64,000 bases of DNA, from contig JABDCY010000001.1 of assembly GCA_013287855.1 (NCBI GenBank), positions 2,277 to 66,276 on the forward strand, in the 5' to 3' direction. Origin of the DNA: Candidatus Babelota bacterium (lineage in GTDB: Bacteria; Babelota; Babeliae; Babelales; Vermiphilaceae). Positions 1 through 64,000 of the stretch are shown here, piece after piece (the first letter of the stretch is position 1; the number at the start of each line of letters is the position of its first letter). The translations under genes and the position numbers were made by a program. The notes beneath the pieces were generated by a model. That model was not told the origin of the DNA and made no database searches. It worked only from the letters and a program-made list of their open reading frames with translations.

Positions 1-127
1 CGGGGCGGTTCACAACCTGGCTTGCGGGAAGTTTTTCTAGGAATGCCAGCATGAAGGTGCATTGATTAAGTTCAAGGGCGGTGATTTGTGCAGATTCTGG
101 GTCGGTTATACGAAGGAATTTTTGCAT
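1..127 (-). CDS. hypothetical protein, N-terminal part only (runs off left edge)
   Basis: ATG at 127 (complement) opens a stop-free frame to base 1: MQKFLRITDPESAQITALELNQCTFMLAFLEKLPASQVVNRP. It is absent from the ORF track because there is no stop in the window. SD is weak and no motif was recognised. Confidence 0.3.
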   Translation of the reverse strand, partial: MQKFLRITDPESAQITALELNQCTFMLAFLEKLPASQVVNRP

Positions 128-192
128 AAGATTTTATCCAATAAATACTATTATTTTTTATTATTAGAGCTTATCCGAAAATTCCCGATATG

Positions 193-909
193 TTAAAGCA
201 TAATCTCCATGCCATCATGAGCAACAGAGACATCAACACCCCGCTCTTTGCCAAGTCTTCTGATGAGTGCTCCTAATTTTCTGCCATCACCGCCTACAAT
301 TTGCGTCCCGCAATGGGAAAATATAGCTCGCGGCACCTCCTCTTGTTGGCACCAGCCAAGTTGCGCCCGAATAGTGGTGTGTCCAAAAAGTTTATCGCCC
401 TTGCGTCGTACCATAGGCCGCGTAATCGTAGCCCCATCGCCAATGTAGAGTTTCGCACCGTGCAGCGCCTTATGGCGATCGACAATATCAATCAGATCTG
501 GCACATAAAAAAATGATTTTCTTGCAGCAGTGATACGATAGCCAACAGCTGGCGCACGAATCGAATGAACAACCGGAAACGCTTGCAGCGTAATGCCACC
601 AAGAGAAATCTTGTGCTTGGGTTTTACCAACCGGTGTTCAACCGGATAATTTTTTAATATCTCCCAAGATTCTCGGGTTGCATACACGGGACATGGAGCA
701 CCTTTTTTGAGGCCCCAGGCATGATCAGGATGTGCGTGGGTAATAAAAATAGCATCAGCATTTATGTCATGCACTTTGCGTTCCCAGTCAATACCACAAT
801 CGATCATTATCCTAGTTTTTTTATGAGTGACCAATAAGGAGGCGTGACGATAGTGACGCCTTGTACGCACATCAATGTAGCCACGAGTACCAAGAAAGGT
901 GAGCTTCAA
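193..909 (-). CDS. MBL-fold metallo-hydrolase
   Basis: HxHxDH zinc motif (ITHAHPDHAWG). The core begins KLTFLGTRG. The ORF is open to 1002 (GTG), but that 5' stretch overlaps a terminator hairpin at 984-1016. The likely start is TTG at 909, preceded by AAGGAG. Confidence 0.8.
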   Translation of the reverse strand: MKLTFLGTRGYIDVRTRRHYRHASLLVTHKKTRIMIDCGIDWERKVHDINADAIFITHAHPDHAWGLKKGAPCPVYATRESWEILKNYPVEHRLVKPKHKISLGGITLQAFPVVHSIRAPAVGYRITAARKSFFYVPDLIDIVDRHKALHGAKLYIGDGATITRPMVRRKGDKLFGHTTIRAQLGWCQQEEVPRAIFSHCGTQIVGGDGRKLGALIRRLGKERGVDVSVAHDGMEIML

Positions 910-983
910 ATTTCTCCTTGAAAAAAAATGAGGAACAGCGTAAGCATATCTCAATGTATTTTCATAATTCAATACATATGGAT

Positions 984-1016
984 AATAAAAAAGGGCTCCC
1001 ACTTTGGGGAACCCTT
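984..1016 (-). terminator. rho-independent terminator of the 1033-1599 gene
   Basis: On the minus strand: aagggttcccc-aaagt-gggagccctt followed by ttttttatt, 17 nt after the stop at 1033. Confidence 0.6.
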
Positions 1017-1032
1017 GTAAAATTCTAAAGTG

Positions 1033-1599
1033 TTATTTAATGATTTTAACGGTAGGTTCACCATCAACCGCCACAACTTCAAACTCAGTTGCTGTAGTCG
1101 GCAGATCAAATTCACACACTTTGCCTTTAGCTTTCTTTTCTAGCCAACGACTCTTCATGCTTGAGTCAAGGATGGTTGTTAACCCGCGATATAACTCTTT
1201 TTTTCGTGTTATTTCAACGGTACCTTGAACATTGTTGGTTTTGATTTTTGATTCAGTTTCTTGCGTAGTTTTTAATGAAATAAATTGCAACGTAAGCTTG
1301 GAATTAGGATCAACTTTCTTGCCCTTATTCGCTTTATATTTCAGGTCTGCATCTTGAAACTCTTTTGTGGGAGCAGCAGTTTTGGCATTGCTCGCATTCA
1401 ACTCATAGGTTTTACCCGTTTCATCCAAGGTAAATTTGAGCTCAGCCCTGTTTGGTGTTTCATCTACGATGAATTTTAATTTTAATTCAAGGTCAGTACG
1501 ATCAGTTTTATTCGTAACTCTATAAATCTCATTCTCGCACTGCACTGCTGCTGAACTAGCAACCAGCATGCTTGCTATAACTACTAATTTCTTATTCAT
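1033..1599 (-). CDS. secreted hypothetical protein
   Basis: Leader MNKKLVVIASMLVASSAAVQC, AAGGA SD, K/T/E-rich beta-type sequence, no known motif. Confidence 0.6.
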   Translation of the reverse strand: MNKKLVVIASMLVASSAAVQCENEIYRVTNKTDRTDLELKLKFIVDETPNRAELKFTLDETGKTYELNASNAKTAAPTKEFQDADLKYKANKGKKVDPNSKLTLQFISLKTTQETESKIKTNNVQGTVEITRKKELYRGLTTILDSSMKSRWLEKKAKGKVCEFDLPTTATEFEVVAVDGEPTVKIIK

Positions 1600-1652
1600 A
1601 ATTATCCTTTGTTATGGTGCAGGGCCCAGTTTAATGGGCCCATTTTTTTTCG

Positions 1653-2192
1653 TTACTTAACTACTGGAGAAGCTTCAAGGTTGCCGGTTGCAGAATTGTT
1701 GCTGATTACAAAGCGGGTTGCTTTTGAATCTAATTGGTATTGGAAATACGGCTTTCTGTTTTTAAACTTGCGGCTTGGTTCAAGGTTGTCGGTGAAACCT
1801 TTGTAGACTTCGGTAAGAGCTACTTTATCTTGGCCCTTTTTGTTCTTTTTTTGCACTGGTTGCTTAGGATCACGAGCAGCTATCCAGACTACTGATGCTT
1901 TCTTGATGCCAGTAAAATTAACGGGCTTACCTTTTTCATACGTTCCCTTATTTGGGCCGCATGCTGATGTTTGGGTTGCATCAGCGATCAAATCGACCGT
2001 AGCTTGCCCGCGTGCAGGAATTCTTACGACAATATTACCACGCATGGTTTCATCATCGTTATACATAACTTTAACTTTGAACTCATATTCCTGGGTGCTG
2101 TTATTCTTGATGGTGGTTTTGTAAGCCGAACAGTGTAGCGCAGATGCTGCCATCAGTGACAAGCTTGCTGCAAAAAGCAGGTGCTTATTCAT
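1653..2192 (-). CDS. secreted hypothetical protein
   Basis: Leader MNKHLLFAASLSLMAASALHC, GAGG SD. The layout resembles the neighbouring 1033-1599 product, so it may be a distant paralog. Confidence 0.6.
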   Translation of the reverse strand: MNKHLLFAASLSLMAASALHCSAYKTTIKNNSTQEYEFKVKVMYNDDETMRGNIVVRIPARGQATVDLIADATQTSACGPNKGTYEKGKPVNFTGIKKASVVWIAARDPKQPVQKKNKKGQDKVALTEVYKGFTDNLEPSRKFKNRKPYFQYQLDSKATRFVISNNSATGNLEASPVVK

Positions 2193-2440
2193 ACAATAAA
2201 CCTCATTTTTAAAAGATTAGAATAAAAAAATAGAATCAATTATTAGTATAGAAGAATCTAACATTTTGTAAAATGATCATCTTTTTAATTAATTATTAAT
2301 ACAATATGAATGCAATTTTTAAAAAAGAAGCAACATTGCGCCTTTTTCCACTTTAACCACTTGCATCAAATATTATTTAATCTAAACTTATAATTAATTG
2401 ATAGTTTCAAACTGAATAAATCTTAGAGAAGAGGAATTTT

Positions 2441-2899
2441 ATGTATAAAACCCTATTTTTGACCGTTGCACTTATCACAGCCTTACCTGCTGTGTGTGTA
2501 AAAACACCTGGAGTCTATGGAGACTTTACACTAGATCAACTAGCTAATAACGCTACTAGCCCAAGTACTCCAATTACTCCAATTACTCCAACTACTCCAA
2601 TTACTCAACCAGTGACTCCTGAAGCTAGACAACTTCGACGTGAAGCCAGACAACAGCAATTAAGAGAGTCAAGTGATCCGTATAGAAGAAAAATGAAGAT
2701 CACAAATTTTCTTGGTACTTCAACCTCAGAAAATGATCCTGCAAACGAGATGCGCAAAGCACTTATGATTATAGATGCTACAGATAAACTTGGTATAAAT
2801 TCGCCAGATTTTGCACTACTATCCACCACCGAACAAAGGGCAAGAAAACATATGTTGATGGCACTGACAATAAATATTGCAGATCAACTAAATAATTAA
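2441..2899 (+). CDS. secreted hypothetical protein with TPI(T/P) tandem repeat
   Basis: GAGGAA SD and leader MYKTLFLTVALITALPAV. A 9-bp tandem repeat (actccaatt-like, about 5 copies, 2566-2612) encodes STPITPITPTTPITQPVTP. Confidence 0.6.
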   Translation: MYKTLFLTVALITALPAVCVKTPGVYGDFTLDQLANNATSPSTPITPITPTTPITQPVTPEARQLRREARQQQLRESSDPYRRKMKITNFLGTSTSENDPANEMRKALMIIDATDKLGINSPDFALLSTTEQRARKHMLMALTINIADQLNN

Positions 2900-2908
2900 G
2901 GAGATTTT

Positions 2909-3376
2909 ATGAAGAAATTAATCATATTAACAACGGGACTGCTGATAACATTACCTGCTAAATCTATGGAAAAGCAGAGAGAAAAAATGTCGCTAAACTT
3001 TATCAATAATACTGCTCAAGTAGAAACTGATATTGGAATGCGCACTATGCAACTTGATATCCCAATTGATAAAGCAGAAGCTCAAGCGGGAATGTTTGAT
3101 GCTATTGTGTCGATTGAGTATCGTAAGCTCGAAGCTAATAATATCGGGCAATCACCAGAACAACAAAAGATTAATCGCTACCTGTTTGACAAAACAGTAA
3201 TGCAACTGTCTCATGATCTGCCAGGCAAATGGGCCACTGGTTCTGATCGAAATGCGAAAGCTATATATGACGATAGCATTAGTAGTTATGACACAGATTT
3301 TATTTTTGGACTGAAAATTTATCCCTATAGAATTGTAATACCCGTAACCTTAACCAAAGCTAAGAAGACTAAATAA
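2909..3376 (+). CDS. secreted hypothetical protein
   Basis: AAGGAG SD and leader MKKLIILTTGLLITLPAKS. Starts 9 nt after the preceding gene, so likely the same operon. Confidence 0.6.
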   Translation: MKKLIILTTGLLITLPAKSMEKQREKMSLNFINNTAQVETDIGMRTMQLDIPIDKAEAQAGMFDAIVSIEYRKLEANNIGQSPEQQKINRYLFDKTVMQLSHDLPGKWATGSDRNAKAIYDDSISSYDTDFIFGLKIYPYRIVIPVTLTKAKKTK

Positions 3377-3423
3377 CCAATCGAAAACTGAAAAAATTTC
3401 CAGCCTTCGTTCTTTTTTATCTC

Positions 3424-5871
3424 TTATTTCACCACAAAATTGATGAGTCGATCTGGCACAAAAATAACTTTTACCACGGTTACGCCTTCAAGCCATTTGG
3501 CCACCAGCTCTTCAGCTTGAGCGCGTACCATTTCTTGAGAGGCACCGCGCGCAATGGAAATATTTGCACGCATTTTGCCATTAATTTGTACTACGATCGT
3601 AGCAAATTCATCGACCGCTAAAGCTAAATCATAGTTGGGCCATGCACAATCGCGAAGCTGTTTTTGGAATAACACTTCAAGCAGTTCGCTCGCTGCATGT
3701 GGTGCAAGCACCGAAAGTGCTACTAACAGTGACTCCATGGTCGATCGCCCAATGCTCAAATTTTCAGCTTGCATCGTATTTAAAAATTCCATGAATGCCG
3801 ACAATGCCGTATTAGGTTTATACATCGCCAAGCGCTCTTGATACGCCTTGATGAAATGATTAAACCGTTTTTTTGCTTCCACCGATTCTTGATTATCTGG
3901 CACGAGAGTTTTAGGATCGGTTATCCAGCTCCATAAACGATGCATAAAGCGTTTGACACCTTCGATACCCGCATCTTGCCACTCACAATCAAGTTCTGGC
4001 GGTCCCATAAACATCATGTACATGCGCAAGACATCAGAGCCATATTTGGCAACCATCTCGTCAGGGTTCACCACATTGCCCTTGGATTTGGACATTTTTT
4101 CAACCAGGCCCGATTTTTCTGAATATTTGTTCACCATGCCTTGGTTAAAAAGATGCGTGAACGGCTCGTCAAATGGCAAATGACCAAGATCGTTGAGCAC
4201 TTTGACATAAAAACGGGCATACAGCAGGTGCAGAATCGCATGTTCTACACCACCGATATACAAATCAACCGGCAACCAGTAGTTCATATCTTTTTTATCA
4301 AATGCTTCATACGCAAGATGAGGATTTGGGTAGCGCAAGAAATACCAGCAAGATCCTGCCCATTGAGGCATCGTATTTGTTTCTCGCTTAGCTTCACTGC
4401 CACACACCGGACAGGTGGTATTTACCCAAGAAGCTATTGCAGCTAGTGGTGATTCACCAGTCCCGGTTGGTTGATAATGTTCTACGAGTGGTAGCTCAAC
4501 GGGAAGATCTGCTTCTGGCACCGGCACTACACCGCACTTAACACAATGCAAAAGCGGAATTGGTTCACCCCAATACCGCTGCCGCGAGAATACCCAGTCA
4601 CGTAATTTATAATTAACTTTGCGATCAGCCAATTTGCGCTTAACCAGATAGTCAATGATTGCTTCTCGTACATCGCCAGCTCGCTTGCCATTAAATTCTG
4701 CAGGATCGGTGAGAATTCCATTAACCATGTCGGTATAGCAGACTTGCAGATTTCTTACTTTTTGGGCTAGTTCTGGATTATCTGGCGGGAATAGCACCGC
4801 CTTCAAGCGAATGCCATATTTTTTGGCAAAGGCAAAATCACGTTCATCATGCGCGGAGCACTTCACCATCCCAGTACCATATTGGGCCAGCGCAAAACTC
4901 GCAACCCAAATGGGCAAATCGCCATTGCCAATAGGATCGACAATATAGCGGCCGGTGAAAATTCCTTCAGATTCTTTTTCTTCTTCCAGACCCAATTTTG
5001 CACGTTTATCGAGAATTTTTTTGCAGAAATCCAAAATTTCTTGTTTATTTGGCACACCTTCAAGCAAGGTAGGCAAAAATGGATGATCAGGTGCAATGAC
5101 TACAAAGGTATCAGCAGCAAAAGATTCAAAATGGGCAGAAAAAGTATGAATAGTCAGCTGCGTATCTTTGACGGGTGCAGAAAATATAAGTCCTTCACTT
5201 TTGCCAATCCAGTTGCGCTGCATAAGCTTAACTTTTTCTGGCCACTCAAGACGATCGAGACCCTCTAACAATTTTTCAGCGTAGTTAGTGATGCGCAAAA
5301 TCCATTGGCGTACCATTTTTTGAACGACAAGAGTACCACAGCGCTCGCATCTGCCATTGACCACTTCTTCATTGGCAAGGCCTGTCAAATCTTTTGGGCA
5401 CCAGTTAATGGGCGTTTCTGCTTCATAGGCAAGACCCGCTTTGTACATTTGCAAAAAGATCCATTGGGTCCATTTGTAATAATGCGGGTCGGTGGTATTA
5501 AGTTCTTTGTCCCAGTCATAAATGGCGCCAATTTGCTTGAGCTGACGCTTAAAATTTTCAATATTGGCAGCAGTACTTACTACAGGTTGGATTCCTTTTT
5601 TGATGGCATCATTTTCGGCAGGTAGACCAAAGGCATCCCAGCCCATAGGATGCAAAATGTTGTACCCTTCCAGCCACTTGATACGAGCATAAATATCAGA
5701 GAGCACATAGCCACGCCAATGGCCTACGTGTAAACCAGAACCTGATGGATAGGGGAACATATCAAGACAATAATATTTTTTACCCGAACCGGTTGGCAAC
5801 GTCTTGCCATCGGGGTCAACCGCCCATCGCTCTTGCCATTTTTTTTCTATTTCTTGGATATCGTACTGCAT
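3424..5871 (-). CDS. leuS: leucine--tRNA ligase
   Basis: 815 aa. Class I HIGH motif ([16 protein letters not shown]), KMSKS motif ([10 protein letters not shown]), CP1 editing-domain length, and a zinc-knuckle-like CERCG. Confidence 0.95.
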
Positions 5872-5895
5872 GAAAAATCCTCAAATAAGACAAAT

Positions 5896-5923
5896 CCGTT
5901 CATGGTGAGCTTAGTCGAACCAC
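5896..5923 (-). repeat. 28-nt REP-like unit (family consensus ATGGTTCGACTAAGCTCACCACGAACGG), reverse orientation
   Basis: ccgttcatggtgagcttagtcgaaccac. Intergenic, between leuS and the Nudix-like gene. Confidence 0.8.
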
Positions 5924-6060
5924 ACTTTACTTAGAGTAAGCAAATATCATTTTTTTACAATATTTAAGTCTCTTCTATGTCGTCTAAAAACTTGTTAATA
6001 TACAAGACCAGTAAGTTTTGTATTAATTGAGATTATAGTGAAAAATTCTAGGACCATTTC

Positions 6061-6687
6061 ATGAATAAACAACTCAACACACAAGCAGCACCAAAATTAC
6101 ATGATGAGCGCATTCTTGTCGTACCTCGTTCGCAGCTGTTTGCCCAAGGAAGTTGGCATGGCATACAACAAGTTGATTTTACCGAATATCTAGCCATCAT
6201 TAGCGACCATAAACAATTTTTATGGCGCTCAGCCATGGAAGAAGACCCAAGCTACAAGCAAATTATCCCTTATCTTATTTATCAGTACCAAGACCGATAT
6301 TTTGTCATGCAACGCCGCCATGATTCTTCTTCAAAATCATTGCAAAATAAATTTTCACTGGGTATTGGTGGTCACATTCGACAAGAAGATATGGCGTCTG
6401 ATTCATTATTTGATTGGGCAACACGCGAATTTCATGAAGAAGTGAGCTACACGGGTTCATTGAGCATCAAACCACTTGGCATCATTAATGATGACACTAA
6501 TGACGTGGGCAAAGTGCATCTGGGTTTTGCAATGTTATTAACGGGTGATTCTGCCGAAATTGCCATAAAGGCTGAGCATAAAAGCGGTACACTCATGACT
6601 TTAGATGAATGTGCTGCGTTATATGATCGCATGGAGACGTGGAGTCAGATGGTGTTTAGCTTGCTAAGTTCTGCGAATGCTCAATGA
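6061..6687 (+). CDS. NUDIX-like hydrolase (non-canonical Nudix box)
   Basis: GIGGHIRQED...REFHEEV resembles G-x5-E...REUxEE but with a longer spacer. The N-terminal ERILVVPRSQLF region is typical of MutT-related predicted phosphoesterases. Confidence 0.5.
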   Translation: MNKQLNTQAAPKLHDERILVVPRSQLFAQGSWHGIQQVDFTEYLAIISDHKQFLWRSAMEEDPSYKQIIPYLIYQYQDRYFVMQRRHDSSSKSLQNKFSLGIGGHIRQEDMASDSLFDWATREFHEEVSYTGSLSIKPLGIINDDTNDVGKVHLGFAMLLTGDSAEIAIKAEHKSGTLMTLDECAALYDRMETWSQMVFSLLSSANAQ

Positions 6688-6761
6688 ACACTGAAAACAT
6701 TTTTTCTTCTATTCTTTTTTTCGTTAAGGGTTCGTCTATTTAACAACTAACATTAATTTAT

Positions 6762-6789
6762 CCGTTCGTGGTGATAATAGTCGAACCAT
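6762..6789 (-). repeat. 28-nt REP-like unit, reverse orientation
   Basis: ccgttcgtggtgataatagtcgaaccat, 75 nt downstream of the Nudix-like stop. Confidence 0.8.
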
Positions 6790-6826
6790 AATTCCCAGTA
6801 ATTTTTTTCACTAACTTTTTCTTGTC

Positions 6827-7284
6827 GTTAAGGGCCTTGTCGCCCTTAACAATCGACACCAAGGCTGCTGCCCTGGACCCGCTCATTTCGCTCGAACGGT
6901 GCCCACTCGCCTAACGGCTGCGGGTTACCCATGCTCTGCACCAACTTTCATCAACATCGTACCGGCGAGATTTAAATCAATGGAATTGGTACGCGACTCA
7001 CCGGCAAGTAGGTGCATGGTGTTCGCATGGCACCTGCGAGCGCAACCTGCCGTTACCGAATTTATAAATATAGCTGCCGACCTAGCTTGACGTGTGGGCA
7101 TGATAGCACCACCCGTCCTTCCCTCGCCTCGAACTTGAGGTGGGTGCGTAATCATGCGACCCCGAAGCGACTTGTCCTACGAAGCCTTAGCGCAGTAGGA
7201 AGTCGCGTGTGGCCACACTTCAAGCGTAGGGATTCCAAAGGAACTCCTTTGGCGTCCATTGCTAAGGGTGACGAGACCCTTAGC
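6827..7284 (-). repeat. GC-rich mosaic non-coding element, copy A (inverted relative to copy B at 15312-15882)
   Basis: Bounded by hairpins gttaagggc-cttgtc-gcccttaac (6827-6850) and gctaagggt-gacgag-acccttagc (7261-7284). Its reverse complement shares identical blocks of 39, 24, 29, 31 and 39 nt with copy B. ORFs inside are not frame-conserved between the copies. Confidence 0.85.
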
Positions 7285-7319
7285 AAAAAAAAGCAAGAAA
7301 TGGAGAAAATGTGCTCGTT

Positions 7320-7343
7320 GTTAGGGGTGGCAAAACCCCTAAC
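7320..7343. repeat. TAAGGG/CCCTTA-type hairpin module (variant TAGGGG)
   Basis: gttaggggt-ggcaaa-acccctaac followed by an A-run. Same architecture as the hairpins that bound the mosaic elements. Confidence 0.6.
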
Positions 7344-7446
7344 GAAAAAATCCCATATCTTTGAACAAAAAAACTATGGAATAAGAAAATAAGTCTTGTT
7401 AAAGTATTGGTGTAATATTTACTGATCTAAAAATTAGAGAGCTGAG

Positions 7447-8064
7447 ATGAATTTTACTTATTTTTACCCTTTTGTTATCATATTTCTCATGACAAATACT
7501 CTTATACAAGCCAATAACTCGCAACTCGTTGATATCAAATCCATTATTCCCGACATCGTCTTAGATATCCGCTACGCAACTACGAATAACTTCACTAAGC
7601 AAAAAGTATATTCACGACCTTGCTGTTACCTGCAAAAAACGACTGCTGAAAAACTATGCAAAGTACACAAAGAACTTGCAGAGCTTGGATTTGGCCTAAA
7701 AATTTTTGATGGTTATCGTCCACTTTCGGTGCAAAAAATTTTCTGGGATGTGGTTCCTGATTCTCGTTACGTGATGCCTCCCCATAAAGGGTCAAAGCAC
7801 AATCGAGGAAGCGCTGTTGATCTGACACTGGTCACGAAAGATGGCAAAGAAGTTCCTATGCCGACCGAATTTGATGATTTTAGTACTAAGGCACATCGAG
7901 ATTATAAAGATCTGCCAGCACACATTATTGCCAATCGTAATCTACTTGAACGCGTGATGCACAAACATGGGTTTAAAGGACTGCGCACCGAGTGGTGGCA
8001 TTTTGATGATGTTGATTGGCAAAAATACCCACTGCTTGATATTTCCTTTGAAAAATTAACCTAG
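7447..8064 (+). CDS. ddpX: D-alanyl-D-alanine dipeptidase (VanX/DdpX, peptidase M15D) with N-terminal leader
   Basis: Zinc-ligand motifs SKHNRGSAVD (H-x6-D) and EWWHF (ExxH). Leader MNFTYFYPFVIIFLMTNTLIQA. Confidence 0.85.
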   Translation: MNFTYFYPFVIIFLMTNTLIQANNSQLVDIKSIIPDIVLDIRYATTNNFTKQKVYSRPCCYLQKTTAEKLCKVHKELAELGFGLKIFDGYRPLSVQKIFWDVVPDSRYVMPPHKGSKHNRGSAVDLTLVTKDGKEVPMPTEFDDFSTKAHRDYKDLPAHIIANRNLLERVMHKHGFKGLRTEWWHFDDVDWQKYPLLDISFEKLT

Positions 8065-8084
8065 ATTATCTCATTCAAATGTAA

Positions 8085-8116
8085 AAATACCCTGCTAATT
8101 AGCAGGGTATTTTATT
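8085..8116. terminator. bidirectional rho-independent terminator
   Basis: aaataccctgct-aatt-agcagggtattt with flanking A/T runs, between convergent genes (ddpX on plus, 8190-8561 on minus). Confidence 0.7.
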
Positions 8117-8189
8117 AACAACCAGTGGCTTTTTACAGCATTATTTTTATAATCTGATACTTCATTCAAAAATCTCTCATTTTCTCTTT

Positions 8190-8561
8190 TTAACTTACGG
8201 TAATCACTGGCACTGCAATGCAGGTAAGCTTCATGCCACCACACGCTTCAAGCCCTTGATTATTTTCTTCAACCGTTTCTTCTCGTTCCCATACCATGTT
8301 CAATTGAGAATCCATTACAACATCTTCATTTTTGAGAACTTGAACAACAACTTCTGCACCATCTTCATTTTCGCGCGTTAGTTGTAGGGTTATCGTATAA
8401 CCTTCGGTCTTAATTGTTGTTAGGGCATCAGCTGATAGGGTTGTGTCATTTTCCACGACAACCATATCGTTATTAACTAATTTGGCACGGATCATAATAT
8501 CTGCATTCATTGCTGAGCAAATAAGTACCAATGGAAACACGGCAAACAACTTCCAATTCAT
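8190..8561 (-). CDS. secreted hypothetical protein
   Basis: ATG at 8561 preceded by GAGGAGA. Leader MNWKLFAVFPLVLICSAMNA. The track ORF extends to a GTG at 8576. Confidence 0.55.
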   Translation of the reverse strand: MNWKLFAVFPLVLICSAMNADIMIRAKLVNNDMVVVENDTTLSADALTTIKTEGYTITLQLTRENEDGAEVVVQVLKNEDVVMDSQLNMVWEREETVEENNQGLEACGGMKLTCIAVPVITVS

Positions 8562-8782
8562 AGAAAATCTCCTCACGCTTATAACTACTTGTTTAATATG
8601 CTGCTCATTTTTGTCCGACTTCGCTATTCATCTTCACCATAAGCTATTAGTAAGACTTAAAGCTACGTCGTGACTATCACGCCTTAGCTCGCCATTGCCT
8701 GAAAGGCTATGGTGTAGCGGCGGCGGATGAAGCTAGCTGGTGTTATGAGGACAGTATAGGGAAGAAGTTTTTGCCTAGCAAG

Positions 8783-8815
8783 GAAAAACCCTCTTGTAAT
8801 TAAACAAGAGGGTTA
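8783..8815 (-). terminator. rho-independent terminator of the DEAD-box helicase gene
   Basis: Minus strand: aaccctcttgt-ttaatt-acaagagggtt followed by tttttcc. Confidence 0.7.
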
Positions 8816-8822
8816 TAATTTT

Positions 8823-8866
8823 ATGGTTCGATACGATTTGCTTTGCAAATCACTCACCATGACCGG
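8823..8866 (+). repeat. 28-nt REP-like unit split by a nested 16-nt palindromic insert
   Basis: atggttcga[tacgatttgctttgcaaatca]ctcaccatgaccgg. The insert contains gatttgc/gcaaatc. Located 12 nt downstream of the helicase stop. Confidence 0.65.
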
Positions 8867-8877
8867 AGGGTTGTGGT

Positions 8878-10584
8878 TTAACGACTATAGCGTCTTCTAC
8901 CATACTCACGCTCACCACCACGTTCACGGTCAAAGTATCGGCCTCCACCACCACGCGGGGCAAAGGAACGAGAAGCACGAATGTCTTCGAATGGACCTAC
9001 AGCAATGCGTATTTTTTGGCCTAGCAAACGCTTGTGTTTAAGTTCTTCAGCTAATGCTGAAGCAATATGCGTTGGAACTACCACAAAACTACGTTTGTTA
9101 ATAACACGGATTCGTTCAATGAGTCTGGCATCGATCTTGTCTGAAGCACAGAACTGCATAATATCTTGTTGGGTCACGCCATCTTCTGAACCCATATGCA
9201 CAATAACTTCTTGCTTGTCTTCACGCACAACGCCGCCACGACCAGCATCAGCTGAAGAGCCAAAATTGATATCATGATCAGCATCATAACCTTGAAGGAA
9301 CTTATCATTGAGCATTTGAACACAAACTTGTGCAAGTTGATCATGCGACAACAGATTAATTGTTTCGCGCAAATCGGATGTCGCGTTATTTTTGGTCGCC
9401 GGCTTATCAAGTGCTGAGGTTAGGTAATTTTTTGCTTGTGTGGCTCGCGCCTCTAATACTTCAGTCATTTTTGGCACTTCGATCGGGTTAATGCTTGCAT
9501 TAAAGCGGCGTGCTACTTGTTGCATACGACGAACATCACTTCTACCGATGAAGGTAATTGCGATGCCCTCTTTACCTGCACGGCCGGTTCGACCGATACG
9601 GTGTACATAACTTTCTTGATCTTCAGGCAATGAAAAGTTAATGACGTGGGTAAGGCCAGAAACATCGATGCCGCGTGCAGCAACATCGGTTGCTACGAGG
9701 ATACCAAATTCTTTATTTTTAAATTTAGTGATTACGGCATTACGCATGTTCTGATCCATGTCACCATGCAGCGCATTCACACCGTAGCCACGCTTTGACA
9801 GCGTTTCAGAAACTTCACTTGCCAAGATTTTTGTCTGGCAGAAAATAAGACCATAGAAATCGTCAGCTTTATCAATAAAGCGGCATAACGCAGGAAGTCG
9901 TAAGCGAGATTGCACAACGCAGTAATATTGCTGGGTATTGGAAGTAGTTGTTTGTTGCTTGGTTGTTTTAACTACCACAGGATTTTGCATATGCTCTGCT
10001 TTAAGATCTTCAATGCCCTGTTTTACGGTAGCCGAGAACAGCCAAATATTGCGATTTTCAGGAGCAAATTCTAAAACTTCGTTAATTTCTTCTCTAAAGC
10101 CCATATCAAGCATGATATCAGCTTCATCAAGAACTAAGGTTCTAAGGTCTTTCAGCGATAGCGATTTGCGACGCAGGTGGTCATTAAGACGCCCTGGCGT
10201 GCCCACAATAACCTGAGCTCCTTGGCGCAAATCCCTGAGCTGACGCTCGATGGAAACGCCACCATAGATTGGAACTACTCTAATTTGGGTGAATTGGGCA
10301 GCTTTGGATAAACTTTCACAAATCTGTAGAACAAGTTCACGAGTTGGAGCAACAATAAGCGCTTGTGGCTTATAGAGCGTTTGATCGATTAACTGCAGTA
10401 ATGGCAGACCAAATGCCAAGGTTTTACCGGTGCCGGTTTGGGCTTGGCCATGGAAATCGATCGTTTGTTTTTCCAGAAGCATTGGAATTGCTTTTGCTTG
10501 TATTTCAGTAGGGGTTGTGAGACCTAATGTCTCAAGAGCACGTTGTAATTCGGTGGATAATAAAAAATCTTTAAATGATGACAT
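8878..10584 (-). CDS. deaD: DEAD-box ATP-dependent RNA helicase (DeaD/CsdA-like) with C-terminal RNA-binding extension and RGG-like tail
   Basis: Motifs AQTGTGKT, PTRELV, TPGR, DEAD, SAT, ARGID and HRIGRTGRAG. C-terminal tail APRGGGGRYFDRERGGEREYGRRRYSR. Confidence 0.92.
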   Translation of the reverse strand: MSSFKDFLLSTELQRALETLGLTTPTEIQAKAIPMLLEKQTIDFHGQAQTGTGKTLAFGLPLLQLIDQTLYKPQALIVAPTRELVLQICESLSKAAQFTQIRVVPIYGGVSIERQLRDLRQGAQVIVGTPGRLNDHLRRKSLSLKDLRTLVLDEADIMLDMGFREEINEVLEFAPENRNIWLFSATVKQGIEDLKAEHMQNPVVVKTTKQQTTTSNTQQYYCVVQSRLRLPALCRFIDKADDFYGLIFCQTKILASEVSETLSKRGYGVNALHGDMDQNMRNAVITKFKNKEFGILVATDVAARGIDVSGLTHVINFSLPEDQESYVHRIGRTGRAGKEGIAITFIGRSDVRRMQQVARRFNASINPIEVPKMTEVLEARATQAKNYLTSALDKPATKNNATSDLRETINLLSHDQLAQVCVQMLNDKFLQGYDADHDINFGSSADAGRGGVVREDKQEVIVHMGSEDGVTQQDIMQFCASDKIDARLIERIRVINKRSFVVVPTHIASALAEELKHKRLLGQKIRIAVGPFEDIRASRSFAPRGGGGRYFDRERGGEREYGRRRYSR

Positions 10585-28028: not shown

Positions 28029-28526
28029 TCACTTAGTGGTTGAGCAATTAACCTCCATAAGGCAGTCATCTCCTGAAAAGACCTCATCTTCATCGGTCAA
28101 TTCACTAGTTGCAGAATGGAATTCATCATCAATAAGTTCGGGTAGTTTGTATATCTCACTAAGTTCGTCTTCCTCGTCACAATTACCAAGGCTGTTATCA
28201 GCCATTAGTACATAAACTTGGAGTAGTTTTTTATGGGGAGTATAGGTGATGTTGCTATCTTTGCTCGCTTTGATTTTTTCGAGAGCAAATTGAACATCTT
28301 TAATGGAGGTGTAGGTGTCTATCGTCTGCGATTCTCGCTGCATAACTATTTCTGCAATCTCGTTACCTGATCTTGTTGTACCCGGCAGCTGCGTAAGCTT
28401 TGCAAGTTCGTGCTGTGTATATAACCATCCCCATAAATACACAGGCTTCTTAGTTTGCATAGCATCGAGTGCTGCAGAAAATAAACTGATGCAAACTATA
28501 AAAAATAGGTGGTTACGTGTGTTCAT
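28029..28526 (-). CDS. secreted protein with acidic C-terminal tail
   Basis: Leader MNTRNHLFFIVCISLFSAALDA. Tail NCDEEDELSEIYKLPELIDDEF...TDEDEVFSGDD. Confidence 0.55.
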   Translation of the reverse strand: MNTRNHLFFIVCISLFSAALDAMQTKKPVYLWGWLYTQHELAKLTQLPGTTRSGNEIAEIVMQRESQTIDTYTSIKDVQFALEKIKASKDSNITYTPHKKLLQVYVLMADNSLGNCDEEDELSEIYKLPELIDDEFHSATSELTDEDEVFSGDDCLMEVNCSTTK

Positions 28527-28550
28527 GTATATTTTTCACTGCTATTTAAT

Positions 28551-29235
28551 TTATTGCTTCTCTTGTTTTGATTCTACCAAAAGTTCATCGTCACTAAATT
28601 CCGCATCGGTGTCTAATTCAAGTTCTTTTCCTTCATCCGTTACAAATGTTGGAACTTTGGTTGCGGCCAGGATTCTAAATTGGCCTTCAAATTTGCCACG
28701 TTTTAAAATCATTTTGCCTTTAAATCCCATATCCTCTTCATCGTCTTCTGCTCTTAGTATCCATTCACTGCCATGCGAATTACTTAATATAAGGCATGCA
28801 ACGGCATGCATTGCATACTCTTTTTATCGAACCATCTGGCTTCTTCATGATAATATCAAGTTGCTGATTTGGCGTATCAGGATCAACATCCACATCATCT
28901 TTAACCAGTGAAAAAAATTTTATTCCATCGGCAATGCTAAATTCAAAATCATTTTTTTTGTTTGGTTTCAACTTTATGCCGCAATGTTGTTCGATCCATT
29001 CGCCAGAAATATACCGATAAGTTTCGACTAACGTCGAACCTTTTTGTGTTGCATATTTTTGTTCTGTAGTGATTGAAATAGGAAAGGCGGCATCTTGTGA
29101 AAATTCTCTTGTATAGATGAGTTTACCTTGTTCGCCATTTTTCCAACATTTTGTACCCGTAAGTTCTTTGGTAAACATGCCTAGGATTGATGGCGAAACA
29201 CAGATTAAACTCAACACAATTTTGTTATTCATCAT
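28551..29235 (-). pseudogene. frameshifted paralog of the 29254-29901 gene (secreted, acidic tail)
   Basis: Track ORFs 28780-29235 and 28551-28811 together align collinearly with the 29254-29901 product (DGSIKR / HAVACLILSNSHGSEW... versus DGSLKRLPYALVVHSILTNSAHDSPW...; both end DTDAE.SDDE). The frame break maps to a T5 run at 28820-28824; removing one T restores the frame. Confidence 0.7.
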
Positions 29236-29253
29236 TTTTCTCTTCTCTTAATT

Positions 29254-29901
29254 CTACTCAACTTCATCATCGCTACATTCAGCATCAGTATCTACTTCGG
29301 CATCGCCCGCATAATATAAGTTAAACGAAGAAGTTTCGGTTGTTGCTTTAATCCAAAATTGACCCTTATGCTTTGTATCGTTTTTTAAAATTACAGAACC
29401 CTTGAATGGTTCCTGGATTTTACATGTCTCAACTAACCACGGACTATCATGCGCTGAATTGGTCAAAATACTATGAACTACCAGCGCATAAGGAAGTCGT
29501 TTCAGCGAACCATCATTTTTTTGCAATAGTACATCAGGCTGAGGGCCTGTCATGCTCTTGATAGTTCCAAAAAAAGTTATGGCATCTTCAATGCTCAATT
29601 CAACATCGTCATTCTTATTACTCGATAGCTTTTTGCCACATGCCTTTTCGATCGCATCTTTGGGATAGAATTTATAATAACGTATATATTCTCCCGTCAA
29701 ATCTTTTGTGTTTTTTTCATCATCATACACCCAATCTTTTTGTGTGACAGAAATATGCGAAATGCACTCTCCCGGATATTGAGTAAATTTTCTGATGTAG
29801 TGGTAGCCAGATGTTTCGCTTGTGCTAATTTCTTTGGTTACCATACCTTGGACATGCTCAAAGGATAGTAGTATTACGAGTAGTGCCACTTGTTTGTACA
29901 T
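29254..29901 (-). CDS. secreted protein with acidic C-terminal tail (intact paralog)
   Basis: ATG at 29901. Leader MYKQVALLVILLSFEHVQG. C-terminus DAEVDTDAECSDDEVE. Confidence 0.6.
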   Translation of the reverse strand: MYKQVALLVILLSFEHVQGMVTKEISTSETSGYHYIRKFTQYPGECISHISVTQKDWVYDDEKNTKDLTGEYIRYYKFYPKDAIEKACGKKLSSNKNDDVELSIEDAITFFGTIKSMTGPQPDVLLQKNDGSLKRLPYALVVHSILTNSAHDSPWLVETCKIQEPFKGSVILKNDTKHKGQFWIKATTETSSFNLYYAGDAEVDTDAECSDDEVE

Positions 29902-30880
29902 GAGTAAACTCCCTGATCGTATGGTGTTTATTAATATCATCTAGATTACATTCCTGCTCAACAATATACAATGGTCGCGCCTGGCTCTCTTTATAAATTC
30001 TGCCCACATATTCGCCGAGCAACCAGAGTGCAAAACTCTGCACACCAAGCATAGCAAATCCGGCAAGCGACAACCAAGCAGCAAGTTGATAGTGCGCATC
30101 ATGCATGAGCATTTGATAGAGCATATAGAAAAAAACGATGTGCACGGCAGCAATTGCCATCACTCCCATGTAACCCACAATTTTGAGCGGAAAGGTGGAA
30201 AAACTGGTCATACCATCAAAAGCAAGATGCACCATCTTTTTCCATGTGTAGCCAGTTTGTCCTGCATGGCGATTAGGCCGTTCAAAATCTACATACGCAC
30301 AGGTAAACCCCGTCCATGCTACCATGCCGCGCAAGTAGCGGGATTTTTCTCGACAAGATTTTAGTTGCTGCAGCACTTTGGCATCGACAAGCCTAAAGTC
30401 ACCCACATTGCGCGGAATGCTCACGTCAGAAACGTGCGACAAGAGGCGGTAATAGATAGTGGCAGTCAACTTTTTGAGCAAACCATCGTTGCGGTTAATG
30501 CGCCGCGCATACACAATATCTGCGCCACCAACCCACTCTTGAATCATTTCGTGCAATAATTCTGGGGGATCTTGCAGGTCAGCATCCATAGAAATTATGG
30601 CTTCACCTTGCGCCGCATCATAAGCAGCACTAAGAGCAATTTGATGACCAAAATTTCTACTAAATTTTCTTCCTTTGACTTGCGTATCACGCTTGGCCAT
30701 ATCCACAATTATTGACCAGGTATTATCACGACTGCCATCATCCACAAAAATTATTTCGTAGACATACTGCGGCATTTTCGAGCGAAACAGCTCAGTAATT
30801 TTGTGATAAATCAGCGGAATATTTTCTTCTTCATTAAAAGCAGGAATTACCAAGGAAACCATTTTTTTTGAAACTTGCAT
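29858..30880 (-). CDS. GT2 polyprenyl-phosphate glycosyltransferase (GtrB/ArnC/DPM1-like)
   Basis: LVIPAFNEEENI, FVDDGSRDNT, RNFGHQ and MDADLQDPPE, plus two C-terminal TM helices. This is the classic GtrB/ArnC architecture. Confidence 0.85.
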   Translation of the reverse strand: MQVSKKMVSLVIPAFNEEENIPLIYHKITELFRSKMPQYVYEIIFVDDGSRDNTWSIIVDMAKRDTQVKGRKFSRNFGHQIALSAAYDAAQGEAIISMDADLQDPPELLHEMIQEWVGGADIVYARRINRNDGLLKKLTATIYYRLLSHVSDVSIPRNVGDFRLVDAKVLQQLKSCREKSRYLRGMVAWTGFTCAYVDFERPNRHAGQTGYTWKKMVHLAFDGMTSFSTFPLKIVGYMGVMAIAAVHIVFFYMLYQMLMHDAHYQLAAWLSLAGFAMLGVQSFALWLLGEYVGRIYKESQARPLYIVEQECNLDDINKHHTIREFTHVQTSGTTRNTTIL

Positions 30881-31000
30881 CTAATTTCCATTTTTATTTA
30901 GAATCCGAAAGTAGTTTAGATATTTTACATTTTTTATGTGGAGACACTACCTCAACTGCGCTTGCTCGTCAAAAAAATACTGATTACATAAGGGGTAACA

Positions 31001-32545
31001 ATGCAGCAAAAAAAATTGATGCTCTTTTTTTTAGGTTGCTTATGCATACACCATCTACCTACGCAGGCAATGCTCAGAAGATTTCACACACTGACAGGTG
31101 TTAAAAAAATTAACCCTTTCATGAAAAAAAAGATTGCGCAAAATGTGCGTTTTGGGCTTGAGCAAAAACTCACCGCACCAAATGATCATAAAAAATCGGT
31201 TGAGCCAACAACGTTACGAGAATATTTCCTTGCACAGGCCATGCATAAATTTGTTGACCAAGTTCCTGAGTTTAACAAATTGGTCACCGTATTTGTTGCC
31301 GAAGGCGGATTCCAAGAAAACGCACAATTTAGTTTTGATAAATTGTTTCAAGCTATCGATCATGGTGCTATCCGCGGACACCCTGCCTTTATCAAAAATA
31401 TCCCCCAGGCTTTGCAACCATTTGGCATGAAAACTTACGATCCTTCCATTTCTCAATATCAGTTTATTCCTACCGGCAAACCTTTAGACGCAAATTATTA
31501 TGCAGGCAAAAATGGTCATCCTTTCAAACTTTTTGTTTCGAAGTTGCGTCTTGATCTTCTACCTGAAGACATTCAAGAACGGGTACTTGATTATATCAAA
31601 CTCAGTTTTAATATTTTTGAAGGTCGCATAGCAGAGTTAGCAACACAAGCAATACAACAACGATTAACGCATGAAGAAGGCATTGAATATGCAAACTTAA
31701 TGGTGCATCATCTGTTTGCGCGCAAAAAAGATGCGCCTGAATTGGTCAACTATGATCATGAATTGTATCACCTCTTAAAGAAATCGGTACCAGAAATTTT
31801 CAATGCCCTCGTCTTTGGTCCGCACATAAATCATCTTGCTATCGATCTTAGAAAATCTGGCGTTGGACGCTGGGGAGCTGATGACAAAGATTTTAGAGGA
31901 GGCATCGACCGATTTTTTGATGAGATTGGCAAAACTGGTGAGCATGGCAGAAAAGATACTGGCACACAACGTTGGGGATTCGATACTCTCGATGCGGTGC
32001 AAGGTAATATTCATGATGAATCAGTAAAAATTCGACAAACATCGGTAAAAATGGCGAAGCAACAAGGTGATACTTGTTGTTATGTCGAATTTGTTACGCG
32101 ATGTCCCCAAAAATCTACTTTTGAAATTGCTCATGACTATGCAACAACATTGCGACGCACATGTTACAGTGACTACCAAATGTTGTATGAACAACCACTC
32201 AGTGATGAATCGCTCATGGCAAAATATGAGCGAGAAAAGCCCGATATGTCATTTGAACAATTCGTAGGTTATCACCGGAGGTTAGAAGTTTTTTCAAAGA
32301 ATTTTAAGGCATTGACAGGCTCATCAGAAGAATTTGAGAAATTAGTTACAAGCCAACCGGTATACGAAGGATTTCATACCTACAATGCTACGAATATTTA
32401 CACGTCCAATAGATCTGACGATGCACACATGCACCAGAAACAGACATCATGCGATGAAAACATGTTACGCACAGAAATTGCCCTGAATATTGAGCAGGCG
32501 CGAAAAGAATTTGGGAATGGAATTTATTCAAAAAGTGGTGAATAG
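31001..32545 (+). CDS. large secreted hypothetical protein
   Basis: AGGGG SD and leader MQQKKLMLFFLGCLCIHHLPTQA. 514 aa with no motif recognised. Confidence 0.55.
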   Translation: MQQKKLMLFFLGCLCIHHLPTQAMLRRFHTLTGVKKINPFMKKKIAQNVRFGLEQKLTAPNDHKKSVEPTTLREYFLAQAMHKFVDQVPEFNKLVTVFVAEGGFQENAQFSFDKLFQAIDHGAIRGHPAFIKNIPQALQPFGMKTYDPSISQYQFIPTGKPLDANYYAGKNGHPFKLFVSKLRLDLLPEDIQERVLDYIKLSFNIFEGRIAELATQAIQQRLTHEEGIEYANLMVHHLFARKKDAPELVNYDHELYHLLKKSVPEIFNALVFGPHINHLAIDLRKSGVGRWGADDKDFRGGIDRFFDEIGKTGEHGRKDTGTQRWGFDTLDAVQGNIHDESVKIRQTSVKMAKQQGDTCCYVEFVTRCPQKSTFEIAHDYATTLRRTCYSDYQMLYEQPLSDESLMAKYEREKPDMSFEQFVGYHRRLEVFSKNFKALTGSSEEFEKLVTSQPVYEGFHTYNATNIYTSNRSDDAHMHQKQTSCDENMLRTEIALNIEQARKEFGNGIYSKSGE

Positions 32546-32567
32546 CATACAAATAGATGAGGTGACG

Positions 32568-32891
32568 ATGAAGTTTATACTAATGTTTCTTTTATGTGTA
32601 ATCACATTAACTGTATACAGCATGGATGTTGGTCAGAATGTCAAAGAGGTCATTATTGTATCTCCCTTGTATCAACAAGTGGTAACTATGCCTCTTGTTA
32701 TTGAAACAACCAAAGCACTCAACAGCGGATCATGCTCTAAACAAGAAATATTGGATATTATCCAAGAACTCAAATCACCTGGTTCAACAAACTCTCCAGC
32801 AACAGCAACTATGGCGCAAGTGATAAAGGATTTATATCAGATAGATGACAGTCAAAAGCTCCTTAAAGCGCATCTGCACAAATTTAAATGA
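32568..32891 (+). CDS. small secreted protein (paralog of 33830-34165)
   Basis: ATG at 32568. Leader MKFILMFLLCVITLTVYS. Shares IETTKAL......I..II.EL..PGST......A..MAQ.....Y..D....LL...L.KFK with its paralog. Confidence 0.6.
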   Translation: MKFILMFLLCVITLTVYSMDVGQNVKEVIIVSPLYQQVVTMPLVIETTKALNSGSCSKQEILDIIQELKSPGSTNSPATATMAQVIKDLYQIDDSQKLLKAHLHKFK

Positions 32892-33687
32892 CTTTCTTGA
32901 GCTCTATTAACATAAAAAATCCGCTGCGGCGCATTCCCCACAAACAGGCTGCTAGATACGCAGGCCAACGCCAAAGTCGTGCTTTATAATATGAGCATTC
33001 ATGGTTAGTCATGGGAGCCGTTAATTGAGAAATGCCGACAGGATACCGTGCAAGAATGTTTTTCATTTCTTTGAGGGTATAAGCTTTGGTGCCAATACTT
33101 TCTTGATGGTAAAAAAGTACTTTTGAAAGTGATTGAAACGGTCTTCCTTTAAGTAATCCCGCAAAAATCCAGCGGTAAAGCGCATAGAGAGAATGGCGAT
33201 TGTAGATCATGATTTTTATAGTGCCGCCAGGCTTTGCGACCCGAATAATTTCTTCCAAACATTTGATCGTATTTGGCGAGTGATGAATTACACCCCAGGA
33301 ATAAACCAGATCAAACTGATTGTCCGGGTAAGGTAAATTTTCGGCGTCGGCGACACGGACATCAGCAACTTGCAGACCATAAATTTCTAAGCGATGAGAT
33401 ACATTATCGATGGCTTCTTGCGTCAAATCGACACCATGTGCTTGCGTTCCTGCACGAACCCATTGCATAAAATCGGTTCCTGCCCCAACACCGACTTCTA
33501 ATACTTTTTTGCCATTAAAACGCGTAAATTGGGCAAAGGAAAAAATTTCTGGTTCCGTGCGATATCGTGCTTCTTCAATTTCTTCAAAATAAGATGTGGT
33601 AAATTTTTGTTGCTGCGTCATGTTAGTGCCGCAACTTGCCTGGTTCCAAAAAGCTTTGACCTGCTGCTTGAGAGTCTCATTATTCAT
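32884..33687 (-). CDS. class I SAM-dependent methyltransferase
   Basis: Motif I VLEVGVGAGTD, post-I GVDL and motif II FDLVYS, giving a Methyltransf_11-like layout. ATG at 33687; the track ORF starts at TTG 33744. Confidence 0.8.
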   Translation of the reverse strand: MNNETLKQQVKAFWNQASCGTNMTQQQKFTTSYFEEIEEARYRTEPEIFSFAQFTRFNGKKVLEVGVGAGTDFMQWVRAGTQAHGVDLTQEAIDNVSHRLEIYGLQVADVRVADAENLPYPDNQFDLVYSWGVIHHSPNTIKCLEEIIRVAKPGGTIKIMIYNRHSLYALYRWIFAGLLKGRPFQSLSKVLFYHQESIGTKAYTLKEMKNILARYPVGISQLTAPMTNHECSYYKARLWRWPAYLAACLWGMRRSGFFMLIELKKVI

Positions 33688-33829
33688 TTTGAATCCTTTT
33701 TTTGGTAATCTCAATTTTGCATAAGATCTCGTATCAACTACCAAAAGTCAAGCCGAATCCCTGCACGTATACGTAGGAAGTATATTAACGGAAAACATTA
33801 TTAAGATCGTTACTAACAAAGAGGTAATT

Positions 33830-34165
33830 ATGAAAATTGTTGCAACATTAGCCGTGGCATGTTTCTTCATATGTATTAACGCAATGGATACGAACAAAGG
33901 TGAAGTAATTGTTGAACCGATGTTATCACCAGAAACTCTTAAATCCCACATTACAAAATCTCCTCTAATTGCCGAAACCACTAAAGCTCTTAGCATAGGA
34001 AAAACTGATAACCCGCAAATCAGTCAAATTATACGAGAACTTCAAATACCTGGTTCAACATCTTCAGAAACAATAAGCATTGCCCAAGCAGTTAGGGCTT
34101 TATATAAACTTGATGGTTGTGCACTTCTTCTTGACAAAGATCTTGCAAAATTTAAACAGCAATAA
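33830..34165 (+). CDS. small secreted protein (paralog of 32568-32891)
   Basis: Leader MKIVATLAVACFFICINA; collinear similarity to the 32568 product. Confidence 0.6.
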   Translation: MKIVATLAVACFFICINAMDTNKGEVIVEPMLSPETLKSHITKSPLIAETTKALSIGKTDNPQISQIIRELQIPGSTSSETISIAQAVRALYKLDGCALLLDKDLAKFKQQ

Positions 34166-34177
34166 AGCTATTTTATC

Positions 34178-35485
34178 ATGCTTGCAGCAACCACCCGTGC
34201 ACTCTCGCAGCTGAGAAAATATTCAACTCTCATTGCCGATAGCATTCCAATAATAAAAAATTTTTTGGTCTATGCAAGCGGCGCTCTCATATTGCGCAGT
34301 ATCACCATCATCACCGCTCCGATCACCATGAGCATCGTGTCACCAGCTGAGTATGGTTTACTCGCACTTATTAATAGTTTTATCAGCATTGCTTGCATCG
34401 TATGTGGTTTTGGTTTGCGACAAGCTCTTTCGCTCGAATATTTTCATCGCTCAAAACAAGAGCAACTCCTGCTTGTTAATGATATTATTCTCACGTATAC
34501 CATCATCGCCGTTCCTCTGATGATACTTGCCACATGGTTGCACCCTCTGATTAATCACTATTGTCTGCTGAACACCGCACCTACTTATTTAGTGCTTTTG
34601 AGCATACTGCTTATTTTCATCTACTTTTTTACCGAACTTGTGTATCAAGTTTTGCAATATGAAGGCAAAGCGCTCGTGCTTACGGTGGTGCAAACTGGCG
34701 TTGCCCTTATCACCGTGGCAATCAATCTGTGGCTGTTGTGGTATGTAAAATTAGGGATCGCCAGCATTATTATTGGTCAGTTGTGCGGCATGCTGTTGTT
34801 ATGTTGCGGCGTTGGATATTATCTACGCTCATCATGGAATGTTGCACACGCGCTACATTCTTGGAAATCAATGTATGCCTATTTCAAACTCGGACTGCCT
34901 TTTATCCCCGGCATGCTCTGCGCTTGGTTATTAGCAGCGGGCGACCGTTGGGTGCTTGCGCGCTATGCAACATTGCATGACGTGGGAATTTATTCAGTTG
35001 CCGACACATTTGGACAACTTTTTCAGATGGTTATTTTACTCCCTTTTAGCAATGCGTATTTGCCTTCACTCATGAAAAAATTTGCACAAGCTGATGACAT
35101 TATGGCAGTCGAAAAAACAAACCGCATGCTTATGTGGCTATTTATGCCATGCTGTATTGGACTTGTCGTCTTAGGTTATTGGATTTCCAAACCATTTTTA
35201 CTCTGGTTTTTGCCTCCCTTGTATCACCAAGCATTATCGTATGTTTGTCTCTTGCTCGTTGGTTACATTTTCTTGATGAGTTCCTACTTTGCTGCTGCAC
35301 GCATTCAATTTTATAAAAAATGCTATTTCTTGGCATTTGCATTGTGCGTGCCCGCAGTTCTCAATATTTGTTTAAATTTGTTGATGGTGCCGAGCTGGGG
35401 AATTATGGGATGCGTTTTGGCCACGGTGTTTTCTTATGCTCTGTATTTTATAATTATTGTTGCGTACAACTATCGGCTAGCATAA
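34178..35485 (+). CDS. oligosaccharide/polysaccharide flippase (Wzx-like, MOP superfamily)
   Basis: 435 aa with about 12 TM segments. N-terminus (KNFLVYASGALILRSITIITAPITMSIVSPAEYG) is typical of the polysaccharide biosynthesis protein family. Confidence 0.7.
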   Translation: MLAATTRALSQLRKYSTLIADSIPIIKNFLVYASGALILRSITIITAPITMSIVSPAEYGLLALINSFISIACIVCGFGLRQALSLEYFHRSKQEQLLLVNDIILTYTIIAVPLMILATWLHPLINHYCLLNTAPTYLVLLSILLIFIYFFTELVYQVLQYEGKALVLTVVQTGVALITVAINLWLLWYVKLGIASIIIGQLCGMLLLCCGVGYYLRSSWNVAHALHSWKSMYAYFKLGLPFIPGMLCAWLLAAGDRWVLARYATLHDVGIYSVADTFGQLFQMVILLPFSNAYLPSLMKKFAQADDIMAVEKTNRMLMWLFMPCCIGLVVLGYWISKPFLLWFLPPLYHQALSYVCLLLVGYIFLMSSYFAAARIQFYKKCYFLAFALCVPAVLNICLNLLMVPSWGIMGCVLATVFSYALYFIIIVAYNYRLA

Positions 35486-35494
35486 TGTCAGAAA

Positions 35495-36664
35495 TCATAA
35501 CTTGATTTTTGCTAAATTAGTCCATGGTATAGCTTTACCTGCTGAGCGTATTTGCATTTGATCACCACCATATACTACGACAGGTTGTTGCATATTACGA
35601 ACCTGTTCTTTAAACCAAAACATAGTATCAAAAAATCTCGCGTTCATAGTTGCTGATGCTTTTATTTCCACTGGTGTTGTTTTGCCGCCATATTCAATAA
35701 TAAGATCAATTTCGTGCTGATTGCTATCTCTAAAAAATGTCAATGTTGGACGAATGCCTTGGGCATTAAAATTTTTCATTAAATCTACGACAACCATATT
35801 CTCAAACAAGGCTCCATAAATAATTCGTTGTTGAAGAACGGTTTCTTTATTTATACCCATAAGTGCTGATGCTAAACCAACATCATAAAAAAATAATTTT
35901 GGTGATTTGACAACGCGTTTTCCCAAATTGTTGTGATATGAAGGAAGCTGAAACAACACAAAACTTGTTTCTAATAATGCTAACCAACTTTTTGCCGTAA
36001 TAGGAGTAATACCAGATTGCGCTGCTAATTCAGTAATATTAATTGTAGATCCAATGCGAAGCGCACATAACTGCATGAATTTTTTGAAAATGACAATATT
36101 ATCTAGATTACGAATAGTGCGAATATCGCGTTCAACATACGTAGCTATATAATTCTCATAATAAGTTTGGGCATCAAGGCCTGCTTGATATACACGAGGA
36201 TAAAATCCTTTAAATAGCTGATCTTCTACCGTATCTAATAGCAAATCCGCATTTTGCAATTCTCGTATCGATAAAGGAAGGAGAATATAAAAATAGACCC
36301 TACCTGCTAATGATTCACTAATTTTCTCATGCAATAAAAAATTTTGCGACCCAGATAAAACATAATAACCTCGCCGCGGATCTTTATCGGCTTCTACTTT
36401 TATCTGAGAAAATAACTTTGGGGCATATTGAGCTTCATCTATTATCAAGCCGTGCTCATTTTTGTAGCTGGCAAGAAAACCTTTAGGATCTGAATTAGCG
36501 AACTCAAAATGATCAGCATCCTGCATGTCAAGATAGACGTGGTTTTTAAAAATTTCTCGAGCTAACGTACTTTTTCCAGATTGCCGTGGGCCAATGATTG
36601 CAATGACCGGCATTTGCTTTGCCCCTGCCTTAATTTGACCTTCTAAATCCCGTTTTATAAACAT
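35495..36664 (-). CDS. AAA+ ATPase with DUF4143-type C-terminal domain
   Basis: Walker A GPRQSGKSTLA, Walker B LIIDEAQ, and the architecture typical of AAA_14 + DUF4143 proteins. Confidence 0.8.
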   Translation of the reverse strand: MFIKRDLEGQIKAGAKQMPVIAIIGPRQSGKSTLAREIFKNHVYLDMQDADHFEFANSDPKGFLASYKNEHGLIIDEAQYAPKLFSQIKVEADKDPRRGYYVLSGSQNFLLHEKISESLAGRVYFYILLPLSIRELQNADLLLDTVEDQLFKGFYPRVYQAGLDAQTYYENYIATYVERDIRTIRNLDNIVIFKKFMQLCALRIGSTINITELAAQSGITPITAKSWLALLETSFVLFQLPSYHNNLGKRVVKSPKLFFYDVGLASALMGINKETVLQQRIIYGALFENMVVVDLMKNFNAQGIRPTLTFFRDSNQHEIDLIIEYGGKTTPVEIKASATMNARFFDTMFWFKEQVRNMQQPVVVYGGDQMQIRSAGKAIPWTNLAKIKL

Positions 36665-36915
36665 ACTTACCCCTTCCTAACTATATGAATTTCATATTAT
36701 TGATTATATGATTTTCATATAGTTTAGTATAGAATTTGCATAAAAATTCCCTGAAAAGTTTTTTTTAGGAAAAACTCTTTGAGTCCTTTTACATAACTCT
36801 TGAGATAATCTTTATCGGGGAAGCAGCTCAGCTTCAACAAAATCTTGCATTTTATATCCTTTTTTTGATAATTTTATATTAGAAATATTATAAACTTAAA
36901 AAAAGGAGATACTAT

Positions 36916-37320
36916 ATGAATAGCAAGATGCTGATTGCCTTATTATTGGGCGGAATGAATTTGAGTTGTATCACCAACGGGATGTTTAAATTAGAGAAAC
37001 AATCAATTCCATCTGACCCTAGTTATAAACAATATTCCTATGATAAATCAGGTTGGGGACTATTTCATATAAGTTATTCTCCTCAGGATAAATATATTGG
37101 AATTGGATTTGATCTCGGTCCAACTGATAAATATAAAGAGAGGTATATAAACTTGGTCTATAACTTAAAAACTAACGGAAAAACGTATACAGGAGATGCA
37201 CAATTTTGGAAACAATCACCAAAAGGGTACGGAGAATATTTCCTCGTTGATGACTCCACAAAATCATTATTACTTGAAGTTGCTAATGAATTCATGCAAT
37301 CTGACAATTTCAAAAAATAG
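36916..37320 (+). CDS. secreted hypothetical protein
   Basis: AAGGAG SD and leader MNSKMLIALLLGGMNLSC. Confidence 0.5.
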   Translation: MNSKMLIALLLGGMNLSCITNGMFKLEKQSIPSDPSYKQYSYDKSGWGLFHISYSPQDKYIGIGFDLGPTDKYKERYINLVYNLKTNGKTYTGDAQFWKQSPKGYGEYFLVDDSTKSLLLEVANEFMQSDNFKK

Positions 37321-37411
37321 TAATATTTTGTTCCTATCCAACTTAAAATAATCAGTAACTCAATTGATTTAAAAAGTGCTCCATTATGTAACGAGGGGCA
37401 CTTTTTGTCCT

Positions 37412-38311
37412 TCAACAATGATTTAAAAACTCTCGCAACCCTTTTACATAGCCTTTTACATACTCTTTATTGCGAATCAAAACTGCTTCTACAAAAAGAC
37501 CTGTCATACTCCAGGCATAACCAACAACGCGAAGTTTATTGGTTGGATAAAAATTCTTAAAAAACAAATAACTATAATTTTTGACAACCATAGCACGATT
37601 ATCAATCACCTTATCGCGTGCCAAAGGACTATTAAAATGTTGCAACCGCGCCTTAGGATTGTAAAACAATGGATATTCGCGCGAGACGCGGTACGACATA
37701 TCACAATCTTCCATGAAGGCATAGCGCACTAATTTTTCATCAAAGCGGTGTTTGCGCAACACGTGTGTGCGAAACGCCATATTACAACCGCCAAGCACTT
37801 CTACTTCTTGAAATTGCTCCTTGCCATATGCATGCGTTGGCATTCCGGACCACGTAAAGTTTCCTGAAGCATAATCACGTTGCAAAGCAAAGCTCGTGCG
37901 CACGGCACGTTGCCAACCACCAATTTTTGGTGGAATGTTGGTCACCGCACCCATGCCCCCTGCATAGTTGGGGCAAGAGCCAAAAACTGCAAGCATTTCT
38001 TGCACGTACGTTGCCTCAAGAAACACATCATCATCTATAAAAAAGATAATCTCCTGCTTTGCTAACCCGATGCCGATATTGCGTTGATAGGTAAGTCCTG
38101 GTGCAGAATGGATATAGTGCAGGCTGATAGATCCAAAATGTGCAGGAACAAAAAAATGTGTAAATTCTGGGTCGCGATACAAGGGAGAATCGCTACTATC
38201 AACAATAATAAGTTCTTGTGGCTGCTGTGTTTGTTTGATAATTGATTGCAAGCAGTGTAACAGATCCTGTTTTCTGTTACGTGTACAAATTACGATGCTA
38301 CTGGTTACCAT
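37412..38311 (-). CDS. GT2 glycosyltransferase
   Basis: IVICTRNRKQDLLHCLQSI, ELIIVDSSD and FFIDDDVFL (DXD). Confidence 0.8.
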   Translation of the reverse strand: MVTSSIVICTRNRKQDLLHCLQSIIKQTQQPQELIIVDSSDSPLYRDPEFTHFFVPAHFGSISLHYIHSAPGLTYQRNIGIGLAKQEIIFFIDDDVFLEATYVQEMLAVFGSCPNYAGGMGAVTNIPPKIGGWQRAVRTSFALQRDYASGNFTWSGMPTHAYGKEQFQEVEVLGGCNMAFRTHVLRKHRFDEKLVRYAFMEDCDMSYRVSREYPLFYNPKARLQHFNSPLARDKVIDNRAMVVKNYSYLFFKNFYPTNKLRVVGYAWSMTGLFVEAVLIRNKEYVKGYVKGLREFLNHC

Positions 38312-38936
38312 TATTTTCACCAACCACTTCTGTCGGCTGTCGTGGAGTTGTCACGCTAACCAAACTAGGCTCTTGTTGACTTTTACTTGAATATGCATTG
38401 TCCAAGCAATAGCTCCAACAATTCCTTTGATTATCAGGGTATTCAGGATCCAGAGTCATGCCACTGTCTTCAGATTTTTCTTTGTTGGTCGTTGCCCTTC
38501 CGCCCGCTGCCTCTAGTAGATAATTAGGTATAATTCCACGATTGCTAGGTAGTGCAGTAGTGTCAACGGTTTCTGTCGGTCGAGGGGTTGTTGCGTTAGC
38601 TAAAGTTTGCTGTGATGCTGAAGGTGTTAACATATCAATAAACTTTTGACCTTGCCGGCCTTGAACACTGTCATTGTTATGAGCATCAACAACTTTAGGC
38701 TCAGATTTTTTTTTCTTATCCAAAGAGGTCAAATATGTAAGTAGGTCCATGGGAATACGTTCCCCAGAACTTTTTTTACGTACCCTATGGGTAATTGGGG
38801 GTCTTGAAGGTTGAGTTCTTGGTGGTGTTGTATTCGTGCGCGTTGCGGTATTACTCGAAAAGCATTGTCCAGAAAATATGGACGTGCAAAACATACAGGC
38901 AAGAAATCCGATCATGTACTTATTAATTATTCGCAT
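38298..38936 (-). CDS. secreted Thr/Pro-rich hypothetical protein
   Basis: Leader MRIINKYMIGFLACMFCTSIFSG. Recurring TTP(P)R.(Q)PT motifs: NTTPPRTQPSRPP, ATTPRPTETVDTT, VTTPRQPTEVV. Confidence 0.55.
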   Translation of the reverse strand: MRIINKYMIGFLACMFCTSIFSGQCFSSNTATRTNTTPPRTQPSRPPITHRVRKKSSGERIPMDLLTYLTSLDKKKKSEPKVVDAHNNDSVQGRQGQKFIDMLTPSASQQTLANATTPRPTETVDTTALPSNRGIIPNYLLEAAGGRATTNKEKSEDSGMTLDPEYPDNQRNCWSYCLDNAYSSKSQQEPSLVSVTTPRQPTEVVGENNGNQ

Positions 38937-38937
38937 T

Positions 38938-40020
38938 CTACTCCTTTCTTAAACATCCTCGCACTTTGCTCATAAAATCCTGCATATTTCCTGTTGAAAA
39001 TAACACGGTGCCCTGTGGGCGCAAGCACACATCACTGGCAATAGTGGGCGTGCCAAAATACAAGGCCTCTTGTACACTCACGCTAGCGCCATCACTCAAG
39101 GTGGGACGCACAAAGAGGTCAACTTTTTTGAGCAATGGCCACAACTCTTTTTGCTGCGTAAGAATATATAACCGTTCTGTTACTTGCAACTTGTGTGCGA
39201 GAAAACAAATTTGTCTAAAATAATCCTCATCACCTATTTGAGCAAGTGCCAGAATAAAACCGCTGCGTGGGTGACTGGCAGAAAGTGCTGCTAGCATGTA
39301 CAAGCAGACATCCACACCATATAAGTCTTTACCATTAAGCAATGAAAGTTGATACGCATTTGCCAAAATAAGTGGCTCATGGTTAAACATAAAAGCATGC
39401 AATGAAGAAGGATAGGTTTTTAAGATCTGTGGTTCAGTGGCACTATTGGGCGGTAAAAATGCCGCTTCCATGGTGGTTGAAAGCGGCATATGAAGTTGCT
39501 TATCTTTATAACTTTGCTGCGTCACAGACCCAATAAGTACTAAGATATCAACCTGGTGCATAAAGGTGTTATAACGCTTAATAAAACGACTCGAACGTGT
39601 ATACAGATACCTACAATCATGATCAACAAGAATAAGCTCGTACTTAAAAATACGTTTTAACAACGCGAGCATGCGCATTTCGGGCAATGTATTGCTCACA
39701 TATGAAGTATGATAATACACCTGATCAGGACGCCGGTAAACTAACCACCCAGCAAGATGGATAAGATACACTAGTAAATAGCGGTAGCGATATTCGACAA
39801 CGGTAGAAAAGTGATAAACTTTGTTATTTTGTTGTTGAAATTTATGCATCACGCGTTGAATGTGGACAGAAATCCCGCCGAGTGGTGGCGGGCATGGACC
39901 AAGAATTGCAATGCGCTTATGATGTACCCCATCAGAATAGCGATGAGAAAATTGGCTACCATCGGGGCCAAATTGGTATTGAGCTTGAGAGTGCACAGGT
40001 GAATTTTCCCTATGTATCAT
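38938..40020 (-). CDS. GT-B glycosyltransferase (GT4/GT1-like)
   Basis: N-terminal ILGPCPPPLGGISVH. C-terminal FVRPTLSDGASVSVQEALYFGTPTIASD (E-x7-E type). Confidence 0.7.
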   Translation of the reverse strand: MIHRENSPVHSQAQYQFGPDGSQFSHRYSDGVHHKRIAILGPCPPPLGGISVHIQRVMHKFQQQNNKVYHFSTVVEYRYRYLLVYLIHLAGWLVYRRPDQVYYHTSYVSNTLPEMRMLALLKRIFKYELILVDHDCRYLYTRSSRFIKRYNTFMHQVDILVLIGSVTQQSYKDKQLHMPLSTTMEAAFLPPNSATEPQILKTYPSSLHAFMFNHEPLILANAYQLSLLNGKDLYGVDVCLYMLAALSASHPRSGFILALAQIGDEDYFRQICFLAHKLQVTERLYILTQQKELWPLLKKVDLFVRPTLSDGASVSVQEALYFGTPTIASDVCLRPQGTVLFSTGNMQDFMSKVRGCLRKE

Positions 40021-40034
40021 AGCTCCTCCTTCTG

Positions 40035-41315
40035 CTATTCAGATAAACTCGCTACTAATGTTTGCACATGATGATGCCAGGTATAGTGCGCTACTATTTT
40101 TTCTCGTGCTTGAGCACCAAGAGCGGTGCGCTGCTCATGCGAAAGTTTCATGACAAAATTGAGCGCTTCCACAAATCCCTCAACATCGTCCGGCTTTACC
40201 ACTATACCAACGTGACTGCCAAGCTGTACAGAGTGTTTTTGCAAATCTTCAATTTTGATGGCAGGCGAAAGAACTTCCGCCAGTTGTTCGATATCTGATG
40301 CAATCACCGGCTTTCCTAAGCTCATATATTCAAATAATTTTGTTGGTGAACCAAAAAATCGAGTTCCATCAGGATTAACTTGAGTCGGTGATAAAAAAGC
40401 ATCGCAGGCTGCAAGATAATTACGTGCTTGCGCTTGCGGCACCGTACCTAAAAAATGAACGCGTTCTTTGCATAGTGGCTCGCAACGCAATTCTTGTTGC
40501 AGAGAGCTGCGCAGTGGACCATCGCCGATGAGTAAGAAATGAGCCTGCGGCCAGCGGCGAATAATGGTGGGAATTATGGCAGCAAGTATATTAATGCCAT
40601 GCCAGTACGAAAACGTGCCGATAAAGCCAAATACTACCGCATCCTGCAGCCCCATAGAAGTGCGAATGTGATGGCGCTCTTGTTCTAATTTTTGTGGATC
40701 AAACTGAGTTGCATCAACGCCATTGGGATGTACAACAATTTTTGAGGCATTAACACCTTGAGCAACTAATTCATCTTTTAGTGCCTGCGAAACAACCAGA
40801 ATCGTATGCGCATAGGTGAGATTGTAATTTTCAAACCATTGCACAAAAAATCGTAAACGAACAAGCCGCTCTTTGCACCAATGTTCATCTATCCAGACTT
40901 CTGACCCGTTATATTCAAGCACCAGAGGAATGTTATAGCGTCGGCTAAGCCAAACGCCAACCACATTTAATAAGCTATAGCGTTGATAGATGAATGCATG
41001 GCTGCGCTGGGCAACTATTGATTTTGTCTTGAGAAAAAAAATAACATTAGAAAGCAGGCAAGCGAATTTGAATCCAACTTTATAGAGCCATCGCGGAATA
41101 ACAAGTGGCACCACATGTTGTGCTGGAAGTTGCGCAAGCAGATCATGCATTGCTGATGATGCAAGGTCAACTTGGTACCCAATCTGCGCAAACCCTTGAA
41201 TTACTCCAATGGTATGTGCAACTGACCCGCCAGCTTTTAACTGCTCGGTGCCAAGATCAGTACGAAGATAGAAAACGGTTCGACTAAGCTCACCGCAGGT
41301 TTTTTTTATATTCAT
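40035..41315 (-). CDS. GT4 glycosyltransferase with repeat-derived N-terminus
   Basis: GGSVAHTIGV and FLSPT...FGSPTKLFEYMSLGKPVIASD. Codons 5-12 (KTCGELSR) are encoded by a REP-like unit. Confidence 0.8.
   Translation of the reverse strand: MNIKKTCGELSRTVFYLRTDLGTEQLKAGGSVAHTIGVIQGFAQIGYQVDLASSAMHDLLAQLPAQHVVPLVIPRWLYKVGFKFACLLSNVIFFLKTKSIVAQRSHAFIYQRYSLLNVVGVWLSRRYNIPLVLEYNGSEVWIDEHWCKERLVRLRFFVQWFENYNLTYAHTILVVSQALKDELVAQGVNASKIVVHPNGVDATQFDPQKLEQERHHIRTSMGLQDAVVFGFIGTFSYWHGINILAAIIPTIIRRWPQAHFLLIGDGPLRSSLQQELRCEPLCKERVHFLGTVPQAQARNYLAACDAFLSPTQVNPDGTRFFGSPTKLFEYMSLGKPVIASDIEQLAEVLSPAIKIEDLQKHSVQLGSHVGIVVKPDDVEGFVEALNFVMKLSHEQRTALGAQAREKIVAHYTWHHHVQTLVASLSE
41277..41299 (+). repeat. 28-nt REP-like unit (partial) inside the 5' end of a GT4 CDS
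   Basis: ggttcgactaagctcaccgcagg followed by T8. Confidence 0.75.
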
Positions 41316-43267
41316 TTAATCCCATGAACTAATAAATTCTGCAATGCCCACAAGTGATAGGAATAATCCGGCGAACCAGGTTTCTGATTTTTGTTGAACA
41401 TAGTTTCAATAACCTTGATATCAAAATAATCTTTCATAGCATTGCGTGGATCATGCAACAAATCGTTAAAATATGGTTTAAAATAATGGCCTTCTTTGAA
41501 CCAGCGCGTAGTTGGTGCAGCAAAGCCCATTTTTTTACGATAAATTACATCATGAGGCAAAATTCCCTCGCATGCTTTTTTAAGAATATATTTGGTAATA
41601 CCGTTTTTAAATTTAAGTTCTTGGGGAATTTGTAAGGCAAATTCAACGAGCTTGTGATCCAAAAAAGGCACCCGCCCTTCTACCGAGGTTGCCATGGCCA
41701 TTTTGTCAACGCGCATAAGCAACAATTCTGGTAAGCGATGCTTAAGCTCCAAATAAATCATGGTTTTTAAAAAATCAGCGTGCGGATCTTGAGCAAGTAA
41801 CTTGGCCCGATGATAAGCTGCCAAGAAATGACTATCAAATCCTTGTTCAAAGCCTGGATAAATAGCTTCAACAATTGGGTCAAAAGGAGCATCCGTCATG
41901 TTCACAAATGTTTTTTTCCACTCTTCACCAAATACTACCGTGCCGCTCCAGAACAGTGCACGGTCGTGCGCCCAATTATTAAGTACTGCTAAGCGACTAT
42001 ATTTTTCGGGAAATATGGTAGAAGCTGCCGAATAGCATGCGCGGCGAGCAAAAGCAGGAATATAATTTTGTGTTACATGCCATGACTTTTGCATGGAAAG
42101 ATATTGCCCATAAAAACTGTAGCCACAGAATAGTTCATCAGACCCTTCACCAACTTGCACCACGGTAACGCCAGAATCCTTGAGTAGTTTGGCAACATAA
42201 TAGAGCGGAACACATACACAATCACCAATCGGTTCGTCCTGGAAATAGACCATGCGCTCAAAAAAATCGAACGCCTCTTTTTCTGAGATAATTATTTCAT
42301 GATGGTTGGTATTAAAATGGCGCGCTACTTTGCGTGCCCAATCAATTTCGTTATATTCCGGCCCATCAGAAAATGCGACGGTAAAGGTATTAATATCGGT
42401 AATAACTTCTGCCATCAACGCAACATTCAAACTAGAATCGATACCACCTGATAAAAAAACACCAAACGGAACATCAGACATCATCTGCTGTTGTATGGCG
42501 TTGCGCAAAAGGGTACGAATTTGGCGTATACAAAACTGTTCATCGGAAAGTAATGTTTTGTCATATTCGATGGCCGGTTTTACAGGAGAATACCATTCAT
42601 GGAACGTAATGTTTTTGTGCGCATCAACCTTGCAATAAAAACTTGCGGGCAATTTGTAGATGCCTTCATACAACGTCATAGGTGCCGGCGTGGCCAAATA
42701 CGTTAAATAATGATATAGCGCATCCTGCTTAATCTGCCTTTGGATCCAGGGCAATTGCCACAACGCTTTAATTTCTGAAGCAAAGCTCAGCACGCCGCCT
42801 TGTAGAGAAAAATATAAGGGCTTTATGCCAATGCGGTCACGAATGAGAAAAAGTTCTTGCGTTCTAAAATCAAAAATGATGATGGCAAACATCCCATCAA
42901 AGCGATCAAGAGCTTTAATGCCCCATTCTTTATAGGCATGTAAAATAGTTTCCGTGTCAGAATTTGAGCGATAGGTATAGCCAAGATCTTGCAGTTGTTG
43001 TTTCAGCTGTGGATGATTATAAATTTCTCCATTGCAGCAAACAAGAACAGTATGTTCTTCATCAATCATGGGCTGAAACCCAGCTTGGGATAAATCCATG
43101 ATGCTCAGTCGACGATGCGTAAGGCCAAGTTGGTGCTCTTGAGAAGTCCAGATGCGATAGCCATCGGGGCCGCGGTGCGCAAGACTTGCTTGCATAGCCT
43201 CAAGCAGTGCACTATCTACAACAAAAGATGATCGTGAGATATTAAAGAAACCAGCAATACCACACAT
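41312..43267 (-). CDS. asnB: asparagine synthase (glutamine-hydrolysing) family amidotransferase
   Basis: N-terminal nucleophile MCGIAGFF, PP-loop FLSGGIDSS, 651 aa. Confidence 0.9.
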   Translation of the reverse strand: MCGIAGFFNISRSSFVVDSALLEAMQASLAHRGPDGYRIWTSQEHQLGLTHRRLSIMDLSQAGFQPMIDEEHTVLVCCNGEIYNHPQLKQQLQDLGYTYRSNSDTETILHAYKEWGIKALDRFDGMFAIIIFDFRTQELFLIRDRIGIKPLYFSLQGGVLSFASEIKALWQLPWIQRQIKQDALYHYLTYLATPAPMTLYEGIYKLPASFYCKVDAHKNITFHEWYSPVKPAIEYDKTLLSDEQFCIRQIRTLLRNAIQQQMMSDVPFGVFLSGGIDSSLNVALMAEVITDINTFTVAFSDGPEYNEIDWARKVARHFNTNHHEIIISEKEAFDFFERMVYFQDEPIGDCVCVPLYYVAKLLKDSGVTVVQVGEGSDELFCGYSFYGQYLSMQKSWHVTQNYIPAFARRACYSAASTIFPEKYSRLAVLNNWAHDRALFWSGTVVFGEEWKKTFVNMTDAPFDPIVEAIYPGFEQGFDSHFLAAYHRAKLLAQDPHADFLKTMIYLELKHRLPELLLMRVDKMAMATSVEGRVPFLDHKLVEFALQIPQELKFKNGITKYILKKACEGILPHDVIYRKKMGFAAPTTRWFKEGHYFKPYFNDLLHDPRNAMKDYFDIKVIETMFNKNQKPGSPDYSYHLWALQNLLVHGIK

Positions 43268-43268
43268 A

Positions 43269-43964
43269 CTACGTCCTTATGTTATCAATTCTCCACACGC
43301 ATATTCGTTTACCGTGTCGTTTCATTTCTGGCTCAGCTGAAAGTTCTTCGAATGATATAATTGGTTCAGGAAAATTAAAAGGTTCTTTTTGCAAGTTTAT
43401 CGGACGATAATCGCCAGTCCGAATATCACAATCATTTGCAATTATACGAGTAAAGTTTGAAGTAAACAAATAGGTGATGCCGCTTTGTTTAAAATTGCGG
43501 ATCGTTTGCATAATTTCATTATATGATAAATGAATTAAACAATCTCGACATAGTACGGCTTCAACTTTTGGTAGATGATCACGCGTGATATCTAAGCACA
43601 AAAAGCAGCGTTGCTCATTGCCATAACGCGCCTGATTGCGATCGATAAGATCGGCAACAATATCAACACCAATATAGAGATCAAGATCGAGGTTAAGCTC
43701 TTTCATCCAATTAAAATCTCCGCAACCTGCATCAAGAATTGTATGAATATTAAGCAATGTAGTCATAGCAGGCAACATCGTGCGCAAACTTTTGGTAGCT
43801 TCAAGGGTTGAGCCTGGCCCAGAACAAGATTCTGTTTCTTTCCAGTGATTGGACTGATAGATATAGTTGAAAACCTGTGATCGCCAGAAGTCTGAATTCT
43901 CTGCTGCTTCATGGGCAATGAGTGCTCGATGACTCAGACAGATGAGTATTAACAATTTCTTCAC
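43269..43964 (-). CDS. class I SAM-dependent methyltransferase with N-terminal leader
   Basis: GTG start after AAGGAG. Leader MKKLLILICLSHRALIA. Motif I ILDAGCGDFNWM. Confidence 0.65.
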   Translation of the reverse strand: MKKLLILICLSHRALIAHEAAENSDFWRSQVFNYIYQSNHWKETESCSGPGSTLEATKSLRTMLPAMTTLLNIHTILDAGCGDFNWMKELNLDLDLYIGVDIVADLIDRNQARYGNEQRCFLCLDITRDHLPKVEAVLCRDCLIHLSYNEIMQTIRNFKQSGITYLFTSNFTRIIANDCDIRTGDYRPINLQKEPFNFPEPIISFEELSAEPEMKRHGKRICVWRIDNIRT

Positions 43965-44142
43965 ACATTACTCCTTGGAGCTTCTTTTCTAGTATTCGTG
44001 CAGCTTAGCAATCACAAACAACTACGTAAAGAATGGACGGTAATCAATTTTTTTATACCAAGGCTTGCAATTTACATAGCATTCCATGTTTCATGAGTTG
44101 CGTTGAGTAGTTTTTTTACCATTCATACTCAAGGAGAAGCTC

Positions 44143-44625
44143 ATGAAATATGGAGTGAACTTCAGATCGAGATATGTATTAATTGCACTATTTTTGCTAC
44201 CTGCATTGCAAGCCATGGATCATGTCAAAACTATATTCGAGGTATTTGATGAGGAGCCGCCAAAAAATCTTGATTGGGAAACTTTAACATCAAACAATGC
44301 AACATCAAGAAGCCGTTCAAATTCGGAAACATTACCCACACAACGTAACGGAACCATTCCACAACACTGGCGCCAACTTAATCAGCAATATACAGATAAT
44401 TTATTAAGAAAATTAACCGCCGAGGAACTTAGAAATCGCGAACTACAACGTCAATTGGATGAGCTAAAACAACAATTAGATGCTACAACTAACCATCTCG
44501 CCACGGCACAGAAAAAAATTAGCGAGCTCACTAATCCTGAAGATTTAGAATCACAAAAAAAGACACAAGCAGGAAAGACAAGAAGGCATACTTACGGTCT
44601 TGTCAAGAACCGGAGCGGTGAGTAA
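44143..44625 (+). CDS. secreted coiled-coil hypothetical protein
   Basis: AAGGAG SD, leader RYVLIALFLLPALQA, heptad-like ELRNRELQRQLDELKQQLD. Confidence 0.5.
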   Translation: MKYGVNFRSRYVLIALFLLPALQAMDHVKTIFEVFDEEPPKNLDWETLTSNNATSRSRSNSETLPTQRNGTIPQHWRQLNQQYTDNLLRKLTAEELRNRELQRQLDELKQQLDATTNHLATAQKKISELTNPEDLESQKKTQAGKTRRHTYGLVKNRSGE

Positions 44626-45347
44626 ACAAGGCGCAGATAAACCAGCGTAGCAAGCATGCGCGGTCCTGAACTCATAAAGCGCAATTTGCTGCCCGTCTGA
44701 TCATACCACACGGTGGGAATTTCTTTGGTGCCAAATCCATACTTTTTACACAGATACAAAAGTTCAACATCAAAAGCCCATTGTTTAAGCCGCATCGAAG
44801 AAACTACTTTTTCGATAACTTCTCGCTTAAACACCTTTGCACCACATTGGTAATCATGGTAGTTAATTCTGAACAATAATCGCACCAATGATTCATAGAA
44901 CAGTTTGCTGCCCCACCGCTTGATGCGCGGTCGCGGCGGAAAGAGTTTTGCTGCGGGCGCATACCTGCTTGCAATAGCTCCATGATGCGTTGACAAATGC
45001 GGAATCAATTCATAAAAATATTCTGGCCGTGTTGCCATGTCAGCATCCACAAATCCGATCATGGTATTATGCCGCGTGAGCGCATCAGCAAAACCAGCAA
45101 TCACCGCAAGGCCTTTGCCAGCTTCAGGGCTAACAATGCTGCGAATTTCTGAACCCCACAGTCTTTGGGCGTCGTCCACAACACGTTGCGTGTTATCGGT
45201 GCAGCCGTTGAGCACTACCAGAATTTCAAAATCAAGCTGTTCTTCTTGTTTTTTTTGCATAAAAAATTGAGCATACGCATCGAGCGTTTTACCAATGCGT
45301 TGCTCTTCGTTATGGGCAGGAATAATAATGCTAATTTTTTTCATCAT
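44592..45347 (-). CDS. GT2 glycosyltransferase (dolichyl/polyprenyl-phosphate glucosyltransferase-like)
   Basis: ISIIIPAHNEEQRI, VVLNGCTDNT and FVDADMATRPE. The track ORF starts at GTG 45356. Confidence 0.8.
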   Translation of the reverse strand: MMKKISIIIPAHNEEQRIGKTLDAYAQFFMQKKQEEQLDFEILVVLNGCTDNTQRVVDDAQRLWGSEIRSIVSPEAGKGLAVIAGFADALTRHNTMIGFVDADMATRPEYFYELIPHLSTHHGAIASRYAPAAKLFPPRPRIKRWGSKLFYESLVRLLFRINYHDYQCGAKVFKREVIEKVVSSMRLKQWAFDVELLYLCKKYGFGTKEIPTVWYDQTGSKLRFMSSGPRMLATLVYLRLVYSPLRFLTRP

Positions 45348-46305
45348 CTTGTTCACTTGATGGCAGCAAGTTATAGATACCCGTGCTGGCAGTACCTAAA
45401 ATTCCTGTCCATTTTACATACCAAGGAATTCTAGCGACTATTGTGCGAAGTGGATTTTCTTCATCGAGCCTAGATGATTGCGTATCCACAAGCAACAAAA
45501 CTCCTGAAACGGTAAGCCAACTAAGACCTCGTGGAACTGAAGAGGAATTTAATTTTTTTGGTTGCCGATGGGGTGAGAGTTTTTTTGTCACGCTTTCTAC
45601 AGGTTCCCTTATAGCCGAACTCATTTGTGCACGTTGGTCTTTCTTTTTTTGTGTTAAATCTTTTAAGGCTATAACTGAAGTTTGGTAGATCAAAGATTTC
45701 TGCCCGACTTTATCACCCCAAGCTTCTCTATCTTTTAGAATAATTGGATTTAGAAATTGTTCGACGCTGGAACACACGGTTTTAACATCTTCATCGGTAT
45801 AATCTTGAGGCACAACTACTTTGAATGGCGTTTTGCTGCTAGCCTCCACCATAGAAGTGTTTATTAATGGAATGAATTCTGATTTTTGATAAGGATCTTG
45901 ATCATCATCCCCTTCATATTCAGTCCACAACGTTATAAAATTTTCAGAATCATTAATTTCTTTTTTTTCGAACAATGTTTCAATATGGGTATTTTCTTGT
46001 GCAAGTAAGTTTTGAACTGCAGTACCAACGTCTTTTAATTTAGAAGAAAGATGCTGCACCCTGCCATTTTGTTGTGCATCAAAATCTTTGAGCAGCGGTT
46101 TTGATGTAATAAAAATTCTATCGGTCGGCTCTAACCCCACATTGATTAATTTTGAAAGTCTTTGCTGCTTTGTCTCACCGTAGATCTCTAGTCTTTTAAA
46201 ATTCCCCGATTGTCTGTGCATACTTTGAGACATCATTCCAATGCTCAGACCACAGGTCAAAATAAGCACAGCGAAAATTTTAGACATCTGCATGTTGCAC
46301 CTCAT
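45331..46305 (-). CDS. hypothetical protein with N-terminal leader and C-terminal hydrophobic segments
   Basis: ATGA overlap with the upstream gene. Leader SKIFAVLILTCGLSIG. C-terminal LSWLTVSGVLLLV and WTGILGTASTGIY. Confidence 0.5.
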   Translation of the reverse strand: MRCNMQMSKIFAVLILTCGLSIGMMSQSMHRQSGNFKRLEIYGETKQQRLSKLINVGLEPTDRIFITSKPLLKDFDAQQNGRVQHLSSKLKDVGTAVQNLLAQENTHIETLFEKKEINDSENFITLWTEYEGDDDQDPYQKSEFIPLINTSMVEASSKTPFKVVVPQDYTDEDVKTVCSSVEQFLNPIILKDREAWGDKVGQKSLIYQTSVIALKDLTQKKKDQRAQMSSAIREPVESVTKKLSPHRQPKKLNSSSVPRGLSWLTVSGVLLLVDTQSSRLDEENPLRTIVARIPWYVKWTGILGTASTGIYNLLPSSEQDDEKN

Positions 46306-47747
46306 CGCATTTTGAATTTTTTAAGCCCAATCAAACTCATGCATGCCAACAAAACTCCTCCCTGAAATCTGCTAATTTGCGAGGTTCCATATGCTCTGCT
46401 TTTGTAATGCACGGGCATATCAACAATTTTGAGGTTAAGTTTAGCAGCACCAAAAAGTAAATCAAAGTCGCCGTACGGATCAAAATCACCAAAATAGTGA
46501 CGATTGGCAACAATCGCCTCGTAATCCTTTTTAAACAGCACCTTGGTGCCGCAAAGCGTATCTTTGATTTTTTGATTCAACAACCAGGTGAAAATGAGTG
46601 AAAATCCATAATTGGCAAGCAGATTCAAAAACCGCATCGCTTGATTTTCCATGCCATACACAAGGCGTGAGCCGTTGATGAAATCTCCTTTGCCACGCAT
46701 GAGAGCATCAAAAAATTTCGGCATTTCTTCTGGCGGTGTCGTAATGTCACCATCCAAAATCATAAGAACATCGCCGCGTGCATGTGCAAAACCTTTGCGG
46801 ACCGCGTCGCCCTTTCCTTTGCCATCTTGCACAATATACTTGATATCTTTTTCTGGATATGTGGCAATTACCCGCTTGATTTCATCCAAAGTACCATCTT
46901 TGGAATGGCCTTCTGCAAAAATAAATTCGGTGTGTTTACCCATGATAGGTGTTTGCGTGATTGCAGCTTCCACATTGCCCCGCTCATTGCGGCAGGTAAT
47001 TATTACCGACACCACATAATCACGCGGATTACGTGCAACAGGAAGTGGACGTGCAACCACCCACTCATGCAAACAGAGACGATTGATGCCGGGAATAAGT
47101 GCCAGAATACTATTGAAGAACCAAGAAATTAACGGAATATTAATAGGTATCAACGTATGCCATCCCGTAATCACGGGTTCAAAATCAGCAAGATGCAAAA
47201 AATTAATCAGATCTTTGTGGGCAATCCAATTTTTGAAGGTGGTGGGTCGCCGCAAGCCTAATTTTTGAGTAAGTCGTAGCAGCGGCTCCCAAAAATAGGA
47301 ATACGAATCGATCACGAGCCGAGTGCCGGGGTGACAAAATGGTTGAAGGGACACAAAAAGATCTTGGATGTCATACGTTTCTAGAGTGATAGAAGAAAGA
47401 ATGATGTAATCAAATTGTTGTGCAGAAATTTGTGCAAGATCAGTAACAAAAGTCAAATGTGGATACGTCGCCTGAGCTTCGTGCGTGTACTGCTCATCAG
47501 CATCCACACCCACACCCCATGAAGGACGCACCGCATCGAGCACATAGCCATTTTTACCATTGATTTGCAGTACTCGCCTGCCTTGTGGAATCACAAAGGT
47601 ATAAAATTTGAGCAGCTGCTTATGGTAATAGCTATTTTTTTTGAGCCAATATGAAAATGGCTGATGCCAGGTACTGCGATTATTATTTTTTACAGATTGG
47701 TCACCCAGAAGCGCTGTTTTTTGGTGATTTGACTGTTTTTGCATCAT
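46302..47747 (-). CDS. bifunctional methyltransferase-like / GT2 glycosyltransferase fusion
   Basis: N-terminal half has a class I MT-like layout (RRVLQINGKNGYVLDAV...FDYIILSS). C-terminal half has VSVIITCRNERGNVE and ILDGDITTPPEE (GT2). ATG at 47747; the ORF is open to TTG 47795. Confidence 0.7.
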   Translation of the reverse strand: MMQKQSNHQKTALLGDQSVKNNNRSTWHQPFSYWLKKNSYYHKQLLKFYTFVIPQGRRVLQINGKNGYVLDAVRPSWGVGVDADEQYTHEAQATYPHLTFVTDLAQISAQQFDYIILSSITLETYDIQDLFVSLQPFCHPGTRLVIDSYSYFWEPLLRLTQKLGLRRPTTFKNWIAHKDLINFLHLADFEPVITGWHTLIPINIPLISWFFNSILALIPGINRLCLHEWVVARPLPVARNPRDYVVSVIITCRNERGNVEAAITQTPIMGKHTEFIFAEGHSKDGTLDEIKRVIATYPEKDIKYIVQDGKGKGDAVRKGFAHARGDVLMILDGDITTPPEEMPKFFDALMRGKGDFINGSRLVYGMENQAMRFLNLLANYGFSLIFTWLLNQKIKDTLCGTKVLFKKDYEAIVANRHYFGDFDPYGDFDLLFGAAKLNLKIVDMPVHYKSRAYGTSQISRFQGGVLLACMSLIGLKKFKMR

Positions 47748-47848
47748 TATTACCTTGGTTCGGTTGATTTTTTGATCTTTCAGTATTGAAATCAATATTA
47801 AAATAAATTTCTTCCAAACATTCTCAAAGGAGCTTGATAAACCACTCG

Positions 47849-48013
47849 TTTGTCATCCTGAACTTGTTTCAGGATCCATCTCTCATAATCATCCTGATTT
47901 TAACAAATCAGAAAAATATCTAATGCATATACATTTTTAATAAAATTAATTTTACAATGCACACTCACTGGTAATTTGAAGCGTGGATCCTGAAACAAGT
48001 TCAGGATGACAAA
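47849..48013. mobile_element. MITE-like element, 165 bp, perfect 30-bp terminal inverted repeats
   Basis: tttgtcatcctgaacttgtttcaggatcca (47849-47878) is the exact reverse complement of 47984-48013. Each arm contains its own palindrome (atcctgaa/ttcaggat). The core is AT-rich and 105 bp long, with no ORF. Confidence 0.8.
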
Positions 48014-48069
48014 TCTGGGGCATTCGAAACTTAATGTCAAAATATGGAAATTTTAGCAAGATTTCACTA

Positions 48070-48504
48070 TCAGATTGTCACAATTAAATCAATAGAAAAT
48101 TCTGGGTAGATTTTTTTTACCATCGACATCATTTTTAAACTTGGATTACATTTTTTGGTCTCAAGTCGCTGATAGCTATACAGGGTGTCAAATCCCATTT
48201 TCATCGCCGCTTCTTTTTGGGTATAGCCATGCTTGATTCGCCAATACCTAACCAAAAATGAAAAAGCTATATTAGGATCCAATGAAACGTCGACGATTTT
48301 TTTTGCACTTCTTTTTACTGTTTTTTGAGGAAGCTTTGCCAAGTCCTTGGAGTTTGCATGTTCTTCGATAAAAAGATTCAAAGCTTCTTTCATGTTAGTT
48401 TCTAGTTCTTGCAACGTATCAGCTTGAGTAACGCAACCAGGTAATTCAACGCATTGCGCCCAAAATCCGCCATCTTCTTTATGTATTTGGAAATGATATT
48501 TCAT
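48070..48504 (-). CDS. hicB: HicB-like antitoxin fused to an XRE-type HTH domain, no adjacent HicA
   Basis: MKYHFQIHKEDGGFWAQCVELPGCVTQADTLQELETNMKEAL (HicB/UPF0150 fold) plus a C-terminal YTQKEAAMKMGFDTLYSYQRLE HTH. Confidence 0.75.
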   Translation of the reverse strand: MKYHFQIHKEDGGFWAQCVELPGCVTQADTLQELETNMKEALNLFIEEHANSKDLAKLPQKTVKRSAKKIVDVSLDPNIAFSFLVRYWRIKHGYTQKEAAMKMGFDTLYSYQRLETKKCNPSLKMMSMVKKIYPEFSIDLIVTI

Positions 48505-48662
48505 AAACTCTTCCACTTACCGGCATCTAATATCTCCTCATCTACAAAACATGATACCAAGTATAATTGGTAGGTCAAATACCTTGCCGAACTGCGTAGA
48601 CGGTAGTAGGTTAAAAAACATCTACCGACTATGATATACCATTATTATGCGAGGATTTCAGT

Positions 48663-49361
48663 ATGCAAAAAAAAGAAACCTTGGCAATAATGATTCTACT
48701 TATTTCTGATAGTCACCAGGTGATGACTATGGATCAAGCAACAAAAACAACAGAAGAACTTCAAAAAGAAAACCTGACGTTACGAGCTACTCTCGAAGAA
48801 TTACAACGAGGCACACAACAAATATTAGAAACTACTAGAGCTGTGCAAAAAGAACTTTCTGCTTTGCCGCGCACAATTTCCCTCAAGACAGACATGAGTA
48901 AACTCGAAGGTCGATTAGAAAAAGCAGAACATGATATTTTGGCGATTCCCACATTACAGGGTCAGCAAGAAACAACCAAGAAAGAAATACAGCAGTTACA
49001 AGGTGCTACAAAAAACGTTGGTGCCACCGAACAAAAAGTTGTGAATTTGGAAATTCAGTTCCGTGATCTTCCTCAATTGCGCGACCATTGTACGCGGCAT
49101 CAAAAATTAGAAGACGACATTCTTGACTGGCAAGCCCATCAACGCTTTCTGGGTGCCATCAATGCAAAAAATCCCCAAAACGAATTAGAAATCTATACAT
49201 TGAAACTCGGTAAAATCTATACTCAGTTGCGACTGCAGGAATTGGGCGATAAAATTGCCGAAACGCAAGGTAAAGAGAAAGAGCTTCCTCAGCAAAAGTC
49301 GGTAATTGGATTTTTGAAAGATTTCATGTTCGGTACAGAAAAAAAATTGGATGAGATATGA
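48663..49361 (+). CDS. secreted coiled-coil hypothetical protein
   Basis: Leader KKETLAIMILLISDSHQ; long heptad-like Q/E/L-rich sequence. Confidence 0.5.
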   Translation: MQKKETLAIMILLISDSHQVMTMDQATKTTEELQKENLTLRATLEELQRGTQQILETTRAVQKELSALPRTISLKTDMSKLEGRLEKAEHDILAIPTLQGQQETTKKEIQQLQGATKNVGATEQKVVNLEIQFRDLPQLRDHCTRHQKLEDDILDWQAHQRFLGAINAKNPQNELEIYTLKLGKIYTQLRLQELGDKIAETQGKEKELPQQKSVIGFLKDFMFGTEKKLDEI

Positions 49362-49660
49362 AGAAGTTACTGTTGTTTACTCTATTTTTTATGCACAGCA
49401 ATTTTTGCATGCAAACTAAGAAACAAATAAAACTTGTTTTTACGCAAGAAGATTTTGCGGCATTATCGCACATGCCACAAGCAGAACTTCTATCAGCGTG
49501 TAAAGATCTCATGCAAAATTATAATATCTTATACGGTGAAGCAACTACATTGGTCGATTTAGCTGAACGCTCTAAGAAACTCCTGCAACAAACGATCGCA
49601 GAAAATGCTCGGCTGAAAACGTTGGTAAGCCTGAGCGCTGACAAAGAAAATCAACATTAA
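49358..49660 (+). CDS. small secreted hypothetical protein
   Basis: ATGA-type overlap with the upstream gene. Leader MKKLLLFTLFFMHSNFC. Confidence 0.5.
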   Translation: MKKLLLFTLFFMHSNFCMQTKKQIKLVFTQEDFAALSHMPQAELLSACKDLMQNYNILYGEATTLVDLAERSKKLLQQTIAENARLKTLVSLSADKENQH

Positions 49661-50520
49661 CCAACCGCAGGTTTGGCATTCGTCATCTTTTCACCCAAAA
49701 ATCGCACATAATATTCGGTTGGGTTCAAGTTTGAGGCAACCCTGGTTTGCGCACATACTTTATCAAGCGCGAGAATCTTTTTAGGGAACGGTGACTTTTG
49801 CCAGTTTTCAAAATGACAGTACGCGGGCGACAACGCTTTGGTTGGTGGATTGTTGATAAAATAGCGGTTCAAATGACTTTCATCATTAAACACCGCAACA
49901 AATCCCCGGGCCACATCGGTATCCACATTGTTCATAGTCGTGCGCACAAGACGCAAAAATTCTTCACGCGTGCCGCCGTAAAATCCACCCGCAAAATAAA
50001 ATCTACCCTCATTGCGATGAATGCATGCAGTGGAAATTGGATTGGTTTCATAGATACCACGCTCAAACAAAAATTGCGGATGGCGCACGCCGACCCGATC
50101 GCTCAAAATTTCATCACCAATCGGCGCATTAAAGAGCATGTCAGCATCAATGGCAAACAGATAATCCATGTTCGCTAATTTTTCTTGATTATTATAATAC
50201 GCATGGAAGCGCATCATGGTCGCCCATGGCCAGCCCATTTGCACCTGTGGGACTTTTACTACTCGCGGATGTTCTGGAGGAGTTCCGTCAGTGAAAATAA
50301 AATAAGTCACATTGTGATGGGTACAAAAATAACGATCGGCACTTTCGATGAGCGGAGCAACAAAGTTGATATATTTGCCGGTTGCGGTAATCAAAAGACC
50401 AATATTTTGTTTTTTTGTGGTGTCTGCACAAAATTTCTCTGGATCTTCTGGCTTGTGTCGAGCGGCAAAGAGAAAAACGCCTACAAGTAATGTGATTGTT
50501 GTCATAATAATTTTGTTCAT
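49657..50520 (-). CDS. GT6-family glycosyltransferase (histo-blood-group ABO / alpha-1,3-Gal(NAc)-transferase-like), type II anchor, DXD retained
   Basis: Collinear with the human GTA catalytic domain as recalled: [34 protein letters not shown] / [38 protein letters not shown] / [32 protein letters not shown] / [45 protein letters not shown] / [25 protein letters not shown]. N-terminal anchor [14 protein letters not shown]. Confidence 0.85.
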   Translation of the reverse strand: [287 protein letters not shown]

Positions 50521-50560
50521 AACTTGAGTCCTTTATTTGATTCAGCTTTGTTTTTTGTCC

Positions 50561-50723
50561 CCTTCGTGGTGAGCATAGTCGAACCATAACACCGAATTTT
50601 AGTTATGAAAATTTGAAATCAGTATTTTTAAGATGAGTTGTATCTTGAAATAGCACTTAATTTTTTCAGCAAATTGCTGCTTACATGAGTTCGTAATGGT
50701 TCGACTATGCTCACCACGAACGG
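50561..50723. mobile_element. MITE-like arrangement: two inverted 28-nt REP-like units flanking a 108-bp AT-rich core
   Basis: ccttcgtggtgagcatagtcgaaccat (50561-50587) versus atggttcgactatgctcaccacgaacgg (50696-50723), with 25 nt of exact inverted identity. Confidence 0.7.
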
Positions 50724-50896
50724 ATAGTTAATTTTTTTCTATTTTATCTCCATTACAACTATCTACTAAAAGTCTAGATGACTAGTACTTATACTCCAAA
50801 TAGCAGGAGCTGACAAGGGAGATCGATGTTAATCTTGCACACTGACCCAGCAAAGGAGGTAAACTAAACATAGGGACCTAAGAGGGAGGGAAAACA

Positions 50897-51172
50897 ATGA
50901 GGCTAAATTTTACATTATTTGTAAGCATCATGGTATGGGCATCATGTAACTGTATGGATGAAAAATATCTACTCAGCGGCAACGCCAAACAATTTTTGGC
51001 AGAGAACGCTGCTAAGATGCAGCATGTTGAACCTAAAACACTCAGGGCAGCTATTGTTGATGTCGAAGCACTAAAAGTACATTTTGACGGTCTGACTGAA
51101 GATCAAGAATTGAAGATTCTTGTGCGAAAAATTTACCAACGACAACCAGATGAAAATGATTCAATTTTTTAG
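50897..51172 (+). CDS. small secreted hypothetical protein
   Basis: GAGGGAGGG SD and leader MRLNFTLFVSIMVWASCNC. Confidence 0.5.
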   Translation: MRLNFTLFVSIMVWASCNCMDEKYLLSGNAKQFLAENAAKMQHVEPKTLRAAIVDVEALKVHFDGLTEDQELKILVRKIYQRQPDENDSIF

Positions 51173-51178
51173 CCGATT

Positions 51179-51823
51179 TTATTTACGTACCATGATAATT
51201 TGGTAGCCAGTTACATACACACGCCATCCTTTTTGTCGTAAATAATAAATCACTAATTCTCCTTTACCACCGTGCACCAAACCACAATCATCAATCATTA
51301 CCACAGCATTGGGTGATAACTTATCATAGGCAGCTTCAATTTCGTATAAATGATGTAATTGCGATGGCAAGGGATTATTTCCATCAAAATCAAAACTATC
51401 TAAGTACAGAAAATCGATAGGTTTATCAAAATTTTTTAAAAAATGTACTGAATCATTTACTATAAGATGCACATTGTTTTCACTTCCTGGGAATAACATG
51501 GTGCGTGCATTTTCTACGGCTACAGGATTAATGTCAACAGAGTATAAGTCAGCTTGATGTAAAGCACTCCAGTAGCCAAAAAGAACGGTAAAACCACCAT
51601 TACTGTCAAACACCCCTTCTTTATCTCTGGTCGTTCCTGTTTCTACAATTGTTTTTACATGACGCTCGGTCATCAAGTGTGCCGCAACCTCAAAGGTTAC
51701 GCGCCGGTCATTATGAACTTTGCTTCGTATAAAGGCGAGGGCAGAATCTAGTGAGCTGTACGCATCTTGAACGCATACTAATACATAAAAACTCGCTGCC
51801 ATTATCTTAAATTTAACATTCAT
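51179..51823 (-). CDS. class I SAM-dependent methyltransferase-like protein with N-terminal leader
   Basis: ATG at 51823 after GAGGAA. Leader MNVKFKIMAASFYVLVCVQDAYS. IVETGTTRD, LYSVDINP and DFLYLDSFD give a Methyltransf_24-like layout. Confidence 0.55.
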   Translation of the reverse strand: MNVKFKIMAASFYVLVCVQDAYSSLDSALAFIRSKVHNDRRVTFEVAAHLMTERHVKTIVETGTTRDKEGVFDSNGGFTVLFGYWSALHQADLYSVDINPVAVENARTMLFPGSENNVHLIVNDSVHFLKNFDKPIDFLYLDSFDFDGNNPLPSQLHHLYEIEAAYDKLSPNAVVMIDDCGLVHGGKGELVIYYLRQKGWRVYVTGYQIIMVRK

Positions 51824-52009
51824 CACTATATTCCTCATTAGAAAAACTATCAAAAACACAGTTAAAACCATTAAGTTTGCCAGAAACACTATTCATACAT
51901 TAATTGGATGTCAATTGGTTTTTTTGTATCACACATGCACAATTTTTACTTGGCGCTCTAATCTGCTATCCTAAAAAAGGTCGTTGATTAGCAATTTTCA
52001 GGATCATTA

Positions 52010-52675
52010 ATGCAAATTCTTAAAGCTCACGAAATTTTATTGTTCATCAAACCATACTTGCCCGATTATCCCGTTATCGTAGAAGCGGGAGCCTTTAATG
52101 GCCGTGACACGCGGCGCCTAGCCACCTTTTGGCCACAAGGCACCGTGCATGCATTTGAACCGGTGCCTGAAATTTTTGCACAACTGAAATCGAATTCTGC
52201 ACATTTATCTAACGTGCATTGTTATCAACTAGCACTCAGCAATTCCACTGGCACTGCCACATTTAATGTCTCTGAAAATCCCCACAAGCCTGGTGCGCCC
52301 TATCCTGCAGGCTCTCTGCTCACGCCAAAAGAACGGTTACAATTTTCATCGGCGCAGTACCCAAAAAAAATTCAAGTTCCAACAACAACACTTGATGACT
52401 GGGCACAAAAATACAAGATTAGTCATGTGGATTTTTTATGGTTAGATTTGCAAGGCCATGAACTTGCCGTTATGCAAGCAGCACCACAAATCTTACAACA
52501 GGTGAAAATTATTTTTACCGAAGTAGAATTTGTGCAAGCCTATGAAGGTTGTCCGCTCTATCATGAAGTACAACAGTGGCTTGAAGCACACGGTTTTGTG
52601 GCCATCGCAAAGGATTTTGAAACGACCAGCGGATGGTTTTTTGGCAATATGGTGTTCAAGCAAACAAAGAATTGA
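52010..52675 (+). CDS. FkbM-family methyltransferase
   Basis: VIVEAGAFNGRDT...VHAFEPVPEIFAQL...ALSNSTGTATF...VDFLWLDLQGHELAVM matches the FkbM family pattern. No leader. Confidence 0.75.
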   Translation: MQILKAHEILLFIKPYLPDYPVIVEAGAFNGRDTRRLATFWPQGTVHAFEPVPEIFAQLKSNSAHLSNVHCYQLALSNSTGTATFNVSENPHKPGAPYPAGSLLTPKERLQFSSAQYPKKIQVPTTTLDDWAQKYKISHVDFLWLDLQGHELAVMQAAPQILQQVKIIFTEVEFVQAYEGCPLYHEVQQWLEAHGFVAIAKDFETTSGWFFGNMVFKQTKN

Positions 52676-52738
52676 TTTTATAGTGATATATTGTAATTTA
52701 GAATGCAGAAATTTTAATTAGAAAAAAGGAGCATGTTT

Positions 52739-53740
52739 ATGAAAAGATCAAGACTCATCTTGTCGTATATTGTTATTTTCTTATTCGCCCACGTTAGCCA
52801 TTGCATGTCTCATGACCCAAGTTTACGCATTGACCGCGTTGTCCTTTGGGGCTGCAAACATTTTTCTGATACTTTTGCCTACGTCAATTTTGCCTTCGCT
52901 AAAGCGTTCAAGCATCTTGGCTATGAAGTCTTGTGGCTCGACAATAATGACCGTATAGATCATATTAATCTCGCACATTCTCTCATTTTAGGAGTCGGCC
53001 ATGTCGATCAAAATATACCTTTGCGTGACGATTGTTATTATGTGCTGCACAATTGTGATCTGACCAAATACGACTCTTTGTATAAGGCAAACAAATGTCT
53101 TGTCTTACAGGTTTACGTTAACGATATTCTCACGCGTGATGTGGAATATATTGCCGACTGCGTGTACTATCAACCTTCGTTAAAAACACTGTACCAGCCT
53201 TGGGCAACTGATCTACTGCCCCATGAAATCGATAGTATCAAACTACAGCTAACAACTAAAAAAAACAAAGAATCTGTCGTCTATTGGGTTGGCACCATAT
53301 GGGATGGCTTATTTGGTAATCGAGATAAACTCAGTCGCTTTGAAAGCGCCTGCAACAAAGCAGGAGTACGCTTTGAACATCTCGCTAATATACGTTTGGA
53401 GCAAAATATCAATTTCATGCAAAAATCTTTTCTAGCACCTGCAATTCAAGGACAATGGCAATGTGAGAAAGGCTATATCCCATGCCGTATTTTTAAAAAC
53501 ATCAGTTATGGTGCTCTTGGCATAACTAATTCAGAAACTGTCTATAATTTATTTAAAAGAAAAATAGTTTATAATCCCGACACGTATCAACTTTTTTTTG
53601 ATGCTTTTGAACGTGCAAAAACAATCACCTTGGAAGAACAATATGAACTTATGGATTTTGTAAAAGAACATCATACCTATTTAAATCGTATCGAACGAAT
53701 TTTTCAGTTTCTTGCACGTTTGCAACAAACAACACATTAA
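52739..53740 (+). CDS. hypothetical protein with leader, possible glycosyltransferase
   Basis: ATG at 52739, 7 nt after AGGAG. Leader MKRSRLILSYIVIFLFAHVSHC. The C-terminal half (VYWVGTIWDG...RIFKNISYGALGITNS) loosely resembles the GT-B C-domain. Assignment is weak. Confidence 0.3.
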   Translation: MKRSRLILSYIVIFLFAHVSHCMSHDPSLRIDRVVLWGCKHFSDTFAYVNFAFAKAFKHLGYEVLWLDNNDRIDHINLAHSLILGVGHVDQNIPLRDDCYYVLHNCDLTKYDSLYKANKCLVLQVYVNDILTRDVEYIADCVYYQPSLKTLYQPWATDLLPHEIDSIKLQLTTKKNKESVVYWVGTIWDGLFGNRDKLSRFESACNKAGVRFEHLANIRLEQNINFMQKSFLAPAIQGQWQCEKGYIPCRIFKNISYGALGITNSETVYNLFKRKIVYNPDTYQLFFDAFERAKTITLEEQYELMDFVKEHHTYLNRIERIFQFLARLQQTTH

Positions 53741-53753
53741 TTGAGGAGATATA

Positions 53754-54578
53754 ATGAATAAAAATATTTTTTTTATCCTAGCAGTCATCAGCTATCCATA
53801 TTTAGCAGCTACCGGTATTACGCTTAAAACTGGTAATCGAAACAGCTATATAGGTATGTTCAAACCCACAGATAAAAATTTACAAGGCTTAAAATTTGGC
53901 AATTGGGGAAGCCGTCCCTATGAATATGCCTGGGTCAGTTCACTTGCTTCGGTCGAAGGCAAACGAGTAATCGATTTGGGGGTAGGTATACCTTCACACT
54001 ATAACTGGTATCAATATGTCGTCGAACAGTTAAAGCCTGCATTTTATGCGGGAGTAGACCTTGATGAACGCATCAAAGATCAGCTTCTTTCGGGATCAAA
54101 TTTTGAACTTAAATATATGAATATGGCAAACCTAGAATATCCCGACAAATCATTTGATATCGCGTATTGCATCAGTACCTTTGAGCATATTCCGTACGCT
54201 GACTTCATGGGATCCATCAAGGAAGCACATCGTGTTTTGACTGATGATGGACTGCTCATCATAACCCTTGATGAAGAATGGGATAAAAATGAACCATCAA
54301 ACTACTACAATGGATGGAATACACTTGAACTAAGTCTTATGCAGCGTGGTTTTACTCGCAAGAATCGTTCATTTGGACTTCCAGAATTTATGATGCTGAT
54401 TAAAGATTACTTTGTATTATATCAAGACGACGCAATGATAGATTCAACACTAGGTATAATCTCGTCTAAGCGTGATGGATTCATTTATTATCAACGGGAA
54501 AATCGTGATAATTCAATTTTAAACAGCGGGTCAGTTATTAATAGTTGTGTAAGTTATGCTGTGCTCAAAAAAAAATAA
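53754..54578 (+). CDS. class I SAM-dependent methyltransferase with N-terminal leader
   Basis: GAGGAG SD. Leader MNKNIFFILAVISYPYLAA. VIDLGVG, FDIAYCISTFEHI and DDGLLIITLD are Methyltransf_11-like. Confidence 0.6.
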   Translation: MNKNIFFILAVISYPYLAATGITLKTGNRNSYIGMFKPTDKNLQGLKFGNWGSRPYEYAWVSSLASVEGKRVIDLGVGIPSHYNWYQYVVEQLKPAFYAGVDLDERIKDQLLSGSNFELKYMNMANLEYPDKSFDIAYCISTFEHIPYADFMGSIKEAHRVLTDDGLLIITLDEEWDKNEPSNYYNGWNTLELSLMQRGFTRKNRSFGLPEFMMLIKDYFVLYQDDAMIDSTLGIISSKRDGFIYYQRENRDNSILNSGSVINSCVSYAVLKKK

Positions 54579-54589
54579 TTTAGCTGAGG

Positions 54590-55291
54590 TTAATTTACAA
54601 GTACTTTAGCCAACTGCTGTTTAATGCAATAATTGTATGCTAAATTAATATGGACATTGCCATCGCTTAAAGTTTTATCAAGATCTCCCGCTTGTGTAGC
54701 ATAAAATTGATAAAAATCTAAAAATTTTATCCCATGCTGTGAGCAGTTGGTTTTAAGCAAACTGTTAAGCTGCTGTGTAATAAGTATGCGATCACTAATT
54801 GAACCATAGCTGGGATATTCTTTAGAAAAATCGCCGTTCATTGGTGGTACTACATTAGCAATAACGCACGTTATATAATTATAATTCTGCTTATTATTCA
54901 GTACAGTTTTAAGGTAATTATCAGCTAATGGCTGCAGAATGGAAGCTAATGGTACTTTTTGTAAATCGCGCTGTTTACCGATATGACATCTGACATCAAT
55001 CTCACCGAAAACAAAAATAACCGTATCGCCGTCTTGTATTCCCAAATCTCTTAAGTTTAATGCATTAAACCCATCGCGGCCTACGCGATGCATTGTAGTT
55101 GGTCCTAGCCAATGGATATCAAATGCCATTGAATTGGCGTTTTTATAAGCATAATAATGAGAAAAACGCCAATCCAATATTCCTTCATAAGCAAAGCAAT
55201 AAAAGGCGTGACTATCGCCAACAACGTGTATTCGTGATGCCGACAAAAAAGAGCTCATCGAAACTACGATGAGCAATAATTTTTTTCCCAT
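54590..55291 (-). CDS. SGNH/GDSL-type hydrolase (possible glycan O-acetyl esterase/transferase) with leader
   Basis: Leader MGKKLLLIVVSMSSFLSA, immediately followed by block I IHVVGDSHAF. Block II-like FVFGEIDV. Block V-like DGNVHIN. Confidence 0.55.
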   Translation of the reverse strand: MGKKLLLIVVSMSSFLSASRIHVVGDSHAFYCFAYEGILDWRFSHYYAYKNANSMAFDIHWLGPTTMHRVGRDGFNALNLRDLGIQDGDTVIFVFGEIDVRCHIGKQRDLQKVPLASILQPLADNYLKTVLNNKQNYNYITCVIANVVPPMNGDFSKEYPSYGSISDRILITQQLNSLLKTNCSQHGIKFLDFYQFYATQAGDLDKTLSDGNVHINLAYNYCIKQQLAKVLVN

Positions 55292-55421
55292 CTGCCCCCC
55301 CGGACCAAATGAATAATTGCAAATCCCTTATGTAATAACATACAAAAAAATAAATTAATTTCGCTATAGATTTATGAAAAACATATGATAGGATTGCCAA
55401 GTTACAAAAAAGGAGAAAAGA

Positions 55422-56480
55422 ATGATGAAGCCTAATAAAATATCCATTTTTATTTTTATATTTTTGACTTTGAATGGCTATTCTGCAGATGCACATCAAC
55501 CAGAATTAACGTTATGGCAAGTAAAAGTTGGTTCAGCATTGCATAAAGACTTCTTGCAAACTCTTATAAATATTTTTGGTGTTGATGTTTTTGTTGAAAG
55601 TGGGACCTATATAGGGGATAGCACCGCCATTGCAGCCACATGCTTTAAAGAGGTCCATACCATAGAATTGGGACAGCAGTTATATCAAGCCGCAAAGGAG
55701 CGTTTCAGAAATCAAGCCAATGTTCATCTCTATCTAGGTGATTCCTCAAAAGTACTGGATAAAATTCTAAAGACCCTTAAAGGAAATATTCTTTTTTGGC
55801 TGGATGGACATTATAGCGGTGGTAATACCGCTCTTGGTGATTCCAATACACCTATACTTCAGGAGCTTGCGGCAATCAAAAATTGCGGTATTACCGATTC
55901 GATTATTCTCATCGATGATATGCGACTATTCAGAAACTTCAAAAACAATTCCGATTCTAACATAAATGGTTATCCAACAATAGAAGACCTGCAACACGCT
56001 CTCTTTACTATCAATCCTCAATACCAAATTCTCATCATGGGCGATATCGCGCTCGCGTATCCACATAAATTTTTCATCGCTCTTTCACCGGTTTTGCAGG
56101 CATGCACTCAAAGCCGTTGCTCAGATAAATTTACTTTTGATCAAATTCTTGTTGCTGATAAAACTATCGGCTCAGCTAGCGGCAGCGAACGTACTGCCAT
56201 AGTAGATTTAGTACAAAGATTTCCTAATGCTAATGGATATTACCATCTTTTATATGGTCTTGTTTGTGAGCAAGAAAAATCTTATCAAGAGGCATATAAT
56301 CATTACATAACTGCACTAAACAATGAGTTCAATAACTGGCGGGCATGGTTATATGCTGCACGCGTTGCTCATAAAGTGAATAATAAACAACTCATGGAAT
56401 TGACATTGCAAGAAGCAATAAAACAACAAACAAATGTTACTAAAGAAAAATTATGGTTGGCTATAACGGAAGAAAAATAA
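55422..56480 (+). CDS. putative methyltransferase-fold protein with leader and C-terminal TPR-like helical region
   Basis: AGGAG SD. Leader KISIFIFIFLTLNGYSADA. FVESGTYIGDST (motif I-like), WLDGHYSGG, IILIDDMRLF. C-terminal YHLLYGLVCEQEKSYQEAYNHYITAL. Confidence 0.4.
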   Translation: MMKPNKISIFIFIFLTLNGYSADAHQPELTLWQVKVGSALHKDFLQTLINIFGVDVFVESGTYIGDSTAIAATCFKEVHTIELGQQLYQAAKERFRNQANVHLYLGDSSKVLDKILKTLKGNILFWLDGHYSGGNTALGDSNTPILQELAAIKNCGITDSIILIDDMRLFRNFKNNSDSNINGYPTIEDLQHALFTINPQYQILIMGDIALAYPHKFFIALSPVLQACTQSRCSDKFTFDQILVADKTIGSASGSERTAIVDLVQRFPNANGYYHLLYGLVCEQEKSYQEAYNHYITALNNEFNNWRAWLYAARVAHKVNNKQLMELTLQEAIKQQTNVTKEKLWLAITEEK

Positions 56481-56500
56481 GCCTTAAAAAAAGGATTGTA

Positions 56501-57385
56501 ATGAACGTACTCCATAAATTTTATACGATGATGCTGTGCTCAATTGTTTGTTTTGCATTAATTGACGCTAAGGAAAAAGTTCTCATTTTCACACAAGTAT
56601 ATAATCGCCCTGATTTTATTGAACTTCATGCAAAAACATTCAAAGCCTTTATGCAAGATGAGTATGAATATGTTGTTTTTAACGATGCAAATGATCCAAA
56701 TATGCAATATCAAATTGAACGAACATGTTCAAAATTAGGCATTCGATGCTTTAAAATTCCCTATAATCCAGATACTCGTCCCGGATGGCGCCATATTGCC
56801 GGAATTAAATATTCATTTGAAACCATCGGCTTTGACTTTGATGGTATCGTAATGCTCGTTGATTCCGACATGTTCTTGGTAAAACCATTTAGCGCAAATA
56901 AGTATATGGAAGGATATGATCTAATAGGCGGGGCAGATTCACGAGAGAATGACAGAATAAAAGTATCATATTTGATGCCAACTTTGGTGTTCATTAACAT
57001 GAAAACAGCGCCAAATAAACGAACTCTCAATTTTTATGGTGGCCATGTTGAAGGCCTGCCTTGCGATGTTGGTGGCCACACCTATTATTATTTAAAAAAT
57101 AATCCAACCTTGCGTTATCGTTTATTTACTTATCTATCCCTTCAAGGCCTCGTGGATAAAAATACTTCCTGGCTACAAGCGCTAGGTTTTGATGATCATT
57201 CTATTAATTTTATTCGCACAACTGATTATCATTATGGTTTTCAATTCCACGCCGAATCCTACTTCATGCATTACTACGCAGGCGGATCAAATTGGCCAGG
57301 ATACTCGCAGGATTACTTACATATAAAAAATGTAATGTTACATAATTATATCGATACGCAAATGCGCAACTATCACGTGTCATAA
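56501..57385 (+). CDS. putative GT-A-type glycosyltransferase with leader (DXD)
   Basis: ATG at 56501 after AAGGA. Leader MNVLHKFYTMMLCSIVCFALIDA. LIFTQVYNRPDFIELH, VVFNDAND and MLVDSDMFLV (DXD). Confidence 0.45.
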   Translation: MNVLHKFYTMMLCSIVCFALIDAKEKVLIFTQVYNRPDFIELHAKTFKAFMQDEYEYVVFNDANDPNMQYQIERTCSKLGIRCFKIPYNPDTRPGWRHIAGIKYSFETIGFDFDGIVMLVDSDMFLVKPFSANKYMEGYDLIGGADSRENDRIKVSYLMPTLVFINMKTAPNKRTLNFYGGHVEGLPCDVGGHTYYYLKNNPTLRYRLFTYLSLQGLVDKNTSWLQALGFDDHSINFIRTTDYHYGFQFHAESYFMHYYAGGSNWPGYSQDYLHIKNVMLHNYIDTQMRNYHVS

Positions 57386-57461
57386 TTACTTATCGGCGTA
57401 TTGTTTTCCAGAATAGTATTTACGATTTATTTGGATGCAGACATAAATTCATTTTTATGTC

Positions 57462-57491
57462 TTGACAAGGGAAGTCGCCATCGTCTATGAG
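57462..57491 (+). promoter_or_regulatory. candidate sigma70-type promoter for the 57565 gene
   Basis: TTGACA (57462-57467), an 18-nt spacer, then TATGAG (57486-57491). Preceded by hairpin agacataaa/ttatgtct. By-eye match only. Confidence 0.3.
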
Positions 57492-57564
57492 TAGAGTATA
57501 GCAAAGAAAATAGGCTATGCTTTTTCATTGTTTTCTTAAGTTAATTTTATAAAAGGATTTTGGC

Positions 57565-58266
57565 ATGAGAATTTTAACCTTTGTCGTTTTGTTAACCTGG
57601 TTCATAATGTCAAACGCCCAACTTGTTCAGCATAACATGGCCCAGGTTTTACATGTTCCAGAAGTATTGGCGGCCCACATGATTGAAAGAATCGGGTACA
57701 TTGATCGGCTCAACACCAGTCATGCGCCATATTACCCTATTTTGTCGAATGCGTTTTTGAAAGAGCGTGGCTATAAAATTGGTTGTGAAATTGGTGTTTT
57801 TACGGCCGGGCATGCCGCATTTATCTTAGCAAACACCGCGGTAGAAAAATTATATTGTGTTGATTCATACATTGCACCTATGCATATTGTTACTACCATC
57901 ACTGATGGATTTGACAGGCGTTACTGGCAAGCATGTTGGGACACAATGTACCATTACGCGGTAGACAAACTTTCTGCATTTGGCAAGCGGGCATACTTCA
58001 TTCGAATGTCAGCAGCGCAAGCAGCTAGCATGATTGCCGATCATAGCCTTGACTTTATATTTATCGACGGCGATCATTCCTATGCTGGAGCCTTATCAGA
58101 TTGCGGCAACTATTACGACAAAGTTCGCTCTGGCGGCATGATCGCCGGCGACGATTATAACATCGATGATGTTGGTCGCGCTGTACGCGATTTCTTTGGA
58201 CAAAAGAAGCTCGTCATTAATGTCTATCCAGGACAGCAAAGATTTTGGTGGGTAGAAAAACCATAA
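57565..58266 (+). CDS. class I SAM-dependent methyltransferase (Methyltransf_24/CmcI-like) with leader
   Basis: Leader MRILTFVVLLTWFIMSNA. GCEIGVFTAGHA, LDFIFIDGDHSYAG and GGMIAGDDY. Confidence 0.6.
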   Translation: MRILTFVVLLTWFIMSNAQLVQHNMAQVLHVPEVLAAHMIERIGYIDRLNTSHAPYYPILSNAFLKERGYKIGCEIGVFTAGHAAFILANTAVEKLYCVDSYIAPMHIVTTITDGFDRRYWQACWDTMYHYAVDKLSAFGKRAYFIRMSAAQAASMIADHSLDFIFIDGDHSYAGALSDCGNYYDKVRSGGMIAGDDYNIDDVGRAVRDFFGQKKLVINVYPGQQRFWWVEKP

Positions 58267-58290
58267 GCATTTTGAAAAAAATCTTAAAGC

Positions 58291-58986
58291 TCAACATCTG
58301 ACATAGGCTTCATTGGGAGCACCCGTTGAAACACTGCTGCCAAACACGTTAACTTCTATATCGAGATTTTCAACATACAGAACTTTAAAATTTTTATTTT
58401 TATTTTTTTTCCTAAGAACATACTTGGCAACTTCACGTTCAAGATTAATCATTTGGTCTTCCATAACCCAATAATTAATATTTTGCAGCATTTCTTGAAG
58501 ATACTTGCATTTCATGGCAAATCCTAAAGTATAAGCCTGTGCTGTTGGCCAGTGAATTTTTATTATTGCATCATAATCGGAACTGTTTTCCACAAGTTTT
58601 AAAAATCTATCAGAGATAAAGCGATAACGACCTGTCATTTTTAATATCATATCCTCAGGATTAAAATTAAAGTAACCGATTGCTTCTAGCATCGTTTGCG
58701 CTTCGTTGATGCCTTTATTTCTTAAATTGGGATTATTAGTTGTAGCATAAAATACATGGTTACTGTAATCGTCAAGGAACGTGGGTCCGTGCTTTTTTAG
58801 CGCTTCCACAATATAAAAATCATGATAGCCAAAATTGTCCAAACCAGTGAAATTGGTTATGTACTGCTGTCTTCTAAATTCAAAATATGCGTCCGTCAAT
58901 GCAGCTGTTAAGAGAATGTGCATTTTACCAAAACAGGGAAAAACAACTAAGATCAGTACTATTGATAATGCGCTTTGTTTTTGCAT
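58291..58986 (-). CDS. leader-bearing protein of unknown family (tandem paralog 1)
   Basis: ATG at 58986 after GAGGAA. Collinear with the 58998-59693 product, e.g. NFGY.DFYIVEAL.KHGPT.L..Y.NHVFYAT.NNP.L.N.GINEA.T.LEA and DMILK.TGRY.F. Confidence 0.55.
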   Translation of the reverse strand: MQKQSALSIVLILVVFPCFGKMHILLTAALTDAYFEFRRQQYITNFTGLDNFGYHDFYIVEALKKHGPTFLDDYSNHVFYATTNNPNLRNKGINEAQTMLEAIGYFNFNPEDMILKMTGRYRFISDRFLKLVENSSDYDAIIKIHWPTAQAYTLGFAMKCKYLQEMLQNINYWVMEDQMINLEREVAKYVLRKKNKNKNFKVLYVENLDIEVNVFGSSVSTGAPNEAYVRC

Positions 58987-58997
58987 GAACGTTTTCC

Positions 58998-59693
58998 TCA
59001 ATAATGTATGACCTCATTCGATCCTGGCGCCGTTGTACTACCATAGGTGCTACCGGTAATATCTAATTGAGGAACATACAGAACTTTAAACTTTCCTTGC
59101 CTTTCTTTTTGCAGCACATAATCACCGACTGCTTTCTCTAAGATCACCCAATGGTGTTCCATGGCGTGATAATCCAAATGCTCATACATGTCTTGTAAGT
59201 GTTTGCATTTCATGGCAAAACATACTACATAAACTTGTCCTGATGGCGCATGAATTCTCAGAATAGCGTCATAGTCAGAATTATTTTCTATCATTTTTAA
59301 AAAATAGTCAGAACCAAAGTGATATCTACCAGTACACTTTAGTATCATGTCATCTGGAGCAAAATTAAAGTGGTACGTTGCTTCAAGAATAGTTCTCGCT
59401 TCATTTATACCATTATTTTTGAGATGTGGATTGTTAACCGTTGCATAAAAAACGTGATTACAATAATTTTCTAGATAGGTTGGCCCATGTTTTTGCAATG
59501 CTTCGACAATGTAAAAATCTTTGTAACCAAAATTTGTTAAGACATTAAATGTTTCAAGGTATTGTTTTTGTCTAAATTCTGCGTACACATTATTAGTCAG
59601 TGCAGCGCTTAATAAAATTTTTAATTGTCCGCTACATGACATCACTATCGCACTGATGAGAATAAGTAACGATACTTTATTATACAATCTCAT
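58998..59693 (-). CDS. leader-bearing protein of unknown family (tandem paralog 2)
   Basis: ATG at 59693; the ORF is open to TTG 59717. Leader VSLLILISAIVMSC. See paralog 1. Confidence 0.55.
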   Translation of the reverse strand: MRLYNKVSLLILISAIVMSCSGQLKILLSAALTNNVYAEFRQKQYLETFNVLTNFGYKDFYIVEALQKHGPTYLENYCNHVFYATVNNPHLKNNGINEARTILEATYHFNFAPDDMILKCTGRYHFGSDYFLKMIENNSDYDAILRIHAPSGQVYVVCFAMKCKHLQDMYEHLDYHAMEHHWVILEKAVGDYVLQKERQGKFKVLYVPQLDITGSTYGSTTAPGSNEVIHY

Positions 59694-60936
59694 AAAATTT
59701 TTCCTGTTTTTCGACAATTTGTTTAAGAATTTTCTTCATAGGCTCTAATGGCACGGTCACATGAGAATCAGCAAACGTAAAGCGCGTAGGTACAACCCAA
59801 TAATTTGCACCGGCAATACTCGACAACCACCAACACCATTCACAACCACTGTCATTAATACCCTGTGGATTCGCAAGATAAGCTAACTCTGGATGAATCT
59901 CAATAACTGATGCACCTGGATTTGCATATAGCACATTAGTCAATCCGCTTGCCATAACACCAATGATTAATCGGGCATTGTTAAAAATTTTAATCTGTTC
60001 GCTTACGCTCATGCTCGCATCAAATATCAAAATTTCGTATCCCTTATGTGCAAAACTCTCGTTTACCGTCCTCACAAGTTCAGCTAAATTTAAAATGCGA
60101 CGATCCGCTTCTCTTCTTTGAATAATCACAACCAAATTATTTTTGTATTCACGCGAAGAGGGTTTTTGATAGGCAGCTTCTATAAGCTCAGATCTCAACT
60201 CTGATAAAAGTTTTTTTGGGATGGGTTCCATCAAAAATGGGGTTGCAAAATAAAGAGTTTCTGCGTGATATAAAGCATTGCTATTGGCAACAATAACTTG
60301 ATCTGAAGGAATTCCTAATAGGTGTAGGTATTCATGTACATAGCCCGCCACACTATTATGTTGATTATGTATAACTAATTTAATAGTAGGATCTTGCAAA
60401 ATAAATTTTCTTAATAGTAGTATACTGGGCAGCCTATCGATGACCCAGTGATAGTATAAAGTTGGTCCTTGCACCGTAGCAAGTTTATCATGATATAGCA
60501 CTGCCATATGCATTACGTCTTGCTGAAGATTCCAGAATATAGGAATACCAGGAGCAACTTTGATATCAAAAAGAAACTCTTGTTGATAATCAAAAACCGT
60601 TCCTAACTGGCGTGGTGATGTAAAGGCTGAGTGCAATTTAGCGACATATGTATTTTTCAAACTTTTTATGCCATATGATTGTGGATTATTCCAATCAAAT
60701 GTTGAATTTAATGTCTTTAAATGCCCACTATCCAACGCATTAGGTTGTGCGCCATATGCCACCGTATCTTCATACTCTGGAAATTTTATAAGATCGATTC
60801 CTACCGCATCACGAATGTTATAAATTTTTTTTAATGCATTAGGGTTAGGAACAGAATATAAATCGGTACCATACAACAGAACTATGAAAATAAAAAAATT
60901 ATATACTGTATTATTATTGTGTTTACTGTGAAACAT
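59680..60936 (-). CDS. GT61-family (DUF563) glycosyltransferase with N-terminal anchor
   Basis: YYHWVIDRLPSILLL and IIGVMASGLTNVLYANPGASVIEIHP match the two GT61/DUF563 signature regions. Anchor VYNFFIFIVLLYGTDLY. Confidence 0.7.
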   Translation of the reverse strand: MFHSKHNNNTVYNFFIFIVLLYGTDLYSVPNPNALKKIYNIRDAVGIDLIKFPEYEDTVAYGAQPNALDSGHLKTLNSTFDWNNPQSYGIKSLKNTYVAKLHSAFTSPRQLGTVFDYQQEFLFDIKVAPGIPIFWNLQQDVMHMAVLYHDKLATVQGPTLYYHWVIDRLPSILLLRKFILQDPTIKLVIHNQHNSVAGYVHEYLHLLGIPSDQVIVANSNALYHAETLYFATPFLMEPIPKKLLSELRSELIEAAYQKPSSREYKNNLVVIIQRREADRRILNLAELVRTVNESFAHKGYEILIFDASMSVSEQIKIFNNARLIIGVMASGLTNVLYANPGASVIEIHPELAYLANPQGINDSGCEWCWWLSSIAGANYWVVPTRFTFADSHVTVPLEPMKKILKQIVEKQEKFYEIV

Positions 60937-61834
60937 GTCCCATGCCCTTTAATAATTTTGCCAAAGCGTCTTTAATATGAGATATATTTGGATACAATTT
61001 CAAAAGTTTCGCAGCACTCAACTCCGCATTTGCGCGTCGAGCTTTCAACATCGCATCTTGTTCTTGAATGGTAAAATTTTCCCACGTATGATTTGGGTCA
61101 ACATATTTTTTATACATGTCCAAAACTTCATTGTGCGACATAGCGCCAGGGTTCACAAAATTATAATTCCCTTTTAATTCTCGCAATGTCATGTCCACCG
61201 CAATAGGTAAAAGATCATCTAATATGCATAAAGAGTTAGGCACATTAATGAGCTTTTTATATTTAATAATTTTACCCACAAAACCTACGTCTGGATCGGT
61301 AGAAATAGGCATTTTAACGCGTAAATTAAGCACGTTTGGATATTCGAGCATTAATTTTTCCAACAAAATTTTAGTACGTGAATAAAATGAGCCGTTAAAA
61401 TTAGGCTCATCTTCTTCGGTAAATCCAATGCCGCTGTACATTGGGTGCTGCGCATCATACTCATAAATGCAGCCGGTACTAATATTAGTTATGTGTATAT
61501 TATGCAGGAAAGCAATATCGATAAGATTCAAGGTGCCAATCACGTTAACACGCAAAGTTTCTTGTTTGTGCGTCTCGCACCAATCAACATTCGGTTTTCC
61601 TGTAATGCCCGCGGTATTAATAATGTAATCTGGTTTAACTTGAGTAATTTCTGCACTAATAGCTTCCCGGTTTTCTAAACGTGACTGTGCACAAACAGGA
61701 TTGTGGCCAAGCTCTTGTAAAATTCTTACAATTTTTTGTCCAATCCAACCACTTTTACCACCAAAGACTAAAACCGTTTTGGGCAGTGTTAATGTTGAAA
61801 TACAACACAGCAAAAAAACAAGTAATTTTTTCAC
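60923..61834 (-). CDS. NRS/ER-type NDP-4-keto-6-deoxyhexose 3,5-epimerase/4-reductase (plant UER1 / giant-virus type) with N-terminal leader
   Basis: Collinear with Arabidopsis NRS/ER as recalled: GKSGWIG / GKTGWIG; TGKPNVDWCETHKQETLRVNVIGTLNL / TGRPNVDWCESHKVETIRTNVAGTLTL; STGCIYEYDAQHPMYSGIGFTEEDEPNFNGSFYSRTK / ATGCIFEYDSGHPLGSGIGFKEEDTPNFTGSFYSKTK; NLRVKMPIS / TLRVRMPIS; IPNSLCILDDLLPIAVDM...YNFVNPGAMSHNEVLDMYKKYVDPNHTWENFT. GTG start 7 nt after GGAG. Leader MKKLLVFLLCCISTLTL. Confidence 0.85.
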   Translation of the reverse strand: MKKLLVFLLCCISTLTLPKTVLVFGGKSGWIGQKIVRILQELGHNPVCAQSRLENREAISAEITQVKPDYIINTAGITGKPNVDWCETHKQETLRVNVIGTLNLIDIAFLHNIHITNISTGCIYEYDAQHPMYSGIGFTEEDEPNFNGSFYSRTKILLEKLMLEYPNVLNLRVKMPISTDPDVGFVGKIIKYKKLINVPNSLCILDDLLPIAVDMTLRELKGNYNFVNPGAMSHNEVLDMYKKYVDPNHTWENFTIQEQDAMLKARRANAELSAAKLLKLYPNISHIKDALAKLLKGMGHVSQ

Positions 61835-61848
61835 GCTACAACTCCAAC

Positions 61849-62952
61849 TTATTTTTTATAATCTTCCAAAACTCCCCATTGTAGAAATAATTTTGCAACT
61901 TCATCTTTTGATACCACGGCCATATCTGAACTGTATTCAGGCAGAATGTGTACATCTACCGGCTTGCCTTCACGTATATATATCGGCGGAGTTTGATGTT
62001 TATAATAGAGATTTATCACCGATGGCCTTATAATAAATCGTCCGGCAAATTCGTAGGTTCGAGCCATTTCTGCTTGACTAATTAATGCTTCATGTAATTT
62101 TTCACCTGGTCGCAAACCGATGAGCTTAATCGTATTATTTCCGTGGAATGCTTCTTTTAATATTTCAATGAGATCCGTAACTTTATGAGCGGGCATCCTG
62201 GTGACAAATATTTCTCCACCAATGCCATAGCGCAATGCATCAAATATTAATGCAACTGCTTCATCTTTGGTTATCATAAAGCGCGTCATGCGCTCATCAG
62301 TTAAAGGGATATCATCACCATTTTTTATTTTCTCGGTAAATATTGGTATTGCCGAACCCGTGCTTTCAAGAACATTACCATAACGAGCAACCACAAATTT
62401 TGTTGTTATTTTTGATGGATCATAATTAGTAAATATTTTTTCGCTCGCAAATTTACACGCACCATAAATATTAATAGGAGAACAAGCTTTATCGGTTGAA
62501 ATAAAGACCAACCTGTTGACACTATTTTCAACACAGGCATTAAAAACATTTATCGAACCAAGAATATTAGTTTTGATCGATTGTTCGACATTACTTTCTA
62601 ATATATCGATGCGCTTCAAGGCTGCTACATGAAATACTACATCCGCATGCTTTGTGGCATATAACACGTCTTGGTAATCTCTAATATCACCAATAATAAA
62701 TTTGATTTTGGGATTGTTACCAAATAACTTAGACATGTTGAAATGTTTAACTTCATCACGACTAAAAATAGTTATGCTTGCCGGGTTATATTGCAATAAC
62801 TTCTCGGTGATAGCTCGGCCCAAAAAACCAGTACCACCTAAGACAACAATGTTTTTATTTTCGAAAAGTGCATGATTGTCTGGCGATGCGAAGACACAAG
62901 TGACTGCTAACGAAATTATACAAAATAAAAATTTGGAAAAATTTTTTTTCAT
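61849..62952 (-). CDS. CapD/PseB-type UDP-HexNAc (or UDP-hexose) 4,6-dehydratase (extended SDR) with N-terminal leader
   Basis: VLGGTGFLG, IFSRDEVKH, FIGDIRD, HVAALKRI, IKTNILGSINVFNAC, ISTDKACSPINIYGACK, RYGNV, LTDERMTRF and GLRPGEKLHE are collinear with PseB/FlaA1 as recalled. Leader MKKNFSKFLFCIISLAVTCVFA. Confidence 0.8.
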   Translation of the reverse strand: MKKNFSKFLFCIISLAVTCVFASPDNHALFENKNIVVLGGTGFLGRAITEKLLQYNPASITIFSRDEVKHFNMSKLFGNNPKIKFIIGDIRDYQDVLYATKHADVVFHVAALKRIDILESNVEQSIKTNILGSINVFNACVENSVNRLVFISTDKACSPINIYGACKFASEKIFTNYDPSKITTKFVVARYGNVLESTGSAIPIFTEKIKNGDDIPLTDERMTRFMITKDEAVALIFDALRYGIGGEIFVTRMPAHKVTDLIEILKEAFHGNNTIKLIGLRPGEKLHEALISQAEMARTYEFAGRFIIRPSVINLYYKHQTPPIYIREGKPVDVHILPEYSSDMAVVSKDEVAKLFLQWGVLEDYKK

Positions 62953-63185
62953 GTTACTAGCCCCCCTTTAAAATAACTTTCCCCAAAGTTATTTTTGCCT
63001 CATGAAATTATTTGACGATTCAAGTATGAAATTTTATTTATTTGCGCGTCAAGGGTCTCACACAAAAACCCATTATTTTACGATAAAATTTAACATTAGA
63101 AAAATTTGTATTGAAAATATCTGATATTTTTATTTAATATAATTTTAAGTTTTTAGACTCGTCATAAAATTTCAAGGGGGGAATT

Positions 63186-64000
63186 ATGTGGCACAAGACG
63201 TATGCGGTTTTTGTCAGCACGGGTATTTTTTTATCCTGTTTTGGTTTTGAAAAATTAACTATCTTGACACAATCACCAGTTGCTTCAGGGGGTTGGGTTG
63301 GTCATCCGGCTGTTAATAGCAGTATTTTGCGCGGACTTGCAGCTTTAGGGGTTAATCATAATTTTAATCCTCGCACTCTTGCTGAAATTGGGGATGCCGT
63401 CTTTGTACCAGCCGGCCAAGTGGCATTACAAACGGCAATTTCACTAAAACAACAAGGGAAAATACGAGTATTGTTAACTGGGCCAAATGTGGTAGCAAGA
63501 ATGACGGAACTTAATAGTATTGTAGCCCATCCTGCCGTTGATCGCTTTGTTGCTAATTGCGAATGGACCAAAATTTTTTGCGAAGGTAGCGAACCTAAAT
63601 TACATAATAGAGTTGTCATATGGCCTGCCGGTGTTGATTGCAAATATTGGAAACCAACCGGCAATACTAGCATGAGTAAACAAGTACTTGTGTATAAAAA
63701 AAATGTTGATGAATACTTTTGTCAGGAAGTGGAACACACTTTGAGAAGATATGGTTGGCAGCCGATGCGCATTACATATGGCGAATATGGCACAGATGGT
63801 TTTAAAAATATGCTTAATCAAGCACGGTTTGCGGTATTTTTAAGTAGATCAGAATCACAAGGCATTGCTCTAGCAGAATGTTGGTCATGTAACGTGCCAA
63901 CGCTTGTTTGGGATATTCAACAGCCACTTTCATATTTAGAATATTCCATATGGCCTGTTTCCGCAGCCCCTTACCTGACAAACGCCACCGGCCAATTCTG
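63186..64000 (+). CDS. putative GT-B glycosyltransferase, N-terminal 271 codons (runs off right edge)
   Basis: ATG at 63186 after AAGGGGGG. I translated it by hand and found it stop-free to 64000; it is absent from the ORF track because no stop lies in the window. Leader MWHKTYAVFVSTGIFLSCFG. FLSRSESQGIALAECWSCNVPTLVWD resembles the GT1/GT4 E-x7-E region. Confidence 0.6.
   Translation, partial: MWHKTYAVFVSTGIFLSCFGFEKLTILTQSPVASGGWVGHPAVNSSILRGLAALGVNHNFNPRTLAEIGDAVFVPAGQVALQTAISLKQQGKIRVLLTGPNVVARMTELNSIVAHPAVDRFVANCEWTKIFCEGSEPKLHNRVVIWPAGVDCKYWKPTGNTSMSKQVLVYKKNVDEYFCQEVEHTLRRYGWQPMRITYGEYGTDGFKNMLNQARFAVFLSRSESQGIALAECWSCNVPTLVWDIQQPLSYLEYSIWPVSAAPYLTNATGQF

Follow-up and report, generated by a model that had tools for sequence, protein, structure and literature searches.

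Does a 28-nt repeat, ATGGTTCGACTAAGCTCACCACGAACGG, which lies in frame inside three genes of the window (the whole 64,000-nt stretch of DNA analyzed here), represent DNA that has inserted into working proteins, and to what kind of element does it belong? The genome that carries the window is probably a member of the Dependentiae (TM6). The initial annotation regarded the repeat as a REP-like unit, present eight times and resembling the palindromic elements of Rickettsia in its behavior.

Copies of the unit in the window

The window contains eight copies of the unit, six contiguous and two split, and shuffled sequences contained none (Table 1). A search allowing up to three mismatches found copies 1, 2, 4, 7, and 8 against a shuffle expectation of 0; at up to eight mismatches there was only one further match, 41275-41302(+), again with 0 in the shuffles; and a half-unit search recovered the two split copies and no others. 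The dispersed copies reported earlier were thereby recovered, with two adjustments: the copy placed at 50561 starts at 50560, and the copy at 41277 is present as a partial unit of ~21-25 nt. An independent Logan assembly of SRR8434665 contains the stretch from 9989 to 15371, in which the ndk copy lies, without any difference; an assembly artefact can therefore be dismissed as the source of the repeats.

Table 1. Positions of the repeat units and related modules in the window.
Feature	Position	Strand	Context
Unit copy 1, GTGGTTCGACTAAGCTCACCATGAACGG	5896..5923	-	24 nt upstream of the leuS start codon, sense with leuS
Unit copy 2, loop variant TATTATC	6762..6789	-	74 nt 3' of the stop of ORF 6061-6687, antisense to the ORF
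Split long-loop copy, ATGGTTCGA-TAC-[GATTTGC TTT GCAAATC]-A-CTCACCATGACCGG	8823..8866	+	11 nt 3' of the DEAD-box helicase stop, antisense
Unit copy 4	13900..13929	+	30 nt = codons 2-11 (MVRLSSPQAG) of the 180-aa Ndk precursor
Superfamily unit GTGGACTTTATCCTGAGCCTGTCGAAGGG (+ strand CCC-TTCGACAGGCTCA-GGA)	15715..15743	-	In copy 2 of the ~585-nt element, absent from copy 1
Module B hairpin ACTACTTTACCCAGGCTTCGCTTTGCTCCGCCTGGGGCC	15769..15807	-	In copy 2 of the ~585-nt element, not in copy 1; directly after the CGAACGGTG motif
106-nt composite	27298..27403	+	In the GT-C-like gene (26115-27713, minus strand), frame -3
Host unit halves	27298-27307 and 27391-27403		In the 106-nt composite
B-like hairpin with a further nested hairpin	27307-27363		In the 106-nt composite
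Inverted CCC/GGG-type unit core	27370-27390		In the 106-nt composite
Partial unit	41275..41299	+	In the GT4 gene (40035-41315, minus strand), frame -3
Unit copy 7	50560..50587	-	39 nt upstream of the GT6 gene start, sense; left arm of an inverted pair with copy 8
Unit copy 8	50696..50723	+	173 nt upstream of ORF 50897-51172, sense

Copies 7 and 8 make up an inverted pair spanning 164 bp, with 31-nt arms of 94% complementarity; the two units lie 108 nt apart and share a TATGC loop variant private to that pair. The other six copies are single. Copy 8 is the sole window copy with a recognisable left arm (GTTCGT). All four gene-upstream copies are in the sense orientation, at distances from 173 nt upstream to an overlap with the start codon (n = 4), and copies in two 3' regions and two coding regions are antisense. 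The six plain units fold no better than shuffled sequences (z from -0.25 to +1.4), so the internal GTTCG/CGAAC stem that had been proposed is not a predicted structure. The copy at 8823 folds with z = -3.4, a figure that also takes in a second hairpin formed with the 3' flank. No direct repeat that could be a target-site duplication lies beside any window copy, no GTAG tag adjoins the stem in these copies, and no transposase Pfam family, RAYT included, was found in any ORF of at least 90 aa in the 64 kb of the genome seen.

In-frame copies in three protein genes

In the GT-C-like protein, the composite accounts for a 39-residue segment that is absent from 16 aligned homologues (40-59% identical), with conserved sequence on both flanks, which indicates that the segment is an insertion and that the gene is neither split nor decayed. 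The ORF is continuous, and AlphaFold gives a confident GT-C-like fold in which only the 39-residue segment has a pLDDT below 50 and is modelled as disordered, the rest averaging ~90; the segment is a predicted extracytoplasmic loop. The alternative raised earlier, that the ORF is two genes or a pseudogene split at the insert, is contradicted by this continuity and by the conservation on both sides. The homologue P0035, from another organism, has an in-frame insertion of 53 aa that is independent of this one and lies elsewhere in the protein, and the DNA of that insertion belongs to the same repeat family: ATGGTTCGA-TAC...ACTCACCACGAACGG, followed by CCGTTCGCCC...GTCGAAG.

In the GT4 protein, the 21 nt at 41277-41297 encode CGELSRT, residues 7-13, and the N-terminus reads MNIKKT[CGELSRT]VFYLRTD against MKKT(I/V)LYLRTD in the closest homologues, a difference of seven extra residues. 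There is no alternative in-frame start, and the ATG overlaps the asnB stop. In ndk, the 10 codons that follow the first ATG come from the unit and contain a further ATG as well as an arginine-bearing n-region; copy 4 thus provides the n-region of a predicted lipoprotein-like signal peptide, IFYSLLVLIAGLFLSSC. The closest single-domain Ndk homologues also have N-terminal hydrophobic segments, and the long ndk ORF is therefore genuine. The insertions in GT4 and ndk measure just 21 and 30 nt; both are cleanly bounded, in frame, and free of any remnant of a larger element.

Judged by these sequence comparisons, all three coding copies are real in-frame additions to intact protein genes: 39 aa in the GT-C-like protein, 7 aa in GT4, and 10 aa in Ndk. 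The claim that three copies lie in ORFs without breaking the frame is supported by the homologues for GT-C and GT4 and by the N-terminal segments of the Ndk relatives. The broader idea of an RPE-like, modular repeat system remodelling protein termini and loops withstood the homologue comparison that had been proposed as its check.

Split copies, nesting, and a cross-phylum superfamily

The net extra length in the split copies is 16 nt at 8823 and 78 nt at 27298, as first described. The insert in the 8823 copy (TACGATTTGCTTTGCAAATCA) is a 7-bp hairpin rich in AT, not in GC. The split point and TAC junction of this copy also occur in L059, a locus of another organism, and the 'insert' matches a long-loop variant found there. 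The 106-nt composite is present as a unit at a second locus (P0334), where it is also encoded and has different flanks, and it had probably been nested already when it reached the GT-C gene. Hence, of the earlier picture in which copies act as hosts for nested insertions, the split copies themselves are real, with the qualification that one was probably pre-nested and the other is a long-loop variant. The 78-nt insert does share a sub-module with mosaic element B, since AGCGAAGSCTGGG has exact matches at 27307-27319(-) and 15786-15798(+). The window also holds two paralogous ~585-nt elements, ~92% identical over their longest aligned arms, that differ by the presence or absence of the B hairpin and a superfamily unit, and both units and related modules are found opened at the loop tip by other modules.

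The unit is not peculiar to this genome, a point that the initial annotation missed; it recurs nearly letter-identical across host phyla and belongs to a superfamily known from at least 15 groups of phylum rank, whose hosts range from 27 to 73% GC and include isolate Sphingomonas plasmids. Its consensus comprises an invariant 14-nt loop (TTCGAC-N3-GCTCA), a covarying stem of 3-4 bp, and a 3' tag, YGAACGG. The 3-bp stem variants include TGG/CCA, CCC/GGG, and GGC/GCC, among others. In a set of 134 distinct units, drawn from 95 loci and the window, the three inner pairs form in 89-96% of sequences, with 52-60 double-sided changes; this level was matched in 0 of 500 shuffles, and slid controls were far lower. 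The unpaired end YGAACGG is conserved at 79-91% per position, and at positions left free by the search pattern, the CGG tail was present in 35 of 57 genome matches and the AT head in 45 of 57. An optional complementary left arm, CCGTTCR, extends the structure to a 10-12 bp hairpin, and about one third of the superfamily units have the longer arm.

Superfamily units occur singly, as inverted doublets, or as the cargo of a TIR-bounded MITE. Inverted doublets are common in high-GC loci, measure ~70-100 bp overall with a gap of 19-50 nt between matched units, and in some cases combine two units with different stems. In soil genomes, the unit recurs unchanged within a MITE of 133 bp that has 16-bp TIRs (CAGACTGTGTGAAAAC) and clear 4-bp target duplications; this MITE itself lies in the loop of another hairpin. 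No recurrent gene family was found beside the units across 57 genome loci, Rfam (15) gave no relevant match in the window and 14 unit-rich loci, and the unit sequence had no match in searchable papers.

Known repeat systems and the origin of the unit

Rickettsia palindromic elements (RPEs), reportedly the subject of work by Ogata and colleagues in 2000 and by Claverie and Ogata in 2003, resemble the unit in being non-coding repeats that lie in frame in functional-looking genes, add residues in loops or termini, and have no linked transposase. In the GT-C-like, GT4, and Ndk genes, as with RPEs, the repeat is in frame within conserved genes and missing from orthologues. RPE-1 type elements are long palindromes of ~100-150 bp confined to Rickettsia, whereas the window unit is 28 nt long, barely palindromic, and cross-phylum; its size and weak palindromy set it apart. 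The cyanobacterial small dispersed repeats (SDRs), reported by Elhai and colleagues in 2008 (Genome Res), are likewise very small, ~20-30 nt long; they are reportedly also mutually nested, found inside genes, and without a known transposase. These are said to be restricted to cyanobacteria and apparently differ from the unit in sequence.

REPs and REPINs (Bertels and Rainey 2011, PMC3116915; Di Nocera et al. 2013, PMC3733652) share with the superfamily short hairpins, an unpaired conserved tag, covarying stems, frequent inverted doublets, and occasional genic copies, such as those inside genes of Opitutus terrae and R. conorii (PMC3733652). However, REPs have a GTAG tag, stems of 6-13 bp, and mostly 2-5 nt loops (PMC3116915, PMC3733652), whereas the unit has the tag YGAACGG/CCGTTCR, a stem of 3-4 bp, and an invariant 14-nt loop; it does not form the stable stem-loop of a 20-40 bp imperfect palindrome, and no RAYT gene was found nearby among the window's ORFs of at least 90 aa. 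Furthermore, REPs are largely species- or genus-specific and normally co-diverge with the host, in contrast to a unit that is near-identical across phyla. The CGTC-tagged REPs, which include Neisseria dRS3 and RPE-4/-6 (Di Nocera et al. 2013, PMC3733652), are likewise spread over several phyla, with intragenic copies and no dedicated transposase, but the unit has none of their features, namely a CGTC/TGTC tag, 8-9 bp stems starting with AT, 4-5 nt loops, and a CCA tail. One textbook CGTC-type REP dimer occurs in the window, at 47851-47878 / 47984-48011. QMITE1 and QMITE2 of Coxiella burnetii (Wachter et al. 2018, PMC5896051) are small non-autonomous elements of an intracellular bacterium that add residues in frame at annotated protein ends; they differ in being longer TIR elements restricted to Coxiella, and the loop 6-mers TTCGAC and GTCGAA are absent from the text of that paper. 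Of the features of MITEs in general, the window offers the complementary arms of copies 7 and 8. With no stable hairpin, GTAG or CGTC tag, or nearby transposase, the window copies are therefore not classical REPs or RPEs, and the term REP-like is only loosely true.

We consider it fairly likely that the 28-nt unit represents, in this genome, a widely distributed family of tiny, non-autonomous mobile DNA modules, filtered by selection. The copies here are mostly 'half' units and adjoin gene starts or stops. Three copies landed inside genes, and these three would survive because the frame was kept and the sites are tolerant (two N-termini and one disordered, putatively extracytoplasmic loop). 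Four of the six reading frames of the unit are open. New copies may arise by transposition in trans, via an enzyme encoded elsewhere in the genome or since lost, which might recognise hairpin plus tag on a folded single strand, in the way that HUH/Y1 enzymes recognise REPs, or might move units as part of larger TIR elements; any insertion that broke a gene would be purged by selection. As the plain window units are not stable hairpins, a hairpin-dependent mechanism would need fuller copies. The common sense orientation of the four gene-upstream copies (n = 4) could point to a functional role instead of mere selfishness.

It is unlikely, in our estimate, that the units are immobile themselves and represent cargo or debris of larger DDE-transposase elements, such as TIR MITEs and inverted doublets, with single 'half' units as decayed fragments left by deletion and recombination. 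The unit inside the soil MITE with its TIRs and duplications, the doublets of high-GC genomes in which units form the two arms, the inverted pair of copies 7 and 8 with its private loop variant, and the lack of both a left arm and folding in most window copies would all suit such an origin. However, the soil MITE TIR has 0 matches in the window at up to three mismatches, the short GT4 and ndk insertions are clean, and the unit greatly exceeds any single carrier in distribution and is also better conserved. That the unit is a functional cis-acting signal under selection, an RNA or ssDNA hairpin bound by a conserved host factor (acting, for example, in mRNA stability, translation start, or termination) with incidental genic copies, seems quite improbable to us. 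The near-constant loop and tag beside a covarying stem, the loop start TTCGA, which is also that of the tRNA T-loop, the sense orientation upstream of genes, and the ATG supplied to ndk are consistent with it, but Rfam holds no match, a stem of 3-4 bp closing a 14-nt loop has little thermodynamic stability, antisense copies exist, orthologous genes manage without units, and nesting in other repeats and the difference between the paralogous elements are insertion behavior.

According to Di Nocera et al. (PMC3733652), N-terminal 'intragenic' repeats are often annotation errors, and a good Shine-Dalgarno sequence accompanies an internal ATG of ndk (M45); one might hence read the coding copies as ancestral segments or chance, the host ORFs as pseudogenes or mis-called, or the repeats as assembly artefacts. 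This is highly improbable and is already contradicted by the homologues that have no unit-encoded residues, the intact GT-C-like ORF, the fixed GT4 start, the hydrophobic extension common to Ndk relatives, the independent assembly, and the empty shuffles.

Returning to small mobile modules, a bolder proposal is conceivable, though we hold it as doubtful: the unit may represent an undescribed pan-bacterial class of 'tagged loop' mini-elements, defined by the loop, stem, and tag given above. That it is almost unchanged in groups ranging from the Dependentiae and CPR bacteria to the Acidobacteriota, Binatia, and Alphaproteobacteria would then imply one widespread mobilising enzyme or loop-reading host factor, or unusually promiscuous horizontal spread, with insertion at hairpin tips yielding nested mosaics and occasional co-option as coding sequence (ndk). 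If the mobile reading is true, Rickettsia-style selfish repeats within working proteins extend to a probable Dependentiae genome, the clean cases being the disordered 39-residue loop in a membrane glycosyltransferase and the 10 codons after the first ATG of a predicted secreted or anchored Ndk. Near-identity across phyla and base compositions, together with the covarying stem, would be unlike the usual REPs and would point to a common, unnamed recognising machine. That question is testable, since the conserved loop and tag give an easy genome-wide probe, and phylogenetic profiling against candidate enzymes is feasible.

In practical terms, the units create spurious ORFs and extended gene calls. 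The unit's own ATG seeds MVRL... ORFs, as the initial annotation remarked, such as the 99-aa ORF at 50288-50587(-), and the units give rise to many spurious 'MVRL...', 'FDFAQ...', and 'LSEVEG...' ORFs.

Census of the unit in the window

We found copies of the 28-nt unit with at most 3 mismatches at five places in the window, and allowing up to 8 mismatches added only one extra copy; at either threshold, 100 shuffles gave no match. The two split copies are the sole matches in the window for the two halves of the unit lying within 160 nt of each other, and in both of them the added DNA stands in place of the loop's variable centre. The census gives exactly the eight copies claimed by the initial annotation, although the one that it placed at 41277 is partial rather than full. 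The insert of the copy at 8823, previously described as a GC-rich hairpin, is indeed a hairpin, but an AT-rich one of 7 bp. Predicted folds of the plain units are no more stable than those of shuffles (z between -0.25 and +1.4), so the GTTCG/CGAAC stem proposed for them is not a real feature. An independent Logan assembly (run SRR8434665) reproduces the segment 9989-15371, including the copy at ndk, without a difference, and the repeats are therefore not an assembly artefact.

The unit has open reading frames in four of its six frames. No direct repeats (target-site duplications) were seen beside the window copies, the window ORFs of at least 90 aa yielded neither a transposase nor a RAYT domain, and a GC-island scan of the window, judged by eye, gave no more repeat-like candidates for in-frame module insertion. 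Half of the eight copies lie in the glycan-synthesis cluster (~26-63 kb).

Unit copies, their gene contexts and other features of the window
Feature	Position	Strand	Details
Unit copy, at most 3 mismatches	5896	-	
Unit copy, at most 3 mismatches	6762	-	
Unit copy, at most 3 mismatches	13900	+	
Unit copy, at most 3 mismatches	50560	-	
Unit copy, at most 3 mismatches	50696	+	
Unit copy, at most 8 mismatches	41275-41302	+	
Split copy	8823-8866	+	
Split copy (106-nt composite)	27298-27403	+	
Unit upstream of leuS			24 nt away, sense
Unit upstream of GT6 gene			39 nt away, sense
Unit upstream of ORF 50897			173 nt away, sense
Unit at ndk start codon			sense
Unit downstream of ORF 6061-6687			74 nt away, antisense
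Unit downstream of helicase gene			11 nt away, antisense
Units within GT-C-like and GT4 genes			both antisense, both read in frame -3
GT-C-like gene	26115-27713	-	61 homologues found
GT4 gene	40035-41315	-	
ndk	13897-14439	+	NDK domain from residue 47
~585-nt element, copy	6817-7292	+	
~585-nt element, inverted copy	15305-15892	-	
Inverted pair, first arm	47851-47878	+	
Inverted pair, second arm	47984-48011	-	
Tandem array	2559-2610	+	in ORF 2441-2899

In-frame copies and evidence of insertion

The initial annotation had placed three copies in frame within the GT-C, GT4 and ndk genes; all three prove to be genuine in-frame additions to intact genes. The check that it proposed, a comparison with homologues, was run, and the relatives of the GT-C-like and GT4 proteins lack the additional residues. 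In an alignment with 16 homologues (40-59% identical), 39 residues (PFYSVRGDP...LGRTI) are present in the window GT-C-like protein alone, flanked on both sides by conserved blocks with many invariant columns, and the gene is intact. The AlphaFold model, built with 56 sequences, has a mean pLDDT of 90.2 and a pTM of 0.88, and values below 50 are limited to residues 103-131 and 133-140, which are the insert; the model thus predicts a disordered excursion in the first extracytoplasmic loop. Foldseek matched the model to AglB, PglB, STT3, ALG3, PMT and ArnT with a probability of ~1 but TM-scores of just 0.3-0.46, for which the label GT-C-like is reasonable.

In the case of GT4, the window protein begins MNIKKT[CGELSRT]VFYLRTD, whereas its closest homologues begin MKKT(I/V)LYLRTD, and the 21 additional nucleotides are the partial unit. 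The gene has no alternative in-frame start, and its ATG overlaps the asnB stop; the named homologues come from Dependentiae or Babeliales and are only 47-49% identical. In ndk, the unit supplies ten codons (13900-13929) of MMVRLSSPQAG directly after the first ATG (13897), and it gives the gene a second in-frame ATG and an arginine-bearing n-region ahead of a hydrophobic core and a lipobox-like motif, LSSC. Hydrophobic N-terminal segments of ~20-55 residues are also present in the closest single-domain Ndk homologues (~47-58% identical), a signal or anchor segment being found in P0266, P0277, P0288, P0293, P0297, P0313 and P0267, and the long ndk ORF is therefore real. These N-termini suggest that the Ndk of this lineage may be exported or membrane-tethered, here in a lipoprotein-like form.

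Additional evidence for insertion, and for movement of the modules, comes from outside these three genes. P0035, a GT-C-like homologue from another organism (locus L059, 314-1849, of GCA_004196315.1 contig SDBT01059966.1), has its own in-frame insertion of 53 residues at another site, between two later transmembrane helices. Its DNA, ATGGTTCGA-TAC...ACTCACCACGAACGG followed by CCGTTCGCCC...GTCGAAG, belongs to the same repeat family and shares its split point with the window copy at 8823. A search with the insert peptide found one protein, P0334 (56 aa, on a 75-kb JGI contig), in which the same composite lies between unrelated flanks, so that the 106-nt composite is itself a repeated unit. Presence and absence can also be read directly between paralogous elements: the two copies of the ~585-nt element differ by the 39-nt hairpin of module B and a superfamily unit of ~29 nt, both found in copy 2 only.

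Architecture and spread of the unit superfamily

We scanned one genome per species with the pattern GGTTCGACTANNNTCACCRYGAA and obtained 57 loci, with a GC content from 0.27 to 0.72. Their titles name Binatia, Acidobacteriota, Chitinophagales, Poribacteria, Udaeobacter, Alphaproteobacteria, Gottesman- and Microgenomates, Sulfuricurvum, Babeliales/TM6, 'delta proteobacteria', Zixibacteria, Kiritimatiellia, Bdellovibrio, Ignavibacteriae, Chloroflexia, Dehalococcoidia, KSB1, planctomycetes and Methylobacter, which demonstrates a distribution across phyla. Positions left free by the pattern are conserved as well (CGG tail in 35/57, AT before GG in 45/57, complete GCTCA in 51/57), and ~50 of the 57 matches can accordingly be counted as true members; those in L008, L010 and L022 seem to be chance matches within coding sequence. 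Additional unit subtypes are present at the same loci. In a Babeliales MAG (L015) the same two modules are adjacent, and this likeness, together with the named GT4 homologues, makes it probable that the source organism of the window belongs to Dependentiae. An isolate of Sphingomonas parapaucimobilis carries the exact unit, unannotated, on two plasmids.

Among 134 distinct 38-nt units collected with the loop TTCGAC-N3-GCTCA fixed by the search, the three pairs flanking the loop are paired in 89-96%, with 52-60 double-sided changes per stem pair. The stem demonstrably covaries: the observed covariation was reached by none of 500 shuffles, and slid controls fall from 0.41 to 0.15 or less. There are about nine complementary triplet types (TGG/CCA, CCC/GGG, GGC/GCC, TCC/GGA, CAC/GTG, TGC/GCA, GCC/GGC, CGG/CCG), and CAT/ATG and GTC/GAC occur as singletons. 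The 3' tag YGAACGG is conserved at 79-91% per position, and only about one unit in three has its complement on the left. In doublets, in which two units lie inverted and close together, the stems usually differ, which indicates that what is maintained is the small helix of each individual unit.

Genes beside the units in the 57 genome loci were searched for a recurrent family as a candidate transposase, and just generic transporters and regulators were seen. Rfam gave no matching family for the window or for 14 unit-rich loci, and no relevant match to the loop 14-mers or the spurious peptides turned up among the searchable papers.

Probable mobility of the unit, and neighbouring elements

We consider it probable that the units are non-autonomous mobile DNA filtered by selection; their movement would be catalysed in trans and would depend on a folded single strand. 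The initial annotation, which read them as an RPE-like system, was essentially right, and the finding is real. That the coding copies are instead ancestral segments, mis-annotations or artefacts is contradicted by the homologues and the independent assembly and is very improbable. The units might also be nothing but cargo carried by larger TIR elements, or debris left from them, which we regard as unlikely. Such an element occurs in soil bacteria with a GC content of 0.52-0.60, in metagenomes as well as genomes (L098-L150 and many loci of L001-L057, e.g. L028, L003 and L109): a 133-bp MITE with perfect 16-bp TIRs CAGACTGTGTGAAAAC and 4-bp target duplications (TCGG, TCGT, GCGG, CCGC, ACGA and others), which holds two superfamily units, including an identical 27-mer. 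Its 16-bp TIR is absent from the window at up to 3 mismatches. The insertion site of the MITE is consistently the loop of a different hairpin repeat (GTCATTCCGAGCG...CGAGGAATGAC type), so insertion at hairpin tips is a general habit among these repeats, matching the split copies of the window.

The covarying stem would also suit functional cis-acting hairpins; against this, plain window units fold no better than shuffles, and the explanation is slightly less likely still than the cargo one. Phage as a vehicle of the units was considered and rejected: IMG/VR gave no match to the window-type pattern. The looser superfamily pattern gave 38 contigs there, mostly with a high GC of 0.62-0.74, and the IMG identifiers suggest that sequenced genomes may have contributed some of them as prophage regions.

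In-frame repeats in genes are established biology, and what adds interest here is that the unit is unexpectedly widespread and constant in sequence and that it offers clean cases of co-option. Its nesting is a likeness to cyanobacterial SDRs. In the way it works the unit resembles RPEs, intragenic REPs (Di Nocera et al. 2013, PMC3733652) and Coxiella QMITEs (PMC5896051). It does not belong to the GTAG or CGTC REP families, from which it differs in tag, stem length and loop length.

Three further candidates were rejected. A tRNA-derived origin, suggested by the TTCGA start of the loop and the CACCA end of the window type, fails since the CCA belongs to the stem, which covaries, and is GGG, GCC and so on in other subtypes; a T-stem is also lacking, and ARAGORN and Rfam find nothing. 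The resemblance to the Tn3 inverted repeat (GACGCTCAGTGGAACG) has the opposite orientation relative to the element end and lacks the terminal GGGG. The unit at 6762 is not part of the ~585-nt element, as the homology of the two copies begins only at the TIR.

This GC-rich, non-coding element has two copies, whose longest aligned arms are ~92% identical, is bounded by ~41-bp TIRs built on a GTTAAGGG-N8-CCCTTAAC hairpin, and flanks an 8-kb housekeeping block (dipeptidase, helicase, rpsA, ndk). Its core folds strongly (z = -6.1), and it has neither an Rfam match nor an ORF common to the two copies; it could represent either a MITE or a gene for a structured RNA. About half of the window ORFs of at least 90 aa have no Pfam match (E <= 1e-5), in keeping with a little-studied lineage such as Dependentiae; the small ORF holding the tandem array, ~5 copies of a CTCCAATTA-like 9-nt unit, is also without one. 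The glycan-biosynthesis cluster (~26000-63000) encodes five GT2, two GT4, the GT-C-like protein, a Wzx-type flippase, many methyltransferases and epimerases, together with GT6-family (PF03414) and GT61-family (PF04577) enzymes, two families that are best known in eukaryotes. The window also contains a perfect inverted pair, TGTC-ATCCTGAA-CTTGT-TTCAGGAT-CCA, forming a dimer 105 nt apart, which agrees with CGTC-type REPs as published, with an 8-bp stem starting AT, a 5-nt loop and a CCA tail (Di Nocera et al. 2013, PMC3733652).

Follow-up and report, generated by a model that had tools for sequence, protein, structure and literature searches.

The organism studied here, a Babeliales (Dependentiae/TM6) bacterium, is restricted to life inside protists. 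In Dependentiae, the Sec system and a T2SS form the only export route (PMC6561590, PMC4378268, PMC4776705). Chromulinavorax has a Sec system, signal peptides on 44% of its CDS and no LPS genes (PMC6561590), Babela carries signal peptides on its ankyrin effectors (PMC4378268), and all TM6 genomes encode a T2SS with two gspD copies as well as ATP/ADP translocases, LPS genes being absent from Babeliales (PMC4776705). Extracytoplasmic Leloir synthesis has been described in C. trachomatis, whose GlgA acts on host UDP-glucose in the inclusion lumen (Gehre et al. 2016, PMC4829429). The original prediction for the locus examined here held that a set of glycan enzymes with N-terminal leaders would be undescribed whether they were exported to a host compartment, active in the envelope or tethered to the membrane. 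This overstates the case: a large Sec-dependent secretome has already been published for Dependentiae (PMC6561590, PMC4378268), so that export to a host compartment is the standard model for the phylum. What is new relative to that secretome is only that it would extend to an entire glycan pathway; literature searches found no account of a Sec-exported set of glycan-building enzymes.

The window, the whole 64,000-nucleotide stretch that we analysed, ends in a block (49657-64000) in which ORF translations place leaders on 14 of the 15 CDS larger than 200 aa. Each of the 14 begins with a basic stretch and then a hydrophobic segment, after which the catalytic fold follows directly. Nearly all large CDS do carry a leader, as predicted, although the earlier count of 15 of 16 becomes 14 of 15. 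The CDS of the block encode GT6, GT61, three GT-A-fold proteins and one GT-B-like protein, a PseB-like dehydratase together with a UDP-L-rhamnose synthase, an SGNH-like protein and five methyltransferases; the FkbM methyltransferase (52010-52675) is, as first noted, the sole leaderless CDS of this size. Enzyme identities were obtained from Pfam and PDB sequence searches, and GT-A-like folds from AF2 models and Foldseek.

Two enzymes act on nucleotide sugars. The PseB/FlaA1-type NDP-sugar 4,6-dehydratase (61849-62952, minus strand; Pfam PF02719 (Polysacc_synt_2), E 1e-84) matches PDB 2gn4 (E 4e-75) from residue 23 onwards, and its leader ends in VFA before SP; 11 of 12 homologues also have a leader. 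The UDP-L-rhamnose synthase type protein (NRS/ER, 3,5-epimerase/4-reductase; 60923-61834, minus strand; Pfam RmlD/Epimerase) has its leader directly before VLVFGGKSGWIG. It is of plant/Mimivirus type, matching A. thaliana NRS/ER (PDB 4qqr, E 4e-94) and Mimivirus L780 (7jid, E 2e-60), with PDB homology from residue 22, past the leader.

Among the glycosyltransferases, GT6 (49657-50520, minus strand; PF03414, E 4e-44) has a DAD (DXD) motif, matches BoGT6a (PDB 4ayj, E 7e-41) from residue 39 and bears a leader in 8 of 8 locus homologues. GT61 (59680-60936, minus strand; PF04577, E 1e-22) has the N-terminal hydrophobic segment FFIFIVLLYG and shows a weak PDB match to POMGNT2. The GT-B-like protein (63186-64000, plus strand; weak Pfam GT1 match) is cut at the window end; its complete ORF (L001 2700-3668) encodes 322 aa, and 8 of 10 homologues have a leader, as it does. 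A divergent GT-A-fold protein (56501-57385, plus strand; AF2 pLDDT 95.1) with an invariant DSD (DXD-type) motif resembles SpsA, TarP, BoGT6a and GT8 in Foldseek (E about 1e-6, TM 0.35-0.41), and its family is the most expanded in these islands (leader in 30 of 31 homologues). The proteins at 58291-58986 (minus strand; AF2 pLDDT 91.5, 20 invariant columns) and 58998-59693 (minus strand; a leader-bearing paralogue of 54-57% identity) had been proposed as ORFan substrates or scaffolds. Both are instead GT-A-fold proteins: the former, also with a leader, has a GT-A/nucleotide-diphospho-sugar-transferase fold and Foldseek matches to BoGT6a, cytidylyltransferases, GlcAT-P and PBCV-1 A64R (TM about 0.5).

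Leader-bearing methyltransferases comprise two Methyltransf_24 proteins (51179-51823, minus strand, start MNVKFKIM, PF13578, E 2e-8; 57565-58266, plus strand, leader ending SNA before Q, PF13578, E 3e-12), a Methyltransf_11 SAM methyltransferase (53754-54578, plus strand; PF08241, E 2e-10) and a protein with a weak methyltransferase-like domain and a TPR-like tail (55422-56480, plus strand; PF01596, E 6e-3; ANAPC8, 1e-5; leader in 7 of 7 homologues). Homologues of the leaderless FkbM protein (plus strand; PF05050, E 4e-27) carry leaders in 9 of 11 cases in other loci; its own lack of a leader, like that of a few homologues, counts against an export reading. In the SGNH/GDSL-like protein (54590-55291, minus strand), recognised by a weak Pfam match under the curated cutoff (PF13472, E 2e-4), the leader is followed by GDSH (residues 25-28), and 3 of 3 homologues have a leader too. 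A conserved 335-aa protein (52733-53740, plus strand; 80 invariant columns) has no assigned family, with no match in Pfam or PDB sequence searches, and a leader in 6 of 6 homologues. Three small leader-bearing ORFs (48663-49361, 49358-49660 and 50897-51172, spanning 48663-51172 on the plus strand) gave no informative Pfam match. They resemble about 25 others across the window.

Evidence from start codons indicates that the leaders are translated. SD-like motifs lie 6-9 nt upstream of leader start codons, as they do for LeuRS, S1 and SHMT; examples are GAGGA upstream of the MNVKFKIM ATG and GAGGAG upstream of the Methyltransf_11 start. That the true starts lie downstream, the hydrophobic stretches being untranslated or incidental, is very improbable. 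Two genes do have alternative upstream starts (51179-51889 and 56453-57385), and in an NDK with a leader, encoded elsewhere than in the island, an internal Met coincides with the domain start. Such an annotation artefact is nonetheless opposed by the SD motifs, by the lack, as predicted, of any in-frame ATG between leader and Rossmann motif in both SDR genes, and by more than 150 diverged homologues that keep frame and hydrophobicity without a conserved internal start.

Far from uniformly lacking leaders, homologues of all island families in 48 loci of the Dependentiae/Chlamydiae clade (L002-L049) have them in 152 of 161 cases (94%). For NRS/ER, 116 of the 120 closest homologues bear a leader of at least 12 aa. 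Pairwise identity is 20% in leaders and 67% in mature parts; it is the kind of leader that is conserved, not its sequence. Among the best 150 50%-cluster representatives, inspection by eye found such a leader only in P0122-P0125, P0129 and P0134, and of the 145 representatives P0126-P0270 an automated rule picked out 14, in some cases on the first beta strand. NRS/ER homologues of eukaryotic length and those of CPR and DPANN have no leader and start directly at the Rossmann strand; because they do so, and PDB homology begins past the leader, the leader is an addition to the fold. Leader-bearing NRS/ER sequences group in a single clade, within which Dependentiae and Chlamydiae are interleaved (neighbour-joining tree without branch support). 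These results show that the leaders are additions, specific to these lineages, to catalytic folds of an ordinary kind and that their physico-chemical type is conserved across Dependentiae and environmental Chlamydiae. The latter share the pair of leader-bearing 4,6-dehydratase and rhamnose synthase: the two adjoin in five Chlamydiae loci, three of which (L013, L022, L031) add leader-bearing GT61, GT25, GT2 or GT47-like genes. A natural fusion of NRS/ER and a GT-A-like protein behind a single leader (L007:10001-11824) places both activities in one compartment.

Across 120 NRS/ER homologues, the leader has a median length of 21.5 aa, an n-region of net charge +2 and an uncharged span of median 15 aa (IQR 14-17). 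The positions 3 and 5 residues ahead of the first beta strand are enriched in small residues (A at -3 in 38%, at -5 in 22%), and a small-x-small motif occurs in 84% of leaders versus 53% in shuffles. There is no stem in this family, since the fold begins a median of 3 residues past the A-rich -3 position. None of 263 leaders contains a Tat motif, and N-flank charge is at least +1 in 80-97% of them. Judged by sequence, the leaders look like cleavable Sec/SPase I signal peptides rather than signal anchors, and the Golgi-like type II topology first proposed gives way to this anatomy of 15-aa span, AxA enrichment and no stem. Flank charges of NRS/ER leaders are +1.78 on the N-side and a mean of +1.47 on the C-side, and a lysine often stands 1-2 residues past the putative cleavage site; with a positive C-flank, the positive-inside argument loses force and export by Sec can be slowed.

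This small charge difference would suit uncleaved tethers (N-out/C-in or a re-entrant helix) that hold cytoplasmic catalytic domains in a membrane-bound factory running on the bacterium's own nucleotide sugars. Substrates would then be where textbook biochemistry puts them, AF2 models the leaders as helices, and membrane-anchored Polysacc_synt_2 dehydratases with cytoplasmic domains exist as precedents (PglF, WbpM). We consider tethering unlikely, however: the span, which includes a polar c-region, does not reach the length that a stable transmembrane helix needs, N-termini are predominantly basic, positions -3 and -1 show an excess of small residues, C-flanks are near neutral in the U236 and GT-A-like families, and the PseB-like leader ends VFA-SPDNHALFENK. 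An M15 peptidase bears the same kind of leader, as do dozens of small proteins of the window that appear to be secreted. Adjoining conventional membrane-associated GT2 and GT4 enzymes lack it.

These last enzymes belong to a neighbouring conventional glycan cluster (26115-47795; three GT2, two GT4, an MT-GT2 fusion, MT11, AsnB-like and a Wzx flippase, by Pfam and NCBIfam). Its GT2, GT4, MT11, AsnB-like and Wzx genes have N-termini without leaders and serve as an internal control; other ORFs within it (for example 29254, 31001, 38298 and 43269) do carry leaders. About half of all window ORFs have such leaders, matching the roughly 44-50% frequency of the Dependentiae secretome, and the trait is genome-wide rather than confined to the island.

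Because the leaders are translated and conserved and have membrane-crossing properties, extracytoplasmic placement of the Leloir glycosyltransferases, SAM methyltransferases and cofactor-dependent sugar-nucleotide enzymes is the most economical reading. This part of the original prediction stands, unlike the Golgi topology and the premise of an extracytoplasmic space devoid of UDP-sugars, NAD(P)H and SAM. The premise is true of free-living bacteria but fails for intracellular parasites with ATP/ADP translocases, whose periplasm must carry host nucleotides (PMC4776705). We think it plausible, if somewhat short of probable, that glycan-building enzymes are exported by Sec and work in the periplasm, or beyond it, on UDP-sugars, NADPH and SAM drawn from the host. 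SecYEG would export the enzymes and signal peptidase I release them into the periplasm, where, or at the cell surface, they would remain. Donors (UDP-sugar, NADPH, SAM) would cross the outer membrane from the host compartment, a supply made plausible by the host nucleotides that the parasite must already take in by way of its periplasm. Two points tell against this scheme: an ordinary porin may be too narrow for NADPH (744 Da), and since Sec exports unfolded chains, the SDR enzymes would need to load NAD(P) outside the cytoplasm. The PseB-like dehydratase and NRS/ER-type synthase could then convert host-derived UDP-hexose to UDP-6-deoxy-L-hexose (rhamnose type), and the GT6, GT61, GT-A-fold and GT-B-like transferases, SAM methyltransferases and SGNH-like enzyme could build and decorate a glycan on putative acceptors, either secreted or part of the envelope, perhaps material that the adjoining Wzx pathway has flipped.

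In sequence, a periplasmic stop and onward passage through the T2SS would look alike. Export by Sec and then by T2SS (or vesicles) into host cytosol or vacuole, as soluble giant-virus-like glycosylation machinery using host donors on secreted bacterial proteins, the bacterium's outer face or host molecules, is possible but rather doubtful. It follows the published model for signal-peptide-bearing 'eukaryotic' Dependentiae proteins (PMC4378268, PMC6561590), and the phylum has the T2SS as a core feature (PMC4776705). The enzymes (NRS/ER, GT61, GT6, proteins with fold matches to PBCV-1 A64R) are of types active in eukaryotic cytosol, Golgi and virus factories, NRS/ER is nearest to plant and Mimivirus enzymes, all cofactors are plentiful in the host with outer-membrane permeability no obstacle, and the window's small secreted proteins, about 25 in number, are possible acceptors. 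However, a pathway of at least 15 enzymes that runs through a labile 4-keto intermediate would suffer dilution in the host's cytosol, and T2SS substrates fold in the periplasm, so cofactor loading there would still be required. Furthermore, Chlamydiae own a T3SS for cytosolic effectors yet have Sec leaders on the shared enzymes, and the island adjoins a Wzx-type envelope pathway.

Returning to known systems, the proposed periplasmic or surface glycan building by Sec-exported enzymes resembles each only in part. The Dependentiae secretome (Chromulinavorax destructans, Babela massiliensis) has the same kind of signal peptide on about half of proteins in the same phylum, including proteins whose homologues work in eukaryotic cytosol. 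Published accounts, however, cover ankyrin-repeat proteins, proteases, nucleases and ORFans; our literature searches found in them neither leader-bearing glycosyltransferases, SAM methyltransferases and nucleotide-sugar SDR enzymes nor the sharing of leader-bearing glycan genes with Chlamydiae. Luminal glycogen synthesis in C. trachomatis (GlgA, GlgB and others) places Leloir-type sugar enzymes outside the bacterium's own cytoplasm, where they act on host UDP-glucose imported into the pathogen's compartment, but its export is by type III secretion rather than Sec signal peptides, and its product is glycogen, not a decorated heteroglycan, without nucleotide-sugar interconversion or methylation.

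In the eukaryotic Golgi, the GT6, GT61 and GT-A domains of type II membrane glycosyltransferases are, as predicted for the island, non-cytoplasmic behind an N-terminal hydrophobic segment and fed by imported donors. Golgi enzymes, however, retain their anchor of about 20 aa without cleavage and have a stem, whereas the island's have spans of about 15 aa, AxA-type ends and mostly no stem. Plant NRS/ER is cytosolic, and the Golgi is not known to house UDP-rhamnose synthesis. Giant viruses (the Mimivirus R141/L780 UDP-L-rhamnose pathway, chlorovirus A64R) are intracellular parasites of protists fed by host UDP-glucose, and they too encode an NRS/ER-type enzyme (L780 homologue, E 2e-60) along with GT-A-fold transferases and methyltransferases. 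Their enzymes have no leader and work in the host cytoplasm itself, whereas the island's proteins would first have to cross a bacterial membrane. Bacterial periplasmic modification (GtrABC, ArnT, O-antigen ligase, oligosaccharyltransferases) elaborates glycans on the periplasmic side after the flippase, as the island's enzymes may do. Those systems, however, rely on GT-C enzymes and, since the periplasm lacks nucleotide sugars, on polyprenyl-phosphate-linked donors, whereas the island encodes soluble GT-A and GT-B Leloir enzymes together with SDRs that modify nucleotide sugars.

In ORF translations of the island at 49657-64000, 14 of the 15 coding sequences longer than 200 aa begin with a leader, consisting of a basic N-terminus and a hydrophobic segment, that abuts the catalytic fold. 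The sole exception is the FkbM methyltransferase at 52010-52675. The leaders described in the original prediction are therefore real, and its count of 15 of 16 was one off. Searches against PDB sequences aligned the UDP-L-rhamnose synthase-type protein (NRS/ER, 60923-61834) to 4qqr and 7jid from residue 22, right after its leader, the PseB-like dehydratase (61849-62952) to PseB/FlaA1 from residue 23, and GT6 to BoGT6a from residue 39. Translation of both SDR genes also bore out the claim that no in-frame ATG lies between leader and Rossmann motif. The leader start codons are preceded, at a distance of 6-9 nt, by Shine-Dalgarno-like motifs (AAGGAG, GAGGAG, AGGGGGG, TGGAG and similar), just as the LeuRS, S1, SHMT, AsnB-like and EF-P genes are. 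These motifs, together with the conservation of the leaders among homologues, speak against an annotation artefact, which we regard as extremely improbable. A Logan contig (L001), identical to the end of the window, adds ~3.9 kb to the island, encoding a full GT-B-like protein of 322 aa, a leader-bearing protein of 310 aa, and a second FkbM methyltransferase and a second GT6, both with leaders.

Dependentiae (formerly TM6) are a phylum of obligate intracellular protist parasites, and the closest homologues of the island proteins, where named, come from Candidatus Babeliales, Dependentiae and Babeliaceae; the window is accordingly assigned to an uncultured Babeliales bacterium. Leaders occur on roughly half of the window ORFs of at least 90 aa. 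This and the other leader counts are approximate because the hydrophobicity rule is crude, missing some evident leaders (for example, those of P0007 and P0064) and flagging the first beta strand of the GT2 at 37412. The window thus fits the Sec-dependent secretome of Dependentiae, with its very high share of signal-peptide proteins. In Chromulinavorax destructans, which has a Sec system but lacks LPS genes, 44% of CDS carry signal peptides (PMC6561590). Every TM6 genome encodes T2SS components and ATP/ADP translocases, and Babeliales have lost their LPS genes (PMC4776705).

The window also contains an internal control. Its housekeeping genes, which mark it as part of a bacterial chromosome, include LeuRS, ribosomal protein S1, SHMT, a DEAD-box helicase and an asparagine-synthase-like amidotransferase; these, together with EF-P, GT2 and GT4, are leaderless. 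So too are the following genes of a conventional glycan cluster at ~26-48 kb: three GT2, two GT4, a methyltransferase-GT2 fusion, Methyltransf_11, the AsnB-like gene and a Wzx-type flippase. Leaders are thus specific to a subset of glycan enzymes and do not reflect a compositional habit; we rejected AT-rich composition bias as a source of hydrophobic N-termini because housekeeping and conventional glycosyltransferase genes of the same window lack them. Leaders on enzymes of cytoplasmic type are not confined to the island, since they are also carried by non-glycan proteins, namely an M15 D-Ala-D-Ala dipeptidase, an HD-domain protein, an HGLS-like 2-oxoadipate dioxygenase/decarboxylase and a Methyltransf_25 protein, among 7447-8064, 15952-17049, 31001-32545 and 43269-43964.

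Several further features of the window were observed. A nucleoside diphosphate kinase gene at 13897-14439 on the plus strand (Pfam NDK, E 2e-53) has its domain from residue 47, behind a 45-aa N-terminal extension in which a hydrophobic segment and a lipobox-like LSSC occur; translation could in fact begin at an internal Met, residue 45. Should the extension be translated, this energy parasite would have an NDK that is exported or lipid-anchored. Some 25 small ORFs (100-260 aa) with signal-peptide-like N-termini lie within 1033-45000, several seemingly as neighbouring paralogue pairs; examples are 1033-1599, 1653-2192, 2441-2899, 2909-3376, 8190-8576, 11117-11854, 17058-17534, 24148-24687, 33830-34165, 36916-37320 and 44143-44625. 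A Pfam scan of a few of them gave no match. They fit the large ORFan secretome of Dependentiae and could be acceptors for the island enzymes. A 497-aa fusion protein without a leader is encoded at 46302-47795 on the minus strand, its N-terminal half methyltransferase-like (weak Methyltransf_23) and joined to a GT2 domain; the gene overlaps the stop codon of 45331-46305, which encodes a leader-bearing protein of 324 aa with a lipobox-like LTCG. A HicB-like antitoxin gene with a C-terminal HTH-like part (48070-48516, minus strand) stands alone between the leaderless cluster and the island, with no HicA partner seen in ORFs of 60 aa or longer. GC content is 36-37% at 54000-64000 and 40-43% over most of 1-48 kb, which would fit an island acquired horizontally or evolving faster. 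Apart from this drop and the HicB-like gene the island boundary has no obvious mark, and there is no tRNA in the window.

The anatomy of the leaders is that predicted for cleavable Sec/SPase I signal peptides, not for Golgi-type signal anchors. Among the 120 closest NRS/ER homologues, the leader has a median length of 21.5 aa, with an n-region of median 3 aa and net charge +2, and an uncharged span (h plus c) of median 15 aa (IQR 14-17) that contains a hydrophobic or small-residue core of median 11 aa. Median spans are 15 aa in the GT-A-like family (the 56501-57385 protein and its homologues) and 17 aa in the family of the 58291/58998 paralogues. The N-terminal flank carries a net charge of at least +1 in 97% of NRS/ER, 90% of GT-A-like and 80% of 58291/58998 homologues. 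A 19-mer Kyte-Doolittle maximum of at least 2.0 is reached by merely 12% of NRS/ER homologues. The motif [AVSTILCG]-x-[ASG] occurs in the last 10 residues of 84% of NRS/ER leaders, compared with 53% in within-leader shuffles (maximum 66%), and alanine is the top residue at -3 (38%) and -5 (22%) from the first beta strand. A basic n-region, an h-region within the ~7-15 aa expected of signal peptides, below the length of a TM helix, and an AxA c-region are thus all present.

The Golgi-like type II topology originally proposed, with an uncleaved anchor of ~18-25 aa followed by a stem, did not hold up. The uncharged span is too short, at a median of 15 aa even with its polar end counted, and in most families the first beta strand begins a few residues past the leader. 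In NRS/ER homologues the fold starts a median of 3 residues after the alanine-rich -3 position, leaving no stem; a longer linker is seen in GT6 (about 18 aa) and GT61 alone. The leaders could instead be tethers that hold catalytic domains facing the cytoplasm. Charge differences across the NRS/ER leaders gave no decisive orientation signal: the C-terminal flank is also positive (+1.47, compared with +1.78 at the N-terminal flank), so the positive-inside rule alone does not fix orientation. C-flanks of the 58291/58998 and GT-A-like families are near neutral. The length of the h-region, the basic N-termini and the AxA enrichment are all unfavourable to cytoplasm-facing tethers, and we consider this arrangement improbable. 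Two other routes were rejected. Tat export of folded, cofactor-loaded enzymes finds no counterpart in the leaders, none of 263 containing RR-x-[FGAVML]-[LITMVF]. Lipoprotein (SPase II) tethering as a general rule fails because NRS/ER, 58291/58998 and GT-A-like leaders have no conserved Cys; isolated lipobox-like strings (VMSC in 58998 and FLSC in 63186) are not kept in homologues.

The leaders are conserved in character and free in sequence. At least 12 residues precede the first beta strand in 116 of the 120 closest NRS/ER relatives (61-79% identity). Pairwise identity is 20% in the leaders versus 67% in the mature parts, whereas the hydrophobic share is 59% versus 39%, a pattern that we read as the signature of a functional targeting peptide. 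Across the island families, 152 of 161 homologues from 48 loci in GTDB species genomes have a leader upstream of the conserved domain.

More distant relatives of the synthase are mostly leaderless. CPR and DPANN homologues (about 40% identity) open directly with MK-x-LIFG. Of the top 150 representatives of 50%-identity clusters, drawn from 1.84 billion proteins, few have a leader when judged by eye, all of these in the Dependentiae/Chlamydiae clade; the remainder include many proteins of 600-700 aa, the length of eukaryotic dehydratase-synthase fusions. The automated rule picked out 14 of the other 145 representatives, in some cases on the first beta strand. In a neighbour-joining tree of mature domains, computed without branch support, all leader-bearing sequences formed one clade in which Dependentiae and Chlamydiae interleave; the leaderless cluster representatives lie next to it, and the CPR/DPANN clade is separate. 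The simplest history suggested by these sequences is that a eukaryote- or virus-type enzyme gained a signal once and was later exchanged between Dependentiae and Chlamydiae. A eukaryotic type II donor was rejected as the source of the leader in two cases: the eukaryotic-length, CPR and DPANN relatives of NRS/ER have no leader, and BoGT6a, the nearest solved relative of GT6, begins at the fold. The leaderless NRS/ER of a contig labelled Methanobacteriota archaeon (L050:10001-10840) shares 53% identity with the query and falls among the leaderless cluster representatives of the tree; it could be a binning contaminant or a transfer.

Catalytic motifs are intact in enzymes behind the leaders. By sequence, the 60923-61834 protein belongs to the UDP-L-rhamnose synthases of plant and Mimivirus type (4qqr, E 4e-94; 7jid, E 2e-60), with the motifs GGKSGWIG (Rossmann) and YSRTK, and with Y151 and K155 invariant in the alignment of homologues (A1). 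The dehydratase (PF02719, E 1e-84; PDB 2gn4, E 4e-75) has GGTGFLG, STDKAC and YGACK. GxxGxxG and YxxxK are thus intact in both SDRs, STDKA in the dehydratase, and DXD in GT6 and the 56501 family. Because the upstream partner of the synthase in Dependentiae is of PseB type and not RmlB type, the substrate may be a 2-acetamido analogue. Cultured systems are available: strain Noda2021 in Vermamoeba encodes a leader-bearing rhamnose synthase (P0100), as does a Vermiphilus pyriformis genome (L030).

Environmental Chlamydiae show a related arrangement. In five loci with Simkania, Parachlamydiaceae or Chlamydiae labels (L011, L013, L016, L022 and L031), a leader-bearing NDP-hexose 4,6-dehydratase (GDP_Man_Dehyd/Epimerase, E about 1e-70) lies directly upstream of a leader-bearing synthase, the pair being around position 8800-11000 of each locus. 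By homology, the two make up a predicted complete route from UDP-glucose to UDP-rhamnose. Leader-bearing GT61, GT25 (twice), GT2 and GT47/RXYLT1-like neighbours are present in L013, L022 and L031. With these five loci, leader-bearing glycan enzymes appear common to two unrelated phyla of protist-associated intracellular bacteria.

Pfam assigned GT6, GT61, Polysacc_synt_2, RmlD/Epimerase SDR, two Methyltransf_24, Methyltransf_11 and FkbM domains to the island, with weak matches to GDSL, O-methyltransferase and GT1. In GT6 (PF03414, E 4e-44), DAD aligns with the donor-binding motif NAN of BoGT6a. The 56501-57385 family has no Pfam assignment, and no other family of these islands is as expanded, single loci having up to five copies or more; DSD is invariant in it, and its model (pLDDT 95.1) matched SpsA, TarP, BoGT6a, GT8 and GtrB in Foldseek at E about 1e-6, with TM-scores of only 0.35-0.41. 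The proteins at 58291 and 58998, previously taken for ORFan substrates or scaffolds, instead form a conserved paralogue family with 20 invariant columns and GT-A-type fold matches. The family model (pLDDT 91.5) has as its best PDB folds BoGT6a, cytidylyltransferases, GlcAT-P, LH3 and PBCV-1 A64R (TM about 0.5), and the family shows no clear DXD. The models of both families are confident, and their Foldseek top matches were all GT-A or nucleotidyltransferase folds, with TM-scores of only 0.35-0.58; both families are best read from these models as candidate divergent GT-A-fold enzymes. When the three families without a Pfam assignment were searched as profiles against PDB sequences, nothing useful emerged, and the 335-aa family (52733-53740) had no Pfam or PDB sequence match. 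In L049:12575-14850 and L044:6094-7311, a domain of 58291/58998 type also makes up the C-terminal half of leader-bearing proteins that are longer, at 369-405 aa. In a Dependentiae MAG (L007:10001-11824), a 607-aa ORF joins one leader, an NRS/ER-type synthase and a GT-A-like domain (residues 316-601). This natural fusion behind a single leader ties the rhamnose-type donor to this transferase family and puts both functions into one compartment.

Bacterial glycobiology takes nucleotide-sugar synthesis and Leloir transfer to be cytoplasmic and expects lipid-linked donors to be used beyond the inner membrane. The sequence evidence that these enzymes carry translated, conserved and lineage-specific Sec-type leaders is solid; that they catalyse outside the cytoplasm is what we infer from it. 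The island proteins would cross the inner membrane via Sec and be cleaved free by signal peptidase. Host-derived UDP-hexose would be turned into UDP-6-deoxy-L-hexose by the dehydratase and the NRS/ER-type enzyme. At least six transferases, along with five or six methyltransferases and the SGNH-like enzyme, would then build a decorated glycan. The original prediction had objected that donors are absent outside the cytoplasm. This fails for the present lifestyle: ATP is drawn from the host by inner-membrane translocases (PMC4776705), so host nucleotides must cross the outer membrane and the periplasm.

As to where the exported enzymes act, we tentatively favour retention in the periplasm or at the surface. 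The many enzymes and the labile intermediate of the pathway point this way, as do the adjoining Wzx pathway, the lack of LPS in Babeliales and the use by Chlamydiae of Sec, not T3SS, signals on the common enzymes. Onward secretion to the host is the standard model for the phylum and fits the eukaryote- or virus-like ancestry of the enzymes; set beside the points for retention, it seems possible but somewhat unlikely. If it did occur, the enzymes would be a new class of Sec/T2SS glyco-effectors.

It is already known that Dependentiae place signal peptides on a huge share of their proteins, and this phylum context makes the leaders less surprising than first supposed. Our searches of bioRxiv and 7.7 million PMC papers, whose coverage lies outside most subscription journals, found no report of signal peptides on a coherent glycan island that includes NAD(P)-dependent nucleotide-sugar enzymes and SAM methyltransferases, of leaders added to eukaryote- or virus-type enzymes, or of leader-bearing genes common to Dependentiae and Chlamydiae. 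Catalysis outside the cytoplasm would break the cytoplasm-only rule for parasites that live obligately inside cells, with host metabolites bathing their envelope. It would also account for a surface coat in LPS-less Babeliales, imply a gene set traded among Dependentiae, Chlamydiae and, by ancestry, eukaryotes or giant viruses, and offer a concrete, testable case of metabolic outsourcing.

More broadly, Dependentiae and environmental Chlamydiae may run an extracytoplasmic Leloir system, in the periplasm or a host-facing space, comprising UDP-6-deoxy-L-hexose synthesis by two SDRs, transfer by GT-A and GT-B enzymes and SAM-dependent methylation, all fed by host UDP-sugars, NADPH and SAM; we judge the case for and against this to be evenly balanced. 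A cytosolic pathway of eukaryote or virus type would then have acquired Sec signals once and been traded between two phyla of protist parasites, and bacteria would have a functional counterpart of the Golgi lumen. A precedent for Leloir synthesis outside the bacterium on host UDP-glucose exists in C. trachomatis (PMC4829429), which, however, uses type III secretion, whereas the island enzymes carry Sec-type leaders.

Follow-up and report, generated by a model that had tools for sequence, protein, structure and literature searches.

A bacterial GT6 glycosyltransferase of the DXD type in a predicted surface-polysaccharide locus of Dependentiae

A 64-kb stretch of DNA (64,000 nucleotides, in its entirety referred to as the window) contains a gene for a protein that resembles the human ABO blood group glycosyltransferases, which raises the question of where this gene came from and what its product does. 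A preliminary description considered the protein a vertebrate-like member of glycosyltransferase family GT6 with a type II layout, which suggested a eukaryotic source and a transfer between domains, possibly in the milieu of amoebae or giant viruses. The data presented here indicate instead that it is a further member of the DXD-type bacterial GT6 enzymes, a type that was already published and assayed once, in the form of PaGT6 from Parachlamydia acanthamoebae. The gene under study is the following.

49657..50520, reverse strand: GT6 glycosyltransferase gene, an intact ORF of 287 amino acids with an ATG start (Pfam, PDB sequence matches, AF2 model, and Foldseek)

Family membership and phylogenetic position

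The ORF is a GT6 family member, with a similarity far beyond chance, so that the family assignment made previously was correct. (i) Residues 35 to 248 match the Pfam profile Glyco_transf_6 (PF03414) with 151 bits (cutoff, 25) and an E value of 4.2e-44; the match covers profile positions 72 to 298 of 313 and leaves positions 1 to 71 unmatched. (ii) In a HMMER search of PDB sequences, BoGT6a of Bacteroides ovatus was matched with an E value of 6.9e-41 and 143.6 bits, and about 55 human ABO sequences were matched at about 3e-36 (human, 128.3 bits). (iii) The AF2 model has a pLDDT of 91.6, and its GT-A fold superposes in Foldseek on solved GT6 structures; the target-normalised TM score was 0.85 to 0.88 for the best match, BoGT6a (rmsd, 1.5 to 2 Å), and ~0.70 for human GTA. 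BoGT6a (PDB 4AYJ and 4CJ8) is thus the best match among solved structures in both sequence and fold. The score for NCBIfam NF041524, the NXN-type subfamily, was 177 bits, under the cutoff of 250. A tblastn search of the 64-kb window for a second GT6 copy found none; a second paralogue of 239 amino acids is present in the loci of relatives.

A protein search with the GT6 sequence returned 1,218 matches, the best 120 of which are all of the DXD type. In a neighbor-joining (NJ) tree that carries no support values, the protein falls inside a 120-member bacterial clade, to which none of the reference sequences belongs. Its grouping is with the Parachlamydiaceae enzymes rather than with those of vertebrates or of the NXN type, the Parachlamydiaceae being represented in this comparison by a Protochlamydia homologue (52% identity). 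Profile search and tree, which had been proposed as checks on the family assignment, hence place the protein neither outside GT6 nor among its NXN-type members. At least 263 GT6 loci were found in species-representative genomes, mostly of Chlamydiota and Dependentiae; the best locus among GTDB species representatives was 52 to 59% identical, and the LeuRS encoded in the window is 69 to 73% identical to proteins named Babeliales or Dependentiae, by which the window was assigned to a chromosome of the Dependentiae (Babeliales). A literature search for GT6 in Dependentiae retrieved nothing. Cultured Dependentiae and Chlamydiota live inside protists, and the amoeba milieu suggested for this gene holds only in a weaker sense, namely, that the named carriers belong mainly to these two phyla; a sign of recent transfer was not seen.

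The protein had been judged to resemble eukaryotic GT6 more than bacterial GT6. This was not borne out, since it is 40% identical to human ABO and equally to BoGT6a, both bit scores and TM scores favor BoGT6a, and its place is within a bacterial clade. With human GTA/GTB, it shares the ~40% identity over the catalytic domain, the DXD site, the catalytic Glu, and the signature FY-x-x-GG-F-x-GG; it lies outside the vertebrate branch of the NJ tree, which contains one vertebrate sequence only, and human Trp300, His301, and Thr245 are not conserved. Several observations might still speak for a eukaryotic source. The human sequence is sister to the environmental clade, albeit in an NJ tree that was rooted at its midpoint and carries no support values, and GT6 genes occur in three giant-virus MAGs, but the bacterial clade is huge and the viral copies are only ~36% identical. 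A horizontal transfer that links vertebrate GT6 to the DXD-type enzymes of prokaryotes has been proposed in the literature, but with the prokaryotes as the source (PMC3516806). The cyanophage P-SSM2, like related cyanophages, encodes a minimal GT6 of the DXD type, which was placed in the PaGT6 clade in the literature (PMC3516806); it is 36% identical to the protein studied here, has no N-terminal hydrophobic segment, and falls outside the Chlamydiota/Dependentiae clade in the NJ tree.

Active-site residues and predicted activity

Four segments of the protein were assigned to functional sites of the family by alignment.

50140..50148, reverse strand: DXD metal-binding motif D125-A126-D127 (translation DAD), aligned to human D211-V212-D213 and BoGT6a N95-A96-N97
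49984..49992, reverse strand: donor-selecting residues A177-G178-G179 (translation AGG), corresponding to human positions 266 to 268
49879..49890, reverse strand: F211-N212-D213-E214 (translation FNDE), with E214 as the catalytic Glu (human E303, BoGT6a E192)
49741..49761, reverse strand: C-terminal basic pair K254...R260 (translation KVCAQTR), diphosphate-binding residues of metal-dependent GT6

The intact DXD motif at the metal site, noted previously, was confirmed: DAD occupies the position of human DVD and of NAN in BoGT6a, whose segment DYLFFFNANLLF aligns opposite this region. The motif is therefore not Asn-X-Asn, and among the best 120 relatives of the 1,218 matches, it is DAD in 118 and DSD in 2. 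K254 aligns with BoGT6a K231, and the conservation of R260 in alignment A1 is 90% or higher; the K/R pair is found in 89 aligned representative domains. The DXD motif and this pair, from which a dependence on divalent metal may be predicted, are also common to the vertebrate enzymes and in this respect would fit a eukaryotic source. The catalytic Glu is kept in all 141 aligned representative domains. In the alignment to human FYYMGGFFGG, Ala177 and Gly179 correspond to positions 266 and 268, which are M266/G268 in the human chain and A155/G157 in BoGT6a. These small residues had been considered compatible with a GalNAc donor, a view that gains support because BoGT6a, with the same Ala/Gly pair, transfers GalNAc (PMC3516806, PMC3961637).

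The earlier view that characterised bacterial GT6 enzymes are all NXN-type and metal independent is outdated. PaGT6 (Hall's coccus; Thiyagarajan et al. 2012, PMC3516806), from an amoeba-dwelling bacterium, is of the DXD type like the protein studied here, and it was expressed and found to be Mg2+/Mn2+ dependent and to transfer GalNAc (PMC3516806, PMC3961637). It consists of a minimal catalytic domain without the C-terminal basic-hydrophobic-basic (BHB) domain, and the protein studied here shares with it the clade that holds Parachlamydiaceae GT6, as judged by the Protochlamydia homologue. Differences from PaGT6 are the phylum, Dependentiae, a longer N-terminal hydrophobic segment plus linker (~38 amino acids), and a C-terminal tail of ~30 amino acids, which follows K254, contains a helix at residues 267 to 281 in the AF2 model, and is not markedly basic. 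BoGT6a has in common with the protein the minimal GT-A catalytic domain, the Ala/Gly donor positions, the catalytic Glu, and the Lys, but it has Asn-Ala-Asn in place of Asp-Ala-Asp and is metal independent. Nor do bacterial GT6 enzymes lack a membrane element, as had been assumed: NXN-type enzymes carry the C-terminal BHB domain, by which BoGT6a binds membranes, whereas the predicted membrane element of the Dependentiae protein is an N-terminal helix.

The acceptor site differs from that of known enzymes. Phe211-Asn212 occupy the positions of human Trp300-His301, a pair present in nearly all GT6, and in every solved GT6, the acceptor is contacted by this Trp (PMC3516806). Further changes at acceptor contacts are Gly/Ser235 to Gln149 and Thr245 to Ile156 (human numbering first); most Chlamydiota-type relatives have Trp-His, Gly, and Ser/Thr instead. 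Among the best 120 relatives, 7 have the FN signature (all of P0001 to P0006 included) and 77 have WH, and the acceptor-site substitutions are common to six relatives with 66 to 74% identity. This apparent rebuilding of the acceptor site in a Dependentiae subclade, with Phe-Asn for Trp-His, is a new detail. Since four acceptor-contact positions are changed in the subclade, the H antigen, Fuc-alpha1,2-Gal, is probably not the acceptor.

The loss of the conserved acceptor-stacking Trp also leads to the proposal that the enzyme has decayed or was repurposed, being either noncatalytic or hydrolytic. W300F, H301N, and the changes at two more contact positions speak for it, but the reading frame is intact, none of the DXD motif, the catalytic Glu, K254, and R260 has been lost, the model is confident, and the conservation of the substitutions in the six relatives suggests selection and not decay; we hold this proposal to be very improbable. 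Nevertheless, changes that include the Trp mean that activity and specificity could diverge from the prediction more than assumed.

We consider it likely that the gene product is a functional, retaining GT6 of the prokaryotic DXD (PaGT6) type that depends on a divalent metal, belongs to a surface-polysaccharide locus and is tethered to the inner membrane, with metal dependence, donor, linkage, acceptor, and membrane side all being predicted. D125 and D127 would hold Mn2+ or Mg2+, bridging the UDP diphosphate, K254 and R260 on a mobile C terminus would close over the donor, and E214 would be the essential catalytic carboxylate. As Ala177 and Gly179 are small, an N-acetyl group would find room, so that UDP-GalNAc is the likeliest donor, with UDP-Gal as a possible one. 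A beta-Gal or beta-GalNAc residue would receive the sugar through an alpha-1,3 linkage.

Gene order and composition of the locus

The gene is found near a syntenic core (34178..47795), the order of which is retained beside the 69% and 74% identical GT6 genes of relatives. It contains the following genes (functions according to Pfam).

34178-35485, forward strand: Wzx-family flippase
37412-38323, reverse strand: GT2
38938-40020, reverse strand: GT4-like
40035-41315, reverse strand: GT4
41312-43267, reverse strand: AsnB-type amidotransferase
43269-43964, reverse strand: methyltransferase
44592-45356, reverse strand: GT2
45331-46305, reverse strand: ORF of 324 amino acids without assigned function
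46302..47795, reverse strand: methyltransferase-GT2 fusion (MT-GT2), directly downstream of GT6 in the closest relatives

In the relatives' loci L084 to L087, GT6 and MT-GT2 are spaced by 15 to 20 bp. In this window, but not in the relatives, a 1.9-kb insert parts the GT6 gene from these operon partners, an observation that runs against the function proposed above.

47796..49656, no strand: 1.9-kb stretch splitting GT6 from MT-GT2
48070-48516, reverse strand: HicB-like antitoxin ORF within this stretch (Pfam)
48663-49361, forward strand: ORF of 232 amino acids within this stretch (ORF list)
49358-49660, forward strand: ORF of 100 amino acids within this stretch (ORF list)

On the other side of the GT6 gene lies a tailoring half, whose members recur beside GT6 in up to 23 other loci and most of whose ORFs have signal-like N termini.

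51179..62952, no strand: tailoring half of the locus, with four methyltransferases, a GDSL esterase, and several ORFs without assigned function (Pfam)
59680-60936, reverse strand: GT61 (Pfam)
60923-61834, reverse strand: NAD-dependent sugar epimerase/dehydratase (Pfam)
61849-62952, reverse strand: NAD-dependent sugar epimerase/dehydratase (Pfam)

The GT6 would belong to a surface-polysaccharide locus that is large, heavily methylated, and equipped with a Wzx-family flippase, and a lipid-linked repeat unit may be the substrate that it shares with the neighboring GT2 and GT4 enzymes. GT6-GT2 fusion proteins are present in metagenomes. A specific Rosetta-stone link from these fusions to the GT2 genes of the window was rejected, as no specific similarity was found by blastp, and only a general coupling of GT6 and GT2 is supported. 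The ORF at 58291-59001, in tandem with 58998-59717, was considered as a divergent GT6 and dismissed (hhalign probability of 0.2 against alignment A1); Pfam and NCBIfam searches of both ORFs gave no match. Counts in a promoter and terminator scan around the GT6 gene were at the level of shuffled sequences.

The composition and context of the gene also bear on its origin. Its GC content is 0.433, compared with a mean of 0.398 (standard deviation, 0.031) for the ORFs of the window, and GC and GC3 are within ~1.1 to 1.4 standard deviations of these ORFs. Normal GC, together with the gene order conserved in related genomes, argues against recent inter-domain transfer. Taken together with the scores, the tree, and the low identity of the viral copies, these data largely refute the eukaryote-derived reading, which we regard as scarcely tenable.

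N-terminal segment and site of action

The remaining question concerns the N terminus and, with it, the side of the membrane on which the enzyme works.

50458..50520, reverse strand: N-terminal hydrophobic segment, residues 1 to 21, putatively a signal anchor or a signal peptide of the Sec type; a linker of ~17 amino acids comes next

An N-terminal membrane anchor had been described. What stands of this is a hydrophobic helix, modelled by AF2 at residues 2 to 21, which in the proposed function would tether the GT6 to the inner membrane. It is not the anchor and stem of a vertebrate type II enzyme: in vertebrate GT6, a cytoplasmic tail and a transmembrane helix lead into a long stem, whereas the protein matches nothing of what the Pfam profile contains ahead of the catalytic domain. 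The segment instead follows the signal style of the window, which is a further point against a eukaryotic source. Signal-like N termini were found on 28 of 61 window ORFs (~46%) and on 14 of 23 ORFs at 43 to 64 kb, SAM- and NAD-dependent enzymes among them, as judged by heuristic rules. Signal peptides are carried by 44% of the proteins of C. destructans, a cultured member of the Dependentiae (PMC6561590). The segment thus looks like the Sec-type signals that are a known trait of Dependentiae, and it is a new detail that many enzymes of the locus that require cofactors are predicted to bear export-like signals.

The N terminus has the shape of an export signal, with a Lys-bearing n-region followed by a 17-residue hydrophobic core. 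An equivalent segment is present in 95 of the best 120 relatives, in which a short n-region that contains K/R and hardly any acidic residues precedes a core most often of 15 residues. With such a shape, the catalytic domain would come to lie outside the cytoplasm, which speaks against a cytoplasmic-face enzyme. If the segment is a true Sec signal, either cleaved or an N-in anchor, the GT6 domain would be located in the periplasm, on the cell surface, or in the host, where host-supplied nucleotide sugars would be used to decorate the bacterial surface or host glycoconjugates, and the same would extend to the signal-bearing methyltransferases, the NAD-dependent sugar dehydratases, and the GT61 of the locus. 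The n-region and core pattern of the 95 relatives and the proportion of signal-like ORFs at 43 to 64 kb are consistent with this, as are GT6-GT2 fusion proteins with signals. In many shorter relatives, inspection by eye revealed AXA-like sites directly before the first beta-strand (for example, ...SGIEA followed by ANVGLL), giving the look of a cleavable signal. Furthermore, secreted effectors were inferred for C. destructans, the cell of which is located in the host cytoplasm (PMC6561590).

Against export, (i) the signal assignments rest on heuristics; (ii) in the subclade of the protein, the core is 17 to 19 residues long and is followed by as many or more basic residues, which makes the orientation ambiguous; (iii) the syntenic partners GT2, GT4, AsnB, and Wzx-family flippase, the classic machinery of the cytoplasmic face, have no signal-like N termini; and (iv) a search for a disulfide pattern in the co-occurrence of the conserved cysteines gave no clean pair, Cys66, Cys166, and Cys235 being clade specific. 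UDP-sugars are absent outside the cytoplasm in free-living bacteria, and we know of no precedent for periplasmic Leloir glycosylation. An exported GT6 consequently appears unlikely to us. A broader version appears more doubtful still, according to which the GT6 and most tailoring enzymes (SAM methyltransferases, NAD-dependent dehydratases/epimerases, and GT61) would form a Golgi-like, signal-anchored set outside the bacterial cytoplasm that draws UDP-sugars, SAM, and NAD(P) from the host and remodels the bacterial surface or host glycans.

Present sequence data, with 2,451 GT6 clusters at 50% identity and DXD forms dominating the best-scoring ones, show that GT6 is not the mostly vertebrate family that it had been taken for, and the clade described here is concentrated in Chlamydiota and Dependentiae. 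The sampling of this clade is sufficient to test the published prokaryotic origin of the vertebrate ABO-type enzymes from metal-dependent GT6. The Dependentiae subclade with its rebuilt acceptor site may make a glycan other than blood group A, and the export-like signals on cofactor-dependent enzymes turn the place at which these bacteria glycosylate into a testable question.

Family, fold and active-site residues

The GT6 gene (49657..50520, minus strand) is an intact frame in the list of window ORFs, starts with ATG, and encodes a protein of 287 amino acids. Pfam family Glyco_transf_6 (PF03414; gathering score, 25) matched it with 151 bits (E=4.2e-44), profile positions 72 to 298 of 313 being aligned with residues 35 to 248. 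Among solved structures, the top sequence match was BoGT6a, the NXN-type GT6 of Bacteroides ovatus (6.9e-41, 143.6 bits), followed by ~55 human ABO sequences (~3e-36, 128 bits) and then bovine alpha3GT. The AlphaFold2 model (58 homologues; mean pLDDT of 91.6) consists of a helix at residues 2 to 21, an unstructured linker, and a GT-A domain. Foldseek against the PDB placed BoGT6a first (TM of 0.85 to 0.88, normalized by target; rmsd of 1.5 to 2 Å), and the human ABO A/B transferases GTA/GTB reached a TM of ~0.70 with the same normalization. The profile and structure matches confirm the GT6 assignment of the preliminary description, and the ORF list, Pfam, residue mapping, and translation showed all of the sequence features that it recorded to be real.

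In the printed alignments, the motif stretch of the query aligned with the human ABO stretch and with DYLFFFNANLLF of BoGT6a. Per-residue mapping placed (i) D125-A126-D127 on human D211-V212-D213 and BoGT6a N95-A96-N97, so that the DXD reported for the metal site is intact; (ii) E214 on the catalytic Glu, human E303 and BoGT6a E192; (iii) A177/G179 on donor positions 266/268 of the human enzymes and A155/G157 of BoGT6a; and (iv) K254 on BoGT6a K231. The motif codon coordinates were checked by direct translation of the window DNA. The NCBIfam bacterial GT6 subfamily model NF041524, which we take to be the model of the BoGT6a/NXN type, scored 177 bits, under its cutoff of 250, and this protein with its DAD motif was thus not placed in the NXN type. 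R260, six residues C-terminal of K254, reaches at least 90% conservation in alignment A1, and the spacing is identical to that of K359/R365 in alpha3GT (PMC3961637).

Three conserved cysteines are particular to the clade: Cys235 (120 of 120 relatives), Cys66 (108), and Cys166 (81). In human ABO and BoGT6a, Met, Tyr, and Leu occupy these three sites. Co-occurrence across the 120 relatives gave no clean signal for a simple disulfide pair among the three. Their codons are as follows.

50323-50325, minus strand: Cys66
50023-50025, minus strand: Cys166
49816-49818, minus strand: Cys235

Distribution, phylogeny and N-terminal segment

A 90%-clustered protein collection yielded 1218 matches to the query, and the metal site was DXD throughout the best 120 of these (118 DAD and 2 DSD). 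With one genome per GTDB species, a set outside which the source genome lies, at least 263 loci encode relatives, the top one being 52 to 59% identical to the query. According to the titles of the best 79 of these loci, ~24 belong to Chlamydiota (Parachlamydiaceae, Rhabdochlamydiaceae, Simkaniaceae, and others), ~16 to Dependentiae/Babeliales, ~10 to "Pseudomonadota," and 4 to Verrucomicrobiota, the remainder being unclassified. The LeuRS P0158, a homologue from the searches, is 73% identical to the window LeuRS; some "uncultured Pseudomonadota" MAGs, such as that of locus L026 (CAZKLV010000001.1), are probably Dependentiae.

When 1.84 billion representatives (50% identity) were searched exhaustively with phmmer, 2451 clusters reached E<=1e-3 and 353 of them E<=1e-30; the motif-aligned GT6 domains of the best 150 proteins comprised 144 DxD and 6 NxN. 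These counts indicate that GT6, presented earlier as mostly a vertebrate family, is not so in present data. In a neighbor-joining tree of 120 hits and five references, built without support values, the query lies deep within an environmental clade, with the homologues P0002 to P0006 nearest and human ABO, BoGT6a, P-SSM2, and a Synechococcus phage GT6 outside. Over trimmed columns, the query is 40% identical to both human ABO and BoGT6a, 36% to P-SSM2, and 46% to one huge-phage GT6; identity to the GT6 of Candidatus Protochlamydia phocaeensis (Parachlamydiaceae) is 52%. The proposed closeness to eukaryotes was therefore not borne out, since Foldseek and bit scores also favor BoGT6a.

Several further relatives were observed. 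Two huge-phage genomes titled "uncultured phage," L082 (LR745206.1, 634.8 kb) and LR756502.1 (642 kb), encode signal-less GT6 proteins 48% and 43% identical to the query, respectively; in the same tree without support values, that of L082 branches as the outgroup nearest the bacterial clade. Giant-virus MAG contigs (L127, L128, and L148) encode GT6 at ~36% identity, and 127 IMG/VR loci encode GT6 relatives. Metagenomic representatives include multidomain fusions (P0305, P0242, P0253, P0243, and P0249). One of these, Galactosyl_T-GT11-GT6 (1081 aa), could unite the assembly of an A/B-type trisaccharide in a single polypeptide; others combine two GT6 domains with GT2 (1191 and 1263 aa), and GT6-GT2 and GT2-GT6 fusions carry signal-like N termini.

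The N-terminal hydrophobic segment, earlier read as a type II anchor, is present, and 95 of 120 relatives have a similar one. Its usual form is an n-region of 2 to 7 residues with ~1.8 Lys/Arg and acidic residues near absent, followed by a hydrophobic core, most commonly of 15 residues. Many shorter Chlamydiota-type relatives have, as judged by eye, AXA cleavage-site-like motifs directly before the first beta-strand. In the query subclade, the core is longer (17 to 19 residues), the linker has ~17 to 19 residues, and the flanking charges are ambiguous. The query segment has no match to PF03414 positions 1 to 71, N-terminal to the catalytic domain, and a crude heuristic found the same kind of N terminus on 28 of the 61 long ORFs in the window (46%). 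The share is in line with that in Chromulinavorax destructans, a cultured member of Dependentiae, in which signal peptides are predicted for 44% of proteins (PMC6561590). Because the segment is unlike the N-terminal part of the Pfam family and its kind is common across window ORFs, its layout is a habit of the lineage rather than a relic from eukaryotes, and the earlier reading as a type II anchor is not upheld.

Glycan locus and gene order

The window encodes LeuRS, ribosomal protein S1, SHMT, and a DEAD-box helicase and is bacterial chromosome. Its LeuRS has hundreds of relatives at 69 to 81% identity, and all source-named ones are "Candidatus Babeliales" or "Candidatus Dependentiae," which identifies the organism, on sequence grounds, as a member of Dependentiae (TM6). 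Cultured Dependentiae are obligate intracellular parasites of protists (PMC6561590). Our literature search found no paper on GT6 in Dependentiae.

The glycan locus around the GT6 gene spans ~30 kb and also contains GT2, GT4-like, and GT4 genes, an AsnB-type amidotransferase gene, a GDSL esterase gene, and no fewer than six additional methyltransferase genes.

Features of the glycan locus (signal-like N termini are heuristic calls)
34178-35485, plus strand: Wzx-family flippase
43269-43964, minus strand: tailoring gene, signal-like N terminus
46302-47795, minus strand: methyltransferase-GT2 fusion (MT-GT2)
48070-48516, minus strand: HicB-like antitoxin ORF
within 47796-49656: 232-aa ORF (no significant family match) and 100-aa ORF
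53754-54578, plus strand: tailoring gene, signal-like N terminus
57565-58266, plus strand: tailoring gene, signal-like N terminus
59680-60936, minus strand: GT61 (PF04577, E=1.3e-22), signal-like N terminus
60923-61834, minus strand: NAD-dependent sugar epimerase/dehydratase, signal-like N terminus
61849-62952, minus strand: NAD-dependent sugar epimerase/dehydratase, signal-like N terminus

GT61 is otherwise a mainly eukaryotic (plant and animal) family, and its gene is a second eukaryote-style glycosyltransferase gene in this locus.

Contigs encoding the GT6 homologues P0003 (74% identical) and P0004 (69%) share the window order: GT6, MT-GT2, GT2, ..., AsnB, GT4, GT4-like, and GT2, all on one strand up to the last GT2. 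The flippase follows on the P0004 contigs; the P0003 loci stop short of this point. Further neighbors recur beside GT6 in up to 23 of 79 related loci, and the GC (0.433) and GC3 (0.420) of the gene are within ~1.1 to 1.4 sd of window ORFs. The conserved order, recurring neighbors, and ordinary composition thus mark the gene as a resident, syntenic member of a surface-polysaccharide locus that is no recent arrival, and speak against the interdomain transfer suggested earlier; overall, the earlier interpretation is partly supported.

In the window, unlike in these relatives, a 1.9-kb stretch (47796-49656) holding the HicB-like, 232-aa, and 100-aa ORFs separates GT6 from MT-GT2. It looks like a local insertion into the operon, since the two genes are only 15 to 20 bp apart on the P0003/P0004 contigs, the closest related genomes. 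The GT6 region is flanked by two long inverted repeats that form hairpins, one at 47849-48013 (30-nt perfect arms, 105 nt apart) and one just upstream of the GT6 start, at 50560-50723 (31-nt arms with 94% complementarity and a spacing of 102 nt). Three more window sites (5900-5923, 6766-6789, and 13900-13923) carry the arm motif of the upstream repeat, GTGGTGAGC-TAGTCGAACCA, against 0 expected by chance, which suggests a dispersed REP- or MITE-like element; two of these sites lie within gaps between listed long ORFs, and the third is at the beginning of ORF 13897-14439.

The P0003/P0004 contigs, L084 to L087, also encode a second GT6 paralogue (239 aa), whose gene immediately follows a GT2 gene and lies 6 to 8 kb away from the orthologue; no second copy is present in the window. 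Several MAGs of the genome scan have two GT6 loci (e.g., L002/L033 and L055/L059).

Proposed activity and cellular site

A bacterial GT6 with an intact DXD has already been published and biochemically tested. Thiyagarajan et al., whose group (3) comprises the NXN enzymes of bacteria, which have a basic-hydrophobic-basic membrane domain at the C terminus, described and expressed PaGT6 of Parachlamydia acanthamoebae, an enzyme that shows no activity on LacNAc and depends on Mg2+ or Mn2+ (PMC3516806). Pham et al. (2014) repeat these results and link DXD to metal dependence (PMC3961637). It has also been proposed that DXD-type prokaryotic enzymes gave rise to the vertebrate GT6 family by horizontal transfer (PMC3516806).

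Family, fold, motif positions, context, and taxonomy were observed directly; from the named homologues, we infer the mechanism. The query would be a retaining alpha-1,3 transferase with Mn2+ or Mg2+ held by D125 and D127 and bridging the UDP diphosphate; K254 and R260 at the C terminus would fold over the donor, and E214 would supply the essential carboxylate. The most likely donor is UDP-GalNAc because the Ala/Gly selectors match those of the GalNAc transferase BoGT6a, as the preliminary description anticipated in calling the site GalNAc compatible, and because DXD-type PaGT6 also transfers GalNAc; the latter precedent concerns activity alone, the selector residues being compared with BoGT6a only.

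The acceptor is less certain than the donor. In the query and its five nearest relatives, Phe211-Asn212 takes the place of Trp300-His301 of human GTA and Gln149 that of Gly/Ser235, and position 156 (Thr245 equivalent) is Ile, Met, or Leu. The His-Gly-Ser/Thr signature is kept by 71 of 120 relatives and Trp-His by 77. The Trp300 equivalent stacks on the acceptor in every solved GT6 (PMC3516806). With this Trp replaced and acceptor contacts changed, an acceptor other than Fuc-alpha1,2-Gal is expected. No GT11 fucosyltransferase was detected in the glycan locus.

Placed most conservatively, GT6 would sit at the inner membrane on its cytoplasmic side and work, together with the neighboring GT2 and GT4 enzymes, on a lipid-linked repeat unit that the Wzx-family flippase would then export. 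The GT2, GT4, and AsnB core genes at 37 to 47 kb have no signal-like N termini. Most enzymes of the 43- to 63-kb half carry them by heuristic calls (SAM-dependent methyltransferases, a Polysacc_synt_2 dehydratase, an RmlD-like epimerase/reductase, GT61, the GDSL esterase, and GT6). If the signals were functional, cofactor-dependent glycan enzymes would work outside the bacterial cytoplasm. We consider this unlikely; if true, it would be sensible only in a cell bathed by host metabolites. The protein is an additional, newly found representative of DXD-type prokaryotic GT6, a known group, and its acceptor site is a variant one.

Follow-up and report, generated by a model that had tools for sequence, protein, structure and literature searches.

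An NRS/ER-type epimerase/reductase gene beside a PseB-like dehydratase gene in a Dependentiae bacterium: a possible leader-bearing route to a UDP-6-deoxy-L-HexNAc

Why should a bacterial parasite of protists place an epimerase/reductase of the plant L-rhamnose type beside a dehydratase of the type found in pseudaminic acid synthesis, and why should both proteins begin with a hydrophobic leader? The question arises from a 64,000-nucleotide stretch of DNA (the window) that comes from a Dependentiae (TM6/Babeliales) bacterium. Translation of the window gives two neighbouring minus-strand ORFs, at 61849..62952 (ATG, 367 aa) and 60923..61834 (GTG, 303 aa), exactly where an earlier note on this DNA had put them, and both genes are real. 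They are the first two members of a five-gene minus-strand run, from 62952 to 58291, within a block of about 15 kb of glycan-building genes of which nearly all carry leaders. The features are given below; those between 49657 and 58266 form a leader-bearing glycan set, assigned by Pfam scans together with a leader scan.

49657-50520, minus strand: GT6
51179-51889, minus strand: Methyltransf_24
52010-52675, plus strand: FkbM methyltransferase, without a leader
52733-53740, plus strand: protein without assigned function
53754-54578, plus strand: Methyltransf_11
54590-55291, minus strand: GDSL/SGNH
55422-56480, plus strand: methyltransferase-like
56453-57385, plus strand: unk310 family
57565-58266, plus strand: TylF-like Methyltransf_24
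58291..59001, minus strand: unkB, paralogue of unkA (53% identity by alignment) and last gene of the five-gene run
58998..59717, minus strand: unkA, leader-bearing candidate transferase with a predicted GT-A/nucleotide-diphospho-sugar-transferase fold (AlphaFold and Foldseek)
59680..60936, minus strand: GT61-family glycosyltransferase with an N-terminal hydrophobic segment, ATG start (PF04577, 81 bits)
60923..61834, minus strand: NRS/ER (UGER)-type epimerase/4-reductase, predicted from full-length matches to 4QQR and 7JID
61835..61848, minus strand: intergenic spacer of 14 nt, gttGGAGttgtagc
61849..62952, minus strand: PseB/FlaA1-like UDP-GlcNAc 4,6-dehydratase, predicted from PF02719, TIGR03589 and PDB 2GN4
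63197..64000, plus strand: divergent leader-bearing gene (translation beginning MWHKTYAVFVSTGIFLSCFGF), extending past the window end

The stop codon of the PseB-like gene (TAA, 61851-61849) is followed by the spacer and then by the NRS/ER start. A Shine-Dalgarno-like GGAG lies in the spacer at 61845-61842, with the GTG at 61834 coming 7 nt later. The earlier note had located this motif within the 3' end of the upstream gene; a GGGGAG is present there (61877-61872), but 37 nt away from the GTG. Of the translational coupling it described, the adjacency stands and the detail does not, the true overlap being one gene further downstream, where the first 14 nt of the GT61 gene, from 60936, lie within the NRS/ER gene. 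The only alternative in-frame NRS/ER start ahead of the Rossmann motif is a TTG at codon 8, which would retain part of the leader.

Judged by sequence, the upstream protein is a PseB/FlaA1-type UDP-GlcNAc 4,6-dehydratase, as had been proposed. It scores 284 bits against Polysacc_synt_2 (PF02719), 307.4 bits against the PseB model TIGR03589 and 256 bits against the FlaA1/PseB structure 2GN4, although the TIGR03589 score falls under the equivalog cut-off of 407.75, so that stereochemistry, and even substrate, are not settled by it. A Rossmann motif (G39-x-T-G-x-x-G) is accompanied by the predicted catalytic residues T153-D154-K155 and Y163-x3-K167, with the tyrosine and not the methionine of PglF and WbpM. 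The TDK...Yx3K pattern is the PseB/FlaA1 signature, listed also for the 5,6-dehydratase Pen (Table 1 of PMC8987622); characterised enzymes of the Polysacc_synt_2 fold that carry it use UDP-GlcNAc, while even for PseB it is not known which residues decide C5 inversion (PMC8987622). Membership of the FnlA/CapE/WbjB 4,6-dehydratase/5-epimerases was also considered and rejected, the TIGR04130 score of 238 bits lying far under its cut-off of 730.

The downstream protein can be assigned as a full-length NRS/ER (UGER)-type 3,5-epimerase/4-reductase. The whole-length alignment with the plant enzyme reported previously is borne out by Arabidopsis NRS/ER (PDB 4QQR; E 4e-94, 318 bits, query residues 22-294 on chain residues 16-289, about 51% identity in a local alignment), and mimivirus L780 (7JID) is matched over its full length at 208 bits and about 39% identity. 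An RmlD identity is ruled out, since RmlD structures reach at most 36 bits (the best being 9GPI, 36 bits) and the TIGR01214 score of 57 bits falls short of its cut-off, 224. The protein has the Rossmann motif GGKSGWIG and the predicted catalytic residues T120, C122, Y151, K155 and K188, conserved relative to C115, Y144, K148 and K183 of Arabidopsis. C122 and K188 align with the epimerase pairs Cys115/Lys183 of Arabidopsis and Cys108/Lys175 of L780, the roles of the latter being documented (PMC9614988). The reductase residues T120, Y151 and K155 do not vary among the 33 Dependentiae and Chlamydiae copies that were compared. In agreement with the earlier note, Pfam or NCBIfam scans of 49 window ORFs yielded no RmlA, RmlC or RmlD.

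Relatives of this second enzyme are encoded in 293 of approximately 185,000 prokaryotic species genomes, belonging to Dependentiae, Chlamydiae, CPR bacteria and DPANN archaea, and in Dependentiae over 120 clusters built at 90% identity are 61-79% identical to the window protein. The NRS/ER type is not restricted to eukaryotes and giant viruses and is common within Dependentiae, contrary to the description of the fused enzyme as the plant, fungal and giant-virus solution. The usual working partner of NRS/ER enzymes, an RmlB-like UDP-glucose 4,6-dehydratase (UGD) that acts before them, accompanies paralogues in these relatives and not the window enzyme, tblastn having located no RmlB/UGD-type gene anywhere in the window. 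A PseB-like gene adjoins NRS/ER copies that are 61-72% identical to the window's at 16 loci, whereas an RmlB/UGD-type dehydratase (PF16363) adjoins copies that are 53-64% identical at more than 20 loci. The latter context holds at six of the seven Chlamydiae loci, and the remaining one lacks a nearby dehydratase. Two genomes (L011 and L013) carry both pairs, each NRS/ER paralogue beside its own dehydratase.

The two contexts correspond to differences in the NRS/ER sequences themselves, the nearest neighbour having the same type of partner in 32 of 33 cases. K174 and S273 are common to the PseB-coupled copies; the first is R in all UGD-coupled, plant and viral proteins and the second is D in the others, and identity to the plant enzyme is 51% for PseB-coupled against 56.5% for UGD-coupled copies. 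Bootstrap values for the PseB-coupled clade in a neighbour-joining tree are weak (61/200 for 15 sequences, 107/200 for a core of 12), and locus L031 is an exception, pairing an NRS/ER of the UGD-like type with a divergent PseB-like gene. This comparison of gene context, together with the two genomes that hold both pairs, points to the window NRS/ER being a diverged paralogue of the UGD-coupled enzyme that relatives would use for ordinary UDP-L-rhamnose. Because their dehydratase is of the RmlB/UGD type, the likely product of the UGD-coupled pairs is UDP- or dTDP-L-rhamnose and not a HexNAc derivative. Our literature search found no paper on the leader-bearing UGD and NRS/ER pairs of Chlamydiae and Dependentiae.

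Hydrophobic N-terminal leaders had been reported for both products and are present on both, at residues ~1-22 of the PseB-like protein (MKKNFSKFLFCIISLAVTCVFA before SPDN) and residues ~1-19 of the NRS/ER protein (MKKLLVFLLCCISTLTLPK). They fit the Sec type, which is marked by a positively charged n-region, an uncharged h-region of about 10-15 residues and the lack of a twin-arginine motif. All 35 Dependentiae and Chlamydiae NRS/ER homologues have one, with K/R ahead of an uncharged core of 9-21 residues (median 15), conserved in character and not in sequence; a crude pattern test found a small-x-small signal-peptidase pattern in 21 of the 35. By inspection, this arrangement recurs on each PseB-like partner and each of the 18 UGD-like partners for which the fetched contig includes the N-terminus, and leaders also occur on a UGDH-like and a GMD-like enzyme of relatives and on neighbouring transferases and methyltransferases. 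CPR and DPANN homologues have none, and alignment of the plant and viral proteins begins at the Rossmann motif. Leaders are conserved across the whole pathway in Dependentiae and Chlamydiae, so while the earlier note called them odd for SDR enzymes, they are not peculiar to these two.

Within the window, the cytoplasmic housekeeping proteins LeuRS, S1, SHMT, NusB and AsnB lack leaders and an M15 D-Ala-D-Ala dipeptidase, which is expected in the periplasm, has one. About 60% of the larger window ORFs carry such leaders, however, and for this reason a leader may tell less about function in Dependentiae than elsewhere. The presence of Sec-type leaders on all proteins of the pathway suggests extracytoplasmic nucleotide-sugar metabolism. 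Weighing against export, the NRS/ER reaction consumes NADPH stoichiometrically and the dehydratase would have to acquire NAD(P)+ once through Sec, and we know of no periplasm in which either cofactor is available. Signal peptides are encoded by 44% of the Chromulinavorax destructans CDS (PMC6561590), and Babela ankyrin proteins that carry them have been proposed to enter the cytoplasm of the amoeba (PMC4378268).

The remaining genes of the run may supply transferases. The unkA product has no Pfam match and 40 homologous clusters, of which the only named one is Babeliaceae, so the family is so far named only from Dependentiae. Its AlphaFold model (pLDDT 92) matches BoGT6a, the LH3 GT domain, KfiA and IspD/KdsB in Foldseek (TM ~0.45-0.54), making it a candidate transferase; unkA lies directly downstream of NRS/ER at four loci (L001, L002, L010 and L031), and unkB overlaps it by 4 nt. 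The divergent gene beyond the pair, full length (322 aa) on contig L092, has no Pfam match and is followed there by a second GT6 and an FkbM methyltransferase. Near the pair there are also a flippase of the Wzx type and GT2/GT4 genes that lack leaders.

We propose a model in which the PseB-like enzyme would oxidise and dehydrate UDP-GlcNAc and invert C5, yielding UDP-2-acetamido-2,6-dideoxy-L-arabino-hex-4-ulose; this step is deduced from the enzyme's family and its TDK...Yx3K signature. Because both the reductase triad and the epimerase Cys/Lys pair are kept, the NRS/ER-type enzyme could then epimerise C3, and C5 if needed, before reducing C4 with NADPH. That two genomes retain both pairs points to a 4-keto-6-deoxy-HexNAc as the substrate of this paralogue, and the product of the pair would be a UDP-6-deoxy-L-HexNAc, most probably UDP-L-RhaNAc. 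The GT61 enzyme and the two proteins of predicted GT-A fold would transfer the sugar, and the abundant methyltransferases would decorate the glycan. The pathway itself would be exported, to the periplasm, cell surface or a host compartment, and would draw on host-derived UDP-GlcNAc, NADPH and SAM. We consider this account as a whole, a HexNAc-directed pair in an exported pathway, to stand at about an even chance.

Other explanations dispute either the product or the place. The pair might convert UDP-glucose to UDP-L-rhamnose in the manner of plant RHM/NRS-ER and mimivirus R141/L780, with the PseB-like enzyme standing in for the missing UGD. The downstream enzyme is after all a close, full-length homologue of UDP-L-rhamnose makers with every catalytic residue kept, yet the use of UDP-GlcNAc by characterised TDK...Yx3K enzymes of the Polysacc_synt_2 fold, the greater distance of PseB-coupled copies from the plant enzyme and their two lineage-specific substitutions speak against it, and the dedicated UGD and NRS/ER pair of relatives, kept together with the other in two genomes, is evidence against redundancy of the two. 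We regard this reading as rather improbable; of the two products suggested in the earlier note, L-RhaNAc or a similar sugar is favoured over UDP-L-rhamnose. Still harder to sustain, and in our view very improbable, is the idea that the PseB-like enzyme opens a pseudaminic acid or other amino-sugar pathway, the NRS/ER type being a plain 4-ketoreductase or unrelated neighbour. PseB is indeed the best family match, and in NCBI the orthologue from Noda2021 bears the name 'UDP-N-acetylglucosamine 4,6-dehydratase (inverting)'. However, neither PseC, H, G, I or F nor an aminotransferase, acetyltransferase or 2-epimerase occurs among the window ORFs scanned or in the 3.9 kb past the window on contig L092, and both the adjacency to NRS/ER at 16 loci and the epimerase Cys/Lys pair are conserved.

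The proposed chemistry might also hold with leaders that are not export signals but inner-membrane tethers of a cytoplasmic enzyme assembly, or a feature of the phylum irrelevant to the site of action. A cytoplasmic site would solve the supply of NADPH, NAD+ and UDP-GlcNAc, the flippase and leaderless transferases nearby fit ordinary cytoplasmic glycan assembly, and leaders are widespread in the window. Against this, K/R followed by a short uncharged core in all 35 homologues is the N-in/C-out pattern of a signal peptide and not that of a reverse anchor, and the distribution of leaders between the housekeeping proteins and the M15 peptidase follows expected location. We think this unlikely, though not negligibly so.

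Beyond the exported HexNAc pathway preferred here, a more speculative extension, which we hold only tentatively, is that a Golgi-like sugar-nucleotide factory operates outside the cytoplasm of Dependentiae and environmental Chlamydiae. It would comprise Sec-exported UGD, PseB-like and GMD-like dehydratases, a UGDH-like dehydrogenase, NRS/ER types, methyltransferases and the eukaryote-typical GT61 and GT6, working in the periplasm, at the cell surface or in a host compartment with direct use of host UDP-sugars, NADPH and SAM; the pairing of PseB with NRS/ER would represent a rewiring towards L-RhaNAc-type sugars that is peculiar to this lineage. If true, the factory would yield a glycan coat for bacteria without most LPS genes.

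The components of this locus have analogues in several better-known systems. PseB/FlaA1 of the Helicobacter and Campylobacter pseudaminic acid pathway is the best sequence and structure match to the dehydratase and shares its TDK...Yx3K signature, but the window protein scores below the equivalog level, bears a leader, lacks downstream Pse genes in the window and is partnered by an epimerase/reductase in place of an aminotransferase. Plant NRS/ER (UER1) and mimivirus L780, bifunctional enzymes that act on UDP-4-keto-6-deoxy-glucose, have in common with the window enzyme the Rossmann motif, T/Y/K reductase triad and Cys/Lys epimerase pair, and differ in that the latter is coupled to a PseB-type and not an RmlB/UGD-type dehydratase, has a Sec-type leader, and carries K174 and S273 where they, with the UGD-coupled bacterial copies, have R and D. 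Megavirus chilensis offers a precedent for the proposed chemistry, since Mg534 and Mg535 make UDP-L-RhaNAc and 4-O-methyl-RhaNAc is present on the fibrils (PMC9614988); there too the genes belong to a glycan cluster with transferases, and methylated RhaNAc on the virus parallels the wealth of methyltransferases in the window. Mg534 (4TQG), however, reaches only 162 bits against the window dehydratase compared with 256 for FlaA1, and Mg535 is described as a 270-aa bacterial RmlD-like type where L780 is eukaryote-like (PMC9614988), which by description sets it apart from the L780/NRS/ER-like second enzyme here; signal peptides on the viral enzymes are not described in that review. In Chlamydia trachomatis, glycogen enzymes are secreted into the inclusion lumen, where they draw on host UDP-glucose (PMC4829429). 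This provides a precedent for an intracellular bacterium that makes glycan from nucleotide sugars beyond the confines of its cytoplasm, on substrates of the host, though the signals in the window are Sec-type and its enzymes include NAD(P)-dependent sugar-nucleotide modifiers. In C. trachomatis secretion is reportedly by type III and the chemistry is said to be alpha-glucan synthesis. The UGD and NRS/ER pairs of Chlamydiae and other Dependentiae share the leaders, the NRS/ER lineage and the tight pairing, and differ in having a dehydratase of the RmlB/UGD type (PF16363; 6BI4, 248 bits).

The sugar pathway under study is encoded by two adjacent open reading frames on the minus strand, exactly where the earlier note had placed them, and they head a run of five genes:

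Genes of the minus-strand run
61849..62952, minus strand: PseB/FlaA1-like dehydratase gene, ATG start, 367 aa
60923..61834, minus strand: NRS/ER-type epimerase/reductase gene, GTG start, 303 aa
59680-60936, minus strand: GT61 glycosyltransferase gene, N-terminal hydrophobic segment
58291-59717, minus strand: two paralogous genes of a leader-bearing family of ~230 aa, without a Pfam match

The PseB-like gene stops with TAA at 61851-61849, and 14 nt, gttGGAGttgtagc, separate this stop from the GTG at 61834; it follows that the GGAG is found in the spacer (61845-61842, 7 nt from the GTG) and not inside the upstream gene, as had been claimed. The GT61 gene starts 14 nt within the 3' end of the 303-aa gene and the two genes after it overlap by 38 and 4 nt, so the short spacer and successive overlaps make the five genes one tight run from 62952 to 58291. 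A scan of 58-63.4 kb for promoter-like sites (30, against 23 expected) and terminator-like sites (1, against 4 expected) was uninformative, and Rfam and tRNA scans across the window gave no match. Among the bacterial proteins encoded in the window are LeuRS, SHMT, ribosomal protein S1 and a DEAD-box helicase, and the closest named relatives of both enzymes belong to Candidatus Babeliales/Dependentiae (TM6), with the cultured strain Noda2021 among them.

The families to which the two enzymes had been assigned are right. The 303-aa protein shows full-length similarity to Arabidopsis NRS/ER (4QQR; 318 bits, E 4e-94, ~51% identity) and matches the mimivirus UDP-L-rhamnose synthase L780 (7JID) at 208 bits and ~39% identity, while an RmlD identity is ruled out by scores of at most 36 bits against RmlD structures and 57 bits against an rmlD equivalog model with a cut-off of 224. 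It keeps the reductase triad T120, Y151 and K155 and the epimerase pair C122/K188, which corresponds in the alignment to Cys108/Lys175 of L780, proven catalytic by mutagenesis (PMC9614988). The 367-aa protein is a Polysacc_synt_2 enzyme (284 bits) with the motif T153-D154-K155...Y163-x3-K167; its nearest models are PseB (TIGR03589, 307 bits, below the cut-off of 407.75) and FlaA1/PseB (2GN4, 256 bits), with FnlA/CapE-type enzymes and Megavirus Mg534 (4TQG, 162 bits) further away.

The most interesting aspect of the pair, and one that goes beyond what the earlier note proposed, is that these sugar-nucleotide enzymes are export-tagged. Both proteins begin with M-K-K and ~14-15 uncharged residues, with the Rossmann strand starting within a few residues, so that the hydrophobic leaders noticed previously are borne out; they also extend to partners and neighbours in two phyla. 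Among 21 aligned Dependentiae orthologues the leader changes freely in sequence but not in character, and all 35 tabulated NRS/ER homologues of Dependentiae and Chlamydiae carry one, consisting of K/R and then an uncharged core (median 15). It is present on every PseB-like partner and on the 18 of 18 UGD-like partners (RmlB/UGD-type dehydratases, PF16363) whose N-terminus lies on the fetched contig. Leaders were absent from the CPR and DPANN homologues, and for the plant and viral proteins the alignment begins at the Rossmann motif. Tagging reaches other NAD(P)-dependent sugar-nucleotide enzymes, as indicated by two leader-bearing genes at loci of related Dependentiae:

Leader-bearing sugar-nucleotide enzymes of related Dependentiae
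L002 10565-11734, minus strand: UDP-glucose-6-dehydrogenase-like
L004 15828-16922, plus strand: GDP-mannose-4,6-dehydratase-like

Within the window, nearly all genes beyond 48.6 kb encode a leader, among them those for GT6, GT61, a GDSL protein and methyltransferases, and so does that for the M15 D-Ala-D-Ala dipeptidase, which is expected to be periplasmic; LeuRS, S1, SHMT, NusB, EF-P, AsnB and the GT2/GT4/Wzx block (29.8-47.8 kb) have none. Some 35 of the 59 open reading frames of at least 150 aa begin with a signal-peptide-like leader, many of them small and without known domains. This frequency agrees with the very large predicted secretomes reported for Dependentiae, in which signal peptides occur on 44% of Chromulinavorax destructans CDS (PMC6561590).

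The leader pattern is, judged by its sequence features, that of a Sec signal peptide with an N-in/C-out orientation; a crude test showed a small-x-small cleavage-site pattern in only 21 of 35 leaders. A start-codon artefact was considered and rejected: between leader and Rossmann motif both genes lack an in-frame ATG, GTG or TTG, the one exception being a TTG at codon 8 in the NRS/ER gene, a start from which half the leader would be retained; a GGAG precedes the GTG by 7 nt, and leaders occur in every orthologue. On inspection some leaders have a Cys near the end, yet without a consistent lipobox, and the RR motif of twin-arginine export is absent. The best-supported reading is that the sugar-nucleotide enzymes, together with the transferases, would be exported and would use host-derived UDP-GlcNAc, NADPH and SAM, acting perhaps in the periplasm, at the cell surface or in a host compartment. 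Cofactor supply after Sec export is the weak point of this reading, and it is possible that the enzymes are membrane-tethered but cytoplasmic. Chlamydia trachomatis reportedly secretes glycogen enzymes, with host UDP-glucose used in the inclusion lumen. Babela ankyrin proteins with signal peptides are thought to reach the amoeba cytoplasm (PMC4378268), and most LPS genes are absent from Babeliales. Two phyla of intracellular bacteria share secretion-type leaders on NAD(P)-dependent sugar-nucleotide enzymes; if this holds, it becomes testable whether such parasites take nucleotide sugars from the host and assemble their surface glycans outside the bacterial cytoplasm, and a cultured Dependentiae strain such as Noda2021 carries the pair.

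The NRS/ER type has been described as confined to eukaryotes and giant viruses (PMC9614988), and the earlier note likewise treated it as the plant, fungal and giant-virus solution, but this exclusivity is overstated. With each prokaryotic species represented by a single genome, a scan returned 293 relatives, with identities to the 303-aa protein of 55-72% in Dependentiae, 57-64% in Chlamydiae (including Simkania and Rhabdochlamydiaceae) and ~40% in CPR (Peribacteria, Gracilibacteria, Uhrbacteria) and DPANN archaea. More than 120 protein-database clusters at the 90% identity level share 61-79% identity with the query, so the type is not limited to eukaryotes and giant viruses. An exhaustive profile search found 430 clusters at the 50% identity level (E <1e-30), plant RHM fusions included; looking up ten of these representatives by cluster name added a single plant RHM label. 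The prokaryotic proteins are currently named RmlD or generic epimerase in databases, and our literature searches found no description of the type in Dependentiae, Chlamydiae, CPR or DPANN. If this distribution holds, the fused epimerase/reductase route to L-rhamnose is widespread among host-dependent prokaryotes, which bears on the origin of the giant-virus and eukaryotic L-rhamnose pathways. A giant-virus origin of the pair itself was rejected: homologues on IMG/VR viral contigs are only 27-47% identical, and their partner genes are of UGD type only, never PseB-like.

Some source labels in this set call for comment. The homologue on L040 (PBNL01000023.1, 'Methanobacteriota archaeon') is 53% identical, has a plant-like N-terminus without a start codon before the Rossmann motif and falls among the plant sequences of the tree; mis-binning of a eukaryotic fragment into an archaeal MAG may explain this. 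Loci L007, L010, L012 and L014 are labelled 'uncultured Pseudomonadota' and L032 'uncultured Verrucomicrobiae', labels that are probably wrong because these loci have a Dependentiae-type gene set and 61-72% identical proteins.

All fetched loci were searched by tblastn with the two window proteins and a chlamydial UGD-type dehydratase (PF16363, 241 bits; PDB 6BI4, 248 bits), and this separated two gene contexts. A PseB-like gene adjoins NRS/ER copies 61-72% identical to that of the window at 16 distinct loci, usually with a gap below 150 nt, and a UGD-type dehydratase adjoins copies 53-64% identical at more than 20 loci, including six of the seven in Chlamydiae (the seventh, L026, has no nearby dehydratase). 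Both pairs occur together at L011 and L013, where each NRS/ER copy adjoins a dehydratase of its own, and in 32 of 33 cases a copy and its nearest neighbour in sequence share the type of partner. Identity to the Arabidopsis enzyme is lower for PseB-coupled copies (51.1%) than for UGD-coupled ones (56.5%). A neighbour-joining tree unites 15 of 16 PseB-coupled copies, with weak bootstrap (61/200; 107/200 for a core of 12), and does not separate a sister from a nested position of the bacterial leader-bearing clade relative to eukaryotes. Two alignment columns set the groups apart: at position 174, 14 of 15 PseB-coupled copies have K, whereas all 18 UGD-coupled copies, Arabidopsis and L780 have R, and at position 273 PseB-coupled copies have S in place of D. 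These replacements may reflect a shift in substrate specificity; the RmlD residue matching the position after K174 presumably lines the sugar pocket, a point not used as evidence here. Two loci are exceptions to the simple one-pair pattern: in L006 (6001-7817) a single PseB-like gene precedes two NRS/ER copies in tandem (identities 70% and 63%), and in L031 (275-2369) a divergent PseB-like gene (47% identity) comes after an NRS/ER gene of the UGD-coupled type.

Several further genes that may act on glycans lie in the window or recur beside NRS/ER genes elsewhere:

Neighbouring glycan genes and their relatives
L001 (Noda2021) 8934-9620, L002 8926-9633, L010 3328-5419: members of the leader-bearing ~230-aa family
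Window 56453-57385: unk310 family, ~300 aa, leader-bearing, without a Pfam match
L029 7750-12655 (four in tandem), L004 8924-9862, L020 4153-5959: unk310 copies
Window 49657-50520, minus strand: GT6, N-terminal hydrophobic segment
L092 (contig extending past the window end) 78-797, L004 9957-10631: further GT6/GT61 occurrences
Window 29858-47795: leaderless polysaccharide block with three GT2, two GT4, a Wzx-type flippase, an AsnB-like amidotransferase and a GT2 fusion

The ~230-aa family, so far recorded from Dependentiae only, comprises ~40 clusters in 5.8 billion proteins, the sole named one being Babeliaceae. Its AlphaFold model (pLDDT 92) has a GT-A/nucleotide-diphospho-sugar-transferase fold (TM about 0.5 to BoGT6a, the LH3 GT domain and KfiA), and since its genes frequently lie directly downstream of NRS/ER it may be a new glycosyltransferase family. 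The unk310 genes, which recur beside NRS/ER and are expanded in Vermiphilus, encode a conserved N-terminal YNRPDFIEL-like motif reminiscent of GT2 enzymes. GT6 and GT61, families best known from eukaryotic type II membrane proteins of the Golgi and ER, also recur in NRS/ER-associated clusters, the L004 copy as called having no N-terminal hydrophobic segment. As the leaderless, conventional-looking block adjoins the leader-bearing one, the genome may run two topologically distinct glycan systems. In Noda2021 a gene with a bacteriorhodopsin match (PF01036, L001 14554-15324) lies ~6 kb from the sugar pair, which is unexpected in an obligate intracellular bacterium. In one MAG a collagen-triple-helix-repeat protein gene (L034 7013-8038) lies directly downstream of the NRS/ER homologue, and by analogy with giant-virus collagen-like fibril proteins its product could be a glycosylation target.

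We propose that the PseB-like enzyme would convert UDP-GlcNAc to a C5-inverted 4-keto-6-deoxy intermediate, and that the NRS/ER-type enzyme would epimerise this at C3 (and at C5, were the intermediate not inverted) before reducing C4, to give a UDP-6-deoxy-L-HexNAc. That product class had been suggested previously and is the favoured one; placing UDP-L-rhamnose on an equal footing is unsupported by the gene context. The window has no UGD-type gene by tblastn, and RmlA, RmlC and RmlD were, as already noted earlier, missing from the 49 open reading frames scanned, along with sugar aminotransferase, 2-epimerase and pseudaminic-acid genes; the same sugar genes were not found in 3.9 kb past the window on a second contig. 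The GT61 protein, the two paralogous GT-A-fold proteins and the products of several O-methyltransferase-like genes probably use or decorate the sugar, and 4-O-methyl-RhaNAc is present on Megavirus fibrils (PMC9614988). UDP-L-RhaNAc would be the simplest outcome, since reduction by NRS/ER and L780 gives the L-manno configuration and the two-step logic to UDP-L-RhaNAc is established for Megavirus Mg534/Mg535 (PMC9614988). Mg535, however, is described as bacterial RmlD-like, whereas the second enzyme here is of the NRS/ER type, which makes the pair a hybrid, its first step bacterial and its second 'eukaryote-type'. If this holds, it is a third solution to the synthesis of 6-deoxy-L-HexNAc, beside Mg534/Mg535 and the three-enzyme bacterial routes exemplified by the Wbv-type pathway of Vibrio cholerae O37.
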